DNA from: a virus | Lineage: Duplodnaviria > Heunggongvirae > Uroviricota > Caudoviricetes | Virus record (IMG/VR): IMGVR_UViG_2718217859_000011 | Span: 1 to 64,000 of that record | DNA length: 64,000 bases | Direction: 5' to 3' (one strand) | In this document: one piece after another, positions 1-64,000 of the stretch | How the letters are laid out: each line of letters begins with the position of its first letter | Position numbering within the stretch: position 1 is the stretch's first letter | Made by a program: the position numbers and the translations under genes | The notes under the pieces: generated by a model | Told to the model about the DNA's origin: nothing | Databases searched by the model: none | Seen by the model: only the letters and a program-made list of their open reading frames with translations

Positions 1-588
1 TTACGTAACGTCAAACGCTCGAATTGATCCCAAATCCTCCAGTGTATTTAACGCATCTTTCATCTCACGCTGACGCTGATAAATCTCATCGTTGCGATCG
101 ACCTGCGCCTGCGCCATCGCTGCAGCCAGCCCCTCAAGTTCCAGCATCGACAGTTTCACCTTCTGATTATCAGCGTCACCCCACACCATAACATCCCGTG
201 CAGTGTAGGATTTCGCCGATATCACCACCGGATAAAGACGGGCTAGTGAGTCGGGGCCTGCGTTCCAGGTGTGACCGTTCCATTCGAACGTGAACGACAG
301 TGCTTCCTGTTCTGTACGCCATGCCTCAATTTCCCGCCTTTTGGCATCCTTTGCCGCTGCAATAAGTTCAGGCGTGACAGTGAACGGGGCGATTTCGCCC
401 CATTTCCCGCTTTGCAGCTCCTGCCAGACATGCTGGCCTGTCGGGGCCATATCATCCTGTATGGCAGTATACAGGGCGAACTCCGTTTCACCTTCAAATA
501 ACACCTCGCAGTCAACCGCACCATTTTCAAGATAATGTGCGTTTCTGATACCTTTCACCGCTCTGATTTTCATGCCTGATTTCCTCAT
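1..588 (-). CDS. tfa: tail fiber assembly protein (Tfa-like)
   Basis: 195-aa ORF directly downstream of the side tail fiber gene on the same strand, as in lambda stf-tfa; likely true start at internal Met (MKIRAVKG, ~573). Confidence 0.6.
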   Translation of the reverse strand: MRKSGMKIRAVKGIRNAHYLENGAVDCEVLFEGETEFALYTAIQDDMAPTGQHVWQELQSGKWGEIAPFTVTPELIAAAKDAKRREIEAWRTEQEALSFTFEWNGHTWNAGPDSLARLYPVVISAKSYTARDVMVWGDADNQKVKLSMLELEGLAAAMAQAQVDRNDEIYQRQREMKDALNTLEDLGSIRAFDVT

Positions 589-2684
589 TACTCAATGCGT
601 ACAAAAAGACCGATAAAGCCACGCTGAGTACCATAATTGTTACCCAGGCCCGAAAGCGCCGTGTAACGACCGGGGAAGTTGTATTCACCGGCACCGCCAA
701 TCACAACCTGCGGTGAGGATGCGTATGTCCCTGTATCACTAACCTGTGCACTCATGGCCAGAGGACCAAGACGGGAACCCGGCACAGTATCACCGAGTCC
801 CAGAGAAGCATTTTCACCAAAACTTTCTCCCTGATATACCGCCATAATCGGCACACCGACGGCCGGGTATTGGTAATATGAGAACGGACCATTACCGGCG
901 GTTGAGGACATCAGATATGCCAGGGAGTTGCCGTCATACACAATAAGGCTTGATGTTGCATTCCAGCTGTTACCACTGTAGCGATAACGCATACAATGTA
1001 TGCTGTGCTCATCCTCGTAATACTGGTTGTAGTACAGCAGCGTTTTGAATTTACGCGCCGTGTCTGATTCGTCGTTATCAGACGGTGACCACATCACATC
1101 AATGATACCGTTAAATTTCGTGGTCCCCTTCAGCAGCGTGGAGGAGTCCGCAATACTGACCGCATAACGCCCCGGGGTGACTGTCTGCAGCCATATAACG
1201 AAATCAGCCTGTCCGTTAAATGACAGAGCTTCGGCGCTGGTGAATGCCTGTCCAAACCCATACATCCCGGACAGGGCCAGCCTGCCCGGTGTGCGGTCAC
1301 GGATATCACTCTGGGGTTCCATCGTCGCAGCCGCGTTCAGCTCAAGCTCCGTGCGCATGGCTTCAGCCGTGTCATGCGCCAGTAATGCGCGGGCCTTCTC
1401 TGACAGCGGAGACAGTGAGGCATTCCCGTCCGTATTGAAGTACAGAAGATTATCTGCCCGTTGCGTCAGTGCGCTGATTGCCGTTAAGACGTCATTAAGC
1501 GGTTGTTTGCCTGCCAGCGCGTTTGTGATTGTCGTCGCAAAGTTCGGGTCATTGCCCAGCGCCGCTGCCAGCTCGTTCAGGGTGTCCAGAACTTCCGGCG
1601 ATGAGCCAACCAGCGCAGCAAGCAGTTTGCGCACAAACGCTGCGTTCGCTGCTTCCAGACCGGCGGCATCATCCGGTGGGGTTGGGGTGGTTGGGGTGCC
1701 GGTGAAGGCCGGGCTGTCCAGTGGCGCTTTTGTTTTCGTTTCGTCCATGACGGCTTTGACAGCCTTTGGCGTGGCAGCCAGTTCATCGCTGTCGTTGTCC
1801 GTATCACTACACAGTTGCACCAGACCTTTTTCTGTCGTGCTGGCATTTGTTGCATTCAGGTCATCAACTATCTGCTGCGCCTCATCCCTGTACTGTTTCG
1901 CTTCCTGCGCATTGTCTGCACCTGCATCCTGGCTGTCTTTAGCCTGTCGGGCGTATTCGGCAGCGTTATTTTCATGCCCGAGTGCAGCATTTGCTGCATT
2001 TTCCGCGCTGGTTGCAGCTGATGATGCGGCATTATGATAAAGGCGGGCACGTTCGGCGGCATCGACTGATTCATCCCGCGATGTGCCTGATGACTGTGCG
2101 CTGTTTTCTGCCTCACCCGCAAAACGTTCCGCATCATCACGGGCCGTTGCGGTTGTCGTCACATCCTGTGCCGTCTGCTGTGCGTTTCCGGCTGCAGCTT
2201 CGGCGCTCTGCTGTGTCTGATTTTTTAGCTCTTCTGCCTCATCCTTACTAACCGCCGCAGATGTTGCTGCATTGATTGCATCATCAGCAGCTGTTTCTGC
2301 TCTCTCCCTGTCACTGACCACCTGCTCAGACAAGCGAAAAACGGTATTTATCATTTCCTCAAAACGCTTCATTACCTCAGGGCGTAAATCACCCTCCTTT
2401 GGTGCATCCAGAAAAGCATTCAGCGTATCCGGCTCATCTGTCGGTGCAACATAAATTTCCCCCGCCTTTACAGGAGGATGCCCTGAGCGGGACAAAAATA
2501 CATCATAAAATCCCGGCTCAGCATTAATAGTATACCCACCATCACTTCCCGTAAGACAGGTTGCCACAATATTAACCACAACTGTCGGACTGGTTCTTCT
2601 GGCACGCAATTCAATCGCACAGTTTACGACAGGCTCACCCGCTCCGTCCTTCAGGACACCTGAAATCTTTACTGCCATATTCAC
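588..2684 (-). CDS. stf: side tail fiber protein
   Basis: 698-aa ORF; N-terminus MAVKISGVLKDG... and Ala/Ser-rich repeat region recalled as lambda Stf-like; lies after lom as in lambda. Confidence 0.85.
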   Translation of the reverse strand: MNMAVKISGVLKDGAGEPVVNCAIELRARRTSPTVVVNIVATCLTGSDGGYTINAEPGFYDVFLSRSGHPPVKAGEIYVAPTDEPDTLNAFLDAPKEGDLRPEVMKRFEEMINTVFRLSEQVVSDRERAETAADDAINAATSAAVSKDEAEELKNQTQQSAEAAAGNAQQTAQDVTTTATARDDAERFAGEAENSAQSSGTSRDESVDAAERARLYHNAASSAATSAENAANAALGHENNAAEYARQAKDSQDAGADNAQEAKQYRDEAQQIVDDLNATNASTTEKGLVQLCSDTDNDSDELAATPKAVKAVMDETKTKAPLDSPAFTGTPTTPTPPDDAAGLEAANAAFVRKLLAALVGSSPEVLDTLNELAAALGNDPNFATTITNALAGKQPLNDVLTAISALTQRADNLLYFNTDGNASLSPLSEKARALLAHDTAEAMRTELELNAAATMEPQSDIRDRTPGRLALSGMYGFGQAFTSAEALSFNGQADFVIWLQTVTPGRYAVSIADSSTLLKGTTKFNGIIDVMWSPSDNDESDTARKFKTLLYYNQYYEDEHSIHCMRYRYSGNSWNATSSLIVYDGNSLAYLMSSTAGNGPFSYYQYPAVGVPIMAVYQGESFGENASLGLGDTVPGSRLGPLAMSAQVSDTGTYASSPQVVIGGAGEYNFPGRYTALSGLGNNYGTQRGFIGLFVRIE

Positions 2685-2742
2685 CCCACAAAAAAGCCCG
2701 CCTGAACCGGCGGGCTGTCATAACACTGTGTTACCTGACTAA

Positions 2743-3342
2743 TCAGAATTTATAACCGACACCCACGATGAAACCGTCAGTGCGCCAGTCGCCACTGCCG
2801 GAGCCTTCATAAGCAATATCAATGGCCACGGATTCGGTCGGGTTAAACTGCACGCCAGCTCCCCACGCCAGAGACGTGTTGCTGTGGCGACCGTCATCAC
2901 TTCCGGTCAGCACATCGTGCGTTTTCCCCTTATTGTCAGTTACGCGGAGATAATCCCCGGAGAAAGTCGACACACGGCTGTAAGCCACACCCGCCATCGC
3001 ATACGCGCTGAACCATTCATTCACGCGCACAGACGGCCCCGCCATTACGCTGAACCAGCGGTTACGAACGGAATCTTCATGCCAGCGGGTATCACTGTAA
3101 CGGGTCAGCTGGCGATTCTTGTCTCCTGCATAGCTGAATGACGTCACCAGCCCCAGCGTGTCCGTAAATTCATAACGGTATTTCACGTTAATGCCCTTCA
3201 GGTCATCGTTTCCGGGCATATCAGTATGGGACTGAAGATACCCGCCGCTTAGTGTGGACTGATGCTCTGCTGCACTCGCTGGCGTACCAGCGGCGACCAG
3301 CCAGACTACTGCAGACAGAATAACAGCACATAATTTACGCAT
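2743..3342 (-). CDS. lom: outer membrane protein, Lom/Ail/OmpX family
   Basis: 199 aa with signal peptide (MRKLCAVILSAVVWLVAAGTPASA) and C-terminal aromatic residue typical of beta-barrels; between J and stf as in lambda. Confidence 0.8.
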   Translation of the reverse strand: MRKLCAVILSAVVWLVAAGTPASAAEHQSTLSGGYLQSHTDMPGNDDLKGINVKYRYEFTDTLGLVTSFSYAGDKNRQLTRYSDTRWHEDSVRNRWFSVMAGPSVRVNEWFSAYAMAGVAYSRVSTFSGDYLRVTDNKGKTHDVLTGSDDGRHSNTSLAWGAGVQFNPTESVAIDIAYEGSGSGDWRTDGFIVGVGYKF

Positions 3343-3409
3343 AATTACCTCTCGCTTTTCTGCAATAAAAAAGGCGCCATTTCTGGCGCCCGTATCTGGG
3401 TTATAAAAT

Positions 3410-6400
3410 TCAGCTAATCGTGATGCCTGCAGTGGCTTTCTTCATCACCACAACCAGCAAATCGCTGATACTTGCTGTGGGATACCAGTTATTTACCAGC
3501 CATGCTGACACCGAAAACTCCAGTGTCATGTGACCATGACCAGCCGGCATATCAATAACACCACTGTAAATCAGCGTATTATCCAGCGCGGTACGGTTAT
3601 AAATTTCAGCACCGTTTTTCCGCACTATCAGACGGCATGAGGAGTAAATATCAGTATGCTCTTTCTCATGTTTAGCGCCGCTGAATGCCACCGCCGGAAT
3701 AACAATCTGCCGGTCAAACGGCTGATCGTCATAAACCCTGACGGTAATGGTCCCTGATGGCCACCGTTCCGGTGCACGGGAGTCCCGGGGGAAAGCTTTG
3801 CCCACTGTTTTAACGAGATCGCCTTCAATCTGGTTGGCGGACAGTTTTCCCAGAACCCGACAGTTCTCGTTAATCGTGACGTTGTTGAGCGTCCCGGAGT
3901 TCGCATTCACGTTACCGCTGATATCGGCATTTTTCGCCGTCAGCCGCCCGTCCGGTGTCAGGGAAAATACCGGCGGATTGCCGCCGCTGGTAATGGTGGG
4001 AGCCGTCAGGCGTTTCAGGAACACGTCGTTCATGAATATCTGATCGCCCTGACCAACAAACATCGGCTTTGTGTTGCCATTCGCAGGATTAATCATCGCA
4101 ATCCTGTCTGCCGCCAGCAGCACCTGACTCTGCATACCTGCTGGCGTATTCTCAATACCGGCACCGATACCCGCAATATAAAGGCGTCCGTCCTTCATCT
4201 GTTGCAGCTTCACAGCCCACATGCTGTTCAGATTATTATTTGTATCAACCTGAACTTTCTGTATCTGCTGGATTGCCGCACTCTGATTTTCCAGTTTTTT
4301 ATTGACGGTCTGCGTGATTTCATTGCTGACATTCGTAATGGACGTCCTGATTTCAGCCAGGTCCGGCGCAAGCTGACCGTTATCAATCTGCGTCCACAAC
4401 TCCTGGGCCAGATGTGTTTTCCCGATTTCTCCTCTGAAAAAATCCAGGTAACCTTCCGCATCATCGCTCGCCCGACCGACAGCCTCCACGAATGCCGATT
4501 TGCCAATGGTGTTCACACTGCGAACGTAAAAATAATAATCATGGCCCGGTTTGATATTGATACTGGCGGCTATCCAGTACAGCGCCGTACCAAGATAGCG
4601 GGCTGTGGTTTCAACCTGCCTGATATCCGCAATCCGTTTTTCCGAGAACCAGAACTCAAACTGTACCGTCGGGTCATAAACCGCAAGATGTGGCGTGGCG
4701 GTTATCTGAAAATAGCCCGGCGTCAGCTCAATCCGCGACGGCGCTGCCGGTGCGGCAATCCGGAACGATACCGACGCCGGATCGCCCTGCTGCCCCCACG
4801 CATTTACTGCCCGGACTGTCAGCCTGTAGTTCCCCAGAGCCAGTTGTGTGAAGCGGTAAGTGGTTTCCGTCGTCCGGGCCGTGCTGACCAGCCGCTCACG
4901 GCCGTCATCCGCTGCCACGGTCAGGCGAAGCAGGAAGCTCACGCCCTTCACCACCTTCGGCGTGTCCCAGCGGGCCAGCACCTGGTATTCCCCGCTGTCT
5001 GCGGTGACTTCTGCGGTCAGGTGCTGCACCGCTGGCGGCGTGACACCATTTACCGTGCCGCTCTGGTCGCCGTCAAAGTGCGCCCCGTTATCCACGATGG
5101 CCTCTTTTTCCGGTACATGCTGCACGGCGGTGATGGCATACGTGCCGTCGTCGTTCTCACGGATACTCACGCAGCGGAACAGGCGCTGGCGCAACGTCGG
5201 CAGCTTCAGCCCCCATACGCTGTATTCAGCAACGCCGTCAGGAACACGGCTCACTTTCACCTTCACGCCGTCGGTGACGGACTGAACCTCCACGCTGACC
5301 GGACTCCCCTGCCCGTCAACCAGGCTTATCAGCGTGGTGCCGGAAGATGGCAGCGTGATTTCACGGTCGAGCGTCAGCGTCCGGGTCTGGCTGTTTACCG
5401 CCAGCACGCGCCCGCCGGTGCGGATACCGGCATAGTCATCATCGCAGATTTCAATGACATCGCCCGGTACATGGCGAAGCCCTTCGGCACCCACGCTGAA
5501 GTCCACGGTCTGCGTTTCCAGCAGTTCTGTTTTAATCAGCCACAGCCCGGCGCGGTGTGCCTGCCCCCGGCTGGTACAGCCAAAAGCATCCATCTTCGTG
5601 ACGTTACGACCGTAACGGGCAATGGCCTGCGTGTCCTCCACAAGCTCTGTCGCCGTCTCCCAGCCGTTATTCGGGTCAATCCAGTTCACCTCAACGGCAT
5701 TATGGCGGTCCTTCAGGGCGCTGAAGCTGTAGCGGAACGGCGCACCATCAACCGGCATCACCACATTACTGCGGTTATAGGTCCACACCTTATCCGACGG
5801 TCGGTCCTGCACGAACGTCAGCGTCTGCCCGTTCCATACCGGCATACAGCGCATCGCAGAGCAGAAATCACTGAGCACATCCCACGCCTTGCGCTGTGTG
5901 GTCAGGTACGCATTACAGGTGATGCGCGGCTCCGTGCCGCCAAAACCGTCCGGCACCGACTGATCGCAATGCTGGCCGATGACATACAGCGCCCATTTGT
6001 CCACATCCGCCGCACCAAGACGTTTCCCCATGCCGTAGCGCGGATGGGTCAGCATATCCCACAGACACCAGGCCATGTTGTTGCTGTATGCTGGCTTAAA
6101 CGTTCCGTCCCAGATACCGCTGTATTGCCGCGTCTGCGGGTTATAGTTCGACGGCACCTGCAGAATGCGCCCGCGCAGATGATAATTACGGCTCACCTGC
6201 TGGCTGCCGAACTGCTCCGAATCCACCTGCACGCCGACCAGTGCCGTGTTCGGGTAGCACTGTTTCACATCGATGATTTCGGTGTATGACGACCAGAGCG
6301 TTTTGTTCTGCAGCTGGTCTGTGGTGCTGTCCGGCGTCATCCTGCGCATCCGTATATTGAACGGGCGCGGCGGCAGGTTACCCACCACCACCGAGGCCAG

Positions 6401-6889
6401 ATACTGCGAGGTGGTTTTGCCCTTAATGGTGATGTCTTTTTCCGTCACCCAGCCACCATTACGCTGGATCTGAACCAGCAGGCGGACTTCCGACGGATTC
6501 CGGTCCCCCTTTGAGGTGGTTTCCACTAGTGCCTGCACGCCGAAGGTAAAGCGCAGACGGTCGATGTTTGCAGACGTAATGGTGCGGGTGATCGGCGTGT
6601 CATATTTCACTTCCGTACCCAGCACCGTCTCGGAGCCGGAGGATTCAAACCCCTCCGGCGGTGTCTGCTCCTGCTCACCGGCACGGAACACCACCGTGAC
6701 ACCGGAGATGTTGGTATTCCCCTCAGTGTCCAGCACCGGCGTACTGTTCAGCAGCACGCTTTTTAATCCATCCACCGGACCTTCAACCGGCCCTTCGCTG
6801 ATGGCATCGATCACACTCAGCAACTGCGTGGACTTCAGGTTGTCCTTCGCTTCGCGCGGGGTATGCCCCTTACTGCTTCCTTTACCCAT
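3410..6889 (-). CDS. J: host specificity / central tail fiber protein J
   Basis: 1159-aa ORF after tail assembly gene I; size and synteny match lambda J. Confidence 0.9.
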
Positions 6890-6949
6890 TCCTCACGCTC
6901 CATAAATGACAAAACCGCCCGCAGGCGGTTTCACATAAAACATTTTGCA

Positions 6950-7621
6950 TCAGCGACCAATCACCACAACCTGACCACCGTCCCCTTCGTCTGCCGTGCT
7001 GATCTCCTGAGAAACCACGCGAGACCCCACGCGCATTTCCCCGTACAGAACAGGCAGAACATTGCCCTGGGCAACCATGTTATCCAGTGAGGAGAAATAG
7101 GTGTTCTGCTTACCGTTATCCGTTGTCTGTGTACGGGGAGTTCTGGCTTTCGGTGCCAGCATCTGCGCCACACCACCGAGCACCATACTGGCACCGAGAG
7201 AAAACAGGATGCCGGTCATACCACCGGCCCCAATGGCTGCCCCCCATGCTGCAAGGGTGGCTCCGGCGGTAAAGAATGATCCGGCAATGGCGGCAGCCCC
7301 CAGGACAATCTGGAATACGCCACCTGACTTGGCCCCGGCGACTCTGGGAACAATATGAATCACAGCGCCATCAGGCAGAGTCTCATGTAACTGCGCCGTT
7401 AACCCGGACGTGCTGACGTCCCGCCCGGCAATCCGTACCTGATACCAGCCGTCGCTCAGTTTCTGACGAAACGCCGGGAGCTGTGTGGCCAGTGCCCGGA
7501 TGGCTTCAGCCCCCGTTTTCACACGAAGGTCGATGCGGCGACCAAATCGTTGTAAATCCCCGTAAAGGCAGATGCGCGCCATGCCCGGTGACGCCAGAGG
7601 GAGTGTGTGCGTCGCTGCCAT
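6950..7621 (-). CDS. I: tail assembly protein I
   Basis: 223 aa; N-terminus MAATHTLPLASPGMARICLYGDLQRF recalled as lambda I; synteny K-I-J. Confidence 0.85.
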   Translation of the reverse strand: MAATHTLPLASPGMARICLYGDLQRFGRRIDLRVKTGAEAIRALATQLPAFRQKLSDGWYQVRIAGRDVSTSGLTAQLHETLPDGAVIHIVPRVAGAKSGGVFQIVLGAAAIAGSFFTAGATLAAWGAAIGAGGMTGILFSLGASMVLGGVAQMLAPKARTPRTQTTDNGKQNTYFSSLDNMVAQGNVLPVLYGEMRVGSRVVSQEISTADEGDGGQVVVIGR

Positions 7622-8262
7622 TTGTCGGTGTACCTCTCTCGTTTGCTCAGTTGTTCAGGAATATGGTGCAGCAGCTCGCCGTCGCCGCAGTAAATTGCGG
7701 CGTGATTCGGCACTGATGAACCAAAACAGCACAGCAGCACATCGCCCGGCTGTGCCGCTGACAACGGCACCTGATACAGCCCCGTCGCCTCCAGATTATC
7801 CAGATAGAGATTCTGGCCGTTACGCCACCAGTCATCCTCACGATAAAAGTCCGGCATCTCAATCCCCGCCAGATGATAAGCATCCCGGAACAGTGTGTAA
7901 CAGTCCGTCACACCGTGCTCAAAGCGCCGCCCGGTGAGATGCGGCACACAGCGGAACTTATGAATCGTCCCCCGGCAGACCAGCCACCACGGCAAATCAC
8001 TCTGCACCTGCAGCCGCCGGTCGGCCTCACTCAGCCAGGGCAGACCACCGGGGTGGCTGTGGACCAGCGCCACAATCTCACCCTGCATTTCTGCCTGCAG
8101 CCAGTCTTCCGGCGACATACGGAAATACGCCTCCGGCTCACCGGAGATATTCACGCAGGGAAAATATCTTTCCCCCTCCGGCGTGCTTACCACGAAGCCG
8201 CACGACTCCGCTGGCGCACATCGCCGGGCGTGCGCCAGAATCGCTGATTCTGTCTGTGTCAT
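7519..8262 (-). CDS. K: tail assembly protein K (NlpC/P60-MPN type)
   Basis: ORF between L and I in lambda order; HSHP motif consistent with MPN/JAB; start may be internal to the tracked ORF. Confidence 0.8.
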   Translation of the reverse strand: MTQTESAILAHARRCAPAESCGFVVSTPEGERYFPCVNISGEPEAYFRMSPEDWLQAEMQGEIVALVHSHPGGLPWLSEADRRLQVQSDLPWWLVCRGTIHKFRCVPHLTGRRFEHGVTDCYTLFRDAYHLAGIEMPDFYREDDWWRNGQNLYLDNLEATGLYQVPLSAAQPGDVLLCCFGSSVPNHAAIYCGDGELLHHIPEQLSKRERYTDKWQRRTHSLWRHRAWRASAFTGIYNDLVAASTFV

Positions 8263-8267
8263 GGGAT

Positions 8268-8966
8268 TTACTGCGAAAGTTTGTTAATGGAAAGGAAGCC
8301 GCCAAAGTTGCCGACGTTATTGCGGAACTTACAACCGCTCAGGCATTTGCTGCATTTATCCTTCGTGATATCGGACGTTGGCTGGTCATATTCATCCGCG
8401 ACAGCCGGACCGCTATAACCGCACTCGTCACCGCGATAGGTCCAGGTGCAGGTGTTGGCCAGCATGATACGTCCCGGAAAAACAGCGCCATCCGTTTCCG
8501 TCGGCGTGGACAGTACAAAGGAGGCACTCACCGCGCTCAGTTCGCTGCACTGCTCAATGCGCCAGCGGCTGATCACCTCCTGCTCCGGATCGGCGTAACT
8601 GTTTCCGTTGACGAAGTTCACCGCATCCAGAAAACGGGCGTAAACCTTACGCCGGACCACCGTTCCGCCGACCAGACTCTGCATATCTTCCGCCATCCCG
8701 GTGACCATACCGTACAGGTTAGAAACCGTCAGCGTGGGGCGCGTACTGGTGCCTTTGCCATTCAGTTCAAAACCGCTCCCCTGAATGGGATACGGCTGAT
8801 ACTGTCGCCCCTGCCAGGTGACCGGCTCACCTTTTTCGTTCTGCTCATTACAGAAAAAATAACGTTCTCCACCGACCTCTGTCAGGTCGATTTCCCAGAG
8901 CACCACGCTGGCCGACTGCTCCGCACGGGTGCATTCATTCAGTGTTTCCTGCCGGATATCCTGCAT
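8268..8966 (-). CDS. L: minor tail protein L
   Basis: 232 aa; position between M and K; Cys-rich C-terminus as in lambda L. Confidence 0.85.
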   Translation of the reverse strand: MQDIRQETLNECTRAEQSASVVLWEIDLTEVGGERYFFCNEQNEKGEPVTWQGRQYQPYPIQGSGFELNGKGTSTRPTLTVSNLYGMVTGMAEDMQSLVGGTVVRRKVYARFLDAVNFVNGNSYADPEQEVISRWRIEQCSELSAVSASFVLSTPTETDGAVFPGRIMLANTCTWTYRGDECGYSGPAVADEYDQPTSDITKDKCSKCLSGCKFRNNVGNFGGFLSINKLSQ

Positions 8967-9295
8967 CAGTTCACCACCTGTTCAAACTCTGCGCTGAACT
9001 CAACACGCAACATACTGACCCGCGACGACCATTTTGCGCAGGTCACCTTTATCTGCCGCCACTCATAAGGCGGCGTCCACAGAAAGGATTTCCAGCCCCC
9101 GTGCTCTTCCAGAAACGACTCCAGTACCGTGGCCTCCTCACGGGGGACAGAAAGCGTCACGCTGTACGTTTTCAGGTTGGCATTCAGCCCGGCAGGCGCT
9201 CGCTGAGAATAGCCATCACCAAAGCGCACCTTTCTTACAGAAGGGACCGAAGCCACATCCATACCGGGTTTCACTTTCCAGCGGAAGGTTTTCAT
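8966..9295 (-). CDS. M: minor tail protein M
   Basis: 109 aa; start overlaps H stop; lambda synteny H-M-L. Confidence 0.85.
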   Translation of the reverse strand: MKTFRWKVKPGMDVASVPSVRKVRFGDGYSQRAPAGLNANLKTYSVTLSVPREEATVLESFLEEHGGWKSFLWTPPYEWRQIKVTCAKWSSRVSMLRVEFSAEFEQVVN

Positions 9296-11871
9296 CGTCC
9301 ACCTCCGGAGAACAGACCACCATCGCGCATCTGCCCGGTCACAACATCCATTGCCGCCTTACGGGCTACGTCATAAACCGCCTTCAGCGCCTGTGGCCCT
9401 ATCTGACCGTTCGTGCCGTCGTTGTTAATCACCACATGGTTATTCTGCTCAAACTTCCCGGACGCCTGCGAGCGGCTGTCCGCCATGCTGCCCGGTGTAC
9501 CGACATAACCGCCGGTGGCATAGCCGCGCATCAGCCGGTAGAGATTTCCCACGCCAATCCGGCTGGTTGCCTCCTTCGTGAAGACAAATTCACCACGGTG
9601 AACAATCCCCGCTGGCTCATATTTGCCGCCGGTTCCCGTAAATCCCCCGGTCGCAAAATGGAATTTCGCCGCAGCGGCCTGAATGGCTGTACCGCCTGAC
9701 GCGGATGCGCCGCCACCAACAGCCCCGCCAATGGCGCTGCCGATACTCCCGCCAATCCCCACCATTGCCTGCTTAAGCAGAATTTCTGTCATCATGGACA
9801 GCACGGAACGGGTGAAGCTGCGCCAGTTCTGTTCACTGCCGGTCAGCATCGCCGCCATATTCTGTGCAATACCATCAAAGGTCTGCGTGGCAGCACTTTT
9901 AACCTGCGACATACTGTCCGTGGCGCTCTCTTTCCACTCGCTCCAGCCGGACCTGAGGCCTGCCATCCAGCTCCCGCGAAGCAGGTCTTCAGCCGCCCAG
10001 GTCTTTTTCTGCTCTGACATGACGTTATTCAGCGCCAGAGGATTATCGCCATACTGTTCCTTCAGGCGCTGTTCCGTGGCTTCCCGTTCTGCCTGCCGGT
10101 CAGTCAGCCCCCGGCTTTTCGCATCAATGGCGGCCCGTTTTGCCCGTTGCTGCTGTGCGAATTTATCCGCCTGCTGCGCCAGCGTGTTCAGGCGCCCCTG
10201 ATACGTAACCTTGTCACCAAGTGCAGCCAGCTGGCGTTTGTACTCCAGCGTCTCGTCTTTATGCGCCAGCAGGGATTTCTCCTGTACAGACAGCTGGCGA
10301 CGTTGCGCCGCCTCCTCCAGTACCGCGAACTGACTCTCCGCCTTCCACAAATCCCGGCGCTGCTGGCTGATTTTCTCATTCGCTCCGGCATGCTTCTCCA
10401 GCGTCCGGAGTTCTGCCTGAAGCGTCAGCAGGGCTGCATGCGCCCGGTCTTCCTGACGCTCCCCGGCTGACACTTTGACACCTGACGACTTCGGTTTTTT
10501 CAGCGTCGATTCATAATCCTTTTTCGCCGCCGCCATCAGCGTGTTGTAATCCGCCTGCAGGATTTTCCCGTCTTTCAGGGCATTATTCAGCTCTTCCTGC
10601 CGGTCAGTATATTTCTCCAGTGGCGTCAGCAGGCGCTCATACGCCTTCTGCGCCTCTCCGGTATACTTCAGCTGTGACGCCTCACGCTCAGCCCGGTCCC
10701 TTGCCACCAGTTCACCGGCTTTTTCCATATCCGACTGCAGCGTGGCTGCCGCCAGCCCCAGACGGGCATTTTCACGGTCATCCCATGCACCCTGAAGGTT
10801 GGCACGGAAAGAGGAGGTCTTTCCCCGGCGCTGACTCCGGCTCTGGTACCACTGCCATTTTTTATCCGCCTCATCAAATGCCTTCTGCGCACTGGCGAGC
10901 ATATCCGCTGAGGATTCAGGACGACCGATATCCAGGATGGCATCCCACATCAATTTGAATGCCTTCCCGGTTTTATCCGCCCAGGTTTCCAGCGTCCCCA
11001 TGTTTTCTTTCAGGCGACGGGTCTGCTCATCAAAGCCTTTTGTGGCGATATCGTTCGCCGCCTGTAAGGCCCCTGCCTCATCCCCCGAACGCTGCAGCTG
11101 CGCAACATACGCAATCTGCTCTGCCGTCACGTTACGGAACTGGCGCGCCATAGCCATCAGTCCCGACGTCGGGTCGGTGGTCAGCTTTCCAAAAGCCTCT
11201 GCAACCTTGTCCACTTCCACACCGGATGCAGAAGCAAAACGCGCCACACTCTGGTTGATGGCATCAAACTGTTCACCACCACGCACACCGGCATTCACCA
11301 GGGCTGCCAGTGACTCGCTCGCCTGGTTAAACGTCAGCCCTGCTGCCTGTCCGGCTCTGGAGAGCGTCAGCATGCGATCGGCAGTCAGTCCGGACTGATT
11401 ACCGGAAAGAACCAGGGTTTTATTAAACGCTGAAAGCGTGGAATCCCCCTGGTACCAGGCATACGCCAGCGCACCTGTCGCCACCGCCAGCGAGGTGACC
11501 CCGACCATCGGCAGGGTGATCGCACCGGCAAGCCCCCTGAACATGGGGATCATCCCGCCGAAGGCGTCCTTCACCTGACCGCCCTGTTGCAGCAGGATCA
11601 GCCAGGGATTCTGACCACCGGCAAGCTGCGTGGCGATATCCGTAAACTGTGCAGGCAGGGTACGCATGGCCGCTTTATACTGCCCGACGGAAATCCCGGC
11701 TTTTTGTGCAGCCAGCGCCTGACGGCTCAGGCCCTGTTCAACAGCACTGGCGGTTTTTCTGGCGTCGGTATCCAGTCCTGAAAAATGACGCCTTACCCGG
11801 CTTATCTGCTCATCGAAACGGACCGCATCCAGACTCAGGTCAATAACAAGATCACCAACCGGCTGGGACAT
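9292..11871 (-). CDS. H: tail tape measure protein H
   Basis: 859-aa Ala/Gln-rich coiled-coil ORF downstream of the G/T chaperone pair; size close to lambda H. Confidence 0.9.
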   Translation of the reverse strand: MSQPVGDLVIDLSLDAVRFDEQISRVRRHFSGLDTDARKTASAVEQGLSRQALAAQKAGISVGQYKAAMRTLPAQFTDIATQLAGGQNPWLILLQQGGQVKDAFGGMIPMFRGLAGAITLPMVGVTSLAVATGALAYAWYQGDSTLSAFNKTLVLSGNQSGLTADRMLTLSRAGQAAGLTFNQASESLAALVNAGVRGGEQFDAINQSVARFASASGVEVDKVAEAFGKLTTDPTSGLMAMARQFRNVTAEQIAYVAQLQRSGDEAGALQAANDIATKGFDEQTRRLKENMGTLETWADKTGKAFKLMWDAILDIGRPESSADMLASAQKAFDEADKKWQWYQSRSQRRGKTSSFRANLQGAWDDRENARLGLAAATLQSDMEKAGELVARDRAEREASQLKYTGEAQKAYERLLTPLEKYTDRQEELNNALKDGKILQADYNTLMAAAKKDYESTLKKPKSSGVKVSAGERQEDRAHAALLTLQAELRTLEKHAGANEKISQQRRDLWKAESQFAVLEEAAQRRQLSVQEKSLLAHKDETLEYKRQLAALGDKVTYQGRLNTLAQQADKFAQQQRAKRAAIDAKSRGLTDRQAEREATEQRLKEQYGDNPLALNNVMSEQKKTWAAEDLLRGSWMAGLRSGWSEWKESATDSMSQVKSAATQTFDGIAQNMAAMLTGSEQNWRSFTRSVLSMMTEILLKQAMVGIGGSIGSAIGGAVGGGASASGGTAIQAAAAKFHFATGGFTGTGGKYEPAGIVHRGEFVFTKEATSRIGVGNLYRLMRGYATGGYVGTPGSMADSRSQASGKFEQNNHVVINNDGTNGQIGPQALKAVYDVARKAAMDVVTGQMRDGGLFSGGGR

Positions 11872-12265
11872 ATCTCACACCTCCAGGAATCCCCGCTGAA
11901 GCCATCATTAATGCGACATCATCCTCACTGACATCCACCACATCCGCAGAAGGTGAAATATCGCCCCCTCCTTCCCCACCAAACCGGATGCCTCCGGCAA
12001 GTCCTGCCGCTTTCTGCATCAGCATTTTTTCCTCATCCGGCATTTCCGTCTGCTCTTCCTCACGCCGGGGGGCAAGCAGACTGAAGTCCGAGGGATACAT
12101 ATCCGGATCGCAAAAAAACAGGCTGAGTACGGTGTACGTCAACCCGGAAAAATGCATATCCAGTTGGGTATCGTGAAAATAATGCGTGCGGTAAAAACGG
12201 TGCCAGTCGGCATATTCGGTGGATGTCATCCCGGCAAGCATGGCGCGCCAGTCAGGCCTCCCCAT
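11852..12265 (-). CDS. T: tail assembly chaperone T frame (expressed as G-T fusion by -1 frameshift)
   Basis: 137-aa ORF in the -1 frame directly downstream of G; acidic C-terminal region; lambda G/GT arrangement. Confidence 0.7.
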   Translation of the reverse strand: MGRPDWRAMLAGMTSTEYADWHRFYRTHYFHDTQLDMHFSGLTYTVLSLFFCDPDMYPSDFSLLAPRREEEQTEMPDEEKMLMQKAAGLAGGIRFGGEGGGDISPSADVVDVSEDDVALMMASAGIPGGVRYVPAGW

Positions 12266-12291
12266 CTCACGCGCCAGTCTGAGGGCAAAAT

Positions 12292-12723
12292 TCAGCTCGC
12301 CGTCGAAGACTTTCCCGCAGAAAAATCATCATCAGTAAGCGCATTATTTTTCGCCACTTCGGTGATATCCGTATCCACATGAACAGGCTCACTCATCCCG
12401 GACAGATGCAACACCACGTCTTCCGCCCGGGCAATGGCATCAGCAGGCCAGGTGGTCAGGACTTCCTGCTCAATCTGCATCACAGCCTCATTCATTGACG
12501 GTGACTCCGTTTTCTGCGGATGGTTATGCCACAGGGACATCGCCACCAGAAACGCCCCGGTTCTGACAATGTCTTCCACGCTCACCTGCAGGTTGCCGCT
12601 GGCTTCAGACTCTTCTGCCCGCCGTTTCAGGAGGGCAAGATGCTCGATACGCTGCAGCGCAGACAGTTCAGAAAGCGTGACGGACACACCGTTATATTCA
12701 AATTGTTCTGTTTTCAGAAACAT
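12292..12723 (-). CDS. G: tail assembly chaperone G
   Basis: 143 aa; ends in ...SAGKSS encoded over a GGGAAAG slippery heptamer as in lambda G. Confidence 0.85.
   Translation of the reverse strand: MFLKTEQFEYNGVSVTLSELSALQRIEHLALLKRRAEESEASGNLQVSVEDIVRTGAFLVAMSLWHNHPQKTESPSMNEAVMQIEQEVLTTWPADAIARAEDVVLHLSGMSEPVHVDTDITEVAKNNALTDDDFSAGKSSTAS
12310..12316 (-). other. programmed -1 ribosomal frameshift slippery site (G GGA AAG)
   Basis: Minus-strand heptamer GGGAAAG at the 3' end of G, the same slippery sequence as in lambda G-T. Confidence 0.7.
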
Positions 12724-12736
12724 GTATAACCTCCGT

Positions 12737-13489
12737 TTACCCTGCAGCGCCCGCTTCAGTAACGGTGACTTCAGCTACCGTGGCAAACTGACCATTACCG
12801 GAAATCACGGGGATACTCACTTTTCCAGCCTTAACCCCCGTCACAGTGATCACCATATCTTTCACAGCAATGGTTCCCGTTGACGGATCGGCGGAAACCG
12901 CTCTGAACGTCTTGTCGGTTGCACTTTCCGGCTCAAAAGAAACAGTCAGGGTGGTTGCTTTCCCTTTTTCCACGGTACCGGATGTCGGCGTCACCTTAAT
13001 TGCAGTGACCGGCGTAATTTCGCTGCGTTCTTCCGCCACGGAGGGTTTGCCCACGTTGGTAACTTTCACTGTTCGGGTGATCACTTCTTTCGCCGTCACG
13101 GCCTTACCGATACTGCTGACCCAGCCACGAAACACATCCACCGTGCCATTCGGAAAACGGATTTTATAGGCCCGGACATCGCCGCTTTCAAACCAGCCTA
13201 TAAGCCCTTTCTGGCCTTCCTCTCCCGGTTTCCAGGCCAGCGTAAAACTGGTATCACCCGCAGATTTCTGTCCCTGCCCGGTCGCGGTCCAGTCCGCGTC
13301 TTCATCATCCAGGTAGTTATCATCGTAGGATTCTGCCGTCATCTCGCCGGGTGTCAGATCCTTCACCTTAGCCAGTCGCTGCCAGTCATCGTCTGACAAC
13401 GGGTTTGCATAAGCATCACCCGTGCCGGTGTAAACCCACAGTGTGGTACCGGCACCTTTTACCGGCGCCAGGGGATTTGGTGTTGCCAT
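12737..13489 (-). CDS. V: major tail protein V
   Basis: 250 aa; position U-V-G; C-terminal Ig-like region ([16 protein letters not shown]...). Confidence 0.9.
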
Positions 13490-13496
13490 ATCGTCC

Positions 13497-13892
13497 TCAC
13501 ATCTCGTATGTAATGGAATAAGTCAGATCTGCAGAACTCCACAATGCCATATCGTCATCACGACGATAGTCATAGCCCTGCGTAACCATCGTGGTAATCA
13601 TGCCTGCCAGTGCAGGGATCGCCGCCATCGCCGGGTAAATCCGGCTTTCCATCCACTGATCAAGCTCTGAATCCGGTACCTGTGCCGGTAAAAACACCTC
13701 AATATGCAGTGTGGCCCGCCAGGTATCTGCATCCAGCTCTTCACCGGTATACTCTGCATCCGTCAGATAAACCGCGACCGCGGGAAAATCCTCTTCGTCA
13801 AAAACAACGGGGCGACCATCAAACAGCGTCGCCCCGTGTTCATGCTGCTCCAGTGCATCCAGCACTGCAGCACGGATATCAGTATGTTTCAT
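13497..13892 (-). CDS. U: tail terminator protein U
   Basis: 131 aa between Z and V. Confidence 0.85.
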
Positions 13893-14422
13893 CGTTTTAT
13901 CGCAATCCTCAGTTGTTGTTTCAGCGCATATGCCAGTTCTCCGGGCAGGCGTTCACGCCGGATACGGTCAACGTTTTCATCAAACGCCTGTTTCAGTGGG
14001 GCCGCCATCGGGATTTTCACCACATCAATGGGGTAACGGTTTTTCCCGGCCACACGCTGCATTACATGCCAGCGACCATTTTTTAATCGCTGAATAAATG
14101 CCCGCTGATAACGATGCTGACCGGCTTTGAGTATGCTGTTCGGACGACGGCCCAGCATCCTGATCCCCAGCTTAATCACCGGGAGATCACCGCGTTTAAC
14201 GATAATTTTGGCATTCGGATTTCTGACCGTGGCCCGTTTCAGTCTGGACCGTTCCTTTACCAGTTTCCGGCTCACCCTGGTCTCCCGGGCAACCTGTGAC
14301 GAAGACTGATTAATCGCCGTTGTGGCCACGCGGTTAATGGCCATTGCTGAAGCCGCCGGAATGGCGTTTTTACGAACCCGGCTCAGATTTTCAATCGCCT
14401 GATCAAGCCCTTTTATCGCCAT
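13889..14422 (-). CDS. Z: tail completion protein Z
   Basis: 177 aa; overlaps U start; synteny FII-Z-U. Confidence 0.8.
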   Translation of the reverse strand: MAIKGLDQAIENLSRVRKNAIPAASAMAINRVATTAINQSSSQVARETRVSRKLVKERSRLKRATVRNPNAKIIVKRGDLPVIKLGIRMLGRRPNSILKAGQHRYQRAFIQRLKNGRWHVMQRVAGKNRYPIDVVKIPMAAPLKQAFDENVDRIRRERLPGELAYALKQQLRIAIKR

Positions 14423-14436
14423 AATTCACCCTGCGT

Positions 14437-14790
14437 TTATCGTCGCCGGTTAACTGCCGGTGGTTGCCCACGGTTGAGCCAGAGATAACAACTGCCCCCG
14501 TCATCCGGAGAAACACGATCCACCCAGAATGTCTCACCATTAATGGTCAGCGTGTCACCACGCCGCACAGCACGAACCGTATCCGTCCGTACAAATAATG
14601 ACGGGCAGCTTCCTTCAATACGGACCCCGCTACCGGCAAACCCCAGCGACTCCGGATCGTCAAAAACCCCCTGAACTTCGCTGCCACACTGTGCCCCCGA
14701 GGTGAACTGCGCACAGAGCCCCATCACTTCAATAATCGTGCTGTCCACCCCGGCAAGGGCAGCATCAAAGGCATTCTGAAAATCACGCAT
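14437..14790 (-). CDS. FII: head-tail connector protein FII
   Basis: 117 aa at the lambda FII position. Confidence 0.8.
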   Translation of the reverse strand: MRDFQNAFDAALAGVDSTIIEVMGLCAQFTSGAQCGSEVQGVFDDPESLGFAGSGVRIEGSCPSLFVRTDTVRAVRRGDTLTINGETFWVDRVSPDDGGSCYLWLNRGQPPAVNRRR

Positions 14791-15166
14791 GCTCAGCCGT
14801 TCCGTGCTGTATCATGGCTGTCGCCAGTGGTGATGGCACCAGAACACGCATGCCCCGGTACGTCAGTTCAACGGGACGGCCTGTCTCCGGGCAATACCCC
14901 ATCACATGCAGGCATTTCCGCACACGAACCGCTTTAACATCATCCGTAGCATCAGTGTTGTGCAACTGCTCACCATCGTCTGTGTGATTTTGCTCAGGCC
15001 CGCTCTCATCACCAGGCATAATGCCCTCCCGGGAAGCAGCAAGCTCCTCTTCCCACTCAGACACACGTTGCGCAATATCCGCAGCACTCCCCGATATATC
15101 CGCCTCGCGCCCCAGCAGGCCAGCCAGTTGACGAAGACGATTCAGATTTTCTTCTTTTGTTGCCAT
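14783..15166 (-). CDS. FI: DNA packaging protein FI
   Basis: ORF between E and FII; start assumed at MATKEENL (tracked ORF begins earlier); assignment by position only. Confidence 0.55.
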   Translation of the reverse strand: MATKEENLNRLRQLAGLLGREADISGSAADIAQRVSEWEEELAASREGIMPGDESGPEQNHTDDGEQLHNTDATDDVKAVRVRKCLHVMGYCPETGRPVELTYRGMRVLVPSPLATAMIQHGTAEHA

Positions 15167-15217
15167 ATCAGCCCCCTGTGAAAAAAGACACGGGGGCATT
15201 TCGCCCCCGCTCACGGA

Positions 15218-16246
15218 TTATTTCACCTGCACCACCACAAACTCATCCGGATCCGGCAGCACCATCAGCGGTGCGGACTGCGTCATGGTAAATTCACGGG
15301 CCGGATCGCCCACGGTCAGCCAGTGTTTCGGATAACGGGAAGAGGCCACCACACCTTCGGACAACGCCTGTGCATCCTGAATGGCACCATAGCAACGAAT
15401 GCCCTCTGCTGCCGTATTCCCCAGGACCAGTGTACCCTCCGGCAGATAACGTTTTTCGGTACCGTCTTCTGCCACATAAGACGTTTTTGCCACCACAATG
15501 GCCAGATCACCGTAATACCCTTTGAAAGACACCACAGCCCCCAGGTCTTTCACTGCCGTTTCGAGTTGTGAATTTGAGCCGCGACGGGTATCCAGTTTTT
15601 CGCGGAAAAGCTTAAAGCCATTCAGCAGACGCCAGACAGTACCGTCCATAATGGCAATATTCACAAGACCGCTGGCCTGATCGCAGTAAAGGTCAATATC
15701 ATGCGTCGGATCAAACGTATCACGGTCCTGCTCAGACCATTTTTTACCGTCGGCCTGCTCAATGTTATTTCCTTCAGAGCGTCCAAAATCAACCTCAATT
15801 TTCTCGAACTGGTCTCCTTCCATGGTGTATTTGCCATACAGCACGGCATTCACCGCCTGCATTTCTTCCACCTGGACAATGGCGTGCTCTTCCTGTTTGA
15901 GGTTATCTGTGATGATACGCAGACGACGGTAGGCCGGGTCGTTCAGCTGAGCCGGATCTTCACCGGGAAGACGCTCAACCGCCTGCTGGTAATTAAATTC
16001 GTGTTTCGGCTTGACGTAGCCCGGACGTAACACGCGGGTTTCACCACCACGATGACGCAGCACTTTTCCTTCAACAACCGGGGAAACATAGGCCGCCACC
16101 GGCGTTTTTCCGGTAATTTTGTCCAGCATCACCTCTTCGGTATGGAAATTCACCGTACGGCGGAAAAACAGCTCCAGAAACAGCGCACGATATTTCACTT
16201 TTTGTTCGGTATAACCGAGCAACTGGCGGGTCGTAAACAATCCCAT
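15218..16246 (-). CDS. E: major capsid protein E
   Basis: 342 aa; N-terminus MGLFTTRQLLGYTEQKV recalled as lambda E-like; follows D. Confidence 0.95.
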   Translation of the reverse strand: MGLFTTRQLLGYTEQKVKYRALFLELFFRRTVNFHTEEVMLDKITGKTPVAAYVSPVVEGKVLRHRGGETRVLRPGYVKPKHEFNYQQAVERLPGEDPAQLNDPAYRRLRIITDNLKQEEHAIVQVEEMQAVNAVLYGKYTMEGDQFEKIEVDFGRSEGNNIEQADGKKWSEQDRDTFDPTHDIDLYCDQASGLVNIAIMDGTVWRLLNGFKLFREKLDTRRGSNSQLETAVKDLGAVVSFKGYYGDLAIVVAKTSYVAEDGTEKRYLPEGTLVLGNTAAEGIRCYGAIQDAQALSEGVVASSRYPKHWLTVGDPAREFTMTQSAPLMVLPDPDEFVVVQVK

Positions 16247-16303
16247 AAATCAGTTCCTTTCATTCAGAAATCAGTCAGGCCACCGCGGTGGCCTGATAAC
16301 GTG

Positions 16304-16651
16304 TTACGGCAGCGCCGCGTGACTCAGGGCACTGCCGGCAAAGGCATTTTCCTTTTTGTGTTCATCCACACTTTCAGGCCAGCGGATTGCCTCCGTCGCA
16401 AAGGTCCCCGACTTGTAATAGGTCAGTACCGTCTCTGTGCCTTCAAGCGGCAGTACCAGTATGCCAACCGCACTACCGGCTTTCTGTCCGTCCCAGACCA
16501 CCAGTTTCCCGCTGGCTTCATCCAGCATCAGGGGCGTCAGTGCCGGTGTTGCCGAGGAAATCCCGCTGCTGCCTGTGGCGGTGTGAGCCGGATCATTACC
16601 TGCAAAAATACGTACTTCCGCACGCTGTTCAGTGATGGTTTTCGTTACCAT
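16304..16651 (-). CDS. D: head decoration protein D
   Basis: 115 aa; lambda gpD-like size and position. Confidence 0.9.
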   Translation of the reverse strand: MVTKTITEQRAEVRIFAGNDPAHTATGSSGISSATPALTPLMLDEASGKLVVWDGQKAGSAVGILVLPLEGTETVLTYYKSGTFATEAIRWPESVDEHKKENAFAGSALSHAALP

Positions 16652-16687
16652 ATTGTAAAAACCTCCTGTTGATGGTCAGCACTGACT

Positions 16688-18193
16688 TCATGGCATGGCC
16701 ATGAGCATTTTCACGTCCGCATCACCGTCTGCTGACGTCTGTGGCACGCCACCCTGTACCGCTGCCGGTGAATGGTTCGCCATGAAATGTTCAAACATGG
16801 CGGTTGTGGATGCAGAGACCGGCTCTGCCTTACCTGATCCCGCAGCCAGCACAGCCCGGGCGCTCTCCACGGTCATTCCCGGGCAGGCAGCCAGCTGTTC
16901 AGCCTGCGCCTCAGCCCCTTTTGCCTCATCCAGTGCCATGATCTGATCACGGAGTGAGGGTCCGGCATCCGCCTGCGGTGAAGCAGCCAGGACAGGGCGG
17001 GCTTTTTCCACCGTCATCTCCGGCATCGCCGCCAGCGTTGCCGCCAGTTGTTCACGACCTTTCGCCTCTTCACACGCCATAATGCGATCGGCTTCACTCT
17101 GCGTGGATGCCACCGGCTGCTGCGGTGCCGCCGCGGCCAGAATCGCCCGGGCCTGTTCAACGCTCATGCCCTGTTGTCCTGCCAGCATCGTGGCAAGCTG
17201 TTCACGTCCTTTCGCTTCCTGGCATGTCAGGATCCCCATTACTCGCTGGTTCTCCTGCACGGCGGCTTCCGTTGCAGTTAATTGCGGCATAGTGCCTCCT
17301 GTATCATGTGTGTTCAGCGCCGTTGCCATCACACTGATGGCATCCGACGCATTGATTAATTCATCCGCCAGCCCGGCCTCAATGCCGGACTGACCTTCAA
17401 AAACGGCGGCCTCTGTTCCCGTGACCGCATCCACAGACAACCCGGTATACATCGCCACTTTTTCGGCAAACATCCGGTGCGCCGCATCAATGCGCTTCTG
17501 CATGTCCTGGCGAACCTCTGCCGGTAAGGCTTCAAACTGATTGCCATCCACCTTATGCGCCCCTGAGTAAATCAGCGTGATATCCACACCGGCCTGTGCC
17601 AGATGCCCGGCATAGCTGACATGGCTCATCATCACGCCAATGGAGCCGATACGGGATGTCTGGGTAACCAGCCGTCGGGAGCAGGCCGACGCCAGCAGCA
17701 TGGCTGCAGAACAGGCCGTGTCATTGCACAGTGCCCAGACCGGCTTCTGCTGGCGGAGGCGATAAATCATGTCAGCGCAGTCAAACGCGCCGGCGGCCTG
17801 CCCGCCCGGACTGTCAATGTCCAGCAGTACGCCCCGCACCTGGCTATCCGCCATTGCCTGCTGAAGACAGGCGACAATGCCATCATAGCCTGTCATTCCG
17901 GAAAATGGCCGCATACCACCCAGCCTGTGCACCAGCGTGCCGGTCACCGGCAGTACAGCAATACCGTTCACCACCCGGTAAACACGGGCCGGTCGTTTAC
18001 CTCCGGCCATGTACTCGTCCGTTTCAGCCAGCATTCCGGGAGCATCAAGCTGTACCTGCTGTTGTGGTACCGAAAGACTTGCTGCCCCCATCTCGCGCCC
18101 GAGCGCGCAAAAGAAAACCCGCGCATAGGCGGGCTCCAGAAGCAGCGGTTCATTGAATGCTGCGGCAATAATGTGTGAAAGATTACGTCTCAC
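16688..18193 (-). CDS. C: capsid assembly protease C (ClpP/S49-like) with nested scaffold Nu3
   Basis: 501 aa; N-terminal region FNEPLLLEPAYARVFFCAL recalled as lambda C-like; repeated QEAKGREQLA scaffold repeats in the C-terminal part. Confidence 0.9.
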   Translation of the reverse strand: MRRNLSHIIAAAFNEPLLLEPAYARVFFCALGREMGAASLSVPQQQVQLDAPGMLAETDEYMAGGKRPARVYRVVNGIAVLPVTGTLVHRLGGMRPFSGMTGYDGIVACLQQAMADSQVRGVLLDIDSPGGQAAGAFDCADMIYRLRQQKPVWALCNDTACSAAMLLASACSRRLVTQTSRIGSIGVMMSHVSYAGHLAQAGVDITLIYSGAHKVDGNQFEALPAEVRQDMQKRIDAAHRMFAEKVAMYTGLSVDAVTGTEAAVFEGQSGIEAGLADELINASDAISVMATALNTHDTGGTMPQLTATEAAVQENQRVMGILTCQEAKGREQLATMLAGQQGMSVEQARAILAAAAPQQPVASTQSEADRIMACEEAKGREQLAATLAAMPEMTVEKARPVLAASPQADAGPSLRDQIMALDEAKGAEAQAEQLAACPGMTVESARAVLAAGSGKAEPVSASTTAMFEHFMANHSPAAVQGGVPQTSADGDADVKMLMAMP

Positions 18194-19774
18194 GTGGTGT
18201 TGTCTCCTCTTCCGGCCTGCGACTCTCCGCTATCTGCTGCTGATACGCCTGCGCTATCCACACCGGACGTGAGAGTCCGGCTTTTTGCCGCTCTGCAGAT
18301 TCCCTGACCTGCTGGCGGAAAATGTCCTGATAATCCTCGCCCATCAGCGCCAGCTCTTTCTCATACGTGCTCAGTCCGGCCTCAATGCGCATCACCGATT
18401 CCTGGACTTCCTTGAGCCCGTCAATGGCCATTCTTCCGGCACCAATCCACTCTGCCCGTGACCAGGCTGATCGCGCCTGATAAAAATCAAAACGTGCCCG
18501 TGGCGGACGAATAATCCCCGAAGAAGTGCCTCTTCCAGCCAGCAGGAAAACATCTGCGTGGCCAGCCGGGCCGCAATAAATTTTCGCCGCCCCATAAAAT
18601 AGCGCCACGACTCATTGGCGGAGGCGCGGGCACTTGAGTAACTGACCTTCGAGTAATCACGGGACAACTGTTCGTAGGAAACGCCAAGACCGGCGGCGAT
18701 ATACCGCAGAAGCGCCTGTTCAAGCGCAGAAAATCCATTGTCTGAATCCTGCGCAGTCTGTAGTTTCAGATCATCACCAGGGAAAAGGTGCGGAATTTTG
18801 ACACCGCCCAGTGTCACGTGATTCGTGTCATACCAGCTGGAGAACTTCTCCAGAATATTAATAAGCGGATTATCCTTCTGCTCCTGTGGCGCGCCGGCGA
18901 TATATTCAAAGGCCTTTTCGGTATCAAGTTCACTTTCAATCGTCGCTGCATACATCGCCTTCACTATGGCCGACTGAAGCTGTGTTGCCTGCAGGGAATC
19001 GAGCATCTTCAGCCGTTCCATGACGCTGTAAAACTGATTAGCCCCACGGGTCTGCCCGTCCTCCACCGGCTCGAAAATATGCAGCATGGCCGGACGCCCG
19101 GTGGGAAGTTCACGCGGGATCCGTTCCCATCGTCCACTACCAGAGAACGGAAAATCATCCTCACAGATATGGTACGCGACGGCACGGCCATATCGATCGA
19201 CCTCCACACCAGCCCGCAGAAAACGGTTCCCCATACCGTGTCCAGGCGTGTCCACCCGTTTCGGACTCACGGCTTTAAAACGCGTACGGAATAACTGCGT
19301 GGTTTCCGTATCCCAGACCGGCTGCACAAAGATTTCGCCGTTAAACGCATGAACGCCCACACCTTCACGGATAAATTCCGTGAACGTGCGTTTTCCTTCC
19401 ACGTCGATCTCGCCAGACATCCCTTCGGCGTATTCCGACCAGGCCGCCTCCACCTCATCGACAAAGCTTTTTGCTGCGGTCTCCCGCATCCCCAGCCAGC
19501 GCCAGTTCGGACGGTAGCTGATCAGAAACATATGCCCGACAATGTGATCCTTATGCAGAGCCACCGCATTAGCCGCTATTCCGTTATTGCGCACCAGATC
19601 ATCTGCCCGGGCATTCCCCAGACGCAACGCGGGCAGCAGGGCCGCATCGGCACTCTGCGCCGGTGGCAACCACTCAGCCATTTGCCCGCCAAATCCTGCG
19701 CCGCCCCCGTTGTAGCTGAGACTCTCACGAAGCGGAACGCCGTTCACATCAATCAGGACAGGCGTTCGTTTCAT
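18183..19774 (-). pseudogene. B: portal protein B, split by a frameshift near 18510-18530
   Basis: Two overlapping same-strand ORFs (18392..19774 and 18183..18608) that together read as a lambda-B-like portal; frame change in a CGGGG run. Confidence 0.6.
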
Positions 19775-19977
19775 AACCTCACTCCCAGCGGACGACGGCG
19801 ACGTCGGGTTGTCCCCAGTACCGACTCCGCATCATTGATCGCCCGGTTAAGCTCATCCAGAGAAGCTGCCGTATATTCAATTCTGCGACCATCTTTCTGG
19901 ACAGACACCACCCGTTTACCGGTTAATAAATCAAGGCGCGCCTGACGCAGCGCCTGCAGTTCAGCGACTGTAACCAT
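19771..19977 (-). CDS. W: head-tail joining protein W
   Basis: 68 aa; GKRVVSVQKDGRRIEY motif recalled as lambda W-like; between A and B. Confidence 0.85.
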   Translation of the reverse strand: MVTVAELQALRQARLDLLTGKRVVSVQKDGRRIEYTAASLDELNRAINDAESVLGTTRRRRRPLGVRL

Positions 19978-21889
19978 TCACTCCTCCGGACAGCTTCGCT
20001 GCCAGTTCTTTAAGGGTTGGCCGGGTCGTCTCTTCTTCCCGGGATTTTGCCAGTACAGCCAGATCAAGCTGCCAGCGTTGCACGGACACACGTAATGCCG
20101 CGTAGGCATACACCAGACAGTCCAGCGCTTCGTTACGCCGCTTTTTGTTATCCCACAGCAGACGCATCTTTCCTTTTTCCCACTTCTCCACAAGCTCTTC
20201 CGCGACCAGTTGCTGCGCTTCTGTCTGCGAAAAAATCTCCGGATCATCAGGAAAACGGATGGCATACGACGTGGCTTCATCCGCAGGCGTGGGTTCAGCG
20301 TTCATACGGGCATAGAGAATTTCTTTTGCGGTGTCCGTCCCCACTTCACACAGATACACGCCCCGCTGATTGCGGGTTTTTGGCATGGTGATCACCGGCT
20401 TGCCATAGACAGATGCGCCTTTTACCGGCAGCACCCGGAAAACACCGTGTTTTTTTGACCTCTGATAAACGATTTCGCCATCGATCCCCCCGGTGTCCCA
20501 GCAGACACGGGAAATGGTCATTTCGGTTCCGTCTGCATGGCGGTATTTTTTGTTGATCGCCGCATCCACACGTAACAGCGTCTCTTCCTCATCGGGACGC
20601 CCCATAATGATGATTTTATCCACCAGAAAGGCTTCCTCTCCCGGAGCCCATCCCCAGACATACATCTCAAAACGGTTTCGCTGCGAGTCAATGCCCGCCG
20701 TCAGATAAACCACCCGGGCAGGCACCGCCGCCGTGTAACGCACAACCTTATCCATCAGTACCTGGTGATCGAGTTTTTCGCCCACGGCCTCTTCCCAGGT
20801 CTCGCCCAGCGTGGTGTTCACAAAGGTTTTCAGGCCGTTGGGATCTTTCAGTGCATCCAGCCAGTCATAGACTATCTGTACCCAGGTGGTGAACGGACTG
20901 TACGCCGTCCAGATATGGAAAGTGATGGAGCGCGGCGGCGGAATTTCATCACCCCGGGCGCAGAAAAACATCAGGCCGTCACGGGTCCACATGCCCGTGT
21001 TTTCACAGATCCACCGCCCGTTGCTCTGGTCAAGCTCAGACTGATGGATCACGCAGCCATAATGTTCACAGAGGTAGAAAACGCTTTCGGGGCTGTCCTT
21101 CTCCCATTTAAGGCCAAAAGGCGTGGATTCATCGCCAAATTTCAGATACTGCGCCTCCCCACAGTGCGGGCAGGGCACATAAAAACGCATGAAATGTGCC
21201 GACTCGTTAGCGGCTTTTTCGATCTGACAGGTGCCTTTGATTTTAGGCGTCGAGCCGCGAATGGATTTTGGCCATACAGAGCCCTCAATACGCTTATCCC
21301 CCAGCAGGGTTGGCGAGCCCTCTTTTTCGACATCCGGCTCGAACGAGGAAAGTTCGTCATAGCAGACCACGTCCACGGATTTTTCACGGTAGTTTTTGGC
21401 GGCAGCGCCGCCCAGGCACCAGAAGCCCACACCCGATGAAAAGCGTTTCAGCGTGAGAGTATTGTCACGATGTTTACGACCCAGCCATGGGGAAAGGTCT
21501 TTCAGGCATGGCACGTCCCGAATCGTCGCCTCCACGTGAGACTTCATAAAATCTTCAGCGGCAGAATCCGTAGGCTGAAAAAGCAGACTGTTTCGGGATT
21601 TATGCTCAATAAAATACCCGACCACCCCCAGCAACATCTTTGTATAGCCAACACGGGCAGATTTAATCAGATTAACAGTGCGGATCTGATCATTCCCCAT
21701 GCTGTTCATGATGGCGATCTGGAATGGCAGCGTTTTCCATTCTCCCTCACCATATGAAGATTCTTTAGGCAGATAATAATTTTGATCAGCCCATTCAACT
21801 GGCGTCACCGGCAATGCCCTTATCAGGGGCTGTAATGCTGTTGTGACAGCGCTCATCATATTATTCAGTTGTTGCTCTGATATATTCAT
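19961..21889 (-). CDS. A: terminase large subunit A
   Basis: Long stretches recalled as near-identical to lambda gpA (EWADQNYYLPKES, KNYREKSVDV, WDTGGID); start taken at MNISEQQ. Confidence 0.95.
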   Translation of the reverse strand: MNISEQQLNNMMSAVTTALQPLIRALPVTPVEWADQNYYLPKESSYGEGEWKTLPFQIAIMNSMGNDQIRTVNLIKSARVGYTKMLLGVVGYFIEHKSRNSLLFQPTDSAAEDFMKSHVEATIRDVPCLKDLSPWLGRKHRDNTLTLKRFSSGVGFWCLGGAAAKNYREKSVDVVCYDELSSFEPDVEKEGSPTLLGDKRIEGSVWPKSIRGSTPKIKGTCQIEKAANESAHFMRFYVPCPHCGEAQYLKFGDESTPFGLKWEKDSPESVFYLCEHYGCVIHQSELDQSNGRWICENTGMWTRDGLMFFCARGDEIPPPRSITFHIWTAYSPFTTWVQIVYDWLDALKDPNGLKTFVNTTLGETWEEAVGEKLDHQVLMDKVVRYTAAVPARVVYLTAGIDSQRNRFEMYVWGWAPGEEAFLVDKIIIMGRPDEEETLLRVDAAINKKYRHADGTEMTISRVCWDTGGIDGEIVYQRSKKHGVFRVLPVKGASVYGKPVITMPKTRNQRGVYLCEVGTDTAKEILYARMNAEPTPADEATSYAIRFPDDPEIFSQTEAQQLVAEELVEKWEKGKMRLLWDNKKRRNEALDCLVYAYAALRVSVQRWQLDLAVLAKSREEETTRPTLKELAAKLSGGVNGYSR

Positions 21890-22370
21890 CGAGTAAATCC
21901 GGTAATTTATCCCCCGCCCGCGCACACTGATTTGCCCCCTTCGCAATAAGGGTTTTCAGATGGTCAAGATGGCGCGGTGTTAAATCAGGAAACTGTCGCT
22001 GCATGGATAAAGGGATGGAATCAAGCGTACTGGATAACGCCATTGCCAGCTTACTGAGGGCAAAAATACAGAACCCGGTGTCAATAAGTTTTCCTTTTGA
22101 CACCTCATTTTTTAACTGCTGTGTAACAGCCTGTTCTGCTGTCAGTTCCCATCTGGCAATAAGCAATTTCTCCTCATAGTCGTCTTCGCTATCGCCATCA
22201 GGCACATCGTTTTTACTTCTCCTCAGATACGATATGTAAAAATCGCGCCAGGCATCCAGATCCAGTTGCCCTCTCTTATTCGATATCGGGGCACCCGGCA
22301 ATTTCTGCAATCTGCGAAGCTGGCGATCGGTCAGACTTAAATGCCTGGCAACTTCAGTCTGCGTAGCCAC
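21861..22370 (-). CDS. nu1: terminase small subunit Nu1
   Basis: 169 aa; C-terminal half resembles lambda Nu1; overlaps A start; cos lies directly upstream. Confidence 0.8.
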   Translation of the reverse strand: MATQTEVARHLSLTDRQLRRLQKLPGAPISNKRGQLDLDAWRDFYISYLRRSKNDVPDGDSEDDYEEKLLIARWELTAEQAVTQQLKNEVSKGKLIDTGFCIFALSKLAMALSSTLDSIPLSMQRQFPDLTPRHLDHLKTLIAKGANQCARAGDKLPDLLDEYIRATTE

Positions 22371-22552
22371 TCCTCACCTCGCAAAAACTCTCACCTCACA
22401 ATCACAACAAAACCGGTCATGTCCGGCTTACATGTCTATTTTTGTTCATGTCCGGTTCACAGAAAACCTGTTTTTATATTTTTCATATAGTTAACTTGAA
22501 GAGAAACCGGACATGGATCCCGGAAAATTTTCATAAATAGCGAAAACCCGCG

Positions 22553-22564
22553 AGGTCGCCGCCC
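22553..22564. other. cos site (cosN 12-nt cohesive-end sequence; cosB extends toward Nu1)
   Basis: Minus strand reads GGGCGGCGACCTCGCGGGTTTTCGCTATTTATGAAAATTTTCCGG, matching the recalled lambda left end for ~46 nt. Confidence 0.85.
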
Positions 22565-22763
22565 CGTAACAGGCCGGATCGCCAGAAAGGACCCGAAAAT
22601 GATAATAATTATCAATTAAATAAAAGTTATCTCAACCGACAAGTTCACCATGAAAGAGGACAAATAATGAGTTCGGTCTCAATGCATTAATTGATCTGCA
22701 TCAAATTTAAGTAAAAACATCTTTGGACAATACAGAACACTGCAGTGAATATGGAAAAAGACA

Positions 22764-22976
22764 ATGTCATCGAAGAACAAAACCAGCAAAACAACAACCC
22801 GTAACATCCGTTTTCCCAATCACATGATTGAGCAGATCAATATCGCCCTTGAGCATAAAGGCTCCGGCAACTTTTCGGCATGGGTTATTGAAGCCTGTCG
22901 CCGGAGGCTGGCAGCAGACATAAAATGTGCCCGTCAGTTAACTGTAACAAAGAATGATACACCGTCTGCTCTGTGA
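22764..22976 (+). CDS. ribbon-helix-helix-like small protein (YlcI/DUF3950-like)
   Basis: 70 aa on the strand opposite to the late genes; RNIRFP beta-strand then helix; location matches ylcI next to nohD in DLP12. Confidence 0.45.
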   Translation: MSSKNKTSKTTTRNIRFPNHMIEQINIALEHKGSGNFSAWVIEACRRRLAADIKCARQLTVTKNDTPSAL

Positions 22977-31212: not shown

Positions 31213-32034
31213 CTAGCACATTACCCTCTTTAACTGCCGCTCCGCCCATGCCTCTTCAATGTCAAACCGAACCACCAACGTATCGTAAAAGCGCTTCACT
31301 GATTTTTTCCATGTATCAAGTGTAATAGCACTCGTCACTTTGCATATGGCATTAAATGCCTCTGTTGACGGCAATCTTTCATAGCCACGACCGCCACAAC
31401 GCTGGCAGTCCCTGATAACCGGCATCCCCCGTTTTTCCGACTCTTCACGATGAACGGCAATACCGCGCCCACGGCAGTCTTTACAGGCAGTGGAAATCTC
31501 CCCCTTCCCTTTACATTCCGGGCAGGAAACTTTTACCACCTCCCTGACTTTTTTCCATTCTTCCCAGTAAGACGGATACACACCTTTCGTACACTTTGCC
31601 CATACTGGCGGCTTGCCATCCGGATACTGAACCTTGTTTGTAAAAACTTCGCTTTCAATAAATCTTTCCCCATGGCAACAAGGGCACTGCTTTTTACTCG
31701 CTGCGCTGCGGGCGTAATCCTCAAAAGCGTACGAAGCCATAATGCGCATCACTACCGGTTTTATTTCTGCCGGGAGTTTTCTTAACGCCGAGACGCGATC
31801 GCACTGACTTAATGCATAATCTGCCAGTAATTCTGTTGCCCGCGCCCTGTCATTCATACTAATGCCCATTTTCCCCAGGAACGCAGAAAATCCCATCTCA
31901 GCCCGGTTCTGTGTCATACCCTGCGCAGCCATCACATCAGTGATACTCAGCGCATCTTTTGACGTCGAAGCGGATGCATCAGTCAGGCCTGGGGATTTTG
32001 GGGAATAGTATTTCGGTAAATCTTCCAGTTTCAT
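31213..32034 (-). CDS. Q: late antiterminator Q (QuuQ-like, zinc-binding)
   Basis: 273 aa with several CxxC pairs (CPCCHG, CPECKG, CKDCRG, CQRCGG); sits between rusA and the late terminator. Confidence 0.65.
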   Translation of the reverse strand: MKLEDLPKYYSPKSPGLTDASASTSKDALSITDVMAAQGMTQNRAEMGFSAFLGKMGISMNDRARATELLADYALSQCDRVSALRKLPAEIKPVVMRIMASYAFEDYARSAASKKQCPCCHGERFIESEVFTNKVQYPDGKPPVWAKCTKGVYPSYWEEWKKVREVVKVSCPECKGKGEISTACKDCRGRGIAVHREESEKRGMPVIRDCQRCGGRGYERLPSTEAFNAICKVTSAITLDTWKKSVKRFYDTLVVRFDIEEAWAERQLKRVMC

Positions 32035-32405
32035 TTTTGGACCTGACCGTCATGCATTATTTCGTAAATCTTCACACCCAGCCGACCACCAGGAACAGGC
32101 AGTCCGCGCACAATATTAATTTCATCAAACTGCTCGTCGTCGATAAGCAGTCCCGCATGCGTCAGCGCATCCAGCGGTGCCTTCAGGATATTGTCCAGGT
32201 CACGACGGCGTTTATCCGGTGGCTCTGCAATAATTTTTATTGCCAGCCTTCCCGACAGGTTTAATTTCAACCGCTGCTGGCGAACAATGAGCGCCAAATC
32301 ACGGCGATAACGCTCACCGGCTTTTGATACAAAATATGTGCTGCCATGACGTCGCCAGTAGGTGTTCACCGTCAGCGGGTAAGGCAAAACAAACTCTATA
32401 CACAT
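32031..32405 (-). CDS. rusA: Holliday junction resolvase RusA
   Basis: 124 aa; NTYWRR...DKRRRDLDN...DALT...DDEQ motifs recalled as RusA family. Confidence 0.85.
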   Translation of the reverse strand: MCIEFVLPYPLTVNTYWRRHGSTYFVSKAGERYRRDLALIVRQQRLKLNLSGRLAIKIIAEPPDKRRRDLDNILKAPLDALTHAGLLIDDEQFDEINIVRGLPVPGGRLGVKIYEIMHDGQVQK

Positions 32406-32417
32406 CAGTACCCCCTT

Positions 32418-33407
32418 TTACCCAAGCACGCCGGTTGCAAAGGCGTGATCAAGAAAACGAAAAATTAAATCAACCTGAGAACCATGGTTTTCTTCGAACG
32501 CCAGCAGATCCGCATGAAGTTCGTTGTGATGCTCCCGGCACAGCGGTAGTGTAAAAATATCGTGGGCCTTTGTTCCCATTCCGCCCTGACCATGACCAAT
32601 CAGGTGATGGGGATCGTCGGCTGGCTTACCACAACACGCACACGGCTGTGTCTTTACCCAACGCGTGTATTTCTCATTCACCCAGCGGCGACGTTTGGGG
32701 CGTAACATAAAAGACACCGGCGACTCCGGATCCACTTTCAGCGCCAGCACCTTTTTCGCTTTATCCTGGATGATGCTGGTGGCAGGAACCGAAGGCCCAA
32801 GGTCACACTCCCGGGTGACAGACGGCACAACAGGCGTCGGTAATCTCAGTGCCTTACGGGCTGCACTTTCCGGTAAGGCATCCGCCAGGTCATTACGAGC
32901 CAGCCACCAGCACAGTTCCGGCATTGTCACAACGTGACTGTCATCAAAACCGAGATCCCGACGCACAACAGACAACACCCAGCGGGCACAGTTATCCGTT
33001 GCCATTGATTCCAGCCGTTCCGTGAACTGATCGCGCAGCTGGTTATCGCAGTGCCAGCACAGACGGATTGCGCCCGGAGCGTGTCGCATTGTTGTCATGT
33101 TCTCGCTGTGCCAGTCGGAATGAAGCCACTGGCAGCCTTTTTCACGAAGTAACCAGCGTTCAAGACATTCCACGCCACCAGCACGACGGATCACTGCCTC
33201 ATTGCGGAACACGGCCCGAACGGCAGGATCATCCGCCAGCGGTTGTGATGCCGCCGGAACGGCACCACTGGCGAAAGATGAATAACGTTCCGGCTCAGGC
33301 TCCAGCAGGACACGCCCCTGCATAAACAGGGGCATCAACTCTGAACCTGGCCTGAACAATACGATCCCCATACGTGGGGCAATTTCAGGGGTCAGTAGTG
33401 CTCTCAA
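32418..33407 (-). CDS. DUF968-like (YdfU/NinG-like) protein
   Basis: 329 aa; C-terminal Cys/His cluster QPCACCGKPADDPHHLIGHGQGGMGTKAHDIFTLPLCREHHNELH. Confidence 0.55.
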   Translation of the reverse strand: MRALLTPEIAPRMGIVLFRPGSELMPLFMQGRVLLEPEPERYSSFASGAVPAASQPLADDPAVRAVFRNEAVIRRAGGVECLERWLLREKGCQWLHSDWHSENMTTMRHAPGAIRLCWHCDNQLRDQFTERLESMATDNCARWVLSVVRRDLGFDDSHVVTMPELCWWLARNDLADALPESAARKALRLPTPVVPSVTRECDLGPSVPATSIIQDKAKKVLALKVDPESPVSFMLRPKRRRWVNEKYTRWVKTQPCACCGKPADDPHHLIGHGQGGMGTKAHDIFTLPLCREHHNELHADLLAFEENHGSQVDLIFRFLDHAFATGVLG

Positions 33408-33416
33408 CGTAGAACC

Positions 33417-33932
33417 TCACAGCACAATCTGTTTCAGTTTCTGTACCGCTTTCCCCATATCCGCCATAGCATCAACAAACTCATCAAATTTACGACTTGC
33501 CATTCCATACGCCTGGAGGATTTCCAGTTTCAGAGGATCCAGTTGCTTTTTAATTTCCGCACGATCATTAAATTTCTTCTCTGCTTCTTCCGCAGCCCTG
33601 ATCAGCTCCTCAGCATGCCTGCGTAATTCATCCGGAGTAACGGTCTTTTTAATCACAACGGGTTCCTCTGTTTTTACTGGTATTTCACTATTTACTGCCT
33701 GATGTCCAAATTTAGGATGATGTAACGTTGTAGTTCTTCCATCATTCGCAACGACCAGAAGTCCACTGTCGCGGATAATGCCAATGAGTATCTCCTTATC
33801 CCTTTTATTCAGCAGACTGTACGCCTGCACTTTCTGTGATATCTGGGTCAGTGTTGCGCCTTCCGGCATTCGTTCAACAAAACGTTTAACCCTGGATAAA
33901 ACTGGCTGCAGATGGGGTGGTGTAATTCTCAT
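33417..33932 (-). CDS. hypothetical protein (wHTH-like N-terminus, coiled-coil C-terminus)
   Basis: 171-aa ORF in nin-like operon; no family recognised. Confidence 0.45.
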   Translation of the reverse strand: MRITPPHLQPVLSRVKRFVERMPEGATLTQISQKVQAYSLLNKRDKEILIGIIRDSGLLVVANDGRTTTLHHPKFGHQAVNSEIPVKTEEPVVIKKTVTPDELRRHAEELIRAAEEAEKKFNDRAEIKKQLDPLKLEILQAYGMASRKFDEFVDAMADMGKAVQKLKQIVL

Positions 33933-33947
33933 GCTCCACGCCTCCCA

Positions 33948-34763
33948 TCAGTGAACGGTATCGAGCAGCTTTAACAGCTCAGGGAATCGGGATTCGAAGA
34001 AATGCGGCTGCGTCTCGCGCGGATTTGCAGGACTGGTGATGTTCTTGCCGAACATGCAGCCTTTCGCCGTCAGCGACCAGAATTTTTTGATGTTGTTAAT
34101 CGCGGTACGGCTGTATCGTTCGCGTTGTTCAACAATCCCCAGCTTCGCCATCTGGTGATATGCCTGACTAGCCGTCAGGCGGATACCATACTGCTTCAGC
34201 AGTGCACTCAGCGACAGCGTAGGGCGGCTTGAACCATCTGGCGCATCAGCAGGTGCATCAATGGCATAGATCGGCATAAGTTCAGGAAGACCTGCTACCT
34301 TTGATAATTTCTGGTATGCACCAAGTTTCGAGGAGTTTGACAGATTTAGAGTCTTTGCTGCTGATTCAAGCAGAATGACCCCGGATTTAATTTTGTCGGA
34401 TGTGGTTTCTTCTGGTGATGAATTATGAAGCGCATCAAAAGTACGTATCACTTTTAAGCTGAATGCCGGGCTGATCCACATTGCATATGCATAGACCAGC
34501 TCTTTACAGACATACGTCCCACCATTGCGCCCCTGAATGGTGATGACAGGAATACTACGGGAATCTCCCGTAGTTTCTTCTTCCAGTAATTCCACAAGAG
34601 CCTTCGTTTCAGGACGACGCATAAACTCGTGAACTTCCAGCGAACGGGAGGAGCGATTCTCACCAGCGGCAAGAAGAGCAGCTTTCTGAAGGTCGTTAAG
34701 ACAGTAGTTAGATTCAAAGTACTGGCGCACAGAAACGCCATCAATTACAAGCAACTGATTCAT
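33948..34763 (-). CDS. KilA-N domain protein (putative antirepressor)
   Basis: Start taken at MNQLLVIDGVSVRQY (KilA-N-like); the longer tracked ORF would start inside the SOS box. Confidence 0.65.
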   Translation of the reverse strand: MNQLLVIDGVSVRQYFESNYCLNDLQKAALLAAGENRSSRSLEVHEFMRRPETKALVELLEEETTGDSRSIPVITIQGRNGGTYVCKELVYAYAMWISPAFSLKVIRTFDALHNSSPEETTSDKIKSGVILLESAAKTLNLSNSSKLGAYQKLSKVAGLPELMPIYAIDAPADAPDGSSRPTLSLSALLKQYGIRLTASQAYHQMAKLGIVEQRERYSRTAINNIKKFWSLTAKGCMFGKNITSPANPRETQPHFFESRFPELLKLLDTVH

Positions 34764-34851
34764 TGGTTTCTCCACAAATTTCGGGACTGCACTCCCTTTT
34801 CGTTGATGCAAGATGAACTTACTGCGATTTTTAATAGTTATCAAGGATACA

Positions 34852-34867
34852 CTGTTCATAAATACAG
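34852..34867 (-). promoter_or_regulatory. LexA (SOS) box CTGT-N8-ACAG upstream of the KilA-N gene
   Basis: Minus strand reads TACTGTATTTATGAACAGTG, close to the consensus TACTGTATATATATACAGTA. Confidence 0.55.
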
Positions 34868-34914
34868 TATCTTTAACGAGGTAATACCCAAATTTAGGGT
34901 GTTGCTCAATTCCG

Positions 34915-35310
34915 TTACCGAGTTGCTAATTTGCAACTCGCTTTTTCGTACTTACTGATAGTGATCTCGACCTTACCTTCCGGGATAACCGGTCCCCACT
35001 CCACCAGCATTCTTTTCACCTGACTGTCGTCTTCCCACACCCCCGCGTGGGTCAGGGCGTCAAACAGCGCCTTGTTATAGTTGTCCAGATCGCGGATCCG
35101 GTTATCCGGAGGAAACAACACGATCTCCACTGAAGCAGGTGCCGACGTTGGTTTCGGCAGACGACGTAACTGCTCAACTATTGCTGCGCACGCCGCGCTC
35201 TGGAATTTTCGCCCCGCCGCGCTTATCAGGCTCTTACCAGCAAACGCCCCTTTGTTGGGGTGTCGCCAGTACGTGTTCACGCTGGGCGGGAAAGGCAGTA
35301 TTAGCTTCAT
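34915..35310 (-). CDS. RusA-family resolvase, second copy
   Basis: 131 aa; NTYWRH...DNRIRDLDNY...DALT...DDSQ motifs; paralogue of 32031..32405. Confidence 0.8.
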   Translation of the reverse strand: MKLILPFPPSVNTYWRHPNKGAFAGKSLISAAGRKFQSAACAAIVEQLRRLPKPTSAPASVEIVLFPPDNRIRDLDNYNKALFDALTHAGVWEDDSQVKRMLVEWGPVIPEGKVEITISKYEKASCKLATR

Positions 35311-35633
35311 ACTTTCAGGCCCCTCTCATGTAACCAGTGGGTTGCACGCAGCCTGGCGTTTTCCTCACCGGCAAGCAGTGAGCGGATAATCCCGACCGCC
35401 TCGCTGTCGTCGTCCTTCATCGCAGTATGAAGCGTTATCCCCCGGGCCACGCCACGCTTTATCGTGATGACGCCTTTTTTCTCCAGTGCGCGAAGATGCT
35501 CCACCGCTGCATTCACTGAACGGTATCCCAGCATGGTTGCCACCTCCTGATTGGTTGGCGGGAAGCCACGTTCTTGCTGGTAAGAAATCAGCATATCCAG
35601 CACCTGCTGCTGACATTGAGTTAACGTCGTCAT
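35307..35633 (-). CDS. LexA N-terminal DNA-binding-domain paralogue lacking the S24 peptidase domain
   Basis: MTTLTQCQQQVLDMLISYQQERGFPPTNQEVATMLGYRSVNAAVEHLRALEKKGVI aligns to recalled LexA residues 1-70; only ~45 aa follow; start overlaps upstream stop (TGATG). Confidence 0.6.
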   Translation of the reverse strand: MTTLTQCQQQVLDMLISYQQERGFPPTNQEVATMLGYRSVNAAVEHLRALEKKGVITIKRGVARGITLHTAMKDDDSEAVGIIRSLLAGEENARLRATHWLHERGLKV

Positions 35634-36127
35634 TAAGCCCCCACGTAATTCCCTGACAGATACCATTCATCACCCGATACAGCGCGCTTGCTGCTTTTCC
35701 GTAAGCACCGCTCACGACGCGCCAGAAAATTGTTTCGTTCTGGCTGGGAGTGGCTTTCACGGAATGCCTCCATCCACACCGTTGCAGCTCGACGGAATAA
35801 GCTCCTAGACTCCAGTTCTTCAGCCTGGCGGGTCAGGCACAAAATCACCCGGGGGTCGTTAGTGCCGACATAGAAATTGCGCACAGGTCTGGTTTCACGA
35901 ACAGATTGTGGTTCCGGCTCCTGCGCTCTCTCAGTCAGGCGCGGGAAATGTCTGCGTGTATCTCCTTCACAACGGTGAGCCACACGCCCACTCTGACGTA
36001 ACTTGCTTGCTGACTGCAGAACGCGCTGCCGTGAGTAACCAGCAAAAGCATCCGCAATGTCTCCGGAAGTACACCCCGGATGGGCTTCAATGAATTTCTG
36101 AACTTCATTCAAAAGACTCATAATCAC
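35633..36127 (-). CDS. hypothetical protein, possibly PerC-like regulator
   Basis: 164 aa; C-terminal segment ESRSLFRRAATVWMEAF...RRERCLRK loosely resembles PerC/Pch family. Confidence 0.35.
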   Translation of the reverse strand: MIMSLLNEVQKFIEAHPGCTSGDIADAFAGYSRQRVLQSASKLRQSGRVAHRCEGDTRRHFPRLTERAQEPEPQSVRETRPVRNFYVGTNDPRVILCLTRQAEELESRSLFRRAATVWMEAFRESHSQPERNNFLARRERCLRKSSKRAVSGDEWYLSGNYVGA

Positions 36128-36720
36128 CCCCTGAATCCTGCCGGGATCTGGCTGTAGTCCACGTTGTCGTAACTGGCTTTGAAGTACGGGTCCTCGCGTC
36201 TGGCTGCAGATACTGCAGGAACTTCCCAGGATTCTTCGAAATGACGATCCGGACCAAAGAACGTGACAGCCTGTTTCACAAATTGTGTGCCGCTGTTACC
36301 CATCGCAGATACCCAGCCCGCGTAGCGTTTCACACCTTCCAGCATGGTTTCGGGGTTTACCCCCTCATTCAAACGGGCTTTCCAGGCTTTGAAGGCTGCA
36401 GATTTTAAATTGCCACCAGCACGTTTGGGATAGGCCAGCCATGCCTGCTCAAACTCCGGAGAGTATTCCGGTCGGTTTGAACGAACTCGCACAGACTCAT
36501 CAGCAGATGCACCAACAGCTATTGGTTCATTGACTGGTTCTTTGACTGGTTCAAAAGAGTGACTGGTTCTGGGTGAATCTCCTGCACTACCCCCTGGTGC
36601 AACTCCTGCACTACCTGGTGAATTTGCTGCACCAGATAGTGAATTATTTGCACTACCCCCTAGTGAATCTCCTGCACCATCAAGATGAAGGAGATAGATA
36701 TTACTTGTGTGGGGTAGTGA
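36124..36720 (-). pseudogene. 5'-truncated ORF remnant (unknown lambdoid gene) cut at the Mu-like junction
   Basis: Frame stays open for 76 codons upstream of the tracked GTG start (36492) with no start codon, ending two codons inside Mu-like DNA; Gly/Ser/Ala/Pro-rich repeats then a C-terminal domain. Confidence 0.4.
36531..36681. repeat. tandem direct repeats (3x TGACTGGTTC; ~5x 21-24-bp units)
   Basis: CATTGACTGGTTC / TTTGACTGGTTC / GAGTGACTGGTTC followed by GGTGAATCTCCTGCACTACCCCCT-like units. Confidence 0.6.
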
Positions 36721-36723
36721 TCA

Positions 36724-36859
36724 ATTCTGGGCGGACTTAGTGCAGCCTGGTAGAACCAGCAAGCCTTGTGTGGCGCGGGGTGTGGTGATTTAGTGTGATT
36801 CTGGGCGGATTTGTGAGAAATGACCAAAAACGCTTTTTTTTGCGCTTTTTTCTGGGCGC
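36724..36859 (+). promoter_or_regulatory. putative transposase end-binding repeats (three TTCTGGGCG motifs)
   Basis: TTCTGGGCGG at ~36725 and ~36799, TTCTGGGCGC at ~36850, within 140 bp of the inferred left end; spacing resembles Mu L1-L3. Confidence 0.35.
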
Positions 36860-37019
36860 TTTTGATCTGGTTCTGCTACAAACTTAACGGGTTTTAAATG
36901 CTTTTAAAAAAGTGTTTTATCCTTACCCGTTTTCCTCAATTTGTTCTCATCTGTGTGTTCGGTTTTGTTGTGGTTATTGCTGATTAGCTAACAGCACACG
37001 CCCCGCCAAAACGAGGCGC

Positions 37020-37682
37020 TTATGCTGATTTCTTGTTTACAGGCTTAGTTTCTTGCTCCGGTGTGACGGGAACGCGATCACCTGGTGTTCCAGCACAGAA
37101 AATAGCTTTGGCGCGGCGCAAAATCTCTTTGTCATTTTCCTCATCGCCAGCTAATGCCATGCAAACAGCGTCTTTAAGCGATTGCCTGATGTTCAGGCTT
37201 TGAATGGCCTTCCTTTGTTCCTCAAGTTCGCTATCGGCTTGCTTGGTTTGCCTGGTGGGTTGCTGTAGGCGTTCAAGGACTCCTTTGATGCCAATACAAC
37301 ACAGCATATCAATAAGACGCTCTCTATCTTCTGGAGTAGCTCGCCTTAGTATTTCATCGACAATACTTGTGTTTGGGCGGTTAACGTCTTCTGTAGGCAC
37401 CTTTTTTTCTATTATTGGATCACGATCGCCCTCACCGTAGACCAGCCATTCCAGTGATACATTCTCTAATTTTGCTATCGTAGCGACCACATTTAGGCCG
37501 GGAGTGGTGCCTTTCTCAAAGTAGTTATTTATGGTCGAGTACGGCAACCCCCAGTCTGAGGTGGCTTTACGCAGACTCCTAGTGCCAACCAGTTGCTTGA
37601 TTCTGTCCTGAATGCTTTCTTTTCTATTCTGAGAAAAGGAAAAATCATCGGCGGTTTGTTTACTCACTTTCTTTCCTCTCAA
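37020..37682 (-). CDS. putative Mu-like repressor (c-like)
   Basis: 220 aa, transcribed leftward as first gene of the element, divergent from ner; HTH-like segment LRKATSDWGLPYSTINNYFEKG; assignment mostly by position. Confidence 0.5.
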   Translation of the reverse strand: MRGKKVSKQTADDFSFSQNRKESIQDRIKQLVGTRSLRKATSDWGLPYSTINNYFEKGTTPGLNVVATIAKLENVSLEWLVYGEGDRDPIIEKKVPTEDVNRPNTSIVDEILRRATPEDRERLIDMLCCIGIKGVLERLQQPTRQTKQADSELEEQRKAIQSLNIRQSLKDAVCMALAGDEENDKEILRRAKAIFCAGTPGDRVPVTPEQETKPVNKKSA

Positions 37683-37787
37683 TCTATTGATTTACAACAC
37701 ATTTCTACAAAAAGACTTTCTTTTCACCAAAGCAAGAAAAGAAAGCTTGTAATTTTCTATTTATGGATCAATACTTATATCCGAAGG

Positions 37788-37807
37788 GATAACACGGCGG
37801 TGTTATC
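37788..37807. promoter_or_regulatory. operator-like palindrome between repressor and ner
   Basis: Perfect inverted repeat GATAACACGGCGGTGTTATC plus a third GATAAC half-site 7 bp downstream, ~30 bp before the ner start. Confidence 0.4.
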
Positions 37808-37835
37808 CGCACGGATAACTTTTAAGGGTAACCTA

Positions 37836-38072
37836 ATGATGGTTAGAAATGAAGTAATGAACAAAGACTGGCACCGCGAGTACATCGTTGCCGCTGTGCA
37901 CACCAAAGGTTTTACATTGCGTGAACTTTCTGAACGCGCTGGTCTAAAAAAAGACTCTTTAAAAAATGCACTGTATCGCTCATGCCCTAAATATGAACGC
38001 ATCATAGCCGATGCTATTGGTGTGGAACCTGCGGAGATCTGGCCAAGCCGGTATGCCAGTAAGGCGGCGTAA
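37836..38072 (+). CDS. ner: DNA-binding protein Ner
   Basis: 78 aa; DWHREYIVAAV...SLKNAL...IIADAIGVEPAEIWPSRY recalled as Mu Ner-like. Confidence 0.8.
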   Translation: MMVRNEVMNKDWHREYIVAAVHTKGFTLRELSERAGLKKDSLKNALYRSCPKYERIIADAIGVEPAEIWPSRYASKAA

Positions 38073-40114
38073 TGTTTTATTCAGCCAATGAGCTGGCCGG
38101 TCTTCCTGGTTTGCCCGGTACAGTTCAGGGGGTGCGCTGGACGCTCAATCGGATCACAGATACGCACCCGGAATGGAAGCGCAAGCGCGAAGGCACCAAA
38201 GCATTCGAGTATCACATCGACTGCCTGCCCGCTGAAGCGCAGAAAGTTTTACGTAAGCGCCTGACCCATCAGGTTCTGGAAGATGCACAACTGCCCGCCG
38301 TGGTTGAGCAGAAGGCAGTTAAAAACGTCGCCGTTCGCGATGAACTGGAAGTGATGGTCAAATGCCCGGAACTGGCATTACGCGAAGTCCAGGCACTGAC
38401 CGACAAGCAAAAGGCCATTGCTGATGCGCGGATATTGCTGGCTACTGAAGTGCATAAACTGCGTGAATACGCCGGAATGACCAGGAAGGCCGCGTTAAAG
38501 CACATCGTTGATGGTGTGCGCATGGGGGCGTTGCCTGACCGCATTATCGAAGCAGCGAATACTGCAAATGCACGTCAGGGAAAGCGAACCGGTGTCAGCA
38601 CCGGCAGCCTGGATAGCTGGTACTCCAGCTGGGTGATGGCGCGCGGTGATGCCAATCAGTTACTGGCGTTACTGGCTCCCGGTCATCATAAGGGAACACC
38701 GTGGGAGCAGGTCTGGTGGTTGAGCGATTTCTTTATGTTCTATCGCTCATGGAAGCGCCCGACCGTTGAATATGCGTATCGCGAGTTTTCAGCCTGGTGG
38801 CATGAGAAGCACGCGAACGATGCGGGAATGCTGGCGGCACTGCCTTCCGTTCACGCAGTAAGACGGGTATTAAGCAGTGTCCCGGTGATTGTTAAGGAGC
38901 GTTTCCGCTCCACCGGTTCAGCCTGGCGTTCGCTCAATCCCTTTGTGCGACGCGACTGGAGCACATTACCGGTTAATGCGGTATGGGTCGGGGATGGTCA
39001 CTGTATGAAACTGATGGCATTCAGCCCTGCCACCGGGAATACATTCCGGCCAGAAGTGACGCTGGTTATGGATGCAGGACAACGCTTTATTGTGGGCTGG
39101 TCGCTGTCCCTGTCGGAGAACGTGGTGGCCGTTGCTGATGCATTGCGTCATGGCATGTCACAACACGGAATACCGCTGATTTATTACTCCGATAACGGGG
39201 GCGGTGAAAAAAACCGGGTGCTTGATGCCGATATTACCGGGATTTTGCCCCGGCTGGGTGTGGAACATCACACGGGGATACCAGGTAACCCGCAGGGGCG
39301 CGGGGTAATAGAACGGGCAAACAAAGGAATACCCAAAGATGTGGCTCTGAGTTTCCAGACGTACTGCTCAAAAAATGCAGACAAGGAAACGGTGATGATG
39401 CAGCAACGCATCACACAGTCAGCCATTAAGGCCACCCACAAAGGGAAGGAGCTGACAAAGCGGCAGGTTAAAGCAATGGGAGAAGTCCCCACCTTTGAGC
39501 AATTGATGGCCGCAATAGAGCTGGAGGTAAAACGGTATAACAACCGCCCACACAGCAGCCTTCCCCGCAAAGAGGATGGCGAACATTACAGCCCGGCAGC
39601 GTATCGCCGGAAACTGATAAAAGAGCAGAAAGCTGAAATCGACATGCTGTCGCCGGAAGAACTTCACGAAATGTTCCGACCGGAAAGCATCTGCACAGTG
39701 CGACGCGGTGAAGTGGTGTTATTCAGAAACATCTATTTCTCCACAGAACTGGCAGCAGAGCACGGAAATGAAGTCAGGGTTTGTTACGACATTCACGACG
39801 CAAACAGCGTGATTGTCAGGCGGATGGACGGTTCTTATATCTGCGATGCCATCTGGAACGGTAACAAGGTTGATGCGTTCCCTAAAGCTGTTATCGAACA
39901 ACAGCAGGAGAAACGCACCAGAGGCCGCATTGCACGGGCCGCGCAGAAAATCGAAGAGGCTAAACGCGAGCTTACTCCGGCTATTACGCAGAAACCTGAC
40001 TTTAATTTTGGATTTGGTCTGGAGCGCCCGGAGAAAAAGGAAAAAGAAGAACTTTATTTATTCGCATCTGAACGCGAACGCAATTTAAAGAAAAACGGCA
40101 CAAACAACCGTTAA
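38072..40114 (+). CDS. A: Mu-type DDE transposase A
   Basis: 680-aa ORF after ner; size and organisation as MuA. Confidence 0.9.
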   Translation: MFYSANELAGLPGLPGTVQGVRWTLNRITDTHPEWKRKREGTKAFEYHIDCLPAEAQKVLRKRLTHQVLEDAQLPAVVEQKAVKNVAVRDELEVMVKCPELALREVQALTDKQKAIADARILLATEVHKLREYAGMTRKAALKHIVDGVRMGALPDRIIEAANTANARQGKRTGVSTGSLDSWYSSWVMARGDANQLLALLAPGHHKGTPWEQVWWLSDFFMFYRSWKRPTVEYAYREFSAWWHEKHANDAGMLAALPSVHAVRRVLSSVPVIVKERFRSTGSAWRSLNPFVRRDWSTLPVNAVWVGDGHCMKLMAFSPATGNTFRPEVTLVMDAGQRFIVGWSLSLSENVVAVADALRHGMSQHGIPLIYYSDNGGGEKNRVLDADITGILPRLGVEHHTGIPGNPQGRGVIERANKGIPKDVALSFQTYCSKNADKETVMMQQRITQSAIKATHKGKELTKRQVKAMGEVPTFEQLMAAIELEVKRYNNRPHSSLPRKEDGEHYSPAAYRRKLIKEQKAEIDMLSPEELHEMFRPESICTVRRGEVVLFRNIYFSTELAAEHGNEVRVCYDIHDANSVIVRRMDGSYICDAIWNGNKVDAFPKAVIEQQQEKRTRGRIARAAQKIEEAKRELTPAITQKPDFNFGFGLERPEKKEKEELYLFASERERNLKKNGTNNR

Positions 40115-40132
40115 TTTAAAAGGTATTTAATT

Positions 40133-41026
40133 ATGAGTTTAATTACGCAATTAAATGACGTAATGGCCCGTCGCGGCTATACGCAGACCCACGTCGCCCG
40201 TGCTATTGGTCGTAGCAGCGCCGTTATCAGCCAGTATTTGCAGGGTAAATATCAGGGCGATATGTCTGATATTGAAGAACGCATTTCTGCCTTTGTGACC
40301 CGTGAGCGGGAAAAAGAAAACAGCCGCCGTATTAAAGCAAAGTTTGTGACCACCGGTATGGCTGCCAAAGGACTGGAGGTGCTGGCCTACGCTCACCTGG
40401 AATGTGAAATCTGTGTGCTGTATGGCGCAGCAGGTCTTGGCAAAACAATGATTCTGCGTGAATACGCCGCCAGAAACCGGGATGCGGTCCTGATTGAAGC
40501 CGACCCGGGCTATACAGCCAGAACACTGCTTGAGGAGCTGTGCCGCCAGCTGGGGGTAAAAGTTCGCGGCAATATCCACGAACTGATTGATGCATGTGTG
40601 CGAGAACTGCGTGATTCCGGTCGTCTGCTGATGGTGGACGAGGCTGAACTGCTCCCCTATCGCGCACTGGAGGTTCTGCGCCGTCTGCATGACAAAGCGG
40701 GTATCGGGGTTGTTCTGGCGGGTATGCCTCGCCTTCTGATTAACCTCAAGGGGCGTCGTGGTGAGTTCGCCCAGTTATACAGCCGCGTGGCGCTGGCGCT
40801 TAACCTGGGCGATACGTTGTCGCAGGAAGATTTTAACCAGATAGCTACCGGGTTGATGCCGGAAGCAGCAGAGCCGGAAATCAGCGAGGCGCTTTATACA
40901 CGTTCGCTGGGTAATGCCCGCCGTCTGTTCAAGCTGGCGCGTGGTGTGTACCGGATTTGTGATATCAGCGATGCGCCGGTCAGTGTGCAGGCCATTGATA
41001 AATTCGCAGAAATGTTAATTCACTGA
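40133..41026 (+). CDS. B: transposition ATPase B (AAA+)
   Basis: 297 aa; N-terminal HTH, Walker A GAAGLGKT, Walker B LLMVDEAE. Confidence 0.9.
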   Translation: MSLITQLNDVMARRGYTQTHVARAIGRSSAVISQYLQGKYQGDMSDIEERISAFVTREREKENSRRIKAKFVTTGMAAKGLEVLAYAHLECEICVLYGAAGLGKTMILREYAARNRDAVLIEADPGYTARTLLEELCRQLGVKVRGNIHELIDACVRELRDSGRLLMVDEAELLPYRALEVLRRLHDKAGIGVVLAGMPRLLINLKGRRGEFAQLYSRVALALNLGDTLSQEDFNQIATGLMPEAAEPEISEALYTRSLGNARRLFKLARGVYRICDISDAPVSVQAIDKFAEMLIH

Positions 41027-41265
41027 TGGAGAACAAGACGATGGACAAGCAGACCATTAACGCCGTCCGTTCCCGTGCCCGTGTGGCCATCCACACCACT
41101 GGTGGTCGTGTAACGGGACAACATCACCGTTTACCTGTGGTTTATGCCTGCCCGCCCGTGGGTGGTCCTGTATGGCCGGTAACGGAAATCATCCAGACAT
41201 TCAGCGGCCTGCGCCGCGTGGTTAAAACGTCCTGTATCGACGGCTGCACCGTCGTATGGCAATGA
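41026..41265 (+). CDS. hypothetical early protein
   Basis: 79-aa ORF coupled to B stop. Confidence 0.3.
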   Translation: MENKTMDKQTINAVRSRARVAIHTTGGRVTGQHHRLPVVYACPPVGGPVWPVTEIIQTFSGLRRVVKTSCIDGCTVVWQ

Positions 41266-41277
41266 GAGGAAATCAGA

Positions 41278-41493
41278 ATGGCGGTCAAGTTAGAAGTAAT
41301 TATCTATACCGATGAAAACGGTACGCTTCGTGTCAGGAGCATGGGGGCTGTTGATAAAAAAGGATTTACGGATGAAGAGGTCGGAGTAAGACAACGGTTA
41401 TGGGAGGTAATGAATCAAACTCTTAATAAAGAATTTAACGGCGTTGATTTATTTTCTGTTGGCGTGGAACCCTGCGCGCAAAACACACATTAA
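41278..41493 (+). CDS. hypothetical early protein
   Basis: 71-aa ORF with AGGA SD. Confidence 0.3.
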   Translation: MAVKLEVIIYTDENGTLRVRSMGAVDKKGFTDEEVGVRQRLWEVMNQTLNKEFNGVDLFSVGVEPCAQNTH

Positions 41494-41522
41494 TTTGTAA
41501 ATATCACTGAGGTAATTTAATT

Positions 41523-42167
41523 ATGACGACTGAAAATAAAGTTAAGCAATACACGAAAACTGAAGCGCCTGAAGGTTACTGGGTGGATGCCCGTGGCGTA
41601 ATGACACCTGAAAGTCTTATCAAAGATATTGACCGCGACCGTGAGCAGCTGGTCGGTGAGCTTGTGGAGATGGTGATTGCTGCCTCCGCCTCACTGCGTG
41701 AACTGAAACTGCGTGCGTTTGGTGATATTCAGGCGTTTATTGACCTGTCGGCGGAGAAATACGGCGCTGTGAAAGGCGGTAAAAAAGGGAATATCACGCT
41801 TTACAGCTTTGACGGGCGTTACAAGATTCAGCGCGCCATGCAGGACCGTATCGCGTTTGATGAACGCATTCAGACCGCGAAGTCGCTGATTGATGATTGC
41901 CTGGCTGACTGGACGGAAGGTGCACGTCCTGAAATAAAAGCCATCATCAGCGAAGCATTCAGCACGGACAAGGAAGGCAACATCAACACCGGGCGCGTTC
42001 TGGCTCTGCGTCGTCTCGATATTACGGAGGAGCGCTGGGATAACGCCATGAAACTGATTGGTGAAGCCGTCCAGGTGGTTGGCAGCAAAAGCTATATCCG
42101 CGTGTATGAGCGCGTCGGTGATTCCGACGAATACCGCGCAATCCCGCTTGATATTGCAGGGGTTTAA
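41523..42167 (+). CDS. DUF3164-like Mu early protein
   Basis: 214 aa; resembles a family common in Mu-like early regions (recalled, not searched). Confidence 0.4.
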   Translation: MTTENKVKQYTKTEAPEGYWVDARGVMTPESLIKDIDRDREQLVGELVEMVIAASASLRELKLRAFGDIQAFIDLSAEKYGAVKGGKKGNITLYSFDGRYKIQRAMQDRIAFDERIQTAKSLIDDCLADWTEGARPEIKAIISEAFSTDKEGNINTGRVLALRRLDITEERWDNAMKLIGEAVQVVGSKSYIRVYERVGDSDEYRAIPLDIAGV

Positions 42168-42168
42168 C

Positions 42169-42402
42169 ATGCATCAGGATATCAAAGAGTACAGAGCCGG
42201 AAATAGTTGCGCGGCGTATTCGCTGGGCGCGTCCAGAGCAGAACAACGCGGCGATTATGCCGAGGCTGAAAAGTTGTGGCGTAAGGCAGCGCAAAGCCCG
42301 TGTAGCACCCTGCGCCGCATCTGGGCTGAACATCGTGCGGAGTTCTGCGCTAACGCTCACCTGAAGGGATGGAGGCCACGCCATGAATGCGAAGAACTTT
42401 AA
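42169..42402 (+). CDS. hypothetical early protein
   Basis: 77 aa from MHQDIKEY within tracked ORF 42058..42402. Confidence 0.3.
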   Translation: MHQDIKEYRAGNSCAAYSLGASRAEQRGDYAEAEKLWRKAAQSPCSTLRRIWAEHRAEFCANAHLKGWRPRHECEEL

Positions 42403-42574
42403 TAAGCAGTATCCGCCAGGGACTCGCTTCATGCACACGGCACATCCGGCGTTGCGCGGTGGCCGGGTGGTGAAAACCGTTGCACCGGCCAGAGATTTTA
42501 AATGTGGTTGTGTGGTTGAAATTAATGTCGAGCCTTATTTCGTAAAAGTCGAAACACTGAAAGCAGCGCATTAA
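42383..42574 (+). CDS. hypothetical early protein
   Basis: 63-aa ORF overlapping previous stop. Confidence 0.3.
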   Translation: MNAKNFNKQYPPGTRFMHTAHPALRGGRVVKTVAPARDFKCGCVVEINVEPYFVKVETLKAAH

Positions 42575-42654
42575 TTTAATTCGTTTTTAATTGTTATTTA
42601 AAACAGGCGTAAACCCGCCGGGGCTGGCTTACGCCTGAATCTGAGGGATTCATT

Positions 42655-43383
42655 ATGGAAAATAAAAGCAAATATATCGCCAGAATTAAAAAACTGTTAC
42701 GCCTTGCCAGAGGAACATCAAGCCCGGAAGAAGCCGCTAACGCTATTGCAAAAGCCCAGGCTTATATGCGCCAGCATGGTATCAGCGAAAACGACGCGGA
42801 ATTGTTCGACATTCAGGAAGCTGCCAGCGCGGGTGCGCCGAGTGATGCCAGTACACCGCCGCGTTATATGCACATCCTGTGTGACCTGGTATGTAAAGCC
42901 TTCGGTGTCGAGTGTTACATCTCCGGTGAATACCGGGCTTCTGGTTCACTCAAACGTTACGTTCGTTTTTATGGTCCTGACAGCCGCCCGGAAATTGCGG
43001 CCTACGCGTTTGATGTGCTTTCCCGTCAGATGATGGCAGAGCGTAATCAATATCAGGATAAACACTGTAAGCGTTGCAAACCATCCACGCGGGTGGCCCG
43101 TGGCGACCAGTTCTGCGAAGGCTGGGTCTTTGGTGCCCGTGATGTCATTGCGGTGTATGACGTCTCCCCGGAAGAAAAAAGCCGCCTTGAGCTTTACAGA
43201 GAAAACCTGCACAGGACTAAAGTGCGGCGCGACGGGGATATGCGCACAGCTAAAGCGTGTCGGGGTGCAGAGTTTGCCGCTACTGCTGGTTTTATCGCCG
43301 GGAAAAATGCCAGGTTGCATCAGGGGGTTAATGGTCAGAGCAACAGGCCGCTGGCGCTGGGAGGGGATAACGATGGCTTTTAA
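42655..43383 (+). CDS. DUF2786-like protein
   Basis: 242 aa; N-terminal IARIKKLLRLARGTSSPEEAANAIAKAQAYM resembles DUF2786 (recalled). Confidence 0.4.
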   Translation: MENKSKYIARIKKLLRLARGTSSPEEAANAIAKAQAYMRQHGISENDAELFDIQEAASAGAPSDASTPPRYMHILCDLVCKAFGVECYISGEYRASGSLKRYVRFYGPDSRPEIAAYAFDVLSRQMMAERNQYQDKHCKRCKPSTRVARGDQFCEGWVFGARDVIAVYDVSPEEKSRLELYRENLHRTKVRRDGDMRTAKACRGAEFAATAGFIAGKNARLHQGVNGQSNRPLALGGDNDGF

Positions 43384-43600
43384 ACTTCTCAGTGTTACCG
43401 AAGCAATATACCAGCCGCCAGAAGAACGCCACGAATACAGGATGAATGACGGCAGCGCGGCGGTTGAGTTTCCCAAATATCCGGGGGCTTCCCGGTGGCG
43501 GTTCTATGACAGTGCGGGACGCCGGATTATTAAAAGAACCGTGCACAACGCCATGAAAGCCGCTGTAGAACGTCACAAAAGAAGGTTTAACTGCAAATGA
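43373..43600 (+). CDS. hypothetical early protein
   Basis: 75 aa from MAFKLLSV inside tracked ORF 43100..43600. Confidence 0.3.
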   Translation: MAFKLLSVTEAIYQPPEERHEYRMNDGSAAVEFPKYPGASRWRFYDSAGRRIIKRTVHNAMKAAVERHKRRFNCK

Positions 43601-43827
43601 ATATTGAATTTTATGACTACGGAGTCACCTCAAAAATCATTGTTACCTGCTGGTTCTGGGAGTTCCGTCGCTATTGCCGGGTTGTGGATGCGGCGTTGTT
43701 TGTGGCTCCTGAAGTGCGCCACCAGAGTGGCGGTGGCCTTTTAATGAAAACCGTCATCACCGGTAAAACGGTCCCGATGTTACGGGCGTTTAAAGTGGCA
43801 AAACAGGAGGCTTGCAATGGTCATTGA
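43597..43827 (+). CDS. hypothetical early protein
   Basis: 76-aa ORF, coupled. Confidence 0.3.
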   Translation: MNIEFYDYGVTSKIIVTCWFWEFRRYCRVVDAALFVAPEVRHQSGGGLLMKTVITGKTVPMLRAFKVAKQEACNGH

Positions 43828-44107
43828 TAAAACGATAACGATCGATGTAGCCATGAATACAGGTCTGGCGCTTATCGGTTATGGCTATATCACTTTTATG
43901 TCATTCAGGTGGTTGATTTCTTCGTTCTTTAAGCAATGTGAAAAACGTTGCCGCAAAGACAAGCGCGTGAAGGCACTAAATGCGTTTAATGACGCTTTTG
44001 ATATTGACCGTATGCAACAGGGAGACCCGGCACGCGTAATTACCCAGGGAGATGTCGTGATTTTGGTATACCGGAGTGAAAAAAATGAACAGGAGGCGGC
44101 GCAGTGA
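43817..44107 (+). CDS. small membrane protein
   Basis: 96 aa with N-terminal TM helix (NTGLALIGYGYITFMSFRWLI). Confidence 0.35.
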   Translation: MVIDKTITIDVAMNTGLALIGYGYITFMSFRWLISSFFKQCEKRCRKDKRVKALNAFNDAFDIDRMQQGDPARVITQGDVVILVYRSEKNEQEAAQ

Positions 44108-44412
44108 ACCAGCAAACCAGAATAAGCGATAAGAGCCTGACCAGACTGATTGCCGATGCTGACAAAATGCTTGATATGCGCGGACCGATTGTAGACAGAG
44201 AGTGGTGGATGCTTTTACGGCAGTCCCTGGTTGAACTTCAGGAACGCCGGAGTGCTGGAATCATTCCAGTGACGCTGAGAGTAAAGGAGCATCAGGTCAG
44301 AGAGCTGGTTAATCAGTTACGAGATGTGGCAATCAAATACCACGGAACGCAGCAATTACGGGAGCGTATTGCAACAACAGTCATTTATTCAGAACTGGTT
44401 TCAGGGGAATAA
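44104..44412 (+). CDS. hypothetical early protein
   Basis: 102-aa ORF, coupled. Confidence 0.3.
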   Translation: MNQQTRISDKSLTRLIADADKMLDMRGPIVDREWWMLLRQSLVELQERRSAGIIPVTLRVKEHQVRELVNQLRDVAIKYHGTQQLRERIATTVIYSELVSGE

Positions 44413-44416
44413 TCAG

Positions 44417-44599
44417 ATGAAAAACCGTAAGGCAAAAATTCTGTTAGCTCGCAGAAACGGTGTTGGGGTCTGGCGATGGTTGAGGATTAGTAACAGACGA
44501 GTGAGGTTGACGGGGTGTCGTGGTGTGATGGGGCACAGTTGTTGCAAAAAGCCCAGCGCGGCGCAAAACCGCTGGAAGAATCACACTAACGCAAAGTAA
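44417..44599 (+). CDS. small basic protein
   Basis: 60 aa from MKNRKAKILLARRNG inside tracked ORF 44324..44599. Confidence 0.25.
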   Translation: MKNRKAKILLARRNGVGVWRWLRISNRRVRLTGCRGVMGHSCCKKPSAAQNRWKNHTNAK

Positions 44600-44666
44600 T
44601 TAAATAATAACCAATAGCAGACCAAAATATATGTTTTGGTCTGCCAAAAGCGATGTTTTGGTCATT

Positions 44667-44945
44667 ATGAAGATTGAACAAATCGGAATGGCAGCCTTCC
44701 GGCAGCAGGCTGAAAGCGGTGGCGTGGATGAGTTCGTCGTGCAGAGGTTCGGTGGTGTGTATCACCTCTTCGCTGTGAATCGCCGCGCTGGTGTGTCTTA
44801 TTTTCTACAGGAACGCCGTGGCGATTACAAGACGTGGCTGTCTCTTGACCGTGCCGCCGCGTTCCTGTCAGGGATTGGCGTTTCACGTTTTACCGTGCGT
44901 TTTGAGGATAACAAACATGCTGAAAAAGATGATCGGAGCCATTAA
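44667..44945 (+). CDS. hypothetical early protein
   Basis: 92 aa from MKIEQIGM inside tracked ORF 44631..44945. Confidence 0.3.
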   Translation: MKIEQIGMAAFRQQAESGGVDEFVVQRFGGVYHLFAVNRRAGVSYFLQERRGDYKTWLSLDRAAAFLSGIGVSRFTVRFEDNKHAEKDDRSH

Positions 44946-45315
44946 AGCCGGTCAGGCGTATCTGGGGTGGGATGATGTCCTTTATCGCCAGACGCTGGCC
45001 CGCCTGACCGGTAAAACCAGCACCACACGCTGCAACCTCGATGAACTGCGCATCATCCGGGAATACATGCACGAACAGGGATTTCCGCGCAAAGCACCCG
45101 CCGGTAAAGGTCGCCGCCCCCGTGTTGCAATGAGCAGAAAATCAGTATTATCCAAAATTGAAGCGTTGCTGGCTGATGCCGGTCGTTCCTGGGCATATGC
45201 AGAAGGGCTGGCATCTCACATGTATAAGCAACATGTGATCGAATGGCTGACGGATGAACAGCTTTTTGGGGTAATGGTGGCGCTGGTTAAAGATTCAAGA
45301 AGGAGAAATCAATGA
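44917..45315 (+). CDS. gemA: GemA / Mu gp16-like protein (DUF1018)
   Basis: 132 aa from MLKKMIGAIKAGQAYLGWDDVLYRQTLARLTGK (GAGGA SD); pattern recalled as gp16/GemA-like. Confidence 0.65.
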   Translation: MLKKMIGAIKAGQAYLGWDDVLYRQTLARLTGKTSTTRCNLDELRIIREYMHEQGFPRKAPAGKGRRPRVAMSRKSVLSKIEALLADAGRSWAYAEGLASHMYKQHVIEWLTDEQLFGVMVALVKDSRRRNQ

Positions 45316-45791
45316 TGAAAAAATGGTTGTTTTGTTTAGTAGGGGTTATTTTCTCTTGTTCTGCGTTGGCTCAGACAGAGGAACAGGCGCAAAAGGAACT
45401 GAAACGTTATCAGGATATGAAACCACAGGTTGAGCAACTTCTGAGGGAAAGCCTGAAACTCTATTATGACATGCCAGACGCTGCATCAGAATATAATAAC
45501 GGTAACCCTGAAAAATGGCGTAAGGTCATAACAGGCCTGAAGGAATTCGATAAACAAATAGAGAAAATTGGCGGTAATGGCTTCGATCCTGTTTATAGTT
45601 CCTGTGTAAATATGGGGATTCAACTACAGGATTACTGGTCTAACGTCCTCGGCAACAACAAACAGTTTCTCGAGCGTTCCAGAAGTTTGTTTATACAGGA
45701 TCGCATGGATTGCTTTGATCAATTCGTCTTTGGTAAAGAACGTATAGAGGCCAGAAAAGACCTTGCCATTGTTAATGTCTGGGATGAATAA
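45312..45791 (+). CDS. secreted/periplasmic protein with signal peptide, unknown function
   Basis: 159 aa; signal peptide MMKKWLFCLVGVIFSCSALA; AT-rich by eye; own terminator downstream. Confidence 0.5.
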   Translation: MMKKWLFCLVGVIFSCSALAQTEEQAQKELKRYQDMKPQVEQLLRESLKLYYDMPDAASEYNNGNPEKWRKVITGLKEFDKQIEKIGGNGFDPVYSSCVNMGIQLQDYWSNVLGNNKQFLERSRSLFIQDRMDCFDQFVFGKERIEARKDLAIVNVWDE

Positions 45792-45798
45792 ACAGGAA

Positions 45799-45822
45799 CC
45801 TCCGCAAACGCGGAGGTTTTTT
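45799..45822 (+). terminator. intrinsic terminator
   Basis: CCTCCGC-AAAC-GCGGAGG followed by TTTTTT. Confidence 0.65.
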
Positions 45823-45885
45823 ATGAACTGTACAGGCGATCATGTATGGCTATAATAACAGTAAGTTACTACCGGAGACGCCATC

Positions 45886-46353
45886 ATGCAGACCTTCAGT
45901 GAAACAGATCTTCGCGATGCGCAGGTACTGCTGCCCGATTCCGTACAGCAACTGATTAGCGTGATTGGCTTCCCCGCCCTGACCCGGTTAATCCGTTCTT
46001 TTGGTGGCGTGACGTTAAGCGGTAAAACCGGCGCACACGCCGGACGCACCGGCGGTGTCCATGCCCTGTTACATGACGTGCTGACCGAAGACGAAATCAA
46101 CAAATTGATCCGCTTTCTTGGCGGTGCACCGTTTTACATTCCTCGTTGCGATCATGCGTTACGTGCCCTGCGTAACACCCGTTTTATGGCTGATTTACAG
46201 CAGCATGTAAAAGACGGATGCTCACACCGGCAGGCGCTGGCACTACTCTGTCCCCGTTACGGGATTTCAGACCGGTACGCATGGCAACTGATACACCGAC
46301 GACAAAAACAGACTTCGCTGAAAAGCCCCACCCAGGTGGGGCTTTTTGATTAA
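45886..46353 (+). CDS. Mor/C-family transcriptional activator
   Basis: 155 aa; C-terminal HTH region (FYIPRCDHALRALRNTRFMADLQ...YGISDRYAWQLIHRR) resembles Mu Mor/C; TATAAT ~30 nt upstream. Confidence 0.65.
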   Translation: MQTFSETDLRDAQVLLPDSVQQLISVIGFPALTRLIRSFGGVTLSGKTGAHAGRTGGVHALLHDVLTEDEINKLIRFLGGAPFYIPRCDHALRALRNTRFMADLQQHVKDGCSHRQALALLCPRYGISDRYAWQLIHRRQKQTSLKSPTQVGLFD

Positions 46354-46378
46354 CAGGCCTCAGAAAAAGGAGACACTT

Positions 46379-46657
46379 ATGACCAACTATACGGCACCAG
46401 GCGAGTATACGGCCTACTCAGAGCAGGCCCGGGATGCTGCCGGACGCCGCTTCGCTTATATGAAAAATCTGGCCAGCCAGCTAAACCGAATGGCCGAACA
46501 ACCGGATATGGTTGTTCAGGAAGAAGCGTTGCAGTGTGCCATTGCTGACATCATCGCCAGCGAAAACGAGATGCGCGCAGCGATGGAAAAGGCGAACGCC
46601 TCTGCTCCGCTTTGTAATAAACCTCTTATTACGCCGGATTCTCTTTCCCGCTTCTGA
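46379..46657 (+). CDS. hypothetical protein
   Basis: 92 aa from MTNYTAPGEY inside tracked ORF 46346..46657. Confidence 0.3.
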   Translation: MTNYTAPGEYTAYSEQARDAAGRRFAYMKNLASQLNRMAEQPDMVVQEEALQCAIADIIASENEMRAAMEKANASAPLCNKPLITPDSLSRF

Positions 46658-46660
46658 TTT

Positions 46661-46684
46661 AGCACCCCGCCGCGGCGGGGTGCT
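46661..46684. promoter_or_regulatory. perfect 24-bp palindrome upstream of the Mu-like lysis genes
   Basis: AGCACCCCGCCGCGGCGGGGTGCT; no T-tract after it, so not a canonical terminator. Confidence 0.4.
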
Positions 46685-46840
46685 GAACTCCCCCAGCAGT
46701 ACCCACCACACCAGACCGTTTACCCTCTCCACTCAGACCACAAGGCACCTTAAGGGATAGCGCCCGGCAAAAGTCATTCTGTGCCTTTGACCGGGTGTTA
46801 TTTACGGGCCGTCAGTGGCTCAGATTTACAGGAGAAACTC

Positions 46841-47233
46841 ATGTCTGAACCCTTATCAGGCGGCGGAGCTGTGGCAGTCACCATCGGTGGTGCCAGTGTG
46901 TTTGGTCTTCTCACCAATACCGATTTTGGCGTCGTGGTGGGCGCGTTTGCCGGGGCGCTTTTTGTTGTCACGCAACAGAAAGAAATCCCGGTGTGGCGAA
47001 TGGCCATCCACCTGCTCGTCGCGTTTGTGGTTGGCGTTCTGGGGGCTGGCGTGGCTGCGTCACTGATGCAGTGGCTGACCCACTACAACGACAAGCCGCT
47101 CGATGCATTGTGTGCGGTCGGTGTCTCGGCGTTATCCATCAAGATACTGACCTTTCTTTATCAACAGGAAATTTCATCGCTGTTCGGCCTGTTTTCCAGA
47201 CTGCGCGGCGGAGGGGGTGGAAATGGAAAGTAG
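46841..47233 (+). CDS. putative holin (3 TM)
   Basis: 130 aa from MSEPLSGG; three hydrophobic helices and a Gly-rich charged tail; first gene of the lysis cluster. Confidence 0.5.
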   Translation: MSEPLSGGGAVAVTIGGASVFGLLTNTDFGVVVGAFAGALFVVTQQKEIPVWRMAIHLLVAFVVGVLGAGVAASLMQWLTHYNDKPLDALCAVGVSALSIKILTFLYQQEISSLFGLFSRLRGGGGGNGK

Positions 47234-47501
47234 CCTTGCCGGTATCGTGAATGTCTGGCTGTGTCTCGCCATTGTGCTGGGGTTGTTTGTGTATCGCCGT
47301 CACGGTGCGGCGCATAAACCGATGATTACCTGGCTGGCGTACTGGCTGATGCTCGGCTACATCATCATCCCGTTCCGCTGGCTGTCAGGTACATACACAC
47401 ACTCCAGCTGGCTGGTTGTGGCGCTGAATCTGGTGTTCTGTGCGCTTATCGTGTGGGCGCACGGGAATTTGTCAAAAATCCTTTCGTTACTGCGGAGGTG
47501 A
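47217..47501 (+). CDS. membrane protein (second holin/antiholin candidate)
   Basis: 94 aa, three hydrophobic segments, overlaps neighbours. Confidence 0.4.
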   Translation: MEMESSLAGIVNVWLCLAIVLGLFVYRRHGAAHKPMITWLAYWLMLGYIIIPFRWLSGTYTHSSWLVVALNLVFCALIVWAHGNLSKILSLLRR

Positions 47502-47503
47502 AT

Positions 47504-47881
47504 ATGTCGGAAAAATTCCGTTTCAGTCAACGTAGCGAGAAAAATCTGGCTGGTGTAAAACCACAACTGGTGGCGGTTGTACGCCGTGCGCTGGCGTTGT
47601 CGGACGTCGATTTTGGTATTACCGAAGGTTTACGCACGAAAGAACGTCAGAAACAACTTGTCGCTGAAGGCAAGAGCCAGACCATGAACAGCCGTCACCT
47701 TACTGGCGATGCTGTTGATGTCGTGGCTTACGTTGGTGGCACCATTTCATGGGACTGGCCGTTATACGAAAAAATCGCCCGAGCCTTTAAACAGGCTGCC
47801 GCAGAGCTGGGTGTCGCCATCGAATGGGGCGGAGACTGGAAAACGCTGAAAGACGGGCCTCATTTCCAGTTAAAACGCTGA
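47504..47881 (+). CDS. endolysin, peptidase M15-like (L-Ala-D-Glu peptidase type)
   Basis: 125 aa from MSEKFRFS; SRHLTGDAVDV and GPHFQL motifs consistent with zinc peptidase M15. Confidence 0.7.
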   Translation: MSEKFRFSQRSEKNLAGVKPQLVAVVRRALALSDVDFGITEGLRTKERQKQLVAEGKSQTMNSRHLTGDAVDVVAYVGGTISWDWPLYEKIARAFKQAAAELGVAIEWGGDWKTLKDGPHFQLKR

Positions 47882-47894
47882 TGCGGGAGGGATT

Positions 47895-48077
47895 ATGAAC
47901 AGAAGTCACTGGCCCCACAGAACGCCACGTAAAGCCGTGCGCTGTGTTCTGGCCCTGTTTCTGGTGATGTTGCTTCCGGTGGGATGCACTGACATTAACA
48001 GAGCGGGCCAGCTGTTTGACGCGGCGGCACAGGTCTGCCGGATTATCGACGGTATCCGGCAGTGTTCGCAGAACTGA
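47895..48077 (+). CDS. lipoprotein, spanin-like
   Basis: 60 aa; signal peptide with lipobox LLPVGC; directly after endolysin. Confidence 0.4.
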   Translation: MNRSHWPHRTPRKAVRCVLALFLVMLLPVGCTDINRAGQLFDAAAQVCRIIDGIRQCSQN

Positions 48078-48097
48078 TTTTTTGAAGGTCTGGCACA

Positions 48098-48304
48098 GTG
48101 AGCGTTATCAGATTTACAGAATACACAGGTTCAGGAGGTGCAGGCGCTGTCATGGTGCTCGCTGAACGCATCACCCATTTTTACCGTCAGCACGGTACAC
48201 ATGATGGCACTGTCATTGAACTGGATACCGGGAAAAACGTGTTCGTTCTTGAAAATCCCGACGAAGTTCAGCGCAGGATTGAACAGGCTCAGAAGGACAC
48301 TTAA
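48098..48304 (+). CDS. hypothetical protein
   Basis: 68-aa ORF. Confidence 0.3.
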   Translation: MSVIRFTEYTGSGGAGAVMVLAERITHFYRQHGTHDGTVIELDTGKNVFVLENPDEVQRRIEQAQKDT

Positions 48305-48804
48305 TGGCGTGGTCACAGGATATCAGGGACAAAGTCCGTAACGGGTACATCTTTGACCAGCTTCCGCTGGATATCGTCGCCATGAAGTACGCCGTGCCGC
48401 ACGATACCGCGCGGCGCTGGAAAACGCAGGCGATGAAGAACGGTGACGACTGGGACAAGCTGCGGGCCGCTCACGCGCTCGCCGGTGACGGGCTGGAAAG
48501 TGTCGCCCGCACCGTGCTTATCAGTCTGGTGGTGAAGTGTCAGACGACGCTTGAACGGCTGAACCAGAACCCGGACATCCCGCCGCAGGAGTCCGTCGAA
48601 CTGCTGGCGAGTCTGTCTGACAGTCTCAGTAAGGCGGTGGCCAGCAGTAAAAAAATCCTGCCGGAAACCGACCGGCTCGCCACGGCACTGGAAGTGGTGC
48701 AGCGGCTCGGCGCGTTCATCAAGGAGCGTCACCCGGCACAGTATGCCGCGTTCCTTGAGGTGCTCGAAGGCTTCGCTAAAGAGCTTGAGGATAATTTCAG
48801 TTAA
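48304..48804 (+). CDS. putative terminase small subunit (Mu gp27-like)
   Basis: 166 aa preceding terminase large subunit; assignment by position and recalled resemblance. Confidence 0.5.
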   Translation: MAWSQDIRDKVRNGYIFDQLPLDIVAMKYAVPHDTARRWKTQAMKNGDDWDKLRAAHALAGDGLESVARTVLISLVVKCQTTLERLNQNPDIPPQESVELLASLSDSLSKAVASSKKILPETDRLATALEVVQRLGAFIKERHPAQYAAFLEVLEGFAKELEDNFS

Positions 48805-48850
48805 CCACAGCGGCCCGGTTTTCCGGGCCGTCTGATATTCGGGATTTGTA

Positions 48851-49591
48851 ATGCAAAAACAGATTATTGGTAACGCAACGTTGTATTGCGGTGATGTTCT
48901 TGATGTGCTGCCAGCGTTATCCGAACGTTTTGATGCCGTCATTACCGACCCGCCTTACAGCAGTGGTGGCACACATAAATCAGACCGCAGCATAGCCCCT
49001 TCGGACAAGTATGTCGGTCACACCCGGTATGCCGAGTTCACCGGCGATAACCGCGACCAGCGCAGCTGGGCGTTCTGGTGTTCCATGTGGATTTCTCATG
49101 CATTGCACAGGCTGAATCCCGGCGGTTATTTCATGGTGTTCAGTGACTGGCGACAACTACCGGCGCTTACCGATGCATTTCAGGCCGGTGGTGTGCTGTG
49201 GCGTGGTCTGGTTGTCTGGGATAAAACGCAGGCTTCCCGTGCGCCACACACCGGCTATTTCCGGCATCAGGCCGAGTATGTGGTCTGGGGCAGCAACGGA
49301 AAACTCGACAAATGCCCGCACGGTGGCCCGTTCCCTGGTGTGATTACGCAGCGTGTTGTCCCGTCTGAAAAACTGCACATGACCGCAAAGCCAGTTCAGC
49401 TGATGGCCGAGCTGGTTAAACCGCTGGCACCGGATGCGCACGTCCTCGATCCGTTTATGGGAAGCGGCACCACCGCCATCCCTGTACTTGCCCGTGGCGG
49501 ACGGTTTACCGGCATTGAAATGACTAACCAGTATTTTGATATCGCCTGCGCACGTATCGAAAAAGCGCAGGCAGAAGCAGCGCAGGTGTGA
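48851..49591 (+). CDS. DNA methyltransferase, beta-class (DPPY ... FMGSGTT)
   Basis: 246 aa; TDPPY at residues ~32-36 and FMGSGTT near C-terminus; no restriction partner. Confidence 0.85.
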   Translation: MQKQIIGNATLYCGDVLDVLPALSERFDAVITDPPYSSGGTHKSDRSIAPSDKYVGHTRYAEFTGDNRDQRSWAFWCSMWISHALHRLNPGGYFMVFSDWRQLPALTDAFQAGGVLWRGLVVWDKTQASRAPHTGYFRHQAEYVVWGSNGKLDKCPHGGPFPGVITQRVVPSEKLHMTAKPVQLMAELVKPLAPDAHVLDPFMGSGTTAIPVLARGGRFTGIEMTNQYFDIACARIEKAQAEAAQV

Positions 49592-49592
49592 C

Positions 49593-51233
49593 GTGGCAAA
49601 ACGTAAACTTTCCATTAAAGAGTTTCAGAGAAGCTTACAGGAGTACATCGCCAACCTCCGCCAGACCATTGAGGCTGAATGTCTGGGGTTTGATGTTAAC
49701 CCGCAGGCCACACAGGCCCGCCGGGCGGCAGTCTGCGACCCGGTGACGGGCTACGATTATTTTGTCGAAAACTATTTCCCGCACTACGTCCGCAACCCGG
49801 CAAAAAGTGAGCTGCATAAATACCTGTTCAGCCGTCTGCCACAGGTTGTGGCAAGCCCGGACCCGGAGAACGACGCCATCGCCGCGCCCCGTGGTGAAGC
49901 AAAATCCACGCTGGTGACTCAGCTGTTTACCCTGTGGACCATTATCCGGGCCATTAAACATTATCCGGTCATCATTATGGACAGTATCGACCAGGCTTAT
50001 CCGATGCTGGAAGCCATCAAGGCTGAACTGGAGTTTAACCCCCGTTTAAAAAACGATTTCCCGGAGGTGTGCGGGCAGGGTCGCGTCTGGCGTATGGGGA
50101 CCATCGTCACAGCCAACAATATCAAGGTGACCGTTGCCGGTAGTGGTAAAAAGCTGCGTGGTCTGCGCCACGGCCCGTACCGTCCTGACCTGGTTATCCT
50201 CGACGATATCGAGAACGACGAGATGGTGCGTAACCCGGAGCAGCGCGACAAGCTGCATGACTGGCTCACCAAAACCGTGATGCCACTGGGTGAGGCTGGC
50301 GGTAAAACCGATATTATTTATATCGGAACCATCCTGCATTACGACTCCGTACTGTCGCGCACGCTGAATAACCCGATGTGGAAAACGGCCCGTTTTAAGG
50401 CCGTCATTCAGTGGCCTGCCAATATGAAGTTGTGGGACGAGTGGGAAGAACTCATCCGCAACAAACAGCCGGAAGCGGCGGAGGCACTTTACCGGCAGAA
50501 CGAAGCCGAGATGCTCGCCGGGTCGGTGGTGTCATGGGCGGCGCGTCCCCTGCTGGCACTGATGAAAATCCGTGTCCGTGACGGTCACGACACCTTTGAT
50601 TCTGAATACCAGAACGACCCGGTCAGCGGTGAAGATGCGCTGTTTGCGGGCTGCATTAAGTTCTGGGTTAACCGTCTTGATGAATGGGTGTTCTACGGCG
50701 CTGTTGACCCCAGTCTCGGGAAGAAAAACAAAAACCGCGACCCGTCGGCCATTCTCGTGGGGGGCTTTAACCGCTTTACCGGCATTCTGGATGTGGTTGA
50801 AGCCGATATCCGCCGACGTCTGCCAAATAAACTTATCGAAGACGTGATCAAGTATCAGCGGGAATACCACTGTCTGTGCTGGTCGTTTGAGTCCGTTCAG
50901 TTTCAGGAGTTTCTGCGTACCGTGCTGGTTGAGCGTTCGGCGGCGCTGGGCGTACCGGTTCCGGCGCTGCCGGTCATCCCTCTGGAGGATAAGGCGCTGC
51001 GTATTGAGTCCCTTCAGCCGCATATGGCCAACGGCCTGATTCGCATCAGTCCCGCACATCAGACTCTGATTGACCAGCTGCGCCACTACCCCAAAGCCGA
51101 CCATGATGACGGCCCGGACTGTCTGCACATGCTGTGGACGCTGGCAGTGTCGCGCAGCGCAAAATTTCAGATACACACCCCACGCAGCACCGGGCGTGAC
51201 CGTGGCGGGCGTTTTGGTTCAGGAGGATGGTAA
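49593..51233 (+). CDS. terminase large subunit (Mu gp28-like)
   Basis: 546 aa with GTG start overlapping the MTase stop; immediately precedes portal. Confidence 0.85.
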   Translation: MAKRKLSIKEFQRSLQEYIANLRQTIEAECLGFDVNPQATQARRAAVCDPVTGYDYFVENYFPHYVRNPAKSELHKYLFSRLPQVVASPDPENDAIAAPRGEAKSTLVTQLFTLWTIIRAIKHYPVIIMDSIDQAYPMLEAIKAELEFNPRLKNDFPEVCGQGRVWRMGTIVTANNIKVTVAGSGKKLRGLRHGPYRPDLVILDDIENDEMVRNPEQRDKLHDWLTKTVMPLGEAGGKTDIIYIGTILHYDSVLSRTLNNPMWKTARFKAVIQWPANMKLWDEWEELIRNKQPEAAEALYRQNEAEMLAGSVVSWAARPLLALMKIRVRDGHDTFDSEYQNDPVSGEDALFAGCIKFWVNRLDEWVFYGAVDPSLGKKNKNRDPSAILVGGFNRFTGILDVVEADIRRRLPNKLIEDVIKYQREYHCLCWSFESVQFQEFLRTVLVERSAALGVPVPALPVIPLEDKALRIESLQPHMANGLIRISPAHQTLIDQLRHYPKADHDDGPDCLHMLWTLAVSRSAKFQIHTPRSTGRDRGGRFGSGGW

Positions 51234-51236
51234 TTA

Positions 51237-52832
51237 ATGGCACAGCTTGTTGATATTTACGGACGCCCGCTGAAACGTGAGGCACTCAAAACCACGCAGT
51301 CGGTCAGAGTGGCAGAACGGCTGCGCATTTATCCCGACCACCCGTCCCGTGGTCTGAATATCAGAAAACTGCCGCGCATTCTGGAAGCTGCCGAACGCGG
51401 CTATCTTCCGGCGCAGGCGATGCTGTTTGCGGATATGGAAGAACGTGATGGCCATCTGTTCGCAGAGATGGAAAAGCGCAAAAAAGCCTTGCTGACGCTG
51501 GACTGGTCGGTGGAGCCGCCCCGCAATGCCTCGAAGGCAGAAAAGGAGCTGGCCGCCGCCGTGGATGAATGGCTGCACGGTATCCCGGACATGGAGGACA
51601 TCATCCTCAACGGGATGAGTAGTGTCGGTTACGGCTTCAGCTGTCAGGAAATCAGCTGGGCGTTCGTGGATAAAACGTGGTTACCGGATGCGGTGACGCT
51701 GCGCCCGCATAACTGGTTTATTACCCTGCCGGAACACAATGACGAACTCCGCCTTGATGACGGCAACCGTGGGGAAGATGGTAAGGACGGCTCCGCACTG
51801 TGGCCGTTCGGCTGGCTGGTTCATCGTTACAACGCCCGGTCGGGGTTCCTGGGTTCATCCGGCCTGTTCCGCGTACTGGTCTGGCCGTATCTGTTTAAAA
51901 ACTTTGCGTTGCGTGATATGGCGGAATTTCTGGAGATTTACGGCCTTCCGGCGCGCATTGCGTACTATGCACAGGGCACCAGTGACGAAGACCGGGACAA
52001 CATTCTCGAAGCCCTGGTTAATCTGGGCCATGAAGCGGTGGCAGCCCTGCCGCAGGGTAACGAAATCGAGTTCAAGGAAGCCGCGTCCGGTGGGCCGGAG
52101 GCGTTCATGTCGATGGTGGAATGGGCGGAGCGTACCACCTCAAAAGTGATTCTGGGCAGTACGCTGACCAGCCAGGCTGACGGTAAAACCTCCACCAACG
52201 CGCTGGGTAATGTGCATAACGAGGTCCGGCACGACATTCTGGCCGCCGATGCGCGCCAGCTGTCCGGCATGTTCAGCAGCCTGATACAGATGATGGCCAG
52301 CCTCAACGGCTGGCAGGATATCCCGCCACGCCGTCTGCCGCGTCTGGTGTTTGATGTGCAGCAGGAAGCCGACATTAAGGGGGTGGCGGAAGCCGTCAGT
52401 GTGCTGGTCAACAATGTGGGAATGAAGGATATCCCGGTGTCGTGGGTGCGCAAAAAAACCGGTATCCCCACCCCGAAAGACGGCGAAGAGGTACTGGTTC
52501 CGGTGGCACAGCGTCTCCCTGTGCAGGCCGGTCTCAGCCAGCTGCGTGAGCGGATGAATGTTGCCGCACTCAGTCAGCAGGACAACGGGGAGGACGACCC
52601 GGCACAGCGCGCCATCGACCGGGCAGCACTTCCGGCAGAGGCCATCGCGCAGGGAATGAACGAACTGGTGGCCCCGCTGGTGCAGGCCATACAGGAAGGC
52701 CGGAATGCAGACGAGGTCATGAACGTACTGGCGGATGCATGGACGGAGCTGCCGGATGACACACTGCGGCAGTTGCTGGCGCAGGCATTCTTTGTGGCGG
52801 ATATCTGGGGGCGACTGAATGCCGACAGCTGA
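51237..52832 (+). CDS. portal protein (Mu gp29-like)
   Basis: 531-aa ORF between terminase and F-like gene. Confidence 0.85.
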   Translation: MAQLVDIYGRPLKREALKTTQSVRVAERLRIYPDHPSRGLNIRKLPRILEAAERGYLPAQAMLFADMEERDGHLFAEMEKRKKALLTLDWSVEPPRNASKAEKELAAAVDEWLHGIPDMEDIILNGMSSVGYGFSCQEISWAFVDKTWLPDAVTLRPHNWFITLPEHNDELRLDDGNRGEDGKDGSALWPFGWLVHRYNARSGFLGSSGLFRVLVWPYLFKNFALRDMAEFLEIYGLPARIAYYAQGTSDEDRDNILEALVNLGHEAVAALPQGNEIEFKEAASGGPEAFMSMVEWAERTTSKVILGSTLTSQADGKTSTNALGNVHNEVRHDILAADARQLSGMFSSLIQMMASLNGWQDIPPRRLPRLVFDVQQEADIKGVAEAVSVLVNNVGMKDIPVSWVRKKTGIPTPKDGEEVLVPVAQRLPVQAGLSQLRERMNVAALSQQDNGEDDPAQRAIDRAALPAEAIAQGMNELVAPLVQAIQEGRNADEVMNVLADAWTELPDDTLRQLLAQAFFVADIWGRLNADS

Positions 52833-53985
52833 CGATGTTGACCTGGGGTATGCGTACACACTGAAACCGGAAGAAGCGATTAAGTATTTCGAAAGTAAGG
52901 GATACGTTATCGGCTTCCGCTGGCACGATGTGAAGGATATCGCCAACGCCCGGGCGTTCACGGTGGCGGGCGTGCTGAAACTGGATGTGCTGAAGGATAT
53001 CCGTGATGGCCTGACGGCCGCACTGGCTGACGGCGGGACGTTCCGGGAGTTTGCTGCACAACTGGAGCCACTGCTGGAGAAAAAAGGCTGGCTGGGTAAA
53101 AAACTGATTGTGGACGAGGACACCGGCGAACTGCACGGCAGACAGCTGACGCCGCGCCGGTTGCGCACGATATTTGATACCAACATTCAGTCGTCCTACA
53201 ACGCCGGACGTTATCAGCAACAGATGGCGAACGTGGCCGACCGGCCTTATTTTGAGCGCGTGGCGGTGATGGACCTTCACACACGCCCGAAACACGCCGC
53301 CCTGAACGGCTTTACCGCCCGGGCGGATGACCCGGTCTGGGAGTATTTCTACGCCCCTGACGGGTACGGATGCCGCTGCCGTATCCGGGCGCGTTCGGCG
53401 TCTGATGTGGAGAAATATGGCCTGACGGTGCAGAGCAGCGAGGGGCGACTGGTTGAGGTTGAGCAGGAATATGGCCAGCCGGGCCTGACCATCAGAACAA
53501 TGGGACTGAAGATGCCGGACGGCTCCGTGTATACCGCCGACCCGGGCTTCGGATTTAATCCCGGTCGGGTGGCATGGCAGCCGGAACTGGAGAAATATGA
53601 TTACCGCAGTGCCCGCCAGTATGTCACCGGCACTCTGACCGGGCCGGATTTTGCCCGGGGACTGGCGAACGTCAGCGAACTGGATGCGCGCCAGCGATAT
53701 CCGCTGGCCATCCGTTCACCGGAACAGGTCGCCGCCACGGGCGCTGCACGGCAGACGGTAAACCTTACGGCTGACGTTATGAAGCGCCTCAGTGCAACAG
53801 ACACGCCCCCGGCCGCCGCCGACTATGTGCTGATGCAGCAGACCATCGAACGGGCGGAGCATGTCACGCAGGACGGCAACGCGTGGCGGTATGCGTTACA
53901 GTCGGGCGACCGCTGGTCAGTGGCGACGGTTGAGGATGACGTGCTGACAGACTGGGTTATGCAGGATACCCCGGAGGCATCATGA
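52819..53985 (+). CDS. head morphogenesis protein (Mu F-like)
   Basis: 388 aa following portal in Mu order. Confidence 0.8.
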   Translation: MPTADDVDLGYAYTLKPEEAIKYFESKGYVIGFRWHDVKDIANARAFTVAGVLKLDVLKDIRDGLTAALADGGTFREFAAQLEPLLEKKGWLGKKLIVDEDTGELHGRQLTPRRLRTIFDTNIQSSYNAGRYQQQMANVADRPYFERVAVMDLHTRPKHAALNGFTARADDPVWEYFYAPDGYGCRCRIRARSASDVEKYGLTVQSSEGRLVEVEQEYGQPGLTIRTMGLKMPDGSVYTADPGFGFNPGRVAWQPELEKYDYRSARQYVTGTLTGPDFARGLANVSELDARQRYPLAIRSPEQVAATGAARQTVNLTADVMKRLSATDTPPAAADYVLMQQTIERAEHVTQDGNAWRYALQSGDRWSVATVEDDVLTDWVMQDTPEAS

Positions 53986-54533
53986 GCAACGGTAAACTGG
54001 ATATTAAGATTGATTTAAGCGCGTATAACACCACGCTGGGGAAACTGATTCGTTCCGTGAAGGACCGGCGCGATCTGATGACGGCACTTGCGGGTTCCAT
54101 GCTGGATGCGGTTGAGACTAACTTTGAACAACAGGGGCGCCCGAAATGGATGGGCTGGAGTCCGGCTTATGCGAAACGGCGCGGCCCCGGGCAAATCCTT
54201 CAGAAATCCGGGCGACTGGCTGCCAGTATCCGCTCTGCGGTTAACAATAACGAGGCCACGGTCGGGACAAACGTCCGTTATGCCCGTATCCACAACGAAG
54301 GCGGCGAAATCCGCCATCAGGCACGGACGCAGAACCTGTATTTTAAACAGTACAAAAACGGCAGCGTCAGCACCCGCTTTGTGAAAAAGCGCAACAGTAA
54401 TTTTGTGCAGAGCGCAACGGTCGGAGCGTATACGGTCAACATGCCCGCGCGCCCCTTCCTTCAGCTTGTACAGGACGACATCGACGAGCTGGAGAACACC
54501 GCAAACCGCTATTTTGCGCGTGTGATTGACTGA
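53982..54533 (+). CDS. virion morphogenesis protein (Mu G-like)
   Basis: 183 aa after the F-like gene. Confidence 0.65.
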   Translation: MSNGKLDIKIDLSAYNTTLGKLIRSVKDRRDLMTALAGSMLDAVETNFEQQGRPKWMGWSPAYAKRRGPGQILQKSGRLAASIRSAVNNNEATVGTNVRYARIHNEGGEIRHQARTQNLYFKQYKNGSVSTRFVKKRNSNFVQSATVGAYTVNMPARPFLQLVQDDIDELENTANRYFARVID

Positions 54534-54733
54534 ATGACCACAAACGCGCTGTAATCGTCTGTGGCAACATAAACGCCTCACGGATGAGGCATTACAGCAC
54601 CGCACCCCGTAAATGCTGTCAGAATCGTTTTTAAAAGGGTTTTAAAAACGGTTTTATTTCCCCTTTTATCCTTTCGCGTTATGGCTGGGTGCTGAACACC
54701 CTCCACAGTACCCCGTGTTCCCCTTCCGTCATC

Positions 54734-55858
54734 ATGCCGCGTATGAAACTGAACATTGCGGCGTTAAGCCTCGAAATTACTAAAGCAACCCACAGCGAAA
54801 TCCAGCTGTTTCCGGCGGGCGAGTTCAGCGCGGTGGATGGTCGCCCACATACCGATGAAGTCGAAAGCGGTAAATGGGTGCTGACCGCTGAACTGGCCGC
54901 GCAGCTTGTCGCGCAGGTGGCCGCCCGTACCACGCCTTTTGTCATTGATTACGAACATCAGACGCTGCGCGCCGTAAACAACGGCAAGCCCGCCCCGGCG
55001 GCGGGCTGGTTCAGCCAGGTGGAATGGCGAGAAGGCGCGGGCCTGTATGCCACCGGTGTGGAGTGGACGGATAACGCGGTGGCCATGATTGCCGCCGGTG
55101 AGTACAAATTTATTTCCCCTGTTTTTGCCTACAACAAGCGCGGCGAAGTGCTGGAGCTGTTACATGCTGCGCTGACCAATACCCCGGCGCTCGACGGTAT
55201 GGACGCGGTCATGCTGGCTGCGGCCAGCCGTCTGGCGAGTCTGTCAACTGAAACGGAGAACACAACGGTGGATGAAGAACTGTTAAACGACTTGCTGTCC
55301 AGTCTGCGCTGGATGCTTAACCTCCCGGTTACCTCAACGGCGGAAGATATCAAAAACGAGCTGCAAAAGGTCGTTGACATGATTTCGAACGGTCAGGGAA
55401 CGGCGGCGGCATCCGTCAGCCTGCTGGCCCTGCTGAATCAGAAAGACGAGCAAATCGCCAGCCTGTCAGCCAGTGCCTATGACCCGTCAAAACACATTTC
55501 CCTTGCGGCCTTTGAAGAACTTCAGGGGCGTTATGCCGCACTGGCGCAACAGTCCGGTGAGGCCGAAGCCGGGGCACTGATTCAGGCGGCGCTGTCTGAC
55601 GGGCGACTGCTTCCGGCGCAGGAAGACTGGGCGAAAGATTACGCCAGCCGCGATATCAACGGCTTTAAGTCCTGGCTGGATAACGCACCAAAACTTGTTG
55701 CACTCAGTCAGACCCAGACCGGCGGTAAACCACCCCAAACGCCGTCGCCTGCCCCGGCGCAGATTAAAACCGGTGATGACATCGATGTCGATATCGCCAT
55801 TTGTTCAATGATGGGCGTTGATCCAGAGGATGTCGCCCGTTACGCAGGAGACAAGTAA
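54734..55858 (+). CDS. head protease / scaffold (Mu I/Z-like)
   Basis: ~375 aa from MPRMKLN; coiled-coil C-terminal half; precedes major head gene. Confidence 0.75.
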   Translation: MPRMKLNIAALSLEITKATHSEIQLFPAGEFSAVDGRPHTDEVESGKWVLTAELAAQLVAQVAARTTPFVIDYEHQTLRAVNNGKPAPAAGWFSQVEWREGAGLYATGVEWTDNAVAMIAAGEYKFISPVFAYNKRGEVLELLHAALTNTPALDGMDAVMLAAASRLASLSTETENTTVDEELLNDLLSSLRWMLNLPVTSTAEDIKNELQKVVDMISNGQGTAAASVSLLALLNQKDEQIASLSASAYDPSKHISLAAFEELQGRYAALAQQSGEAEAGALIQAALSDGRLLPAQEDWAKDYASRDINGFKSWLDNAPKLVALSQTQTGGKPPQTPSPAPAQIKTGDDIDVDIAICSMMGVDPEDVARYAGDK

Positions 55859-56254
55859 ATGGATCGCAATACCCCCTATCGTGACGGCGAGCTGAACCCG
55901 GTGCCGGTTGCCGCTGCGACCGAAATTTTTGGCGGCCATATGGTGGCCGTTAACGCATCCGGTTATGCCGTTCCGGCCAGTGCCACGGCCTCACAGATTA
56001 CGCTGGGCGTGTCTGATGGCTGGGTGGATAACAGCACCGGCAGCGATGGCGACGCCACCGTTCTGGTGCGTTGCGGCAAAGCCTTTCTGATGGCGAACAG
56101 CACCTCAGACCCGGTCACGCAATCGCAGGTCGGCAAGGTGTGCTACGTGGAAGACAGCGTGACCGTGGCAAAAACCGACAACAGCAGCGCCCGCCCTGTC
56201 GCCGGGAAAATAATCGGCATCGGTGACGATGGCGTCTGGGTTCATTTCAGTTAA
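55859..56254 (+). CDS. hypothetical head-associated protein
   Basis: 131-aa ORF between protease/scaffold and major head genes; possible DUF2190-like decoration protein (recalled). Confidence 0.4.
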   Translation: MDRNTPYRDGELNPVPVAAATEIFGGHMVAVNASGYAVPASATASQITLGVSDGWVDNSTGSDGDATVLVRCGKAFLMANSTSDPVTQSQVGKVCYVEDSVTVAKTDNSSARPVAGKIIGIGDDGVWVHFS

Positions 56255-56264
56255 GGAGCAAAAC

Positions 56265-57173
56265 GTGATAGTCAACGTTAAAAACGTCAAACAGATTTTT
56301 ATCAATCTGAAGGCCACCTTCCAGAAAGCCTTCGACCAGTCACCAACTGACTGGCAGAAGGTGGCAATGGAAGTGCCATCAAACGGCAAGGAGAACGACT
56401 ACAGCTGGTTAAGTCGTTTCCCGAAAATGCGCGAGTGGATTGGTGACAAGGTCGTTAAATCACTGGCGGCATTTAACTACACCATCCGTAACAAGGACTG
56501 GGAAGCCACGGTTGAAGTCGATCGTAACGACATCGAGGACGACCAGATTATGGGCTATGCCCTTCAGGCGAAAGGGGCCGGACAGTCGGCGGCAGAGCTA
56601 CCAGCAGATATTGTGGCGTCCCTTATCAGTAACGGTTTTACCAATCCCTGTTACGACGGCCAGCCGTTCTTTGATACCGACCACCTGGTCGCCGGTAAAT
56701 CGGTGTCCAACAAAGGCACCAAAAAACTCAAAGTTGGCTCGCTTGCCGAGGCGAAAGCCTCCTACGGTGCCGCCCGTACATCCATGCGCAGCCTGAAAGA
56801 TGACGAAGGCGCATCCCTTAAAATTCGCCCGAATCTGCTGGTTGTGCCACCGGCGCTGGAAGATGACGCGAACTACCTGATGACCGCCGAGAAGTTCCCG
56901 GACGGTACGCCGAACCCGTACCGCAACACCGCCGACGTGCTGGTGATGCCGGAGCTGGCGTCGGATTCTGCATGGTTCCTGTTTGACACCACCAAACCGG
57001 TGAAACCGCTGATTTATCAGCTGCGTAAAAAGCCTGTTTTTGTGGAGCAGACGGACTACAGCAGCGACAACGTGTTCGCGCGTAAGAAGTTCCTGTTTGG
57101 TGCCGAAGCGCGCTGTAACGGCGGTTACGGCTTCTGGCAGATGGCATTTGGTTCTGATGGTACGACGGAGTAA
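56265..57173 (+). CDS. major head subunit (Mu T-like)
   Basis: ~302 aa from a GTG 7 nt after AAGGAG; tracked ORF starts upstream at 56223. Confidence 0.8.
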   Translation: MIVNVKNVKQIFINLKATFQKAFDQSPTDWQKVAMEVPSNGKENDYSWLSRFPKMREWIGDKVVKSLAAFNYTIRNKDWEATVEVDRNDIEDDQIMGYALQAKGAGQSAAELPADIVASLISNGFTNPCYDGQPFFDTDHLVAGKSVSNKGTKKLKVGSLAEAKASYGAARTSMRSLKDDEGASLKIRPNLLVVPPALEDDANYLMTAEKFPDGTPNPYRNTADVLVMPELASDSAWFLFDTTKPVKPLIYQLRKKPVFVEQTDYSSDNVFARKKFLFGAEARCNGGYGFWQMAFGSDGTTE

Positions 57174-57176
57174 TGC

Positions 57177-57518
57177 ATGGAAAAGGTGATTGAAATTACC
57201 GCCCGCCGTGAAGGTTTTCGCCGCTGCGGTGTGGCGCACAGTGCAACCACGAAGGCATGGCCTGCGGATGCGTTCACCCCGGAACAGCTGGCGGTGCTGA
57301 AGGCTGACCCCATGCTGATTGTGGTGGAGCGCGATAAAGCGTCCGGCCAGAACGACGCGCTCCGGGGTGATGAACTGGCCGCACAGCTTGATGCCGAGCG
57401 TCAGAAAGTCAGCGAACTGACGGCGCAACTGGAAGAAGAGCGCCAGAAAGTCAGTGAACTGACCGCACGGCTGAACGCCGCACAGAAAACACAAAAAGCG
57501 GACAAAAAGGAGAAGTAA
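57177..57518 (+). CDS. hypothetical protein
   Basis: 113 aa; C-terminal coiled coil with repeated ERQKVSELTAQL. Confidence 0.4.
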   Translation: MEKVIEITARREGFRRCGVAHSATTKAWPADAFTPEQLAVLKADPMLIVVERDKASGQNDALRGDELAAQLDAERQKVSELTAQLEEERQKVSELTARLNAAQKTQKADKKEK

Positions 57519-57521
57519 CCC

Positions 57522-57953
57522 ATGTCTTACGCCACACCGGAACAGTTCATCAGGGCGTTCAGTGAACGCGAGGCACGCACACTGACGGATGAAGACATGA
57601 CGGGATTCATCGACGAAGAAAAGCTGGCCTCCGCGCTTGCGCGTGCCAGTGCCCAGATTGATGGCTATCTGGTGGGGCGTTACCGGACCCCGTGGCCTGA
57701 CAGCCCGGGGATTCTGGTGGGTTACTGCTGCGATATCGCCCGTTATCACCTGGCGACCGATTACCGTATCTGCTCAGAAGAAATTCAGATGCGCTACCGG
57801 GACGCCATCCGCTTTCTGGAGAAAGTCGCGGCAGGACAAATCAACCTCGGACGGGATACGTCCGGCAGCGTGATCCAGTCATCGTCACAGGTGCGTATCC
57901 GCTCCGGCTCCCGTCAGTTCGGGCGTGAGTCCACGCGGGGAGGTGCATTCTGA
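57522..57953 (+). CDS. Mu gp36-like head-tail protein (DUF1320-like)
   Basis: 143 aa at the position after the major head gene. Confidence 0.55.
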   Translation: MSYATPEQFIRAFSEREARTLTDEDMTGFIDEEKLASALARASAQIDGYLVGRYRTPWPDSPGILVGYCCDIARYHLATDYRICSEEIQMRYRDAIRFLEKVAAGQINLGRDTSGSVIQSSSQVRIRSGSRQFGRESTRGGAF

Positions 57954-58006
57954 TTACTGAAATTGAACGGGCGCTGGTTGAGCGTCTGCGCTGTGGTCTG
58001 GGGCAT

Positions 58007-58603
58007 ATGGTGCAGGATGTCCGCACCTATGCCGGTGAACTGGATGAAGACCCGGGCCGGATTGTTCGCAGCCTTCCGGCAGCCTGGGTGACGTTCGGCG
58101 GCATCGTGAAAACCGAACGCTATTCCACGTCACGCCGGAAATACATTGCCACCGGACGCTTTGTGGTTGTGGTGGGTGATTACAACACCCGCAGCGAACA
58201 GAGCGCCAGACAGGGAGGCACCGTCCGGGATGAAGTCGGGACAAACCTGCTGGTTGAATCCGTCCGCCGTCTGCTGACCGGTCAGGATTTGGGGCTGGAG
58301 ATTGATTATTTCGAACCCGGGCGGGTCAGGACGCTGTTTAACACCGGCGTGGCAGAGCGGGCAATGTCCGTATTTGCCTGTGAGTTCGATACCCGCTGGG
58401 TGGAGCACGCGCTGGAGAACGGCAAATGGCCGGAGCGCGGCGCAGAAGCGGACCGCCTCTTCAACCGCTACCACGGCAGGCTGTCAGACCCTGACCCGGA
58501 ACTGCTGAACCTTGGCATCCTGTACCAGATGCAGGACAGCGACGCTGAAATATCAGGGCTGACTGAATTAAGAGAGCAACAGCATGAACAAAATGAAGGT
58601 TAA
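58007..58603 (+). CDS. Mu gp37-like protein
   Basis: 198-aa tracked ORF; frame is open upstream to ~57953, so a non-ATG start is possible. Confidence 0.5.
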   Translation: MVQDVRTYAGELDEDPGRIVRSLPAAWVTFGGIVKTERYSTSRRKYIATGRFVVVVGDYNTRSEQSARQGGTVRDEVGTNLLVESVRRLLTGQDLGLEIDYFEPGRVRTLFNTGVAERAMSVFACEFDTRWVEHALENGKWPERGAEADRLFNRYHGRLSDPDPELLNLGILYQMQDSDAEISGLTELREQQHEQNEG

Positions 58604-58826
58604 GGCGGCTCCCGGGATGAAGTTCCCGATGGAGGATAACGCCCGGAAATACATCACCACGGAAGCAGTGACCGTTGAGAACACCGCTTATTACCGGCGC
58701 GCCGTTCAGGACGGTGACCTGATTCTGGTGAAGGATGAGCCTGAAACCACCGTGACGGCTGAACAGGACGCCGTGCAGGTAAAAGCGAAGGCGAAGAGAG
58801 AGAAACAGGTGGATTCCGATGAGTGA
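58584..58826 (+). CDS. Mu gp38-like small protein
   Basis: 80 aa directly before the sheath gene. Confidence 0.4.
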   Translation: MNKMKVKAAPGMKFPMEDNARKYITTEAVTVENTAYYRRAVQDGDLILVKDEPETTVTAEQDAVQVKAKAKREKQVDSDE

Positions 58827-60240
58827 AATTCAGTTTGACACCATTTCGGGCGGCATCCGTAAGCCCGGTGTGCATTTTGAGTTCAATACCCGGCTGGCCG
58901 TTAACACGCTGCCGGGTAACGAACAGCGTGTTCTGGTGATTGGCCCGATGCTGTCAGGCGGCACCGCCACGCCCCTGAATGCGGTTTCCGTGTATTCCGA
59001 AGACGAAGCGGATTTGTATTTCGGGGCCGGTTCGCTGGCCGCTGCAATGGCGCGCGCGGCTATTAATGCCAACAGCTATCTGCAACTGGATGTTATCGGT
59101 ATTGCAGACAGTGGCGCAGGAAAGGCAGCAACCGGCGCGGTTACCGTCAACGGTACGGCAATCAGCAGCGGCACACTGTCGGTATGGGTTGCTGGTGAGC
59201 AGGTCACGGTGGATGTGGAAACCGGCGATGAACCGTCGAAAATCATTCCTGCACTGGTGGAGGCAATGACGCAGACGCCATCGCTTCTGGTCACGGGGGA
59301 ATACAAATCAGAAGCCTCTCAGCTGACGGTGACCACCCGGACCAAAGGAGCCTGGGGGAATGACATTACCCTGTCAGCATCCACCACGGCAGGTGGTCTG
59401 ACCGTGAGCGCCACGCCGATGGCGAACGGTGAAATGGACCCGGATATTCAGCCCGCACTGGATGCGGTCTTTGCCGCCGGTCACAACATTCTGATTTGTC
59501 CGTTCAGTACCACGCCAGCCCTTGCCGCCCTGAAGCAGCATCTGGAGAAAACCGGGAACGCGATGGAACAGCGCGGCGCGATTGGCTGTGCGGGCTGGAC
59601 GGGCAGTCTCGGAAACGGGATCACCCTGGCAGCCGGTGTGAACAGCGGGCGCGTGTCCGTCCCCTGGTATCGCGGCTCCGTGAAGCTGCCAGCGGTACTG
59701 GCTGCCATCTACGGCGCTGTGATGGCGGGCGAGGAAGACCCGGCGCGTCCGCTGAACTCGCTGGCGCTGTCCGGGCTGGATGTGGTCGCCATGTCACAGC
59801 GTGAAAGCCGTAACGAGCAGGAAAACGCCCTGCATAACGGCCTGACGCCGGTTGAGGTTGGCCCGGGTAACACGGTGCAGATTGTGCGTGCGGTCAGTAC
59901 GTACACGGTTAACGCACAGGGCGTGACTGACGTCTCGTTACTGGATATCACGTCCATCAGAACGCTGGACTACACCCGCAAGGCGTGCCGCGAACGCATC
60001 AGCCTTCGCTTCCCGCGCGAAAAACTCAGCACCCGCACTATCGCAAAAGTGGAAAGCGAACTGTATGACGTGCTGATTAAGCTGGAGGAAGCGGAAATTC
60101 TGGAGAACGTGGAAGCGAACAAGGCAAAGCTGCGCGTTCAGCGAAACGGGAAAGATGCAAACCGTCTCGACTGCGTGGTTCCGGCGGATGTGGTTAACGG
60201 CCTGCATGTGTTTGCCGGTCGCATCGACATGATTTTGTAA
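58819..60240 (+). CDS. tail sheath protein
   Basis: 473 aa directly before tube and tape-measure genes; Mu L position. Confidence 0.85.
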   Translation: MSEIQFDTISGGIRKPGVHFEFNTRLAVNTLPGNEQRVLVIGPMLSGGTATPLNAVSVYSEDEADLYFGAGSLAAAMARAAINANSYLQLDVIGIADSGAGKAATGAVTVNGTAISSGTLSVWVAGEQVTVDVETGDEPSKIIPALVEAMTQTPSLLVTGEYKSEASQLTVTTRTKGAWGNDITLSASTTAGGLTVSATPMANGEMDPDIQPALDAVFAAGHNILICPFSTTPALAALKQHLEKTGNAMEQRGAIGCAGWTGSLGNGITLAAGVNSGRVSVPWYRGSVKLPAVLAAIYGAVMAGEEDPARPLNSLALSGLDVVAMSQRESRNEQENALHNGLTPVEVGPGNTVQIVRAVSTYTVNAQGVTDVSLLDITSIRTLDYTRKACRERISLRFPREKLSTRTIAKVESELYDVLIKLEEAEILENVEANKAKLRVQRNGKDANRLDCVVPADVVNGLHVFAGRIDMIL

Positions 60241-60252
60241 GGAGCGCGGTAA

Positions 60253-60627
60253 ATGTCCATTAAAGAATATGTCGGCTCGATTGTGCTGGAGGTGGACAGC
60301 CAGGAAATCGAGATCACCGACTTCGATGTTCAGATCAACACCGGGCGAAAGCTGGTCAAGACCATGAACAAAACTGGCAGGGCAAAAGGCTTTGCCCGTG
60401 GCATTGCCACTTACGATATTTCAGTTTCGGCGGTTATCCCTGATACCAACGAGCCGGACTGGGAAAATCTGGAAGGTGTGAAAATTTCAATTTATCCGCT
60501 CAGCAACAGCGGCAAGCGCACCTCCTATCTGGACTGCTTCACTGTTGAAGTGGGTGAGAAATACACCGTCGACAGTGAAGCGAAAATTGATATCAAAATG
60601 GCTGCACTCAGGAAGGTGACAGGATGA
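60253..60627 (+). CDS. tail tube protein
   Basis: 124 aa after the sheath gene. Confidence 0.75.
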   Translation: MSIKEYVGSIVLEVDSQEIEITDFDVQINTGRKLVKTMNKTGRAKGFARGIATYDISVSAVIPDTNEPDWENLEGVKISIYPLSNSGKRTSYLDCFTVEVGEKYTVDSEAKIDIKMAALRKVTG

Positions 60628-61007
60628 CTTTGATTAATACACAGACCGGCGAACTGTCTGATGGCGTGGTATTTAACGGCACCGTTCATAAAAACTTTGA
60701 GCTGCGTCTGCCGGTCATGCGTGATAACGGGCAGGCACTGGAAGAAACCGAAGAACGCTTTCAGACGGTGGACGGCTTCGCGGCAGATTATTACTACCGT
60801 TGCGCAGTGATGGCGGCAACGCTGGTCCGTCTTGGGGATATCCCGCAGGAAGAACTGACGGCGGATCTGTTGCACGACAACATGACGCCGGACGATTTTA
60901 ATATTCTGCTGGCATCACGCAACGTCCTGAAGGTAAAGCGGAACGGCGGGAATCCCGGCTCGCCGGACTCCGGCTCGCAGTCCTTATCCTCGGGCGCTAC
61001 GGAATAA
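60624..61007 (+). CDS. tail assembly chaperone
   Basis: 127-aa acidic protein between tube and tape measure. Confidence 0.5.
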   Translation: MTLINTQTGELSDGVVFNGTVHKNFELRLPVMRDNGQALEETEERFQTVDGFAADYYYRCAVMAATLVRLGDIPQEELTADLLHDNMTPDDFNILLASRNVLKVKRNGGNPGSPDSGSQSLSSGATE

Positions 61008-61021
61008 CCGAAGAGCAAATC

Positions 61022-61180
61022 ATGACCATGAGCCGTCCCGAGCTGGACGGCTGGCTTGCCGCCGTTGACAGGCTGAACGGCGGCGGTTCAGGAAGAAAGG
61101 ACACCTCACAGACCACCCGCCAGTCATTTAAATCCCTCAGAAAGAAACGCAGAAAAGGTAAGCAGAAAAATGGCCGGTAA
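61022..61180 (+). CDS. small basic ORF (possible chaperone frameshift extension)
   Basis: Untracked 52-aa ORF with KKRRKGKQK tail, in the -1 frame relative to the chaperone, overlapping the tape-measure start. Confidence 0.25.
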   Translation: MTMSRPELDGWLAAVDRLNGGGSGRKDTSQTTRQSFKSLRKKRRKGKQKNGR

Positions 61181-63176
61181 TTTCAAAGTTGGCATGACCC
61201 TGACTGCGAAGGACGAAGCCTCGCAGGTTCTGGAAAAGGGACAAAAACAGGTTATCAAAGCCACCGAAGGTGTAACAAAGGCAACACGGAAGGCAGGCGC
61301 AGAGCAGAAGCGTACCGAGCAGGAAAGCATTAACAGCACGAAAAAGGCCGCAAAAGAGATACAGCGTGCCGCCCGTGCCCGGGAAACGCTCGGTATTCGT
61401 GCAGAACGTGAAATCCGGCGTGAAATTTATCAGACAGTTGCCAGCTATAACCGTCTGGCCCGCGCCGGTTTTGAATCTGCGCAGGAGCAGGAGCGCGCCA
61501 TGCAGGCCGCCCGGGAAAAAGCCCGGGCACTCAAGCGTGAACTGGATGGCGTCACTCAGGCTCAGATGAAGATGGCGAAAACACCTGTTATCCCGGAGCC
61601 GGGGCGTTTTGCACGTGCGGCAGCATTTGGCGGGAATGCCGTGACAATAGGTGGTGGTATCGCGGCAGGTGCTGCCATTATGGCGCAGCCGGTCAAAAAG
61701 CAGATGAGCTACGAACGCCAGCTGGCAATGATGGCCAATACCGCCTTCAGTGATGGCGGACTGGAGGGGCGCAAAGCCGGTCTTGAGCAGATGAAAAGCA
61801 GCATCCGTAACGCGGTGACCTATGGTGGCGGCACAAAAGAGGATGCAGCCGAAACACTGGATGCCCTGCTGAAAGATGGCGGTATTTCATTTGACACAGC
61901 CAGCAAGTGGCTGCCTGAACTGATGAAATACGCCACGGCTTCCGGTGCATCAGCGACAGACCTGGCTAATGTGATGCTTAAGGGCAAAAAGACTTTTGGA
62001 TTCAGGGATGAAGATATTTCCACCGTTCTGAATATGGCAATTGCAGCGGGCAAAGAAGGCAGCTTTGAACTGAGCGACATGGCCCGATGGTTATCTTCGC
62101 AACTGGGGTCAGCGTCAGCTGCGGGGATGAAAGGCAAAGATGATTTCGTCAAGATTCTGGCACTGAATGAAGCTGCTGCCATCACGGCGGGAAGCAGTGA
62201 TGAGGCCGGAAATAACGTGTTTAACCTGCTGGCTAAACTGACCAGCCACGATATTGAAACAGCGGCAAAGAGCATTGATTACAACGGTAAAGGAATTGAT
62301 TTTTCCGGTACGCTGGTTCAGGCGCGCGAGCATGGGCTTGATCCGATAGATGCGCTGTCCAGCCTGATAGACAAAATCGTTGCCAGCGATAAACGCTTTC
62401 AGGAGTTGCAAAAGAAACTGGCCTCCGCCCGGGATAAAGGTGAGCAGACGGCTGTTTACGATTCGATGGCAAAACTCCTTGAAGGCTTTGGTGTCGGGAA
62501 ACTGGTTGCAGACCAACAGGCGTTAAAAGCGTTGCTGGCTTACCGTAACAACCCTGAATACCGCAAGAAGGTTGAAGATGCGGTTAATCAGCAGCGCACC
62601 CTGCCGGAAGGTCAGCGCGCGGGTGATGTGGATTTTAACTTCATATCCGGCCTCAATGACTTTAAAACCGAACAGGCTAAAAACACGCTTGAATTTTCAC
62701 AAATGGATGGTGTGAAAAAACTGGCTGATGCATCCGGGACTGTGGCCGATGCCATAAGCTGGGCGGGTGAAAAATTTCCGGGGCTGACCACAGCAGTGGT
62801 GACAGCTACCACAGCCATTAAAGCGATGACAGCAGCGGCCGTCACGTTTGCGGGGCTGAAACTTATTACCGGTAATCCAGTGTCCGGAGGAGCAGATAAG
62901 CCCGATGATACTGGGGATACTGCATCCAAAGTTAAAGATATCAGTGAAGTCGCTTCCGGCAATCAGGGACGTCTGGGAAAAATAATGGGCGCTGCCGGAA
63001 AAATTGCAACCATTTACGCAGGCTATGAGGCCGCAGAAGAACTTTATGGGGCTGTTGTTGGCGATACCATCAAGAACTTTACAGATAATCATGGTTTGTT
63101 TTTTGCAGACGATGGCTCCTTGTTCTTTACCCGTGAAGGAATGCTTAAAGTAAGCGACTCGTCAGAACCGTATTGA
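61170..63176 (+). CDS. tail tape measure protein (3' end runs into IS66)
   Basis: 668-aa Ala/Lys-rich coiled-coil ORF; its last ~9 codons lie inside the IS66 terminal sequence. Confidence 0.8.
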   Translation: MAGNFKVGMTLTAKDEASQVLEKGQKQVIKATEGVTKATRKAGAEQKRTEQESINSTKKAAKEIQRAARARETLGIRAEREIRREIYQTVASYNRLARAGFESAQEQERAMQAAREKARALKRELDGVTQAQMKMAKTPVIPEPGRFARAAAFGGNAVTIGGGIAAGAAIMAQPVKKQMSYERQLAMMANTAFSDGGLEGRKAGLEQMKSSIRNAVTYGGGTKEDAAETLDALLKDGGISFDTASKWLPELMKYATASGASATDLANVMLKGKKTFGFRDEDISTVLNMAIAAGKEGSFELSDMARWLSSQLGSASAAGMKGKDDFVKILALNEAAAITAGSSDEAGNNVFNLLAKLTSHDIETAAKSIDYNGKGIDFSGTLVQAREHGLDPIDALSSLIDKIVASDKRFQELQKKLASARDKGEQTAVYDSMAKLLEGFGVGKLVADQQALKALLAYRNNPEYRKKVEDAVNQQRTLPEGQRAGDVDFNFISGLNDFKTEQAKNTLEFSQMDGVKKLADASGTVADAISWAGEKFPGLTTAVVTATTAIKAMTAAAVTFAGLKLITGNPVSGGADKPDDTGDTASKVKDISEVASGNQGRLGKIMGAAGKIATIYAGYEAAEELYGAVVGDTIKNFTDNHGLFFADDGSLFFTREGMLKVSDSSEPY

Positions 63177-64000
63177 TATTTACTGAGAGCTCAGATCAAC
63201 TTTCCAGGGCAACAGATCGCGTACCCGGTTTGCCGGCCAGTCCTGGATATGTTCAATGACGTAACGCAGCCACTTTTCTGGCTCCACATTGTTCAGACGG
63301 CATGTGCCGATCAGCGAGTACAACACCGCCGCATGTTCACCACCGCTGTCGGAACCCGCGAACATCCAGTTTTTCCGGCCTACGGCCACTCCCCGTAAGG
63401 CGTTCTCTGCGATGTTGTTGTCGATTTCCACCCAGCCATTACTGCAGTACACGTTCAGTGCATCCCACTGTTTCAGCAGGTATGCGAACGCTTTTGCCGT
63501 ATCTGAGTGACGCGACAGTGTTTTCATCTGTTGCTGTATCCAGTCATACAGTGACTGCATCAGTGGCGCGGCTCTGGCTTTTCTTGCCGCCAGACGCTGT
63601 TCTGCTGAACAGCCCCGGACCTCTGCCTCGATGGCATACAGTTCACCGATACGCTGCAGGGCTTCCGTGGTGATGTAGGTGGGCGCTCTTGCATGCACAT
63701 CGTGGATTTTTCTCCGGGCATGAGCCATACACGCGGCTTCCGTTATTCTGCCGGATTCGTATAACGCCCGGTAACCACCGTAAGCATCGGCCTGAAGCAC
63801 ACCGCTGTAACCGGCCAGGTGATTTTGTGGATGGATACCTTTCCGGTCCGGACTGTACGCGAACCAGACCGCCGGGGGCATCTGTGAACCGGCGTTACGG
63901 TCATCACGGACGTAGACCCACAGCCGGGCTGTCCGGGTTTTACCGCTGCCCGGCTCCTGGACCGGGACGGGGATATCATCAGCATGGACTTTACCGGGCA
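63150..64000 (-). mobile_element. IS66-family insertion sequence, one end (rest beyond window)
   Basis: GTAAGCG terminal sequence at ~63150 next to the transposase stop. Confidence 0.7.
63180..64000 (-). CDS. IS66-family transposase (TnpC), 5'-partial
   Basis: Frame open to the window edge; [31 protein letters not shown]...[14 protein letters not shown] recalled as IS66 TnpC-like. Confidence 0.85.

What the first reader, a model, noticed from the sequence alone, without database searches (positions are those of the whole stretch)
36124..36720. Start-less repeat-containing ORF with tandem DNA repeats at the Mu junction
The ORF upstream of the PerC-like gene encodes Gly/Ser/Ala/Pro-rich and EPVK/EPVN repeats followed by a ~120-aa C-terminal domain. 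The DNA carries 3 copies of TGACTGGTTC and ~5 copies of a 21-24-bp unit. Repeats inside the linker of a lambdoid replication initiator are how lambda ori iterons are arranged (recalled), so this may be the 3' part of an O-like gene with its origin, cut by the Mu-like insertion. Identity of the C-terminal domain is unknown to me.
Basis: inference. Interest (0 to 1): 0.45.

Follow-up and report, generated by a model that had tools for sequence, protein, structure and literature searches.

The report
Phage replication gene cut by Mu
This is the tail end of a prophage's replication-initiator gene, still carrying the phage's replication origin (five initiator-binding repeats plus an AT-rich element) inside its coding sequence, and cut off from its start by a Mu-like transposable phage; a known kind of feature, so fairly ordinary.

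Summary
On the minus strand, 36707..36124 is the 3' 584 nt (residues 80-272 plus stop) of a 272-aa initiator gene that is 99.6% identical to Shigella phage SfV orf39 'replication protein'. Homology to intact copies stops at 36707. A Mu-like prophage begins at 36708, so the first 235 nt, which encode the winged-helix DNA-binding domain, lie outside the window.

The 21-24-bp repeats are five copies of a dyad-symmetric 15-19-bp site, T-R-GTGCA-N5-TKCAC-Y-A. In relatives from Pseudomonas, Aeromonas, Shewanella and others, the same DNA site recurs 3-5 times at the same place in the gene. There it is spaced 21-24 bp apart, sits in either orientation and in two reading frames, and encodes 59 different peptides. 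Relatives with a different predicted recognition helix carry different repeats. This is the signature of lambda-type iterons, not of a peptide repeat.

The GAACCAGTCA repeats belong to a roughly 50-bp, locally AT-rich element that starts 2 bp after the last iteron. Its synonymous sites are almost frozen: 93% codon identity against 42% in the N-domain. The C-terminal domain remains unidentified. This is a new member of a known kind, of modest interest.

The parts
36124..36707 (-). 3' remnant of an SfV-orf39-type (O-like) replication initiator gene. It covers the 2nd and 3rd bases of codon 79 through codon 272, plus the stop codon. The first 235 nt of the gene are missing.
   Evidence: Near base-for-base alignment with the intact 819-nt UTI89 gene up to 36707. 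99.6% protein identity to SfV orf39. PHROG 270 and other replication-initiator families.
36708..36720 (-). This sequence comes from the Mu-like left end and merely stays in frame after the TGA at 36723-36721.
   Evidence: Mu-like homology in other genomes starts at 36708.
36663..36677 (-). Iteron 1 core, GTGCAGGAGATTCAC (gene nt 266-280).
36639..36653 (-). Iteron 2 core, GTGCAAATAATTCAC (gene nt 290-304).
36618..36632 (-). Iteron 3 core, GTGCAGCAAATTCAC (gene nt 311-325).
36597..36611 (.). Iteron 4 core, GTGCAGGAGTTGCAC, a perfect GTGCA/TGCAC inverted repeat (gene nt 332-346).
   Evidence: where it matches on both strands.
36573..36587 (-). Iteron 5 core, GTGCAGGAGATTCAC (gene nt 356-370).
36519..36570 (-). 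Conserved, locally AT-rich element AGAACCAGTCACTCTTTTGAACCAGTCAAAGAACCAGTCAATGAACCAATAG. It contains the 3 GAACCAGTCA copies, encodes RTSHSFEPVKEPVNEP, and starts 2 bp after iteron 5. It is the candidate DNA-unwinding or helicase-entry region.
   Evidence: 3 exact copies. (synonymous sites 93% conserved against 42% in the N-domain). (a 2-bp gap after the last iteron in 36 of 38 loci). (the largest local AT excess, averaged over 57 loci).
36127..36492 (-). C-terminal domain of 122 aa, the equivalent of E. coli K-12 YfdO. Its fold and partner are unknown. GTG 36492 is the first standard start codon.
   Evidence: PHROG 26426, 3729 and 1701. No Pfam, NCBIfam or PDB match. AlphaFold2 pLDDT 58, mostly helical.
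36708..36830 (+). Left end of the Mu-like transposable prophage. It starts 5'-TGTGGGGTAGTG and has two exact ATTCTGGGCGGA terminal repeats at 36724 and 36798.
37020..41026 (.). Early genes of the Mu-like prophage: repressor (37682..37020, minus strand), Ner-like (37836-38072), MuA transposase (38072-40114) and a MuB-like AAA+ ATPase (40133-41026).
   Evidence: Pfam Phage_CI_repr, HTH_35, HTH_Tnp_Mu_1 plus Mu-transpos_C, and AAA_22.
35633..36127 (-). PerC-like gene (yfdN type) immediately downstream. Its ATG overlaps the initiator gene's stop codon.
   Evidence: Pfam PF06069. Same gene order in UTI89, SfV and K-12.

Best explanation
The interval is the promoter-distal two thirds of the single replication-initiator gene of an SfV/CPS-53-type lambdoid prophage. 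The prophage's replication origin is embedded in the coding sequence, as in lambda gene O.

In the intact gene, residues 1-85 form a winged-helix (HTH_36) domain. Dimers of that domain are inferred to bind five dyad-symmetric iterons (T-R-GTGCA-N5-TKCAC-Y-A, spaced 21-24 bp) that double as the codons of a Gly/Ser/Ala/Pro-rich linker. Two base pairs after the last iteron lies a roughly 50-bp, locally AT-rich element with GAACCAGTCA repeats. It is inferred to be where the duplex is opened and the helicase enters. The C-terminal domain of about 120 aa is inferred to recruit the replicative helicase. In SfV-type phages this would be the host's DnaB-DnaC, because no phage loader gene follows.

In this genome a Mu-like transposable phage inserted after gene nt 235 (junction 36707|36708). 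That separates the promoter and the DNA-binding domain, about 36 kb away and outside the window, from the iterons, the AT-rich element and the C-terminal domain. No full-length initiator can be made, so the lambdoid prophage should be unable to fire its own origin. What remains is an orphan origin plus a start-less gene fragment.

Shown here: the truncation, the junction, family membership, DNA-level conservation of the repeats, and their covariation with the recognition helix. Inferred: initiator binding, unwinding at the element, and helicase recruitment by the C-terminal domain.
For: Truncation and junction
- The intact 819-nt gene in UTI89 is identical to the window from the stop codon up to 36707 except for one base, and unrelated beyond.
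- One hit (H29) is 100% identical over query 1-584, which ends at 36707.
- Mu-like left-end homology in other E. coli genomes begins at 36708, at many unrelated insertion sites.
- The same element in strain Ec55 splits ypdF and is about 35.8 kb long. The right end here is therefore near 72.5 kb, which explains why the 5' part of the gene is absent from the window.
- MuA, MuB-like, Ner-like, Mu portal, Mu F, tail sheath and tape-measure genes are present.

Initiator identity
- 99.6% identity to SfV orf39 'replication protein'.
- PHROG 270, 8540 and 391; HTH_36, with a weak DnaD_N match.
- It sits in the O slot, after the cro and cII-like genes and before the nin-like genes and Q.
- Stx phage 24B's annotated O belongs to the same family.
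- Homologues are followed by DnaC-like plus DnaB-like genes, a Toprim-helicase, or a lambda-P-like gene.

Iterons
- 5 sites in the window against 0.38 expected.
- The same site occurs 3-5 times at gene nt ~265-375 in loci from Enterobacterales, Pseudomonas, Aeromonas, Shewanella, Marinomonas and others.
- In 38 non-redundant loci there are 168 sites: 82 forward, 62 palindromic, 24 reversed. 28 lie in another reading frame. Spacings are 21, 22, 23 or 24 bp, and 59 different hexapeptides are encoded.
- Relatives with other recognition helices carry other repeats at the same position. S[KR]RSV[MI]xH goes with GTGCA, DRSTVRKH with TGTAGGCC, GRSTVK[LS]H with GTGGGGCA, and SKSAVREH with TGCCG..CGGCA.

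AT-rich element
- Codon identity at conserved residues is 92.6% (441/476), against 41.6% (997/2398) in the N-domain.
- The element starts 2 bp after the last iteron in 36 of 38 loci.
- It shows the largest local AT excess, +16 points, averaged over 57 loci.

Precedent
- Lambda, P22 and phage L initiator genes contain their iterons (PMC8022706).
- The lambdoid ori consists of iterons plus an AT-rich tract in the middle of O (PMC7466680).
Against: - No experiment shows that this family's repeats bind the protein or support replication.
- The protein does not match lambda O's Pfam family even at E<=1.
- The 'AT-rich' element is only about 55-60% AT here, with GC 0.43-0.45 over 36500-36589.
- In the E. 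coli copy all repeat periods are multiples of 3. The window alone therefore cannot separate DNA sites from peptide repeats, and the argument rests on other genomes.
- The comparison loci are phylogenetically related, so the Fisher P value overstates independence.
- SfV-type phages have no P, DnaC or helicase gene next to the initiator.
- The C-terminal domain could not be assigned a fold, so the helicase-recruitment step is a guess.
- The right Mu end, the target-site duplication and the 5' gene fragment were not seen.
Confidence: 0.85

Rival explanations
1. The repeats are ordinary coding repeats. They would reflect a low-complexity flexible Gly/Ser/Ala/Pro linker and an EPVx tandem peptide that expand and contract by slippage, with no function as DNA.
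For: In the window and in close E. coli relatives every period is a multiple of 3 (24, 21, 21, 24 and 12 bp). Copy number varies in frame among E. coli proteins, which range from 242 to 302 aa. The linker is predicted to be disordered (pLDDT below 50 at the N-terminal end of the model).
Against: The DNA site is conserved where the peptide is not. It occurs in reversed orientation (24 of 168) and in a shifted frame (28 of 168), at 22- and 23-bp spacings, and encodes 59 different hexapeptides. Synonymous sites of the EPV element are 93% conserved, against 42% in the structured N-domain. The repeat sequence changes together with the recognition helix.
Confidence: 0.04
2. The fragment is a functional stand-alone gene rather than debris. 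A 122-aa YfdO-type protein would be made from GTG 36492 and serve the host, for example in oxidative-stress tolerance. The upstream repeats would be irrelevant.
For: E. coli K-12 annotates exactly this 122-aa product as YfdO. Deleting yfdO reduced survival of oxidative stress (PMC3105296). The C-terminal domain is intact and the frame is open. The Mu repressor gene is transcribed towards the fragment.
Against: No sigma-70-like promoter was found in 36000-37200. Expression was not tested. This reading is compatible with the main explanation, since an exapted remnant is still a remnant. The K-12 phenotype has not been traced to the protein. The K-12 upstream linker is a different iteron type, so conservation of the short form is not evidence of selection for it.
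Confidence: 0.15
3. The repeats are protein-binding DNA sites but not an origin. They could be autoregulatory operators of the initiator, or sites for another prophage regulator.
For: Covariation with the recognition helix shows only that the protein's own N-domain probably binds them. Winged-helix HTH_36 proteins are often annotated as transcription regulators.
Against: The gene's position, the PHROG families, and the adjacent helicase and loader genes in many genomes all point to replication. The layout of iterons spaced at about two helical turns, followed at once by a conserved AT-rich element, is the lambda ori layout (PMC7466680). Operators are not normally placed in arrays of 3-5 in the middle of the gene they regulate.
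Confidence: 0.06

Closest known systems
Bacteriophage lambda gene O with ori-lambda (and Stx-phage P27/933W variants)
   Same: The origin lies inside the initiator gene, in the linker between an N-terminal DNA-binding domain and a C-terminal helicase-recruiting domain. There are 4-6 dyad-symmetric sites of about 19 bp, spaced at about two helical turns, followed by an AT-rich tract. The N-domain and iterons are exchanged as a specificity module, and the C-terminus is swapped separately (PMC7466680, PMC8022706).
   Different: There is no detectable sequence match to lambda O's Pfam family. The iteron sequence is different. The AT-rich tract is shorter, less AT-rich, and strongly conserved in sequence. 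The SfV type has no P gene downstream.
Shigella phage SfV orf39 'replication protein' / E. coli K-12 CPS-53 yfdO
   Same: SfV orf39 is 99.6% identical to the intact form of this gene and has the same neighbours. K-12 YfdO is the same C-terminal 122 aa, likewise left as a remnant next to yfdN (PerC-like).
   Different: SfV's copy is intact. K-12's remnant has a different upstream linker and iteron type (CCGTCAAAATCTGA) and was truncated by a different event. Here the truncation is a Mu-like insertion.
Stx2 phage vB_EcoP_24B (phi24B) O protein
   Same: It has the same N-domain family and the same conserved element (AGAACCTATCACTCTTTTGAACCAGTCAATGAACC), with three 21-24-bp-spaced repeats at the same place. 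It is annotated O and is followed by a helicase annotated P.
   Different: Its iterons are GGTGGGGCAGGAGCTGCCC and its recognition helix is SRSTVKSH. It has a different C-terminal domain and partner.
P22 gene 18 and phage L gene 18 origins
   Same: These initiator genes of P22-like phages carry their own distinct repeats inside the coding region, and specificity is exchanged as a module (PMC8022706).
   Different: Neither repeat matches this one (L: 11-bp TGTCCAACGGA; P22: about 20 bp, described only as different from lambda's), and a DnaB-type helicase gene 12 follows. Homology to this protein was not tested here.

Membership tests
Lambdoid O-type initiator gene with intragenic origin | An N-terminal sequence-specific DNA-binding (winged-helix) domain | tested here: met
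   Intact homologues have HTH_36 at residues 17-67 (E=2e-11) and a weak DnaD_N match. In the window itself this part has been removed by the insertion.
Lambdoid O-type initiator gene with intragenic origin | An array of at least 3-4 similar sites of about 19 bp with internal dyad symmetry, about two helical turns apart, inside the linker-coding part of the gene | tested here: met
   Five GTGCA-N5-TKCAC sites at 36573-36677, spaced 24, 21, 21 and 24 bp, against 0.38 expected in the window.
Lambdoid O-type initiator gene with intragenic origin | The repeats are constrained as DNA, independently of the reading frame and the encoded peptide | tested here: met
   In 38 loci, 28 of 168 sites are in another frame and 24 of 168 are inverted. 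Spacings of 22 and 23 bp are common, and 59 different hexapeptides are encoded.
Lambdoid O-type initiator gene with intragenic origin | The repeat sequence covaries with the initiator's DNA-binding domain (a specificity module) | tested here: met
   Distinct recognition-helix groups carry distinct repeats at the same position in the gene.
Lambdoid O-type initiator gene with intragenic origin | An AT-rich unwinding region directly next to the iterons | tested here: inconclusive
   A conserved element starts 2 bp after the last iteron. It shows the largest local AT excess over 57 loci (+16 points). It is only about 55-60% AT in the window, and unwinding was not tested.
Lambdoid O-type initiator gene with intragenic origin | Position in the early-right operon, after cro and cII and before the nin/Q region | tested here: met
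   Gene order in UTI89 and SfV is cro-like, cII-like (YmfL, PHROG 101), Rha, initiator, PerC, RusA, Q.
Lambdoid O-type initiator gene with intragenic origin | An adjacent partner gene for helicase delivery (P, a DnaC-like loader, or the phage's own helicase) | tested here: not met
   In the window, UTI89 and SfV the next gene is PerC-like. The feature is met in other members: DnaC-like plus DnaB-like, Toprim-helicase, or lambda-P-like.
Lambdoid O-type initiator gene with intragenic origin | Sequence homology to lambda O itself (Pfam Phage_rep_O) | tested here: not met
   That family does not appear even at E<=1. The PHROG labels 'O-like' are annotations only. The gene is therefore O-like in architecture and is not filed as a lambda O orthologue.
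Lambdoid O-type initiator gene with intragenic origin | The initiator binds the repeats, and the segment supports initiator-dependent replication | not testable with these tools
   This needs EMSA or footprinting and an ori-plasmid assay.
Mu-like transposable prophage insertion | MuA-type transposase and a MuB-type ATPase next to a repressor/Ner switch at the left end | tested here: met
   HTH_Tnp_Mu_1 plus Mu-transpos_C, AAA_22, HTH_35 and Phage_CI_repr.
Mu-like transposable prophage insertion | The same element terminus (5'-TG...) is found at unrelated chromosomal sites in other genomes | tested here: met
   Left-end matches start at window 36708 inside capsid, mhpT, ypdF, RHS, TonB-receptor and other genes. 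The Ec55 copy splits ypdF.
Mu-like transposable prophage insertion | A 5-bp target-site duplication flanking the element | not testable with these tools
   The right end is expected near 72.5 kb, beyond the 64-kb window. The predicted duplication is ACTTG (36703-36707). In Ec55 the flanks share only CGCT.

The most novel reading that the evidence does not exclude
It is shared by temperate phages of Enterobacterales, Pseudomonas, Aeromonas, Shewanella, Marinomonas and others, whatever their iteron specificity or C-terminal domain. It could be a defined unwinding or helicase-entry site read in single-stranded form by the invariant part of the HTH_36 initiator, or a site for a conserved host factor. 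It would then be more than a generic AT-rich tract. As a corollary, the orphan origin plus C-terminal fragment left here, and in K-12 as yfdO, could interfere with superinfecting phages of the same replication type.
Probability: 0.25. Interest if true: 0.55.

Novelty: new member of a known kind. Interest (0 to 1): 0.35.

Why it matters
For this genome, the result explains a start-less ORF. A Mu-like phage has hopped into the replication gene of a resident SfV-type prophage, and this should have crippled the resident prophage's ability to replicate. It is a clear example of one prophage inactivating another.

More generally, the comparison defines the origin of a very widespread initiator family: the HTH_36 type, found in SfV, CPS-53/YfdO and Stx phage 24B. 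That origin consists of iteron classes that track the recognition helix, followed by an unusually conserved AT-rich element. The definition can be used to annotate origins, to predict replication-specificity groups in prophages of enterobacteria and pseudomonads, and to design ori-plasmid experiments. It does not change the known picture of lambdoid replication.

Tried and rejected
C-terminal domain
- Pfam, NCBIfam and PDB sequence searches gave nothing.
- An AlphaFold2 model from a 25-sequence alignment was poor: mean pLDDT 58, pTM 0.44, four helices.
- Foldseek of that model against the PDB gave no match better than E=3, so no fold is claimed.
- A second profile search meant to deepen the alignment returned only close full-length relatives and did not help.
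- The PHROG labels 'DnaD-like helicase loader' and 'primosomal protein' on the C-terminal part were not taken as independent evidence. They describe whole mosaic proteins.

Missing half of the gene
- A search for the 5' part in the window found nothing, even at 3 mismatches.
- No complete E. coli genome in the collection carries this junction, so the target-site duplication could not be checked.
- In Ec55 the flanks of the same element share only 4 bp (CGCT) rather than a clean 5 bp. This was left unresolved.

Other checks
- Megablast of the Mu-like early region against the phage collection found no match.
- The promoter scan of 36000-37200 found no sigma-70-like site, so expression of the fragment is undetermined.
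- A literature search for the conserved element's sequence found only unrelated primers.
- No paper describing this family's iterons turned up.
- DnaA-box and IHF-consensus readings of GAACCAGTCA were checked by eye and rejected as non-matching.
Full report
**1. What is there**

The ORF is on the minus strand. Read downward from 36720, the frame is open for 198 codons to the stop at 36126-36124. It is preceded by an in-frame TGA at 36723-36721. It contains no ATG, GTG or TTG until the GTG at 36492.

Its product begins with a Gly/Ser/Ala/Pro-rich stretch, then SHSFEPVKEPVNEP, then about 122 residues of ordinary-looking sequence.

Tandem Repeats Finder reports 4.6 copies of a 24-bp unit at 36573-36677 and 2.6 copies of a 12-bp unit at 36523-36553. 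The next gene downstream, 36127..35633, is PerC-like.

**2. It is a gene fragment, and the break is a Mu-like phage end**

Megablast against complete E. coli genomes finds the segment in 2708 of 5426 genomes. The best matches all stop at window 36707-36710. Hit H29 is 100% identical over query 1-584, which ends at 36707.

In UTI89 the corresponding gene is 819 nt and encodes a 272-aa protein annotated 'helix-turn-helix domain-containing protein'. The pairwise alignment has a single mismatch between the stop codon and 36707, and is unrelated beyond. The window therefore lacks gene nt 1-235. Residues 1-78 and the first base of codon 79 are gone, and residues 80-272 remain.

Sequence from 36708 onward (TGTGGGGTAGTGATCAATTCTGGGCGG...) recurs in other E. 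coli genomes, starting at this same base. There it lies inside unrelated genes, including a capsid gene, mhpT, ypdF, an RHS gene and a TonB-receptor gene.

The element encodes a CI-type repressor, a Ner-like protein, a MuA transposase (HTH_Tnp_Mu_1 plus Mu-transpos_C), a MuB-like AAA+ ATPase, and Mu portal, Mu F, sheath and tape-measure proteins. Two exact ATTCTGGGCGGA repeats lie near the end, at 36724 and 36798.

In strain Ec55 the same element splits ypdF and is about 35.8 kb long. Its right end in this genome should therefore lie near 72.5 kb. This explains why the 5' part of the gene is not in the window. The target-site duplication, predicted to be ACTTG, could not be checked.

**3. The gene is a phage replication initiator**

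- The intact protein is 99.6% identical to orf39 'replication protein' of Shigella phage SfV.
- It matches PHROG 270 'replication initiation protein' (E=1e-88) and the 'O-like' families 8540 and 391 through its N-terminal part. It matches PHROG 26426, 3729 and 1701 through its C-terminal part.
- Pfam finds HTH_36 at residues 17-67 and a weak DnaD_N match. It finds nothing for the C-terminal domain and no match to lambda O's own family.
- In UTI89 and SfV the gene sits where O sits in lambda: after the cro-like and cII-like genes and before RusA and Q.
- In other genomes, homologues are followed immediately by a DnaC/IstB-like AAA+ protein plus a DnaB-like helicase, by a Toprim-helicase, or by a lambda-P-like protein.
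- The annotated O of Stx phage 24B belongs to the same family and precedes a helicase annotated P.

**4. The repeats are DNA sites, not peptide repeats**

The core of the 21-24-bp unit is GTGCA-N5-T[G/T]CAC. There are five copies in 36573-36677 against 0.38 expected in the window. Iteron 4 is a perfect GTGCA/TGCAC inverted repeat.

In the E. coli copy all spacings are multiples of three, so the window alone cannot decide the question. I therefore fetched 77 loci encoding relatives from one-genome-per-species contigs.

The same site occurs 3-5 times at gene nt ~265-375 in Enterobacterales, Pseudomonas, Aeromonas, Shewanella, Marinomonas, Microbulbifer, Wohlfahrtiimonas and Ignatzschineria. In Pseudomonas and Aeromonas the spacings are 23, 22, 21 and 24 bp, so the second site lies in a different reading frame.

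Over 38 non-redundant loci there are 168 sites:
- 82 are forward, 62 palindromic and 24 reversed.
- 28 are in the other reading frame.
- They encode 59 different hexapeptides, such as GAGDSL, VQQIHQ, SESPAP and GAPPAP.
- Positions outside the search pattern are also conserved, giving a 19-bp dyad T-R-GTGCA-GSAGM-TKCAC-Y-A.

Relatives with diverged N-domains have other repeats of the same size and spacing at the same place in the gene. The repeat type follows the predicted recognition helix:

| Recognition helix | Repeat |
|---|---|
| S[KR]RSV[MI]xH | GTGCA |
| DRSTVRKH | TGTAGGCC |
| GRSTVK[LS]H | GTGGGGCA |
| SKSAVREH | TGCCG..CGGCA |
| SRSTVKSH (phage 24B) | GGTGGGGCAGGAGCTGCCC |

This is the behaviour described for the iterons inside the initiator genes of lambda, P22 and phage L (PMC8022706; PMC7466680). 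E. coli proteins of 242-302 aa differ by whole repeat units, which amounts to variation in iteron number.

**5. The GAACCAGTCA repeats belong to a second, more conserved element**

A segment AGAAYCAGTCACTCTYYTGAACCAGTCAWWGAACC starts 2 bp after the last iteron in 36 of 38 loci. In the window it lies at 36570-36519, with one extra 12-bp copy. It is present even where the iterons are of another type.

To avoid circularity I selected loci by the peptide motif rather than by DNA. Among codons that encode the same amino acid as in UTI89:

| Region | Identical codons | Fraction |
|---|---|---|
| Element | 441 of 476 | 92.6% |
| N-domain | 997 of 2398 | 41.6% |

The odds ratio is 17.7 (one search gives the per-locus version). 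The loci are related, so the nominal P value overstates independence, but the effect is large. It also holds in the Pseudomonas loci, whose G+C is about 0.6.

Averaged over 57 loci, the element is the sharpest local AT excess within 450 bp on either side, at +16 points. In absolute terms it is only about 55-60% AT here.

Its position matches that of lambda's AT-rich unwinding tract. That it is the unwinding or helicase-entry site is an inference.

**6. The C-terminal domain**

Directly after the element, family members carry at least five unrelated C-terminal domains. The type in the window also occurs behind other N-terminal and iteron modules (L027, L066, L069, K-12).

No Pfam, NCBIfam or PDB sequence match was found for it. 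The AlphaFold2 model is weak (pLDDT 58, four helices), and Foldseek found nothing. By analogy with lambda O, I infer that the domain recruits the helicase. In SfV-type phages, which have no loader gene, this would be the host DnaB-DnaC. This is the weakest step of the argument.

E. coli K-12 yfdO is this same 122-aa domain left as a remnant in CPS-53. Its upstream linker has a different iteron type. Deleting yfdO was reported to lower oxidative-stress survival (PMC3105296).

**7. Consequence in this genome**

The insertion separates pR and the DNA-binding domain from the iterons, the AT-rich element and the C-terminal domain. No full-length initiator can be made, so the lambdoid prophage should not be able to fire its origin.

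I could not determine whether the fragment is expressed from GTG 36492. No sigma-70-like promoter was found in 36000-37200. The Mu repressor gene, however, is transcribed towards the fragment.

**8. Verdict**

The feature is a new member of a known kind.

The modest extra value lies in three results:
- a definition of this widespread family's iterons;
- the correspondence between recognition helix and iteron type;
- the unusually conserved post-iteron element, which I did not find described in the searchable literature.

Noticed in passing
window 36519-36570 (minus strand); also L002-L078 at about gene nt 370-420: A roughly 45-52-bp element (AGAAYCAGTCACTCTYYTGAACCAGTCAWWGAACC) directly after the iterons is conserved at synonymous sites (93% against 42% in the N-domain). 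This holds across Enterobacterales, Pseudomonas, Aeromonas, Shewanella and others, and it is kept even when the iteron type and the C-terminal domain differ.
   Followed up: partly
L079:9247-9620 (E. coli K-12 MG1655, upstream of yfdO): K-12 yfdO shares the C-terminal 122 aa, but its upstream non-annotated linker carries a different repeat family (CCGTCAAAATCTGA, followed by AT-rich GATCCGTCAGTAAAATCAAAACAT-like repeats). K-12 therefore holds the remnant of a different iteron-specificity module fused to the same C-terminal domain.
   Followed up: partly
proteins P0001-P0047; alignment A2: E. coli and Shigella copies of the initiator range from 242 to 302 aa. They differ by gain or loss of whole 21-24-bp units (a 22-aa deletion; 22- and 30-aa insertions) and by one extra EPVK unit. 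This amounts to natural variation in iteron copy number.
   Followed up: partly
window 36708-64000; L081 (Ec55, NZ_CP059130.1 3412594-3448402): The Mu-like prophage is about 35.8 kb in Ec55. It has no megablast match in the 50,697-record phage collection, yet it is scattered at many different sites in complete E. coli genomes. It appears to be an active but uncharacterised Mu-like phage. In Ec55 its flanks share only CGCT, not a clean 5-bp duplication.
   Followed up: partly
window 35307-36127 compared with L001:4534-6004 and L080:5822-7286: UTI89 and SfV have a Dam-type N6-adenine methyltransferase gene between the PerC-like and LexA-like genes. In the window the PerC-like gene (36127..35633) runs straight into the LexA-like gene (35666..35307), so the methyltransferase gene is absent.
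   Followed up: no
L004, L007, L033, L035, L069 (3.7-6.1 kb in each locus): The gene after the initiator varies: DnaC/IstB-like plus DnaB-like helicase, Toprim-helicase, or lambda-P-like. It does not track the initiator's C-terminal domain type in a simple way. The SfV/UTI89/window type has no such partner at all.
   Followed up: partly
L082:2501-3277 (Stx2 phage vB_EcoP_24B gene O): The annotated O of phage 24B is not lambda-O-like. It belongs to this HTH_36 family, with three GGTGGGGCAGGAGCTGCCC repeats followed by the same conserved element.
   Followed up: partly
window 36826-36863: Just inside the Mu-like left end there is a T/A-rich stretch containing terminator-like hairpins on both strands (GCGCTTTTTTCTGGGCGC; AAAAGCGCAAAAAAAAGCGTTTTT). 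It could limit read-through from the Mu repressor gene into the truncated initiator gene.
   Followed up: no

What the first reader, a model, noticed from the sequence alone, without database searches (positions are those of the whole stretch)
36493..63182. Nested mobile elements: Mu-like prophage inside a lambdoid prophage, then hit by IS66
Lambdoid genes run on the minus strand up to ~36.7 kb, where the last ORF has an open frame for 76 codons upstream of its first start codon and stops two codons into new DNA. From there a plus-strand Mu-like genome begins (repressor, ner, A, B ... sheath, tube, tape measure). The lambdoid replication/immunity genes expected beyond the nin region are absent from the window. 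At ~63150 an IS66-type end (GTAAGCG) lies inside the 3' end of the tape-measure ORF, with the IS66 transposase running off the window. Both phages are therefore probably defective.
Basis: partly seen in the sequence, partly recalled or inferred. Interest (0 to 1): 0.55.

Follow-up and report, generated by a model that had tools for sequence, protein, structure and literature searches.

The report
Mu-like prophage nested in lambdoid prophage

Summary
The observation and the interpretation both hold. Lambdoid homology ends at 36707. A Mu-like left end, TGTGGGGTAGTG..., starts at 36708. It splits a 272-aa HTH_36/DnaD_N replication gene, and the window keeps the 3' part, about 193 codons. From 36708 to 63149 the Mu-like genome is collinear with full-length relatives and all checked genes are intact. 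Its first 13.4 kb is 100% identical to copies at three other chromosomal sites in other genomes. At 63150 the right inverted repeat of ISCro1 (IS66 family, 2,699 bp) interrupts the tape-measure gene after codon 660 of 746.

Both far junctions lie outside the window. I predicted the small fusion ORFs they should create, and both exist exactly in the public protein collection, on one 5,213,998-bp E. coli chromosome that also carries the window's proteins. ANP10375.1 is the replication-gene N-terminus joined to the Mu right end, in the frame that fits a 4-bp duplication, CTTG. ANP10386.1 is the ISCro1 left end, the 8-bp duplication TGCTTAAA and the tape-measure C-terminus.

One correction: this Mu-like family makes 4-bp, not 5-bp, target duplications. 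Mu-like phages inside lambdoid Stx prophages are already published. Interest is low.

The parts
1..36707 (-). Resident lambdoid prophage. The window holds tail, head, terminase, lysis, tRNA, Q and nin-region genes. Its immunity genes and upstream early genes lie beyond the Mu insert, outside the window.
   Evidence: Window 18020-36707 is 99.79% identical to the RM9088 prophage, and window 7490-18028 is 94.6% identical.
36124..36707 (-). 3' fragment (about residues 80-272) of the lambdoid replication gene. The intact protein is 272 aa with an N-terminal HTH_36/DnaD_N domain. The fragment has lost its start codon and its DNA-binding domain.
   Evidence: Residue-for-residue match to WP_000061516.1 from 'SNIYLLHLDG...' onward.
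36704..36707 (.). Left copy of the 4-bp target duplication, CTTG.
   Evidence: The native target reads GATATTACTTG|AGTTACC. A 4-bp duplication is seen in four relatives. The fusion ORF predicted for 4 bp exists exactly, and those predicted for 3, 5 and 6 bp do not.
36708..36870 (+). Mu-like left end: a TG terminus and three direct TTCTGGGCG repeats at 36725, 36799 and 36850. These are presumed transposase-binding sites.
   Evidence: There were 4 matches in the window against 0.64 expected, and 3 of them fall here.
37020..37667 (-). Mu-like repressor, 215 aa, Phage_CI_repr family.
   Evidence: Identical to ANP10428.1.
37778..37817 (.). Inverted repeat between the repressor and ner genes. It is a candidate operator.
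   Evidence: pair I2. Its function is inferred only.
37836..38072 (+). Ner-like early regulator (HTH_35).
38072..40114 (+). MuA-type DDE transposase, 680 aa.
   Evidence: Pfam families HTH_Tnp_Mu_1 and Mu-transpos_C above their cut-offs, with a weak rve match below its cut-off. The identical protein occurs at 10 or more different chromosomal sites.
40133..41026 (+). MuB-like AAA+ transposition activator.
   Evidence: Pfam families AAA_22 and TniB.
41041..46353 (+). Early/middle region: small ORFs, DUF3164, DUF2786, DUF4752, GemA (44917-45315) and Mor (45886-46353). All are intact.
46841..47881 (+). Lysis cassette: two holins and an M15 endolysin.
   Evidence: Precomputed Pfam hits. The ORFs are intact.
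48304..57173 (+). Head genes: DUF1804, DNA methyltransferase, TerL (49593-51233), Mu-type portal (51237-52832), F, G, protease (54734-55858) and major head gpT (56265-57173).
57177..61180 (+). Head-tail joining and tail genes, including gp36, gp37, DUF2635 and sheath (58819-60240). Three small ORFs of 124, 127 and 52 aa follow the sheath and have no Pfam hit. The 124-aa ORF (60253-60627) sits where the tube gene is expected.
   Evidence: The sequence is identical to a Logan contig.
61170..63149 (+). Tape-measure gene, codons 1-660 of 746. The ORF as it stands reads 8 codons into the IS and stops at 63176.
63142..63149 (.). Left copy of the 8-bp ISCro1 target duplication, TGCTTAAA.
   Evidence: The predicted far-junction ORF MSRLLLK+RDNELK... 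exists exactly as ANP10386.1. An 8-bp duplication is shown for another ISCro1 copy.
63150..64000 (-). ISCro1 (IS66 family), right inverted repeat GTAAGCGACTCGTCAGAACC and the 3' part of tnpC (63180 to the window end). The whole element is predicted to span 63150-65848.

Best explanation
This is three mobile elements nested by two successive transposition events.

1. A lambdoid prophage was already resident.
2. A Mu-like transposable phage integrated through its MuA-type DDE transposase into the prophage's replication gene, between codons 80 and 81. The integration made a 4-bp staggered cut, leaving CTTG on both sides.
3. An ISCro1 (IS66 family) then transposed into the Mu-like tape-measure gene after codon 660, duplicating 8 bp (TGCTTAAA).

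Shown: both left junctions in the window, and both right junctions through exactly predicted fusion ORFs on the source chromosome. Also shown are the intactness of every other Mu-like gene in the window and the random, multi-site distribution of the same phage.

Inferred consequences:
- The lambdoid prophage has its initiator split. Its N-terminal HTH domain is separated from the rest by about 37 kb.
- Its Q and late genes are separated from the early rightward promoter by the insert, so it can probably neither replicate nor switch on its late genes.
- A portal frameshift, if real, adds a further defect.
- The Mu-like phage lacks the last 86 residues of its tape measure, and the IS is probably polar on the baseplate and fibre genes. 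It most likely cannot build tails, although its repressor, ner, A and B genes and its left end look functional.
- The IS probably came last, because a tail-less phage could not have infected this lineage.
For: Left Mu junction:
- Lambdoid homology runs to 36707, and Mu-like homology starts at 36708.
- 13 insertions share TGTGGGGTAGTG and differ immediately upstream of it.
- The intact target gene and the native target sequence come from the near-identical RM9088 prophage.

Mu identity and integrity:
- Pfam and precomputed hits identify the Mu-type genes.
- The element is collinear with 35.8-kb full-length relatives in Ec55 and E2348/69.
- All 28 genes from the repressor to TerL are open, and window 36708-50114 is 100.000% identical to L007, L013 and L015.

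Target duplication:
- Only removal of 4 bp restores ypdF, eutC, a TonB-dependent receptor gene and a phage capsid-protease gene in four independent insertions.

Right Mu junction:
- The 88-aa ORF predicted from the Mu right end, CTTG and the lambdoid remainder is in the collection exactly (ANP10375.1, CP48_25735, on a contig of 5,213,998 bp). The 3-, 5- and 6-bp versions are absent.

Same chromosome:
- The window's tape-measure fusion has the same longest contig, 5,213,998 bp.
- The window's sheath, gp37, portal, MuA, repressor and lambdoid Q are ANP10392, 10394, 10402, 10426, 10428 and 10436, which is the window's gene order.

IS:
- Its end is at 63150.
- ISCro1 is 2,699 bp and makes an 8-bp duplication.
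- The predicted far-junction ORF MSRLLLK plus tape-measure residues 661-746 exists exactly as ANP10386.1, CP48_25790, on the same contig.
- Ten locus tags lie between it and the right-junction ORF. That fits a complete Mu right arm, which has 10 genes in E2348/69.
Against: The DNA of the two far junctions was never read. They are supported only at protein level, by exact ORF matches and by accession and locus-tag order.

No E. coli complete RefSeq genome in the local collection (5,426 genomes) holds either window junction. The arrangement therefore rests on one chromosome, plus short-read contigs from about 10 samples that end within 30 nt of both junctions.

Defectiveness of either phage is not tested. 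The portal frameshift sits in a C5 homopolymer and could be a sequencing error.
Confidence: 0.94

Rival explanations
1. The 36707/36708 junction comes from a Mu-mediated rearrangement, either an inversion, deletion or replicon fusion between two Mu copies or some other recombination. On this reading it is not a simple insertion, and the DNA beyond the Mu right end is not the rest of the lambdoid gene.
For: Replicative Mu transposition is known to cause such rearrangements (established knowledge). The right end is outside the window. Short-read contigs stop 30 nt beyond the left end.
Against: The fusion ORF expected from a simple insertion, in the correct frame for the family's 4-bp duplication, exists on the same chromosome. 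Its accession lies 51 entries from MuA, as expected for one contiguous prophage plus the IS.
Confidence: 0.03
2. The order of events was different. ISCro1 entered the tape-measure gene while the Mu-like prophage sat elsewhere in this lineage, and the already tail-less Mu then transposed within the cell into the lambdoid prophage.
For: The A and B genes and the left end are intact. Short-read contigs break exactly at the Mu left end, which would also happen if there were two Mu copies.
Against: Full lytic (replicative) transposition normally kills the cell (established knowledge). Only one chromosomal context for the tape-measure::IS allele was found. Infection followed by IS insertion is the simpler history.
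Confidence: 0.1
3. The arrangement is an assembly chimera that joins a lambdoid contig, a Mu-like contig and an IS.
For: All three are repeated sequences in E. coli genomes. No RefSeq complete genome in the collection shares the junctions.
Against: Independent Logan assemblies from about 10 sequencing runs contain a 26,502-bp contig. Its last 12 kb is identical to the window up to 63179, and its length places its start at 36678, which is 30 nt (one k-mer minus 1) beyond each junction. Both far junctions were annotated as ORFs with duplications of exactly the expected length. A chimera would not produce those.
Confidence: 0.02
4. The short ORF 36124..36492 is a natural gene, and 36.7 kb is just a mosaic module boundary of the lambdoid phage.
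For: The N-terminal HTH module of this gene is found fused to many different sequences in databases.
Against: The open frame upstream of 36492 matches the intact 272-aa protein exactly and is cut at the first base of a Mu end. The 122-aa product was found only on two short draft contigs whose ends fall within or close to the gene.
Confidence: 0.01

Closest known systems
Mu-like phages inserted into Stx (lambdoid) prophages of STEC clonal complex 119 (PMC10132054; GenBank LC727895 and LC727881)
   Same: A transposable Mu-like phage sits inside a lambdoid prophage. Of 10 Mu-like phages in 13 closed genomes, 6 were in mobile elements. The GenBank record annotates a 4-bp duplication at the insert.
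   Different: Those inserts are Sp18-like, and their transposase is only 44% identical to the one here. The host phage, the insertion site and the secondary IS hit are also different.
Mu-like prophage of EPEC E2348/69 in eutC (NC_011601.1, about 2715935-2751670), and its relatives in Ec55, S13 and SCAID WND1-2021
   Same: Same phage family: about 94-95% DNA identity over most of the genome, the same ends (TGTGGGGTAGTG... and ...GAAGTTACA) and a 4-bp duplication. The SCAID copy also sits inside another prophage, in its head genes.
   Different: These are different insertion sites, and their tape-measure genes are uninterrupted.
Bacteriophage Mu
   Same: The gene order is the same: c, ner, A, B, semi-essential early region, mor, lysis, head, contractile tail. 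The left terminus TG (seen in the window) and the right terminus CA (seen in relatives) match Mu's. The left end carries repeated candidate transposase-binding sites. Integration is near-random.
   Different: The duplication is 4 bp, whereas Mu makes 5 bp and B3 makes 6 bp (PMC8705779). No isolated phage in GenBank is close at DNA level. The nearest isolated phages by transposase are Pseudomonas VW-6B at 50%, Yersinia Tongde at 47% and SuMu at 40%.
ISCro1 (IS66 family)
   Same: 99.4-99.8% identical to annotated ISCro1 copies. It carries DDE_Tnp_IS66 and IS66_C domains, a GTAAGCG terminus and an 8-bp duplication.
   Different: Nothing notable. Only 851 bp of the element lie inside the window.
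Lambdoid prophage of E. coli RM9088 (NZ_CP042298.1, about 2.32-2.37 Mb)
   Same: 99.79% identical over window 18020-36707. It provides the empty target site and shows what lies beyond the insert: a hypothetical gene, Rha, DUF4222, YmfL, YmfT (Cro-like) and YmfK (CI-like).
   Different: It has no Mu insert. It has its own ISCro1 in the S49 peptidase gene, an intact portal gene and different tail-tip and fibre genes.

Membership tests
Mu-like transposable phage | MuA-type DDE transposase with the Mu N-terminal DNA-binding domain and the Mu C-terminal domain | tested here: met
   HTH_Tnp_Mu_1 at 4.4e-10 and Mu-transpos_C at 1.1e-15, both above their cut-offs. The rve core match is weak, at 1.6e-5 and below its cut-off.
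Mu-like transposable phage | Adjacent MuB-like AAA+ activator, with an upstream divergent repressor and a Ner-type regulator | tested here: met
   AAA_22/TniB, Phage_CI_repr and HTH_35. The gene order is shown.
Mu-like transposable phage | TG...CA termini with repeated transposase-binding sites | tested here: met
   The left end is TG, with three TTCTGGGCG repeats. The right end...GAAGTTACA with inverted copies of the motif, was read in relatives only. The right end of this particular copy is outside the window.
Mu-like transposable phage | Integration at many unrelated sites, flanked by a short target duplication | tested here: met
   16 or more different sites. The duplication is 4 bp in four relatives and in this copy by the exact fusion ORF. 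The length differs from Mu's 5 bp.
Mu-like transposable phage | Genome of about 36-39 kb with Mu-type head genes (portal gp29, F, protease, gpT) and a contractile tail | tested here: met
   Portal_Mu, Phage_Mu_F, Mu-like_Pro_N, Mu-like_gpT and Phage_sheath_1. The relatives are 35.8 kb long.
Mu-like transposable phage | Replication by transposition, and virions that carry host DNA at their ends | not testable with these tools
   This needs induction and virion DNA sequencing.
Lambdoid prophage | Q antiterminator, a nin-region with RusA, a lysis cassette, and lambda-type terminase, portal, head and tail genes in the lambda order | tested here: met
   RefSeq annotation of the 99.8%-identical RM9088 prophage.
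Lambdoid prophage | Divergent cI/cro-type immunity region upstream of the replication genes | not testable with these tools
   It lies outside the window. It is present in the RM9088 homologue as ymfK and ymfT.
IS66 family (ISCro1) | DDE_Tnp_IS66 transposase (TnpC) | tested here: met
   E-value 1.5e-75, plus the IS66 C-terminal element. 99.4-99.8% DNA identity to annotated ISCro1 copies.
IS66 family (ISCro1) | Terminal inverted repeats starting GTAA(G/C)CG, and an 8-bp target duplication | tested here: met
   The right repeat is at 63150. The left repeat, GTAACCGG..., and the 8-bp duplication GTTTCAGC are shown for the RM9088 copy, with the window as the empty site. For this copy, the exact far-junction ORF implies TGCTTAAA.
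IS66 family (ISCro1) | tnpA and tnpB accessory genes upstream of tnpC | not testable with these tools
   They lie outside the window. They are present in all the other ISCro1 copies examined.

The most novel reading that the evidence does not exclude
The tail-less Mu-like prophage may still be transposition-proficient, since its c, ner, A and B genes and its left end are intact and identical to those of active copies. It could then persist as an inducible intracellular mutator or killer, locked inside a grounded lambdoid prophage. Separately, the consistent 4-bp duplication of this E. coli Mu-like lineage (against 5 bp for Mu and 6 bp for B3) would imply a different strand-transfer spacing in its transpososome.
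Probability: 0.25. Interest if true: 0.3.

Novelty: already known. Interest (0 to 1): 0.12.

Why it matters
It matters little beyond annotation. It is a clean, fully resolved example of how prophages in pathogenic and commensal E. coli are grounded by other mobile elements: one phage inactivates another, and an IS then inactivates the invader.

It is useful as a caution for prophage-boundary callers, because about 37 kb of Mu and IS sits inside one lambdoid prophage. It is also a reminder that this Mu-like lineage leaves a 4-bp scar, not a 5-bp one.

Tried and rejected
(1) Exact-pattern scans for the left junction and for the predicted right junction found nothing in genome contigs or viral contigs. 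The source genome is not in those collections.

(2) A homology search with the fusion protein predicted for a 5-bp duplication gave no full-length hit. The reason turned out to be that the duplication is 4 bp.

(4) BLAST alignments to ISCro1 started at 63135-63139, which suggested that the IS end lay further out. Direct comparison of three other copies shows that the flanks differ right up to GTAAGCG, so those extensions are chance A-rich similarity.

(5) I considered a 5-bp duplication in which one terminal base is assigned to the flank. The native ypdF and TonB-dependent receptor sequences are incompatible with that.

(6) Looking up the 122-aa truncated ORF found only two short draft contigs. 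Both end near the gene and neither contains the junction.

(7) No isolated phage is close to this Mu-like element at DNA level.


Full report
**What is in the window.** The ORF map and base composition show minus-strand genes up to about 36.7 kb, plus-strand genes from about 37.8 kb to 63.2 kb, and then a minus-strand ORF that runs off the end. BLAST of 35500-38100 against 5,426 complete E. coli genomes splits cleanly. Positions 35500-36707 match lambdoid prophages, at 100% in strain RM9088. Positions from 36703-36708 onward match Mu-like prophages at up to 99.6%. No genome contains both halves together. BLAST of 62000-64000 splits in the same way. Tape-measure genes match up to 63149, and ISCro1 (IS66 family) matches after that. 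Again no genome has both.

**The left Mu junction.**
- In RM9088 the interrupted gene is a 272-aa 'helix-turn-helix domain-containing protein', WP_000061516.1. Pfam places HTH_36 and a weak DnaD_N match at residues 17-85. Some database sources name truncated copies 'phage replication protein'.
- The window's minus-strand frame 36705..36124 equals residues about 80-272 of that protein. Upstream of 36707 the frame continues 13 nt into foreign DNA and then stops. The 'ORF' 36124..36492 is a remnant, not a gene.
- Thirteen independent insertions of the same phage (the window, L002, L004 and L006-L015) share TGTGGGGTAGTGA and differ at the base before it. This fixes the Mu-like left end at 36708.
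- Three direct TTCTGGGCG repeats lie within 150 bp of that end. Inverted copies of the motif are visible at the right ends of relatives.

**The Mu-like element.**
- Pfam identifies a CI-type repressor (37020-37667, minus strand), a Ner-like HTH_35 protein, a 680-aa MuA, a MuB-like AAA+ protein, GemA and Mor.
- Precomputed hits on identical contigs add holins, an M15 endolysin, DUF1804, a DNA methyltransferase, a Mu-type portal, F, G, protease, gpT, gp36, gp37, sheath and tape measure.
- Full-length relatives are 35.8 kb long: Ec55 in ypdF and E2348/69 in eutC.
- All 28 genes from the repressor to TerL are open in the window. Window 36708-50114 is 100.000% identical to copies at three other chromosomal locations in other genomes, one of them inside a P2-like prophage.
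- The late genes have the same lengths as in relatives.
- The element is therefore a recently active phage, and its only visible lesion is the IS.
- No isolated phage in GenBank is close at DNA level. By transposase, the nearest are Pseudomonas VW-6B (50%), Yersinia Tongde (47%) and SuMu (40%).

**Target duplication.** In four relatives where both ends could be read, the flanks repeat 4 bp: CGCT in Ec55, CACT in E2348/69, CATT in S13 and ACTT in SCAID. Only removal of 4 bp restores the interrupted host reading frames. Assigning a terminal base of the element to the flank does not rescue 5 bp. The GenBank record LC727895 annotates a 4-bp duplication for a different, Sp18-like Mu phage inside an Stx1a prophage. 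A review-type text gives 5 bp for Mu and 6 bp for B3 (PMC8705779).

**The right Mu junction, outside the window.** The native target reads GATATTACTTG|AGTTACC. I predicted the ORF that a simple insertion would create on the minus strand. It consists of the first 80 codons of the replication gene followed by read-through into the Mu right end. For a 4-bp duplication it ends ...GNSSVTSRFFLG and is 88 aa long. That exact sequence is in the protein collection as ANP10375.1, 'hypothetical protein CP48_25735 [Escherichia coli]', on a 5,213,998-bp contig. The versions predicted for 3, 5 and 6 bp are absent.

The window's own proteins map to the same chromosome and in the window's order:
- the tape-measure::IS fusion has the same longest contig, 5,213,998 bp;
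- sheath is ANP10392;
- gp37 is ANP10394 (CP48_25835);
- portal is ANP10402;
- MuA is ANP10426;
- the repressor is ANP10428;
- the lambdoid Q is ANP10436.

**The IS.**
- Other ISCro1 copies diverge from the window immediately before GTAAGCG, so the IS end is at 63150.
- With the window as the empty site, the RM9088 copy in the S49 peptidase gene shows that ISCro1 is 2,699 bp long and duplicates 8 bp, GTTTCAGC.
- The window's tape measure carries a C-terminal module found in 746-aa variants such as that of strain F163. The IS sits after codon 660, so 86 codons are displaced.
- The far junction should read ...ATGAGCCGGTTAC|TGCTTAAA|CGT..., giving an ORF MSRLLLK followed by residues 661-746. I tested eight variants of the slightly variable tail. 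One exists exactly: ANP10386.1, CP48_25790, on the same 5,213,998-bp contig.
- Ten locus tags separate it from the right-junction ORF. E2348/69 has ten genes in its right arm.

**Independent support.** Logan assemblies from about 10 sequencing runs contain a 26,502-bp contig. Its last 12 kb is identical to the window up to 63179, and its length places its start at 36678. That is k-1 = 30 nt beyond each junction.

**Consequences (inferred).**
- The lambdoid initiator is split, and its nin/Q/late region is cut off from the early promoter by about 37 kb.
- In addition, the portal gene carries a 1-nt deletion in a C5 run relative to RM9088; five other listed genomes show the same 1-nt length difference. 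This may be a real mutation or a homopolymer sequencing error.
- The Mu-like phage lacks the tape-measure C-terminus, and the IS is probably polar on the genes downstream.
- 'Both defective' is therefore likely but untested. The Mu transposition module appears intact.

**Comparison and novelty.** Mu-like phages inside lambdoid Stx prophages are published. In STEC CC119, 6 of 10 Mu-like phages were in mobile elements and several were in Stx phages (PMC10132054), and they are annotated in GenBank. The same family also sits in another prophage's head genes in strain SCAID WND1-2021. RM9088 carries a related Mu-like prophage in chbG that is riddled with IS1, ISEc12, IS66 and ISCro1. The finding is correct, fully explained and ordinary.

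**What failed.** Junction patterns were absent from genome contigs and viral contigs. The search based on a 5-bp duplication misled me at first. The junction DNA itself could not be fetched.

Noticed in passing
window 18183-19774 (indel at about 18515): The lambdoid portal gene is frameshifted by a 1-nt deletion in a C5 run, relative to RM9088. Five other listed genomes align with the same 1-nt length difference, and more than 1,800 genomes carry a near-full-length match. It could be a real extra defect or a homopolymer sequencing error.
   Followed up: partly
window 36704-36707; relatives L004, L020, L021/L022, L002/L023: This E. coli Mu-like lineage leaves a 4-bp target duplication rather than Mu's 5 bp. 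The same length is annotated for an Sp18-like Mu phage in GenBank LC727895.
   Followed up: yes
window 36708-50114 against L007, L013, L015: 13.4 kb of the Mu-like left arm is 100.000% identical to copies at three unrelated chromosomal sites in other genomes, one of them inside a P2-like prophage. This indicates a very recently spreading phage.
   Followed up: partly
window 18021-18028; L025 19676-22374: The near-identical lambdoid prophage of RM9088 carries its own ISCro1 in the S49 peptidase gene, with the duplication GTTTCAGC. The window is the empty site. ISCro1 is evidently active in this group of strains.
   Followed up: yes
window about 62840-63149: The tape-measure gene is mosaic. Its protein diverges from the common 757-aa variants from about residue 560, and DNA homology to the Ec55 and RM9088 relatives ends at about 62839. 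The segment beyond that matches the 746-aa variants such as F163, whereas the last 86 residues are again shared between the two variants.
   Followed up: partly
lambdoid replication gene, codons about 85-87 (window about 36690-36707); proteins P0001, P0007, P0009: Several database proteins share the N-terminal HTH module and switch to unrelated sequence right after '...SSNIYLL(H)', within a few codons of the Mu insertion point. This may be a recurrent breakpoint or insertion spot.
   Followed up: no
window 28379-28632: Two tRNA genes lie between the methyltransferase and TerB-like genes, downstream of Q: tRNA-Arg (tct) and a CAT-anticodon tRNA that RefSeq calls Ile in RM9088. This is the Stx-phage-like layout, but no ORF of at least 110 aa other than the TerB-like one lies next to them, so no StxA-sized ORF is present.
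   Followed up: no
window 22000-24000 and 30000-31000: Low-GC stretches (0.39-0.43) lie inside the lambdoid prophage, between terminase and lysis genes and next to Q. They may be cargo or moron DNA and were not examined.
   Followed up: no
L003 (RM9088 2052385-2101367): RM9088 has a related Mu-like prophage in chbG that carries five IS insertions: IS1 twice, ISEc12, an IS66-family element and ISCro1. It is an extreme case of IS erosion of a Mu-like prophage.
   Followed up: no

What the first reader, a model, noticed from the sequence alone, without database searches (positions are those of the whole stretch)
45312..45825. Signal-peptide protein moron with its own terminator in the Mu-like early/middle junction
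Between the gemA-like gene and the Mor-family activator is a 159-aa protein with a clear Sec signal peptide, visibly AT-rich, followed by a strong intrinsic terminator. A secreted protein here is not part of the Mu core set I recall and looks like lysogenic-conversion cargo.
Basis: partly seen in the sequence, partly recalled or inferred. Interest (0 to 1): 0.45.

Follow-up and report, generated by a model that had tools for sequence, protein, structure and literature searches.

The report
Exported cargo protein in Mu-like prophage
A small exported four-helix protein of unknown function sits in a swap-in/swap-out slot at the end of the early operon of an E. coli Mu-like prophage; the gene is real and found only in such phages, but it is an ordinary kind of accessory gene, and the terminator after it belongs to the phage backbone.

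Summary
ORF 45312-45791 (159 aa) lies between gemA and mor, is AT-rich (GC 0.41 vs 0.52-0.54), starts with a Sec-type signal peptide (…SALA|QTEE) and is followed by a strong hairpin plus T-run.

- **Terminator:** it is not the gene's own. Prophages with an empty slot keep a terminator directly after gemA, followed by the same conserved promoter in front of mor.
- **Expression signals:** no promoter was detected. The ATG overlaps the gemA stop (ATGA), so the gene is the last cistron of the early operon.
- **Origin:** it is not foreign one-off cargo. It belongs to a tiny unnamed family (12 representatives among 1.84 billion proteins). Every member whose context could be read lies beside gemA or mor in a Mu-like (pro)phage.

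Among 57 E. coli records the slot holds this family (22), either of two unrelated exported two-cysteine proteins (12 and 5), or nothing (18).

The mature protein is predicted with confidence as a four-helix bundle with two invariant cysteines; no specific structural or sequence relative was found. My best guess, with low confidence, is a periplasmic binding protein made during lytic growth that protects the envelope or excludes other phages. It is a new member of a known kind, of modest interest.

The parts
44917..45315 (+). gemA (gp16 family). Its TGA stop overlaps the ATG of the cargo gene.
   Evidence: Pfam PF06252 E 3.5e-18; sequence
45300..45305 (+). Shine-Dalgarno AAGGAG, 6 nt before the ATG, inside the gemA 3' end
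   Evidence: read from the sequence
45312..45791 (+). Cargo gene: 159-aa precursor of an exported four-helix-bundle protein (unnamed family)
45312..45371 (+). Sec/SPase I-type signal peptide (aa 1-20, predicted cleavage ALA|QT)
   Evidence: heuristic plus conservation in all 19 family members examined; Cys16 not conserved, so not a lipobox
45372..45788 (+). Mature 139-aa (16.5 kDa, pI 5.0) four-helix bundle. Invariant G64, C98, W109 and C134; C98-C134 is a presumed disulfide.
   Evidence: AlphaFold model pLDDT 89.9, pTM 0.81; alignments A2 and A4
45794..45824 (+). [quoted passage not shown] A backbone feature, not part of the cassette.
   Evidence: -18.4 kcal/mol, z -6.2; a terminator is also present in empty-slot prophages
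45829..45856 (+). Conserved sigma70-like promoter TGTACA-16-TATAAT in front of mor
   Evidence: 10/12 match; identical in all slot variants; same layout in divergent prophage L011
45886..46353 (+). mor-family activator, the only Mor/C homologue in the window

Best explanation
**What it is.** The gene encodes a Sec-exported, roughly 16.5-kDa periplasmic four-helix-bundle protein, probably stapled by one disulfide (C98-C134). It belongs to a very small unnamed family found so far only in Mu-like transposable (pro)phages of Enterobacterales and Pasteurellaceae.

**Where it sits.** In this E. coli prophage lineage it fills a polymorphic cargo slot between the gemA stop codon and the early-operon terminator. 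The terminator and the mor promoter beyond it are phage backbone.

**How it is expressed (inferred).** No promoter was detected and the ATG overlaps the gemA stop. It is therefore most likely transcribed from the early promoter as the last early cistron and translationally coupled to gemA. That places its synthesis early after induction or infection, and at most at the leak level of the early operon in a lysogen.

**What it does (inferred, low confidence).** After export and oxidation it acts by binding a periplasmic or envelope target. The most likely role is protecting the infected cell's envelope or blocking entry of competing phages (superinfection exclusion). The two unrelated exported two-cysteine proteins found in the same slot would be alternative solutions to the same task.

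**Confidence by step.** Anatomy and family ~0.9; co-expression with gemA ~0.7; exclusion or protection role ~0.3.
For: **Anatomy and signals**
- ORF, overlap with gemA and Shine-Dalgarno.
- No promoter-like site upstream within gemA; the strongest promoter match in the 10 kb scanned lies after the terminator.

**The slot is polymorphic**

| Slot content | Insert | Records (of 57) |
|---|---|---|
| This family | ~515 bp | 22 |
| Unrelated 112-aa protein | ~376 bp | 12 |
| Unrelated 174-aa protein | ~626 bp | 5 |
| Empty | ~55 bp | 18 |

- One or two representatives of each class were read; the rest are assigned by insert length.
- Empty sites keep the terminator and promoter.
- All three cassette types encode a signal peptide plus exactly two cysteines in the mature part. 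No other ORF among the 38 tested passes the same signal-peptide heuristic.

**Family context**
- P0012 lies after GemA.
- P0013 lies between GemA and Mor, with the same ATGA overlap, terminator and TGTACA/TATAAT promoter.
- P0014 (Xenorhabdus) lies between two Mor paralogues.
- P0016 lies between Mor and a holin.
- Klebsiella phage ST405-OXA48phi1.1 QBA84959 lies between mor and the endolysin.
- The Haemophilus phage SuMu member lies between GemA and Mor.

**Selection and structure**
- Purifying selection, dN/dS 0.155.
- Confident helical-bundle model.

**Analogy**
- T4 Spackle is an early, exported, disulfide-bonded helical-bundle protein that excludes superinfecting phage (PMC7677548).
Against: - There is no functional evidence of any kind.
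- No PADLOC, Pfam, NCBIfam or informative PHROG hit.
- No sequence similarity to Spackle or any other solved structure.
- Temperate-phage exclusion proteins are usually expressed from the prophage, which this layout does not obviously allow.
- The promoter scan is crude, and AT-rich DNA can hold cryptic promoters.
- A conserved inverted repeat and a weak promoter-like site upstream of orf92-gemA (44580-44664) could define a sub-operon with its own regulation.
- Mu's gem operon has been reported to act in lysogens (PMC3820752).
Confidence: 0.4

Rival explanations
1. Lysogenic-conversion moron. The protein is made in the lysogen and benefits the host, for example through envelope resistance, host interaction or orphan immunity to a periplasm-acting toxin.
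For: - Accessory, AT-rich and exported.
- Found in pathogens such as EPEC E2348/69.
- Low-level early-operon and gem expression is reported in Mu lysogens (PMC3820752).
- A conserved regulatory-looking element lies upstream of orf92-gemA.
Against: - No promoter-like site of its own was found, and the terminator is backbone.
- The start codon overlaps the gemA stop inside the repressed early operon.
- The family is tied to the gemA/mor junction of Mu-like phages in hosts with very different lifestyles: E. coli, Yersinia, Xenorhabdus, Klebsiella, Haemophilus.
- No similarity to known immunity or virulence proteins.
Confidence: 0.2
2. Lysis-timing or envelope-preparation factor. A periplasmic regulator that acts on the phage's own holin, endolysin or spanin system, or on the cell wall, ahead of lysis.
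For: - In several relatives the family gene sits directly upstream of the lysis cassette, between Mor and a holin or endolysin.
- In the window it is ~1 kb upstream of two holins and an M15 peptidase.
- Mu's own middle genes 19 and 20 are envelope proteins of unknown role (PMC9239132).
Against: - The family occurs with at least three unrelated endolysin types: M15 peptidase, GH108/Phage_lysozyme and GH19.
- 35 of 57 related E. coli records lack it, so it is dispensable for lysis.
- It is separated from the lysis genes by a terminator and mor.
Confidence: 0.12
3. Sensor-domain mimic. A free periplasmic four-helix bundle that pairs with, or competes for the partner of, a host four-helix-bundle sensor (histidine kinase or chemoreceptor) and so rewires host signalling.
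Against: - These are generic bundle matches at 2-13% identity.
- Talin rods and de novo designed bundles score equally well.
- No Pfam 4HB_MCP hit.
Confidence: 0.07
4. Chance ORF or annotation artefact in an AT-rich spacer.
For: None beyond the lack of database annotation.
Against: - dN/dS is 0.155 at dS 1.28.
- Homologues down to ~20% identity keep the signal peptide, two cysteines, G64 and W109.
- Confident structure model.
- Good Shine-Dalgarno.
Confidence: 0.01

Closest known systems
Phage morons / accessory 'regions of genomic plasticity' (lambdoid morons; RGPs of Pseudomonas Mu-like phages, PMC4378225)
   Same: A single extra gene between two genes that are adjacent in relatives. It has deviant base composition and is present or absent among near-identical phages.
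   Different: No promoter-like site of its own was found and no terminator of its own. It rides on the early operon, upstream of the backbone terminator. The same family recurs at this junction across distant Mu-like phages, so it is not a one-off acquisition.
T4 Spackle (gp61.3), periplasmic superinfection-exclusion protein (PMC7677548, PMC7650644)
   Same: Early-operon gene, cleaved export signal, small acidic helical bundle with one disulfide, located in the periplasm.
   Different: No sequence or specific fold similarity. It is about twice the size (139 vs 75 aa mature). No target is known. This is an analogy of logic only.
Periplasmic four-helix-bundle sensor domains (Tar/Tsr/PcaY ligand-binding domains; QseE, LytS and KinB sensor domains)
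   Different: It is a free soluble protein with no second transmembrane helix or signalling domain. Identity is 2-13%, no Pfam match was found, and the bundle matches are non-specific.
Mu middle-region proteins gp19/gp20 (PMC9239132)
   Same: Small, envelope-directed, non-essential proteins of unknown function beside mor in a transposable phage.
   Different: Those are integral membrane proteins between mor and C. No homology was seen between this family and Mu: tblastn against 50,697 phage records found nothing, and the Mu layout was read.

Membership tests
Moron (classical definition) | Present or absent between genes that are adjacent in related phages | tested here: met
   18 of 57 related E. 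coli records have an empty slot; 17 carry other cassettes. In Mu, gemA and mor abut.
Moron (classical definition) | Base composition different from neighbours | tested here: met
   GC 0.408 against 0.52-0.54
Moron (classical definition) | Own promoter | tested here: not met
   No sigma70-like site in 44650-45312; the ATG overlaps the gemA stop. The consensus scan is crude, so weak or cryptic promoters are not excluded.
Moron (classical definition) | Own terminator | tested here: not met
   Empty slots keep a terminator after gemA. Terminator alleles are shared between unrelated cassettes.
Moron (classical definition) | Expressed from the repressed prophage | not testable with these tools
   Needs transcript data from lysogens.
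Sec/SPase I exported protein | Positive n-region, hydrophobic h-region, small residues at -3/-1, polar mature N-terminus | tested here: met
   Heuristic analysis. The layout is conserved in all 19 family members examined despite sequence change. SignalP was not available.
Bacterial lipoprotein (SPase II) | Lipobox L-[AS]-[GA]-C with invariant Cys | tested here: not met
   The sequence is I-F-S-C, and the Cys is replaced by Phe in P0006 and P0007.
T4 Spackle family | Sequence or structural homology to gp61.3 | tested here: not met
T4 Spackle family | Inhibits a tail-associated lysozyme / excludes superinfecting phage | not testable with these tools
   Needs experiments.
4HB_MCP / four-helix-bundle sensor domain | Profile match, and flanked by two transmembrane helices within a receptor or kinase | tested here: not met
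   No Pfam hit at E<=1. The protein ends after the bundle.
Mu core early gene set | Homologue present in phage Mu | tested here: not met
   Mu gemA and mor overlap with nothing between them. tblastn against the phage collection found nothing.
Known anti-phage defence proteins (PADLOC) | Profile match | tested here: not met
   No hit at E<=0.1 for this protein, the two alternative cassettes, or P0013 and P0014.

The most novel reading that the evidence does not exclude
The gemA-terminator slot of Mu-like phages may be a dedicated hot spot for interchangeable periplasm-acting factors. Three unrelated exported two-cysteine proteins occupy it in near-identical prophages. The ORF159 family would then be a new class of phage periplasmic inhibitor, either a Spackle-like blocker of incoming phage or a decoy of host four-helix-bundle sensors, deployed during transpositional replication.
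Probability: 0.2. Interest if true: 0.6.

Novelty: new member of a known kind. Interest (0 to 1): 0.35.

Why it matters
If the inferred role holds, this would be a new family of phage-encoded periplasmic exclusion or protection proteins. It would also mark a defined genomic slot in which to mine further ones in transposable phages, which are common prophages of enteric pathogens. The practical result here is a corrected anatomy. The terminator and mor promoter are backbone, and cargo is inserted upstream of the terminator so that it borrows the early operon's transcription. That explains why this junction tolerates gene swapping. It also flags a difference from Mu, where mor is the last early gene and has no terminator or promoter in front of it.

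Tried and rejected
- **Family libraries.** Pfam, PHROGs, NCBIfam and PADLOC gave nothing meaningful for the protein. Only distant family members touch phrog_29261 and phrog_30411, both of unknown function.
- **Sequenced phages.** megablast and tblastn against 50,697 phage records found no match for ORF159 itself.
- **Solved structures by sequence.** The PDB profile search returned only de novo designed bundles at E ~1e-3.
- **Terminator dyad as the activator binding site for the mor promoter.** Rejected: two different terminator alleles occur with the identical Mor protein WP_001192995.1.
- **Lipoprotein.** Rejected.
- **Chance ORF.** Rejected.
- **LexA box at CTGTACAG.** Considered by eye and dropped because there is no second half-site.

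Full report
**Observation**

An AAGGAG Shine-Dalgarno lies 6 nt upstream, and the ATG overlaps the TGA stop of the upstream gene (ATGA). The upstream gene is gemA (Pfam PF06252, E 3.5e-18). The downstream gene, 45886..46353, is a Mor-family activator (Pfam E 1.9e-6; phrog_836 E 4e-42).

The ORF is AT-rich: GC 0.408 and GC3 0.425, against 0.519 for gemA and 0.538 for mor.

The N-terminus MMKKWLFCLVGVIFSCSALA|QTEE has the three regions of a Sec/SPase I signal peptide. This layout is kept in all 19 family members examined while the sequence drifts. Cys16 is not conserved, so the protein is not a lipoprotein. The same heuristic passes only this ORF among 38 + strand ORFs of at least 50 aa from 37.8 kb onward.

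A 12-bp hairpin with a T6 run follows the stop codon (45794-45824; -18.4 kcal/mol, z -6.2).

The gene is under purifying selection. Against the E2348/69 allele, dN/dS is 0.155 at dS 1.28.

**Setting**

The window carries a Mu-like transposable prophage. The genes read, in order, are:
- a CI-type repressor (37020-37682, minus strand);
- a Mu-type transposase (38072-40114);
- a MuB-like AAA+ protein (40133-41026);
- DUF3164, DUF2786 and DUF4752 proteins;
- gemA, the cargo gene, and mor;
- two holins and an M15 peptidase;
- DUF1804 and a terminase.

The region around the gene (44600-46700) is 100% identical to E. coli RM9088 and to eight OkiPb017xx genomes. There is one Mor/C-family gene and one member of the cargo family in the window.

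**The slot is polymorphic and the terminator is backbone**

I searched 5,426 complete E. coli genomes with the two flanks joined and the cassette removed. This found 57 records with flanks 96-100% identical. The distance between the flanks falls into four classes:

| Slot content | Insert length | Records |
|---|---|---|
| ORF159 family (9 identical to the window, 1 close to it, 12 of the E2348/69 allele at 67% aa identity) | ~515 bp | 22 |
| Unrelated 112-aa protein | ~376 bp | 12 |
| Unrelated 174-aa protein | ~626 bp | 5 |
| Empty | ~55 bp | 18 |

I read one or two representatives of each class. The other records are assigned by insert length only. Some records are repeat assemblies or clonal isolates, so these are counts of records, not of lineages.

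The empty sites (strains C5 and RIVM_C036569) still have a terminator, GCCCCTGCCTTGCAGGGGC-T6, directly after gemA. It is followed by the invariant CTGTACAGGCGATCATGTATGGCTATAAT and then mor.

Two terminator alleles exist, and they do not track the cassette. The CCTCCGC allele follows both ORF159 and the 112-aa gene. The GCCCCTGC allele follows both the empty site and the 174-aa gene.

The terminator is therefore the end of the phage's early operon. Cargo is inserted between the gemA stop and that terminator.

The promoter-like site after the terminator (TGTACA-16-TATAAT, 45829-45856) is the best match in the 10 kb scanned. No such site lies within gemA upstream of the cargo.

**The family**

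The family is very small. A word-indexed search of 5.8 billion proteins found 9 clusters, from E. coli, Salmonella, Yersinia enterocolitica and E. albertii. A full HMMER pass over 1.84 billion representatives found 12. A broader profile added only Xenorhabdus proteins and metagenomic fragments. All are annotated as hypothetical, and none has a Pfam domain.

Members share the signal peptide, an NGN-x2-W turn, a DPVYG-x-C loop, a YW pair and a second cysteine. Invariant positions are G64, C98, W109 and C134.

Every member whose context could be read lies in a Mu-like (pro)phage next to gemA or mor:

| Member | Host or source | Position |
|---|---|---|
| P0012 | assembly GCA_900447585.1 (organism not given) | after GemA |
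| P0013 | assembly GCA_020226135.1 (organism not given) | GemA / X / Mor, with the same ATGA overlap, terminator and TGTACA/TATAAT promoter |
| P0014 | Xenorhabdus | between two Mor paralogues |
| P0016 | metagenome | Mor / X / holin |
| QBA84959 | Klebsiella phage ST405-OXA48phi1.1 | mor / X / GH19 endolysin (hhalign 96%) |
| gp15 | Haemophilus phage SuMu | GemA / X / Mor (hhalign 97%, E 9e-11) |

The SuMu member is the C-terminal 179 aa of a gp15 whose start is annotated too far upstream.

Phage Mu itself has nothing at this position. Its gemA and mor overlap by 4 nt.

The 112-aa alternative cassette (phrog_5882) has a homologue in the same post-gemA position in Mannheimia phage 3927AP2.

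**Structure**

The mature protein (139 aa, 16.5 kDa, pI 5.0) is predicted with confidence as an up-down four-helix bundle (pLDDT 89.9, pTM 0.81).

**Interpretation**

What is shown:
- The gene encodes a real protein with a conserved Sec-type signal peptide.
- The family has been found only in Mu-like phages.
- It is accessory and sits in a swap slot.
- It has no terminator of its own, and no promoter of its own was detected.

What is inferred:
- It is co-transcribed and translationally coupled with gemA as the last early cistron.
- It is exported and oxidised in the periplasm.
- It acts by binding some envelope target.

All three unrelated cassettes in the slot encode a signal peptide plus exactly two cysteines in the mature part. 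No other ORF among the 38 tested passes the same signal-peptide heuristic. This suggests the slot is selected for periplasm-acting functions that are interchangeable.

My best guess at the task is protection of the envelope, or exclusion of competing phages, during lytic development. The logic is that of T4 Spackle, an early, exported, disulfide-bonded helical bundle (PMC7677548). There is no homology to Spackle and no direct evidence, and I put this at about 0.3.

Rivals, with my estimates:
- **Lysogen-expressed conversion factor (0.2).** Kept alive by reports of low Pe and gem activity in Mu lysogens (PMC3820752), and by a conserved regulatory-looking element upstream of orf92-gemA.
- **Lysis-timing factor (0.12).**
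- **Mimic of host four-helix-bundle sensor domains (0.07).**

**Comparison with known systems and verdict**

The gene meets two of the four testable criteria of a classical moron: presence/absence polymorphism and deviant composition. It fails the other two, own promoter and own terminator.

It resembles the single-gene plasticity regions described in Pseudomonas Mu-like phages (PMC4378225). It also echoes Mu's own uncharacterised envelope proteins gp19 and gp20, which lie next to mor (PMC9239132).

It is a new, unnamed family within a familiar category. The moron label is partly right. 'Own terminator' is wrong, and 'lysogenic conversion' is unsupported. Interest is modest at 0.35. It would rise if the slot proves to be a general hot spot for periplasmic anti-phage factors.

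Noticed in passing
window 44615-44664: Inverted repeat GCAGACCAAAA-N6-TTTTGGTCTGC, plus a third TTTTGGTC copy just before the ATG of orf92 (44667). It is conserved in six prophage variants even where the upstream gene differs, and a weak promoter-like site lies at 44580-44608. It may be an operator or an alternative-hairpin control element for an orf92-gemA-cargo sub-operon.
   Followed up: partly
window 45794-45886: mor lies downstream of the early terminator, behind a conserved sigma70-like promoter (TGTACA-16-TATAAT). In Mu, mor overlaps gemA as the last early gene. The same layout occurs in the divergent prophage L011. This is the only Mor/C homologue in the window, so how it stays silent in the lysogen is unexplained.
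   Followed up: partly
L006 (Haemophilus phage SuMu NC_019455) ~1786-2325: The annotated gp15 (285 aa, overlapping gemA, labelled COG3023) appears to have a wrong start. The C-terminal 179 aa, beginning MKKSLLCLFILSSVAMA, form a signal-peptide protein of the ORF159 family.
   Followed up: yes
window 45312-45430 vs L002 2213-2330: The first ~120 nt of the cargo gene are 93-95% identical between the window and E2348/69 alleles, while the rest is 58-75% identical. A recombination breakpoint therefore lies inside the gene, near codon 40.
   Followed up: partly
L003 2210-2548; L004 2262-2786; L019 1473-1820: Two unrelated cassettes occupy the same slot in sister prophages: 112 aa (phrog_5882, weak Sel1-like) and 174 aa (phrog_19473). 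Both have a signal peptide and two cysteines in the mature part. The 112-aa type also sits just after gemA in Mannheimia phage 3927AP2.
   Followed up: partly
window 47895-48077: A 60-aa ORF directly after the M15 peptidase contains a lipobox-like LPVGC, so it may be an o-spanin or unimolecular spanin. RefSeq annotates it only as a hypothetical protein.
   Followed up: no
window 48851-49591 vs L001 7294-8101: The window has a 246-aa ORF between DUF1804 and the terminase that looks like a DNA methyltransferase by eye (DPPY motif; not checked against any family library). In RM9088 an IS21-family element (ISEc12 istAB) follows DUF1804 at that point. The window therefore matches the OkiPb-type copy rather than RM9088 beyond ~48.8 kb.
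   Followed up: no
window 36500-36700: Short direct repeats (…tgactggttc… and …cctgcactaccccctggtg…) lie just outside the presumed left end of the prophage.
   Followed up: no

What the first reader, a model, noticed from the sequence alone, without database searches (positions are those of the whole stretch)
48851..49591. Methyltransferase wedged between small and large terminase genes of the Mu-like phage
In Mu the two terminase subunit genes are adjacent (recalled). Here a 246-aa DPPY methylase lies between them, and the large terminase uses a GTG that overlaps the methylase stop, so it is translated within the packaging operon. This could be packaging-linked self-methylation as an anti-restriction strategy.
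Basis: partly seen in the sequence, partly recalled or inferred. Interest (0 to 1): 0.45.

Follow-up and report, generated by a model that had tools for sequence, protein, structure and literature searches.

The report
Optional DNA methylase cassette before terminase
A Mu-like prophage carries an optional, horizontally exchanged DNA adenine-methylase gene in a known variable slot just upstream of its large terminase gene; it most likely methylates progeny phage DNA late in infection to evade host restriction, which is an ordinary phage strategy.

Summary
The ORF is real: 48851..49591 (+), 246 aa, an intact beta-class amino-methyltransferase (DPPY before FMGSGTT). Pfam, PHROG, PADLOC and fold evidence agree. 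It lies between a DUF1804 gene and the large terminase of a transposable Mu-like prophage.

Two details in the finding are off:
- The terminase GTG (49593) starts one base after the methylase stop and does not overlap it.
- The upstream gene holds the small-terminase position but is not a Mu gp27 homologue.

The gene is not core. Of 54 near-identical E. coli prophages, 35 carry it and 19 lack exactly this 743-bp cassette, with 7 bp in its place. The two forms are intermixed on the flanking-gene backbone.

Across 91 related loci the DUF1804-to-terminase gap runs from -10 to 2317 bp and holds more than ten unrelated cargo genes. Homologues sit in this slot in other Enterobacterales. In Salmonella they sit inside the lysis cassette. 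In P2-like phages they follow a Com-like regulator.

Best reading: a late-operon, orphan, probably N6-adenine methylase for anti-restriction. It stands in for Mu's Mom, since an E. coli copy of this prophage has no com-mom module. It is not required for packaging. It is a new member of a known kind, of low interest.

The parts
48304..48804 (+). DUF1804 gene (166 aa). It is the conserved DNA-binding-type protein that precedes the large terminase in D3112-like and this type of Mu-like phage. It is the presumed small-terminase analogue by position only.
   Evidence: Pfam PF08822 at 5.7e-53 and phrog_756 'DNA binding protein' at 6e-68. It is not in the Mu gp27 family.
48808..48834 (+). GC-rich stem-loop (GCGGCCCGG-TTTT-CCGGGCCGT) directly after the DUF1804 stop, followed by a T-rich tail without a clean T run. 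It is present in both methylase-carrying and methylase-lacking alleles. It is probably an intercistronic attenuator or RNA-stability hairpin.
   Evidence: RNA fold of -22.3 kcal/mol. It is conserved in E. coli, Yersinia, Enterobacter and IMG/VR relatives, with a C-G to T-A compensatory pair in Yersinia. The simple terminator scan did not call it.
48840..49582 (+). The 743-bp variable cassette. It holds the methylase's own ribosome-binding region (GGGA, 6 nt before the ATG) and all but the last two codons and stop of the methylase. Empty alleles have the 7 nt TGTATAC in its place.
   Evidence: Junction alignment of the window, L001 and L010 (methylase present) against L008, L009 and L011 (absent). 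The 736-bp length difference appears in 19 E. coli genomes.
48851..49591 (+). Orphan beta-class DNA amino-methyltransferase, 246 aa, probably N6-adenine. Motif IV DPPY is at residues 33-36 and motif I FMGSGTT at about 202-208.
   Evidence: Thirty-eight homologues down to 56% identity keep DPPY, F-M-G-S, H-x-T-x-K-P and many other invariant residues.
49584..49595 (+). Terminase translation start region. The Shine-Dalgarno AGGTG (49584-49588) lies inside the last methylase codons. It is followed by the methylase stop TGA (49589-49591), one spacer base, and the terminase GTG (49593-49595). This stretch is shared by alleles with and without the methylase.
   Evidence: PGAP start positions.
49593..51233 (+). 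Large terminase subunit (546 aa from the GTG).
   Evidence: phrog_38 'terminase large subunit' at 3.5e-143. TIGR01630 at 2.4e-24. RefSeq annotates it as terL.

Best explanation
The gene encodes an active, solitary (no partner nuclease) beta-class DNA methyltransferase, most likely N6-adenine specific. It is carried as an optional cargo cassette in a hypervariable slot between the DUF1804 gene and the large terminase gene of a transposable Mu-like prophage.

It has no detected promoter of its own. It is read as part of the Mor-dependent late transcript that runs from the lysis genes into the head genes. It has its own ribosome-binding site. Its last codons contain the terminase's ribosome-binding site, so ribosomes finishing the methylase stop 1 nt before the terminase start.

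If made late, after replicative transposition has amplified the phage DNA, the enzyme would methylate its target sites on progeny genomes before headful packaging. Injected DNA would then resist restriction enzymes with overlapping specificity in the next host. That would make it the functional counterpart of Mu's Mom and of the Com-controlled adenine methylases of FluMu, Pnm1 and B3. An E. coli copy of this prophage lacks a com-mom module.

Shown here: the identity and fold of the enzyme, intact motifs under purifying selection, the operon context, the exact cassette boundaries, presence/absence among near-identical prophages, and mobility of the family among late-gene slots of temperate phages. 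Inferred: late expression, the adenine target, and the anti-restriction benefit. The recognition sequence is unknown.
For: - Enzyme identity: Pfam, PHROG and PADLOC hits. An AlphaFold model (pLDDT 84) matches M1.HpyAVI, CcrM and M.BceJIV at Foldseek E about 1e-14. Sequence matches to the same solved enzymes.
- Selection: 38 homologues from 93% down to 56% identity keep DPPY, FMGS, HxTxKP and about 60 invariant columns.
- Orphan status: the flanking genes are DUF1804 and terL, and no nuclease is adjacent.
- Operon context: all genes from about 44.1 to 63.2 kb are on the + strand. No promoter-like or terminator-like site was called near the gene. The terminase Shine-Dalgarno and the 1-nt spacer are seen.
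- Optional cassette: 35 of 54 E. coli prophages carry it and 19 have TGTATAC instead. Carriers and non-carriers are intermixed by terL and DUF1804 identity. Its GC3 is 0.58 against 0.66-0.75 in the neighbouring genes.
- Variable slot: in 91 loci the gap spans -10 to 2317 bp and holds unrelated cargo, including DUF6527, a DUF4145 protein, D3112 orf25 and membrane proteins. Regions of genomic plasticity are described for Pseudomonas Mu-like phages (PMC4378225).
- Family context: homologues occupy the same slot in Yersinia, Enterobacter, Intestinirhabdus and Buttiauxella. They sit in the lysis cassette in Salmonella. They follow a Com-like Zn ribbon in the P2-like phages Chuche, Delftia and KS5.
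- Precedent: Mu-like prophages replace Mom with adenine methylases that confer restriction resistance (PMC3299994).
Against: - No experimental data: neither the methylation activity nor the recognition sequence is known. N4-cytosine activity cannot be excluded for PF01555 enzymes.
- Hin1523 and Hia5 were silent in their native hosts even after induction (PMC3299994), so expression cannot be assumed.
- Loss of the gene in a third of E. coli copies shows that any benefit is conditional.
- The promoter scan covers only sigma-70 consensus sites. It would miss weak or activator-dependent promoters that could drive expression in the lysogen.
Confidence: 0.7

Rival explanations
1. Packaging control. 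Methylation of a packaging signal, or of the DNA being threaded, is needed for or regulates terminase action, as P1 Dam methylation licenses pac cleavage. On this view the gene sits between the packaging genes for that reason.
For: The gene directly abuts terL in at least six diverged lineages: E. coli, Yersinia, L026, L028, L030, and L088, whose terminase is only 34% identical. It shares the terminase ribosome-binding region. Dam-dependent packaging in P1 is established knowledge and is cited among phage Dam functions in PMC5005818.
Against: Nineteen of 54 E. coli prophages lack the gene, although in the copies checked DUF1804 is 98-99% and terL 96-98% identical in DNA. In Enterobacter two ORFs separate it from terL. 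In Salmonella it is in the lysis cassette and in P2-like phages elsewhere. Mu-type packaging starts at the left end of integrated copies (established knowledge), not near this locus.
Confidence: 0.05
2. Lysogen-benefit cargo. The methylase is expressed from the prophage in the lysogen and changes host methylation, either for gene regulation or to protect the host chromosome and prophage.
For: This slot holds other cargo typical of lysogen-expressed morons, often on the opposite strand (D3112 orf25, a 159-187 aa ORF in Salmonella, a DUF4145 protein). Orphan methylases such as M.BceJIV and CcrM act as regulators (established knowledge).
Against: The gene is on the same strand as the late genes and inside their operon, downstream of a hairpin. 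No promoter-like site was called. It is coupled to terL. Prophage methylases are generally active only in the lytic phase (PMC5005818).
Confidence: 0.12
3. Decaying passenger. The gene is an inactive remnant with no current function.
For: It is frequently absent. Truncated cluster members exist, of 112 and 227 aa. Hin1523 and Hia5 are silent in their native hosts.
Against: The ORF is full length in 35 E. coli genomes, and the exact protein is seen on 213 contigs. Catalytic and AdoMet-binding motifs are invariant across homologues down to 56% identity, which co-diverge with the phage backbone.
Confidence: 0.05
4. Relaxed or non-specific adenine methylase of the Hia5 / M.EcoGII functional type, giving broad rather than motif-specific protection.
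For: The enzyme is compact at 246 aa. The stretches that would form the target-recognition region are short and modelled with low confidence (residues about 40-70 and 131-137). The best full-length structural neighbour is M1.HpyAVI, a small beta-class enzyme. Its relaxed specificity is from my own knowledge. Mu-like prophages are known to carry non-specific adenine methylases.
Against: No sequence comparison with Hia5 or M.EcoGII could be run here. The other close structural neighbours, CcrM and M.BceJIV, are sequence specific. The very strong conservation of residues 99-148 suggests a defined DNA-reading surface.
Confidence: 0.08

Closest known systems
Com-controlled N6_N4 methylases of P2-like temperate phages (Burkholderia phage KS5 gp20 with Com gp21; Escherichia phage Chuche; P2-like prophage of Delftia) and Bordetella phage BPP-1 Bpm
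   Same: They belong to the same protein family, at 43-61% identity over the full length, with a similar size of about 250 aa and the same beta-class motifs. They are solitary enzymes embedded among late or structural genes of temperate phages. For KS5 the authors interpret the enzyme as protection from host restriction (PMC3091744).
   Different: Those genes follow a Com-like zinc-ribbon translational regulator. They lie in tail or terminal regions of P2-like phages. Here there is no Com, and the gene is inserted between DUF1804 and terL of a transposable phage and coupled to terL.
Mom-replacing adenine methylases of Mu-like prophages (Hin1523 of FluMu, Nma1821 of Pnm1, Hia5; B3 ORF48)
   Same: They are Mu-like transposable phages that carry a DPPY adenine methylase in place of Mom as a DNA-modification, anti-restriction function (PMC3299994). 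The proposed role is the same.
   Different: Position and regulation differ: those sit at the mom position or behind Com. B3 ORF48 is a D12 (alpha-type) Dam-like enzyme with no detectable similarity to this protein (BLASTP E = 1.9; Pfam PF02086). Similarity to Hin1523 and Hia5 was not tested.
Solved beta-class amino-methyltransferases: M1.HpyAVI (5HFJ), CcrM (6PBD), M.BceJIV (8URK), M.MboIIA, M.RsrI
   Same: They share the fold and motif order. Foldseek gives E about 1e-14, with target-normalised TM-scores of 0.54 (CcrM), 0.71 (M.BceJIV) and 0.79 (M1.HpyAVI). phmmer gives E about 1e-14.
   Different: Identity is only about 22%. The NCBIfam CcrM and PRK13699 models score far below their cutoffs (51.6 against 830 and 76.6 against 244). 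Specificity therefore cannot be transferred.
Regions of genomic plasticity / morons in Pseudomonas Mu-like phages (D3112, DMS3, PaMx73)
   Same: Accessory genes sit at fixed inter-gene slots of an otherwise syntenic genome and differ between close relatives (PMC4378225). D3112 itself has an accessory gene, orf25, between its DUF1804 gene and terL.
   Different: No methylase was reported among that cargo (the word 'methyl' occurs 0 times in the paper). Classic morons carry their own promoter and terminator, and this cassette does not.

Membership tests
Beta-class DNA amino-methyltransferase (Pfam PF01555 N6_N4_Mtase) | Significant match to the family model above the curated cutoff | tested here: met
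   87.3 bits against a gathering score of 26.7, E = 1.9e-24. PADLOC MTase_II PDLC03321 matches over its full length at 1.9e-64.
Beta-class DNA amino-methyltransferase (Pfam PF01555 N6_N4_Mtase) | Motif order: catalytic motif IV (D/S-P-P-Y/F) lies N-terminal to AdoMet motif I (FxGxG) | tested here: met
   DPPY is at residues 33-36 and FMGSGTT at about 202-208. Both are invariant in 38 homologues.
Beta-class DNA amino-methyltransferase (Pfam PF01555 N6_N4_Mtase) | Rossmann-type methyltransferase fold superposable on solved beta-class enzymes | tested here: met
   The AlphaFold model has pLDDT 83.9 and pTM 0.84. Foldseek hits M1.HpyAVI, CcrM and M.BceJIV at E about 1e-14, with target-normalised TM-scores of 0.54-0.79.
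Beta-class DNA amino-methyltransferase (Pfam PF01555 N6_N4_Mtase) | Transfers methyl to N6 of adenine (rather than N4 of cytosine) at a defined DNA sequence | not testable with these tools
   DPPY is typical of N6-adenine enzymes (established knowledge). No assay or methylome is available.
Orphan (solitary) phage methyltransferase | No cognate restriction endonuclease gene adjacent | tested here: met
   The neighbours are DUF1804 and terL. Antisense ORFs have no Pfam match. RefSeq annotation agrees.
Accessory cassette / moron of a phage genome | Present or absent between otherwise near-identical genomes, at a precise site | tested here: met
   Thirty-five of 54 E. coli prophages carry it. Nineteen have 7 nt in place of 743 bp, with identical flanks. 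The two forms are intermixed on the backbone.
Accessory cassette / moron of a phage genome | Own promoter and terminator (classic moron definition) | tested here: not met
   No promoter-like or terminator-like site was called next to the gene, and it lies inside the late operon. The scan covers only consensus sigma-70 sites.
Com-controlled Mom-type DNA modification module of Mu-like phages | Located behind a Com zinc-ribbon regulator, at the right end or mom position | tested here: not met
   The upstream gene is DUF1804, 46 nt away. The right end of the E. coli copy has no com or mom. Relatives in P2-like phages do follow Com.
CcrM (NF050803) / PRK13699 (NF010253) / YhdJ-type (NF008572) equivalogs | Score at or above the NCBIfam curated cutoff | tested here: not met
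   51.6 against 830, 76.6 against 244, and 40.7 against 292.
Mu gp27 small terminase family (for the upstream gene 48304..48804) | Match to PF11985 Phage_Mu_Gp27, or profile similarity to Mu gp27 | tested here: not met
   The window protein matches only DUF1804. Mu gp27 and B3 ORF30 match PF11985. hhalign of the two families gives a probability of 4.7%. No solved small terminase was hit.

The most novel reading that the evidence does not exclude
The methylase is kept immediately 5' of the large terminase gene, sharing its ribosome-binding region, in at least six diverged lineages, one of which has a terminase only 34% identical. The novel reading is that this reflects a functional tie between methylation and packaging. 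Obligatory co-production with the terminase, or even physical association with it, would ensure DNA is modified as or just before it is encapsidated. A second possibility, which may hold alone or together with the first, is that the compact enzyme has very relaxed adenine specificity of the Hia5 / M.EcoGII type.
Probability: 0.07. Interest if true: 0.55.

Novelty: new member of a known kind. Interest (0 to 1): 0.2.

Why it matters
Little is at stake. Phage-borne orphan methylases as anti-restriction cargo are textbook, and the exact protein is already in public databases, annotated as a DNA methyltransferase.

What is modestly useful:
- It gives a clean natural pair of alleles, with and without the methylase, on the same prophage backbone in E. 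coli. That pair could be used to measure the host-range value of one phage methylase.
- It shows that the DUF1804-to-terminase junction is a cargo hotspot across Mu-like phages of Enterobacterales as well as Pseudomonas.
- It suggests that this lineage, which lacks com-mom in the one E. coli copy checked, solves the DNA-modification problem with a different enzyme at a different site.

Tried and rejected
1. 'Core gene of the lineage' is rejected: 19 of 54 E. coli prophages and several distant relatives lack the gene.
2. 'The terminase GTG overlaps the methylase stop' is rejected: the overlapping GTG (49588) is out of frame, and the real start is 49593.
3. 'The upstream gene is a Mu gp27-type small terminase' is rejected on Pfam and hhalign. 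A PDB profile search gave only noise.
4. Homology to the B3 ORF48 Dam-like methylase is rejected.
5. A simple deletion between direct repeats is rejected as the origin of the empty allele. The empty site carries 7 nt (TGTATAC) that are absent from the full allele, and no repeat flanks the cassette. Allele exchange through the conserved flanks fits better.
6. A megablast search of the phage collection found nothing, so no sequenced phage isolate is close at the DNA level.
7. Literature searches for DUF1804 plus methyltransferase, and for an E2348/69 Mu-like prophage methylase, found nothing.
8. The alignment-based scan of genome contigs failed for lack of a conserved stretch. The single-protein scan returned only 5 loci.
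9. Pfam scans of slot cargo from relatives mostly gave no family.
10. The target motif could not be inferred, because no characterised enzyme is close enough.

Full report
**Observation.** The ORF at 48851..49591 (+) exists as described. It runs from ATG to TGA and encodes 246 aa, with DPPY at residues 33-36.
- It is a well-supported DNA amino-methyltransferase. Pfam N6_N4_Mtase scores 87.3 bits against a cutoff of 26.7. PHROG_67 'DNA methyltransferase' gives 1e-54. A PADLOC Type II methyltransferase model matches over its full length at 2e-64.
- Catalytic motif IV (DPPY) precedes AdoMet motif I (FMGSGTT, about residues 202-208), which is the beta-class order.
- An AlphaFold model built on 38 homologues (pLDDT 84, pTM 0.84) superposes on the solved beta-class enzymes M1.HpyAVI, CcrM and M.BceJIV at Foldseek E about 1e-14. 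Sequence search of the PDB finds the same enzymes.
- Antisense ORFs over the gene have no family match.

**Two details in the finding need correction.**
- The terminase start does not overlap the methylase stop. The stop is TGA at 49589-49591. The in-frame GTG, used by RefSeq in every E. coli homologue, is at 49593-49595. The GTG at 49588 that overlaps the TGA is in another frame and opens a 52-aa ORF. The junction is still tight: the terminase Shine-Dalgarno (AGGTG, 49584-49588) lies inside the last methylase codons.
- The upstream 166-aa gene (48304..48804) is DUF1804 (PF08822). It is not the Mu gp27 family (PF11985), which Mu gp27 and B3 ORF30 do match. A profile-profile comparison of the two families gives a probability of 4.7%, and no solved small terminase is hit. 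It is therefore the small-terminase analogue by position only.

**Surroundings.**
- From about 37 kb to the window end lies a transposable Mu-like prophage. It has a CI-like repressor, a MuA-like transposase and Mor. It continues with holins and an M15 endolysin, then DUF1804, the methylase, the large terminase (phrog_38 at 3.5e-143), a Mu-type portal, MuF, G and so on.
- All of these genes are on the + strand. No promoter-like or terminator-like site was called next to the methylase.
- A stable GC-rich hairpin (48808-48834, -22.3 kcal/mol) follows the DUF1804 stop.

**Presence and absence in close relatives.**
- Fifty-four of 5,426 complete E. coli genomes hold this region at 95.9-98.9% identity.
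- Thirty-five of them carry the methylase. Nineteen lack precisely 736 bp, so DUF1804 is followed after 52 nt by terL.
- Junction alignment gives the boundaries. The flanks are shared up to ...CTGATATT (48839) and again from CAGGTGTGACGTGG (49583). Between them the full allele has 743 bp (48840-49582) and the empty allele has TGTATAC.
- The last two methylase codons and its stop (CAG GTG TGA) lie in the shared right flank, which is also the terminase ribosome-binding region. The hairpin lies in the shared left flank.
- No direct repeats flank the cassette, and the empty site has its own 7 nt. The two forms therefore look like alternative alleles exchanged through the conserved flanks, not a one-step insertion or deletion.
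- Carriers and non-carriers are intermixed by terL and DUF1804 DNA identity. For example, carrier L001 is closest to non-carrier L008, and non-carrier L011 is closest to carrier L022.
- The methylase has lower GC3 (0.58) than its neighbours (0.66-0.75).

**Wider relatives.**
- In sequenced phages, DUF1804 and terL are directly adjacent in RcapMu and RS138.
- They are separated by a 147-bp ORF in a Mannheimia phage, by an opposite-strand gene (orf25) in D3112, and by three small ORFs in a Klebsiella phage.
- In 91 loci with both genes (IMG/VR plus the others fetched) the gap runs from -10 to 2317 bp. It is under 60 bp in 11 loci, 60-299 bp in 29, 300-699 bp in 24, and 700 bp or more in 27. More than ten unrelated cargo families occur there, including DUF6527 and a DUF4145 protein.
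- This matches the 'regions of genomic plasticity' described for Pseudomonas Mu-like phages (PMC4378225).
- Methylase homologues occupy this same slot in several other lineages: Yersinia enterocolitica at 80% identity with the same 1-nt junction, and Enterobacter kobei at 74% with two extra ORFs before terL. Intestinirhabdus and Buttiauxella carry it at 79%, as do IMG/VR contigs L026, L028, L030 and L088 at 56-76%.
- Methylase identity falls roughly in step with DUF1804 and terL identity. This argues for long residence in the slot with repeated loss, as in Trabulsiella and L027.
- The family is not tied to the slot. In Salmonella Mu-like prophages a 61% homologue sits between holin and endolysin.
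- In the P2-like phages Chuche, a Delftia prophage and Burkholderia KS5 it follows a Com-like zinc-ribbon gene. Bordetella BPP-1 Bpm is 53% identical.

**Mechanism.** The best-supported reading has these parts.
- It is a solitary, probably N6-adenine methylase, transcribed with the late genes and translated from its own ribosome-binding site (GGGA, 6 nt before the ATG).
- Its termination is coupled to terminase initiation.
- It would methylate amplified phage DNA before headful packaging, so that the DNA resists restriction in the next host.
- The E. coli B1172 copy of the prophage ends right after the tail-fibre genes, with no com-mom module. This methylase is therefore the only modification enzyme seen in that copy.
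- Mu-like prophages are known to replace Mom with adenine methylases that confer broad restriction resistance (PMC3299994). B3 carries a Com-methylase pair amid its tail genes, although that enzyme is an unrelated D12-class protein.
- Shown here: identity, fold, conservation, operon context, cassette anatomy and distribution.
- Inferred: late expression, the adenine target and the anti-restriction benefit. The recognition sequence is unknown. The NCBIfam equivalogs for CcrM, PRK13699 and YhdJ all score far below their cutoffs.

**Rivals.**
- A packaging-control role of the P1 Dam type is made unlikely by the 19 non-carrier prophages. In the copies checked their DUF1804 and terL are 96-99% identical in DNA to those of carriers. 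The family's other positions argue the same way.
- A lysogen-expressed regulatory or protective role is possible but does not fit the strand, the operon position or the absence of a promoter call.
- A decaying pseudogene does not fit the invariant motifs across 38 homologues, nor the exact protein being seen on 213 contigs.
- Relaxed specificity of the Hia5 type is not excluded.

**Novelty and verdict.** The exact protein is already deposited and annotated as a DNA methyltransferase (ANP10404.1 and others). Orphan phage methylases and variable cargo slots are both well known. I found no paper describing this slot-and-enzyme combination. That makes it at most a new member of a known kind. Interest is low, at 0.2.

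Noticed in passing
window 28673-29731 (-): A second, unrelated-in-detail N6_N4 DNA methyltransferase of 351 aa (PF01555 at 1.9e-42; a PADLOC MTase_II model at 4e-154). It lies just downstream of the Q antiterminator of a neighbouring lambdoid prophage. It shares only the conserved motifs with the 246-aa enzyme. The window therefore has two prophages, each with its own late-operon methylase.
   Followed up: partly
window about 36500-37700: The left end of the Mu-like prophage (CI-like repressor at 37020-37682 on the - strand, transposase at 38072-40114) directly abuts early or nin-type genes of the lambdoid prophage: PerC-like at 35633-36127, RusA at 34915-35310, and KilA-N. The transposable phage therefore appears to have inserted into the other prophage. 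The exact ends and the target duplication were not mapped.
   Followed up: no
window 48808-48834; also L012 about 3960-3985, L013, L026, L027: A conserved GC-rich hairpin (GGCCCGG-loop-CCGGGCC) follows the DUF1804 stop. The loop varies, and Yersinia has a C-G to T-A compensatory pair. In Enterobacter the hairpin is followed by a T run. In L026 it sits after an inserted lipoprotein-like ORF, directly upstream of the methylase. It may be an attenuator that sets the ratio of DUF1804 to downstream genes.
   Followed up: partly
L014-L016 (Salmonella enterica contigs), 4001-4753: In a related Salmonella Mu-like prophage the 61%-identical methylase lies inside the lysis cassette, between a holin and the endolysin. 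Its starts and stops overlap both neighbours. The DUF1804-to-terL gap there holds other small ORFs, including one on the opposite strand.
   Followed up: partly
L010 (E. coli RM9088), 1-3050: IS66- and IS21-family elements have replaced everything upstream of the hairpin. The breakpoint lies within a few bases of the DUF1804 stop codon, so the prophage remnant begins with the methylase.
   Followed up: no
L008/L009 vs L011/window, lysis genes upstream of DUF1804 (window 47453-47881): Otherwise near-identical E. coli prophages carry either an M15 metallopeptidase endolysin (window, L001, L011) or a glycoside hydrolase 108 endolysin (L008, L009, and the Yersinia locus L012). This is a second module swap close to the methylase slot. 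The small ORF just before DUF1804 (window 48098-48304) also varies in length between copies.
   Followed up: no
L075 5978-6985 (-) and L091; L003/L085 etc.: Other cargo in the same slot includes an opposite-strand protein of about 263-335 aa with a DUF4145 domain and CxxC motifs, and a 109-aa DUF6527 protein present in nine loci. Their functions are unknown. They may be defence or anti-defence genes.
   Followed up: partly
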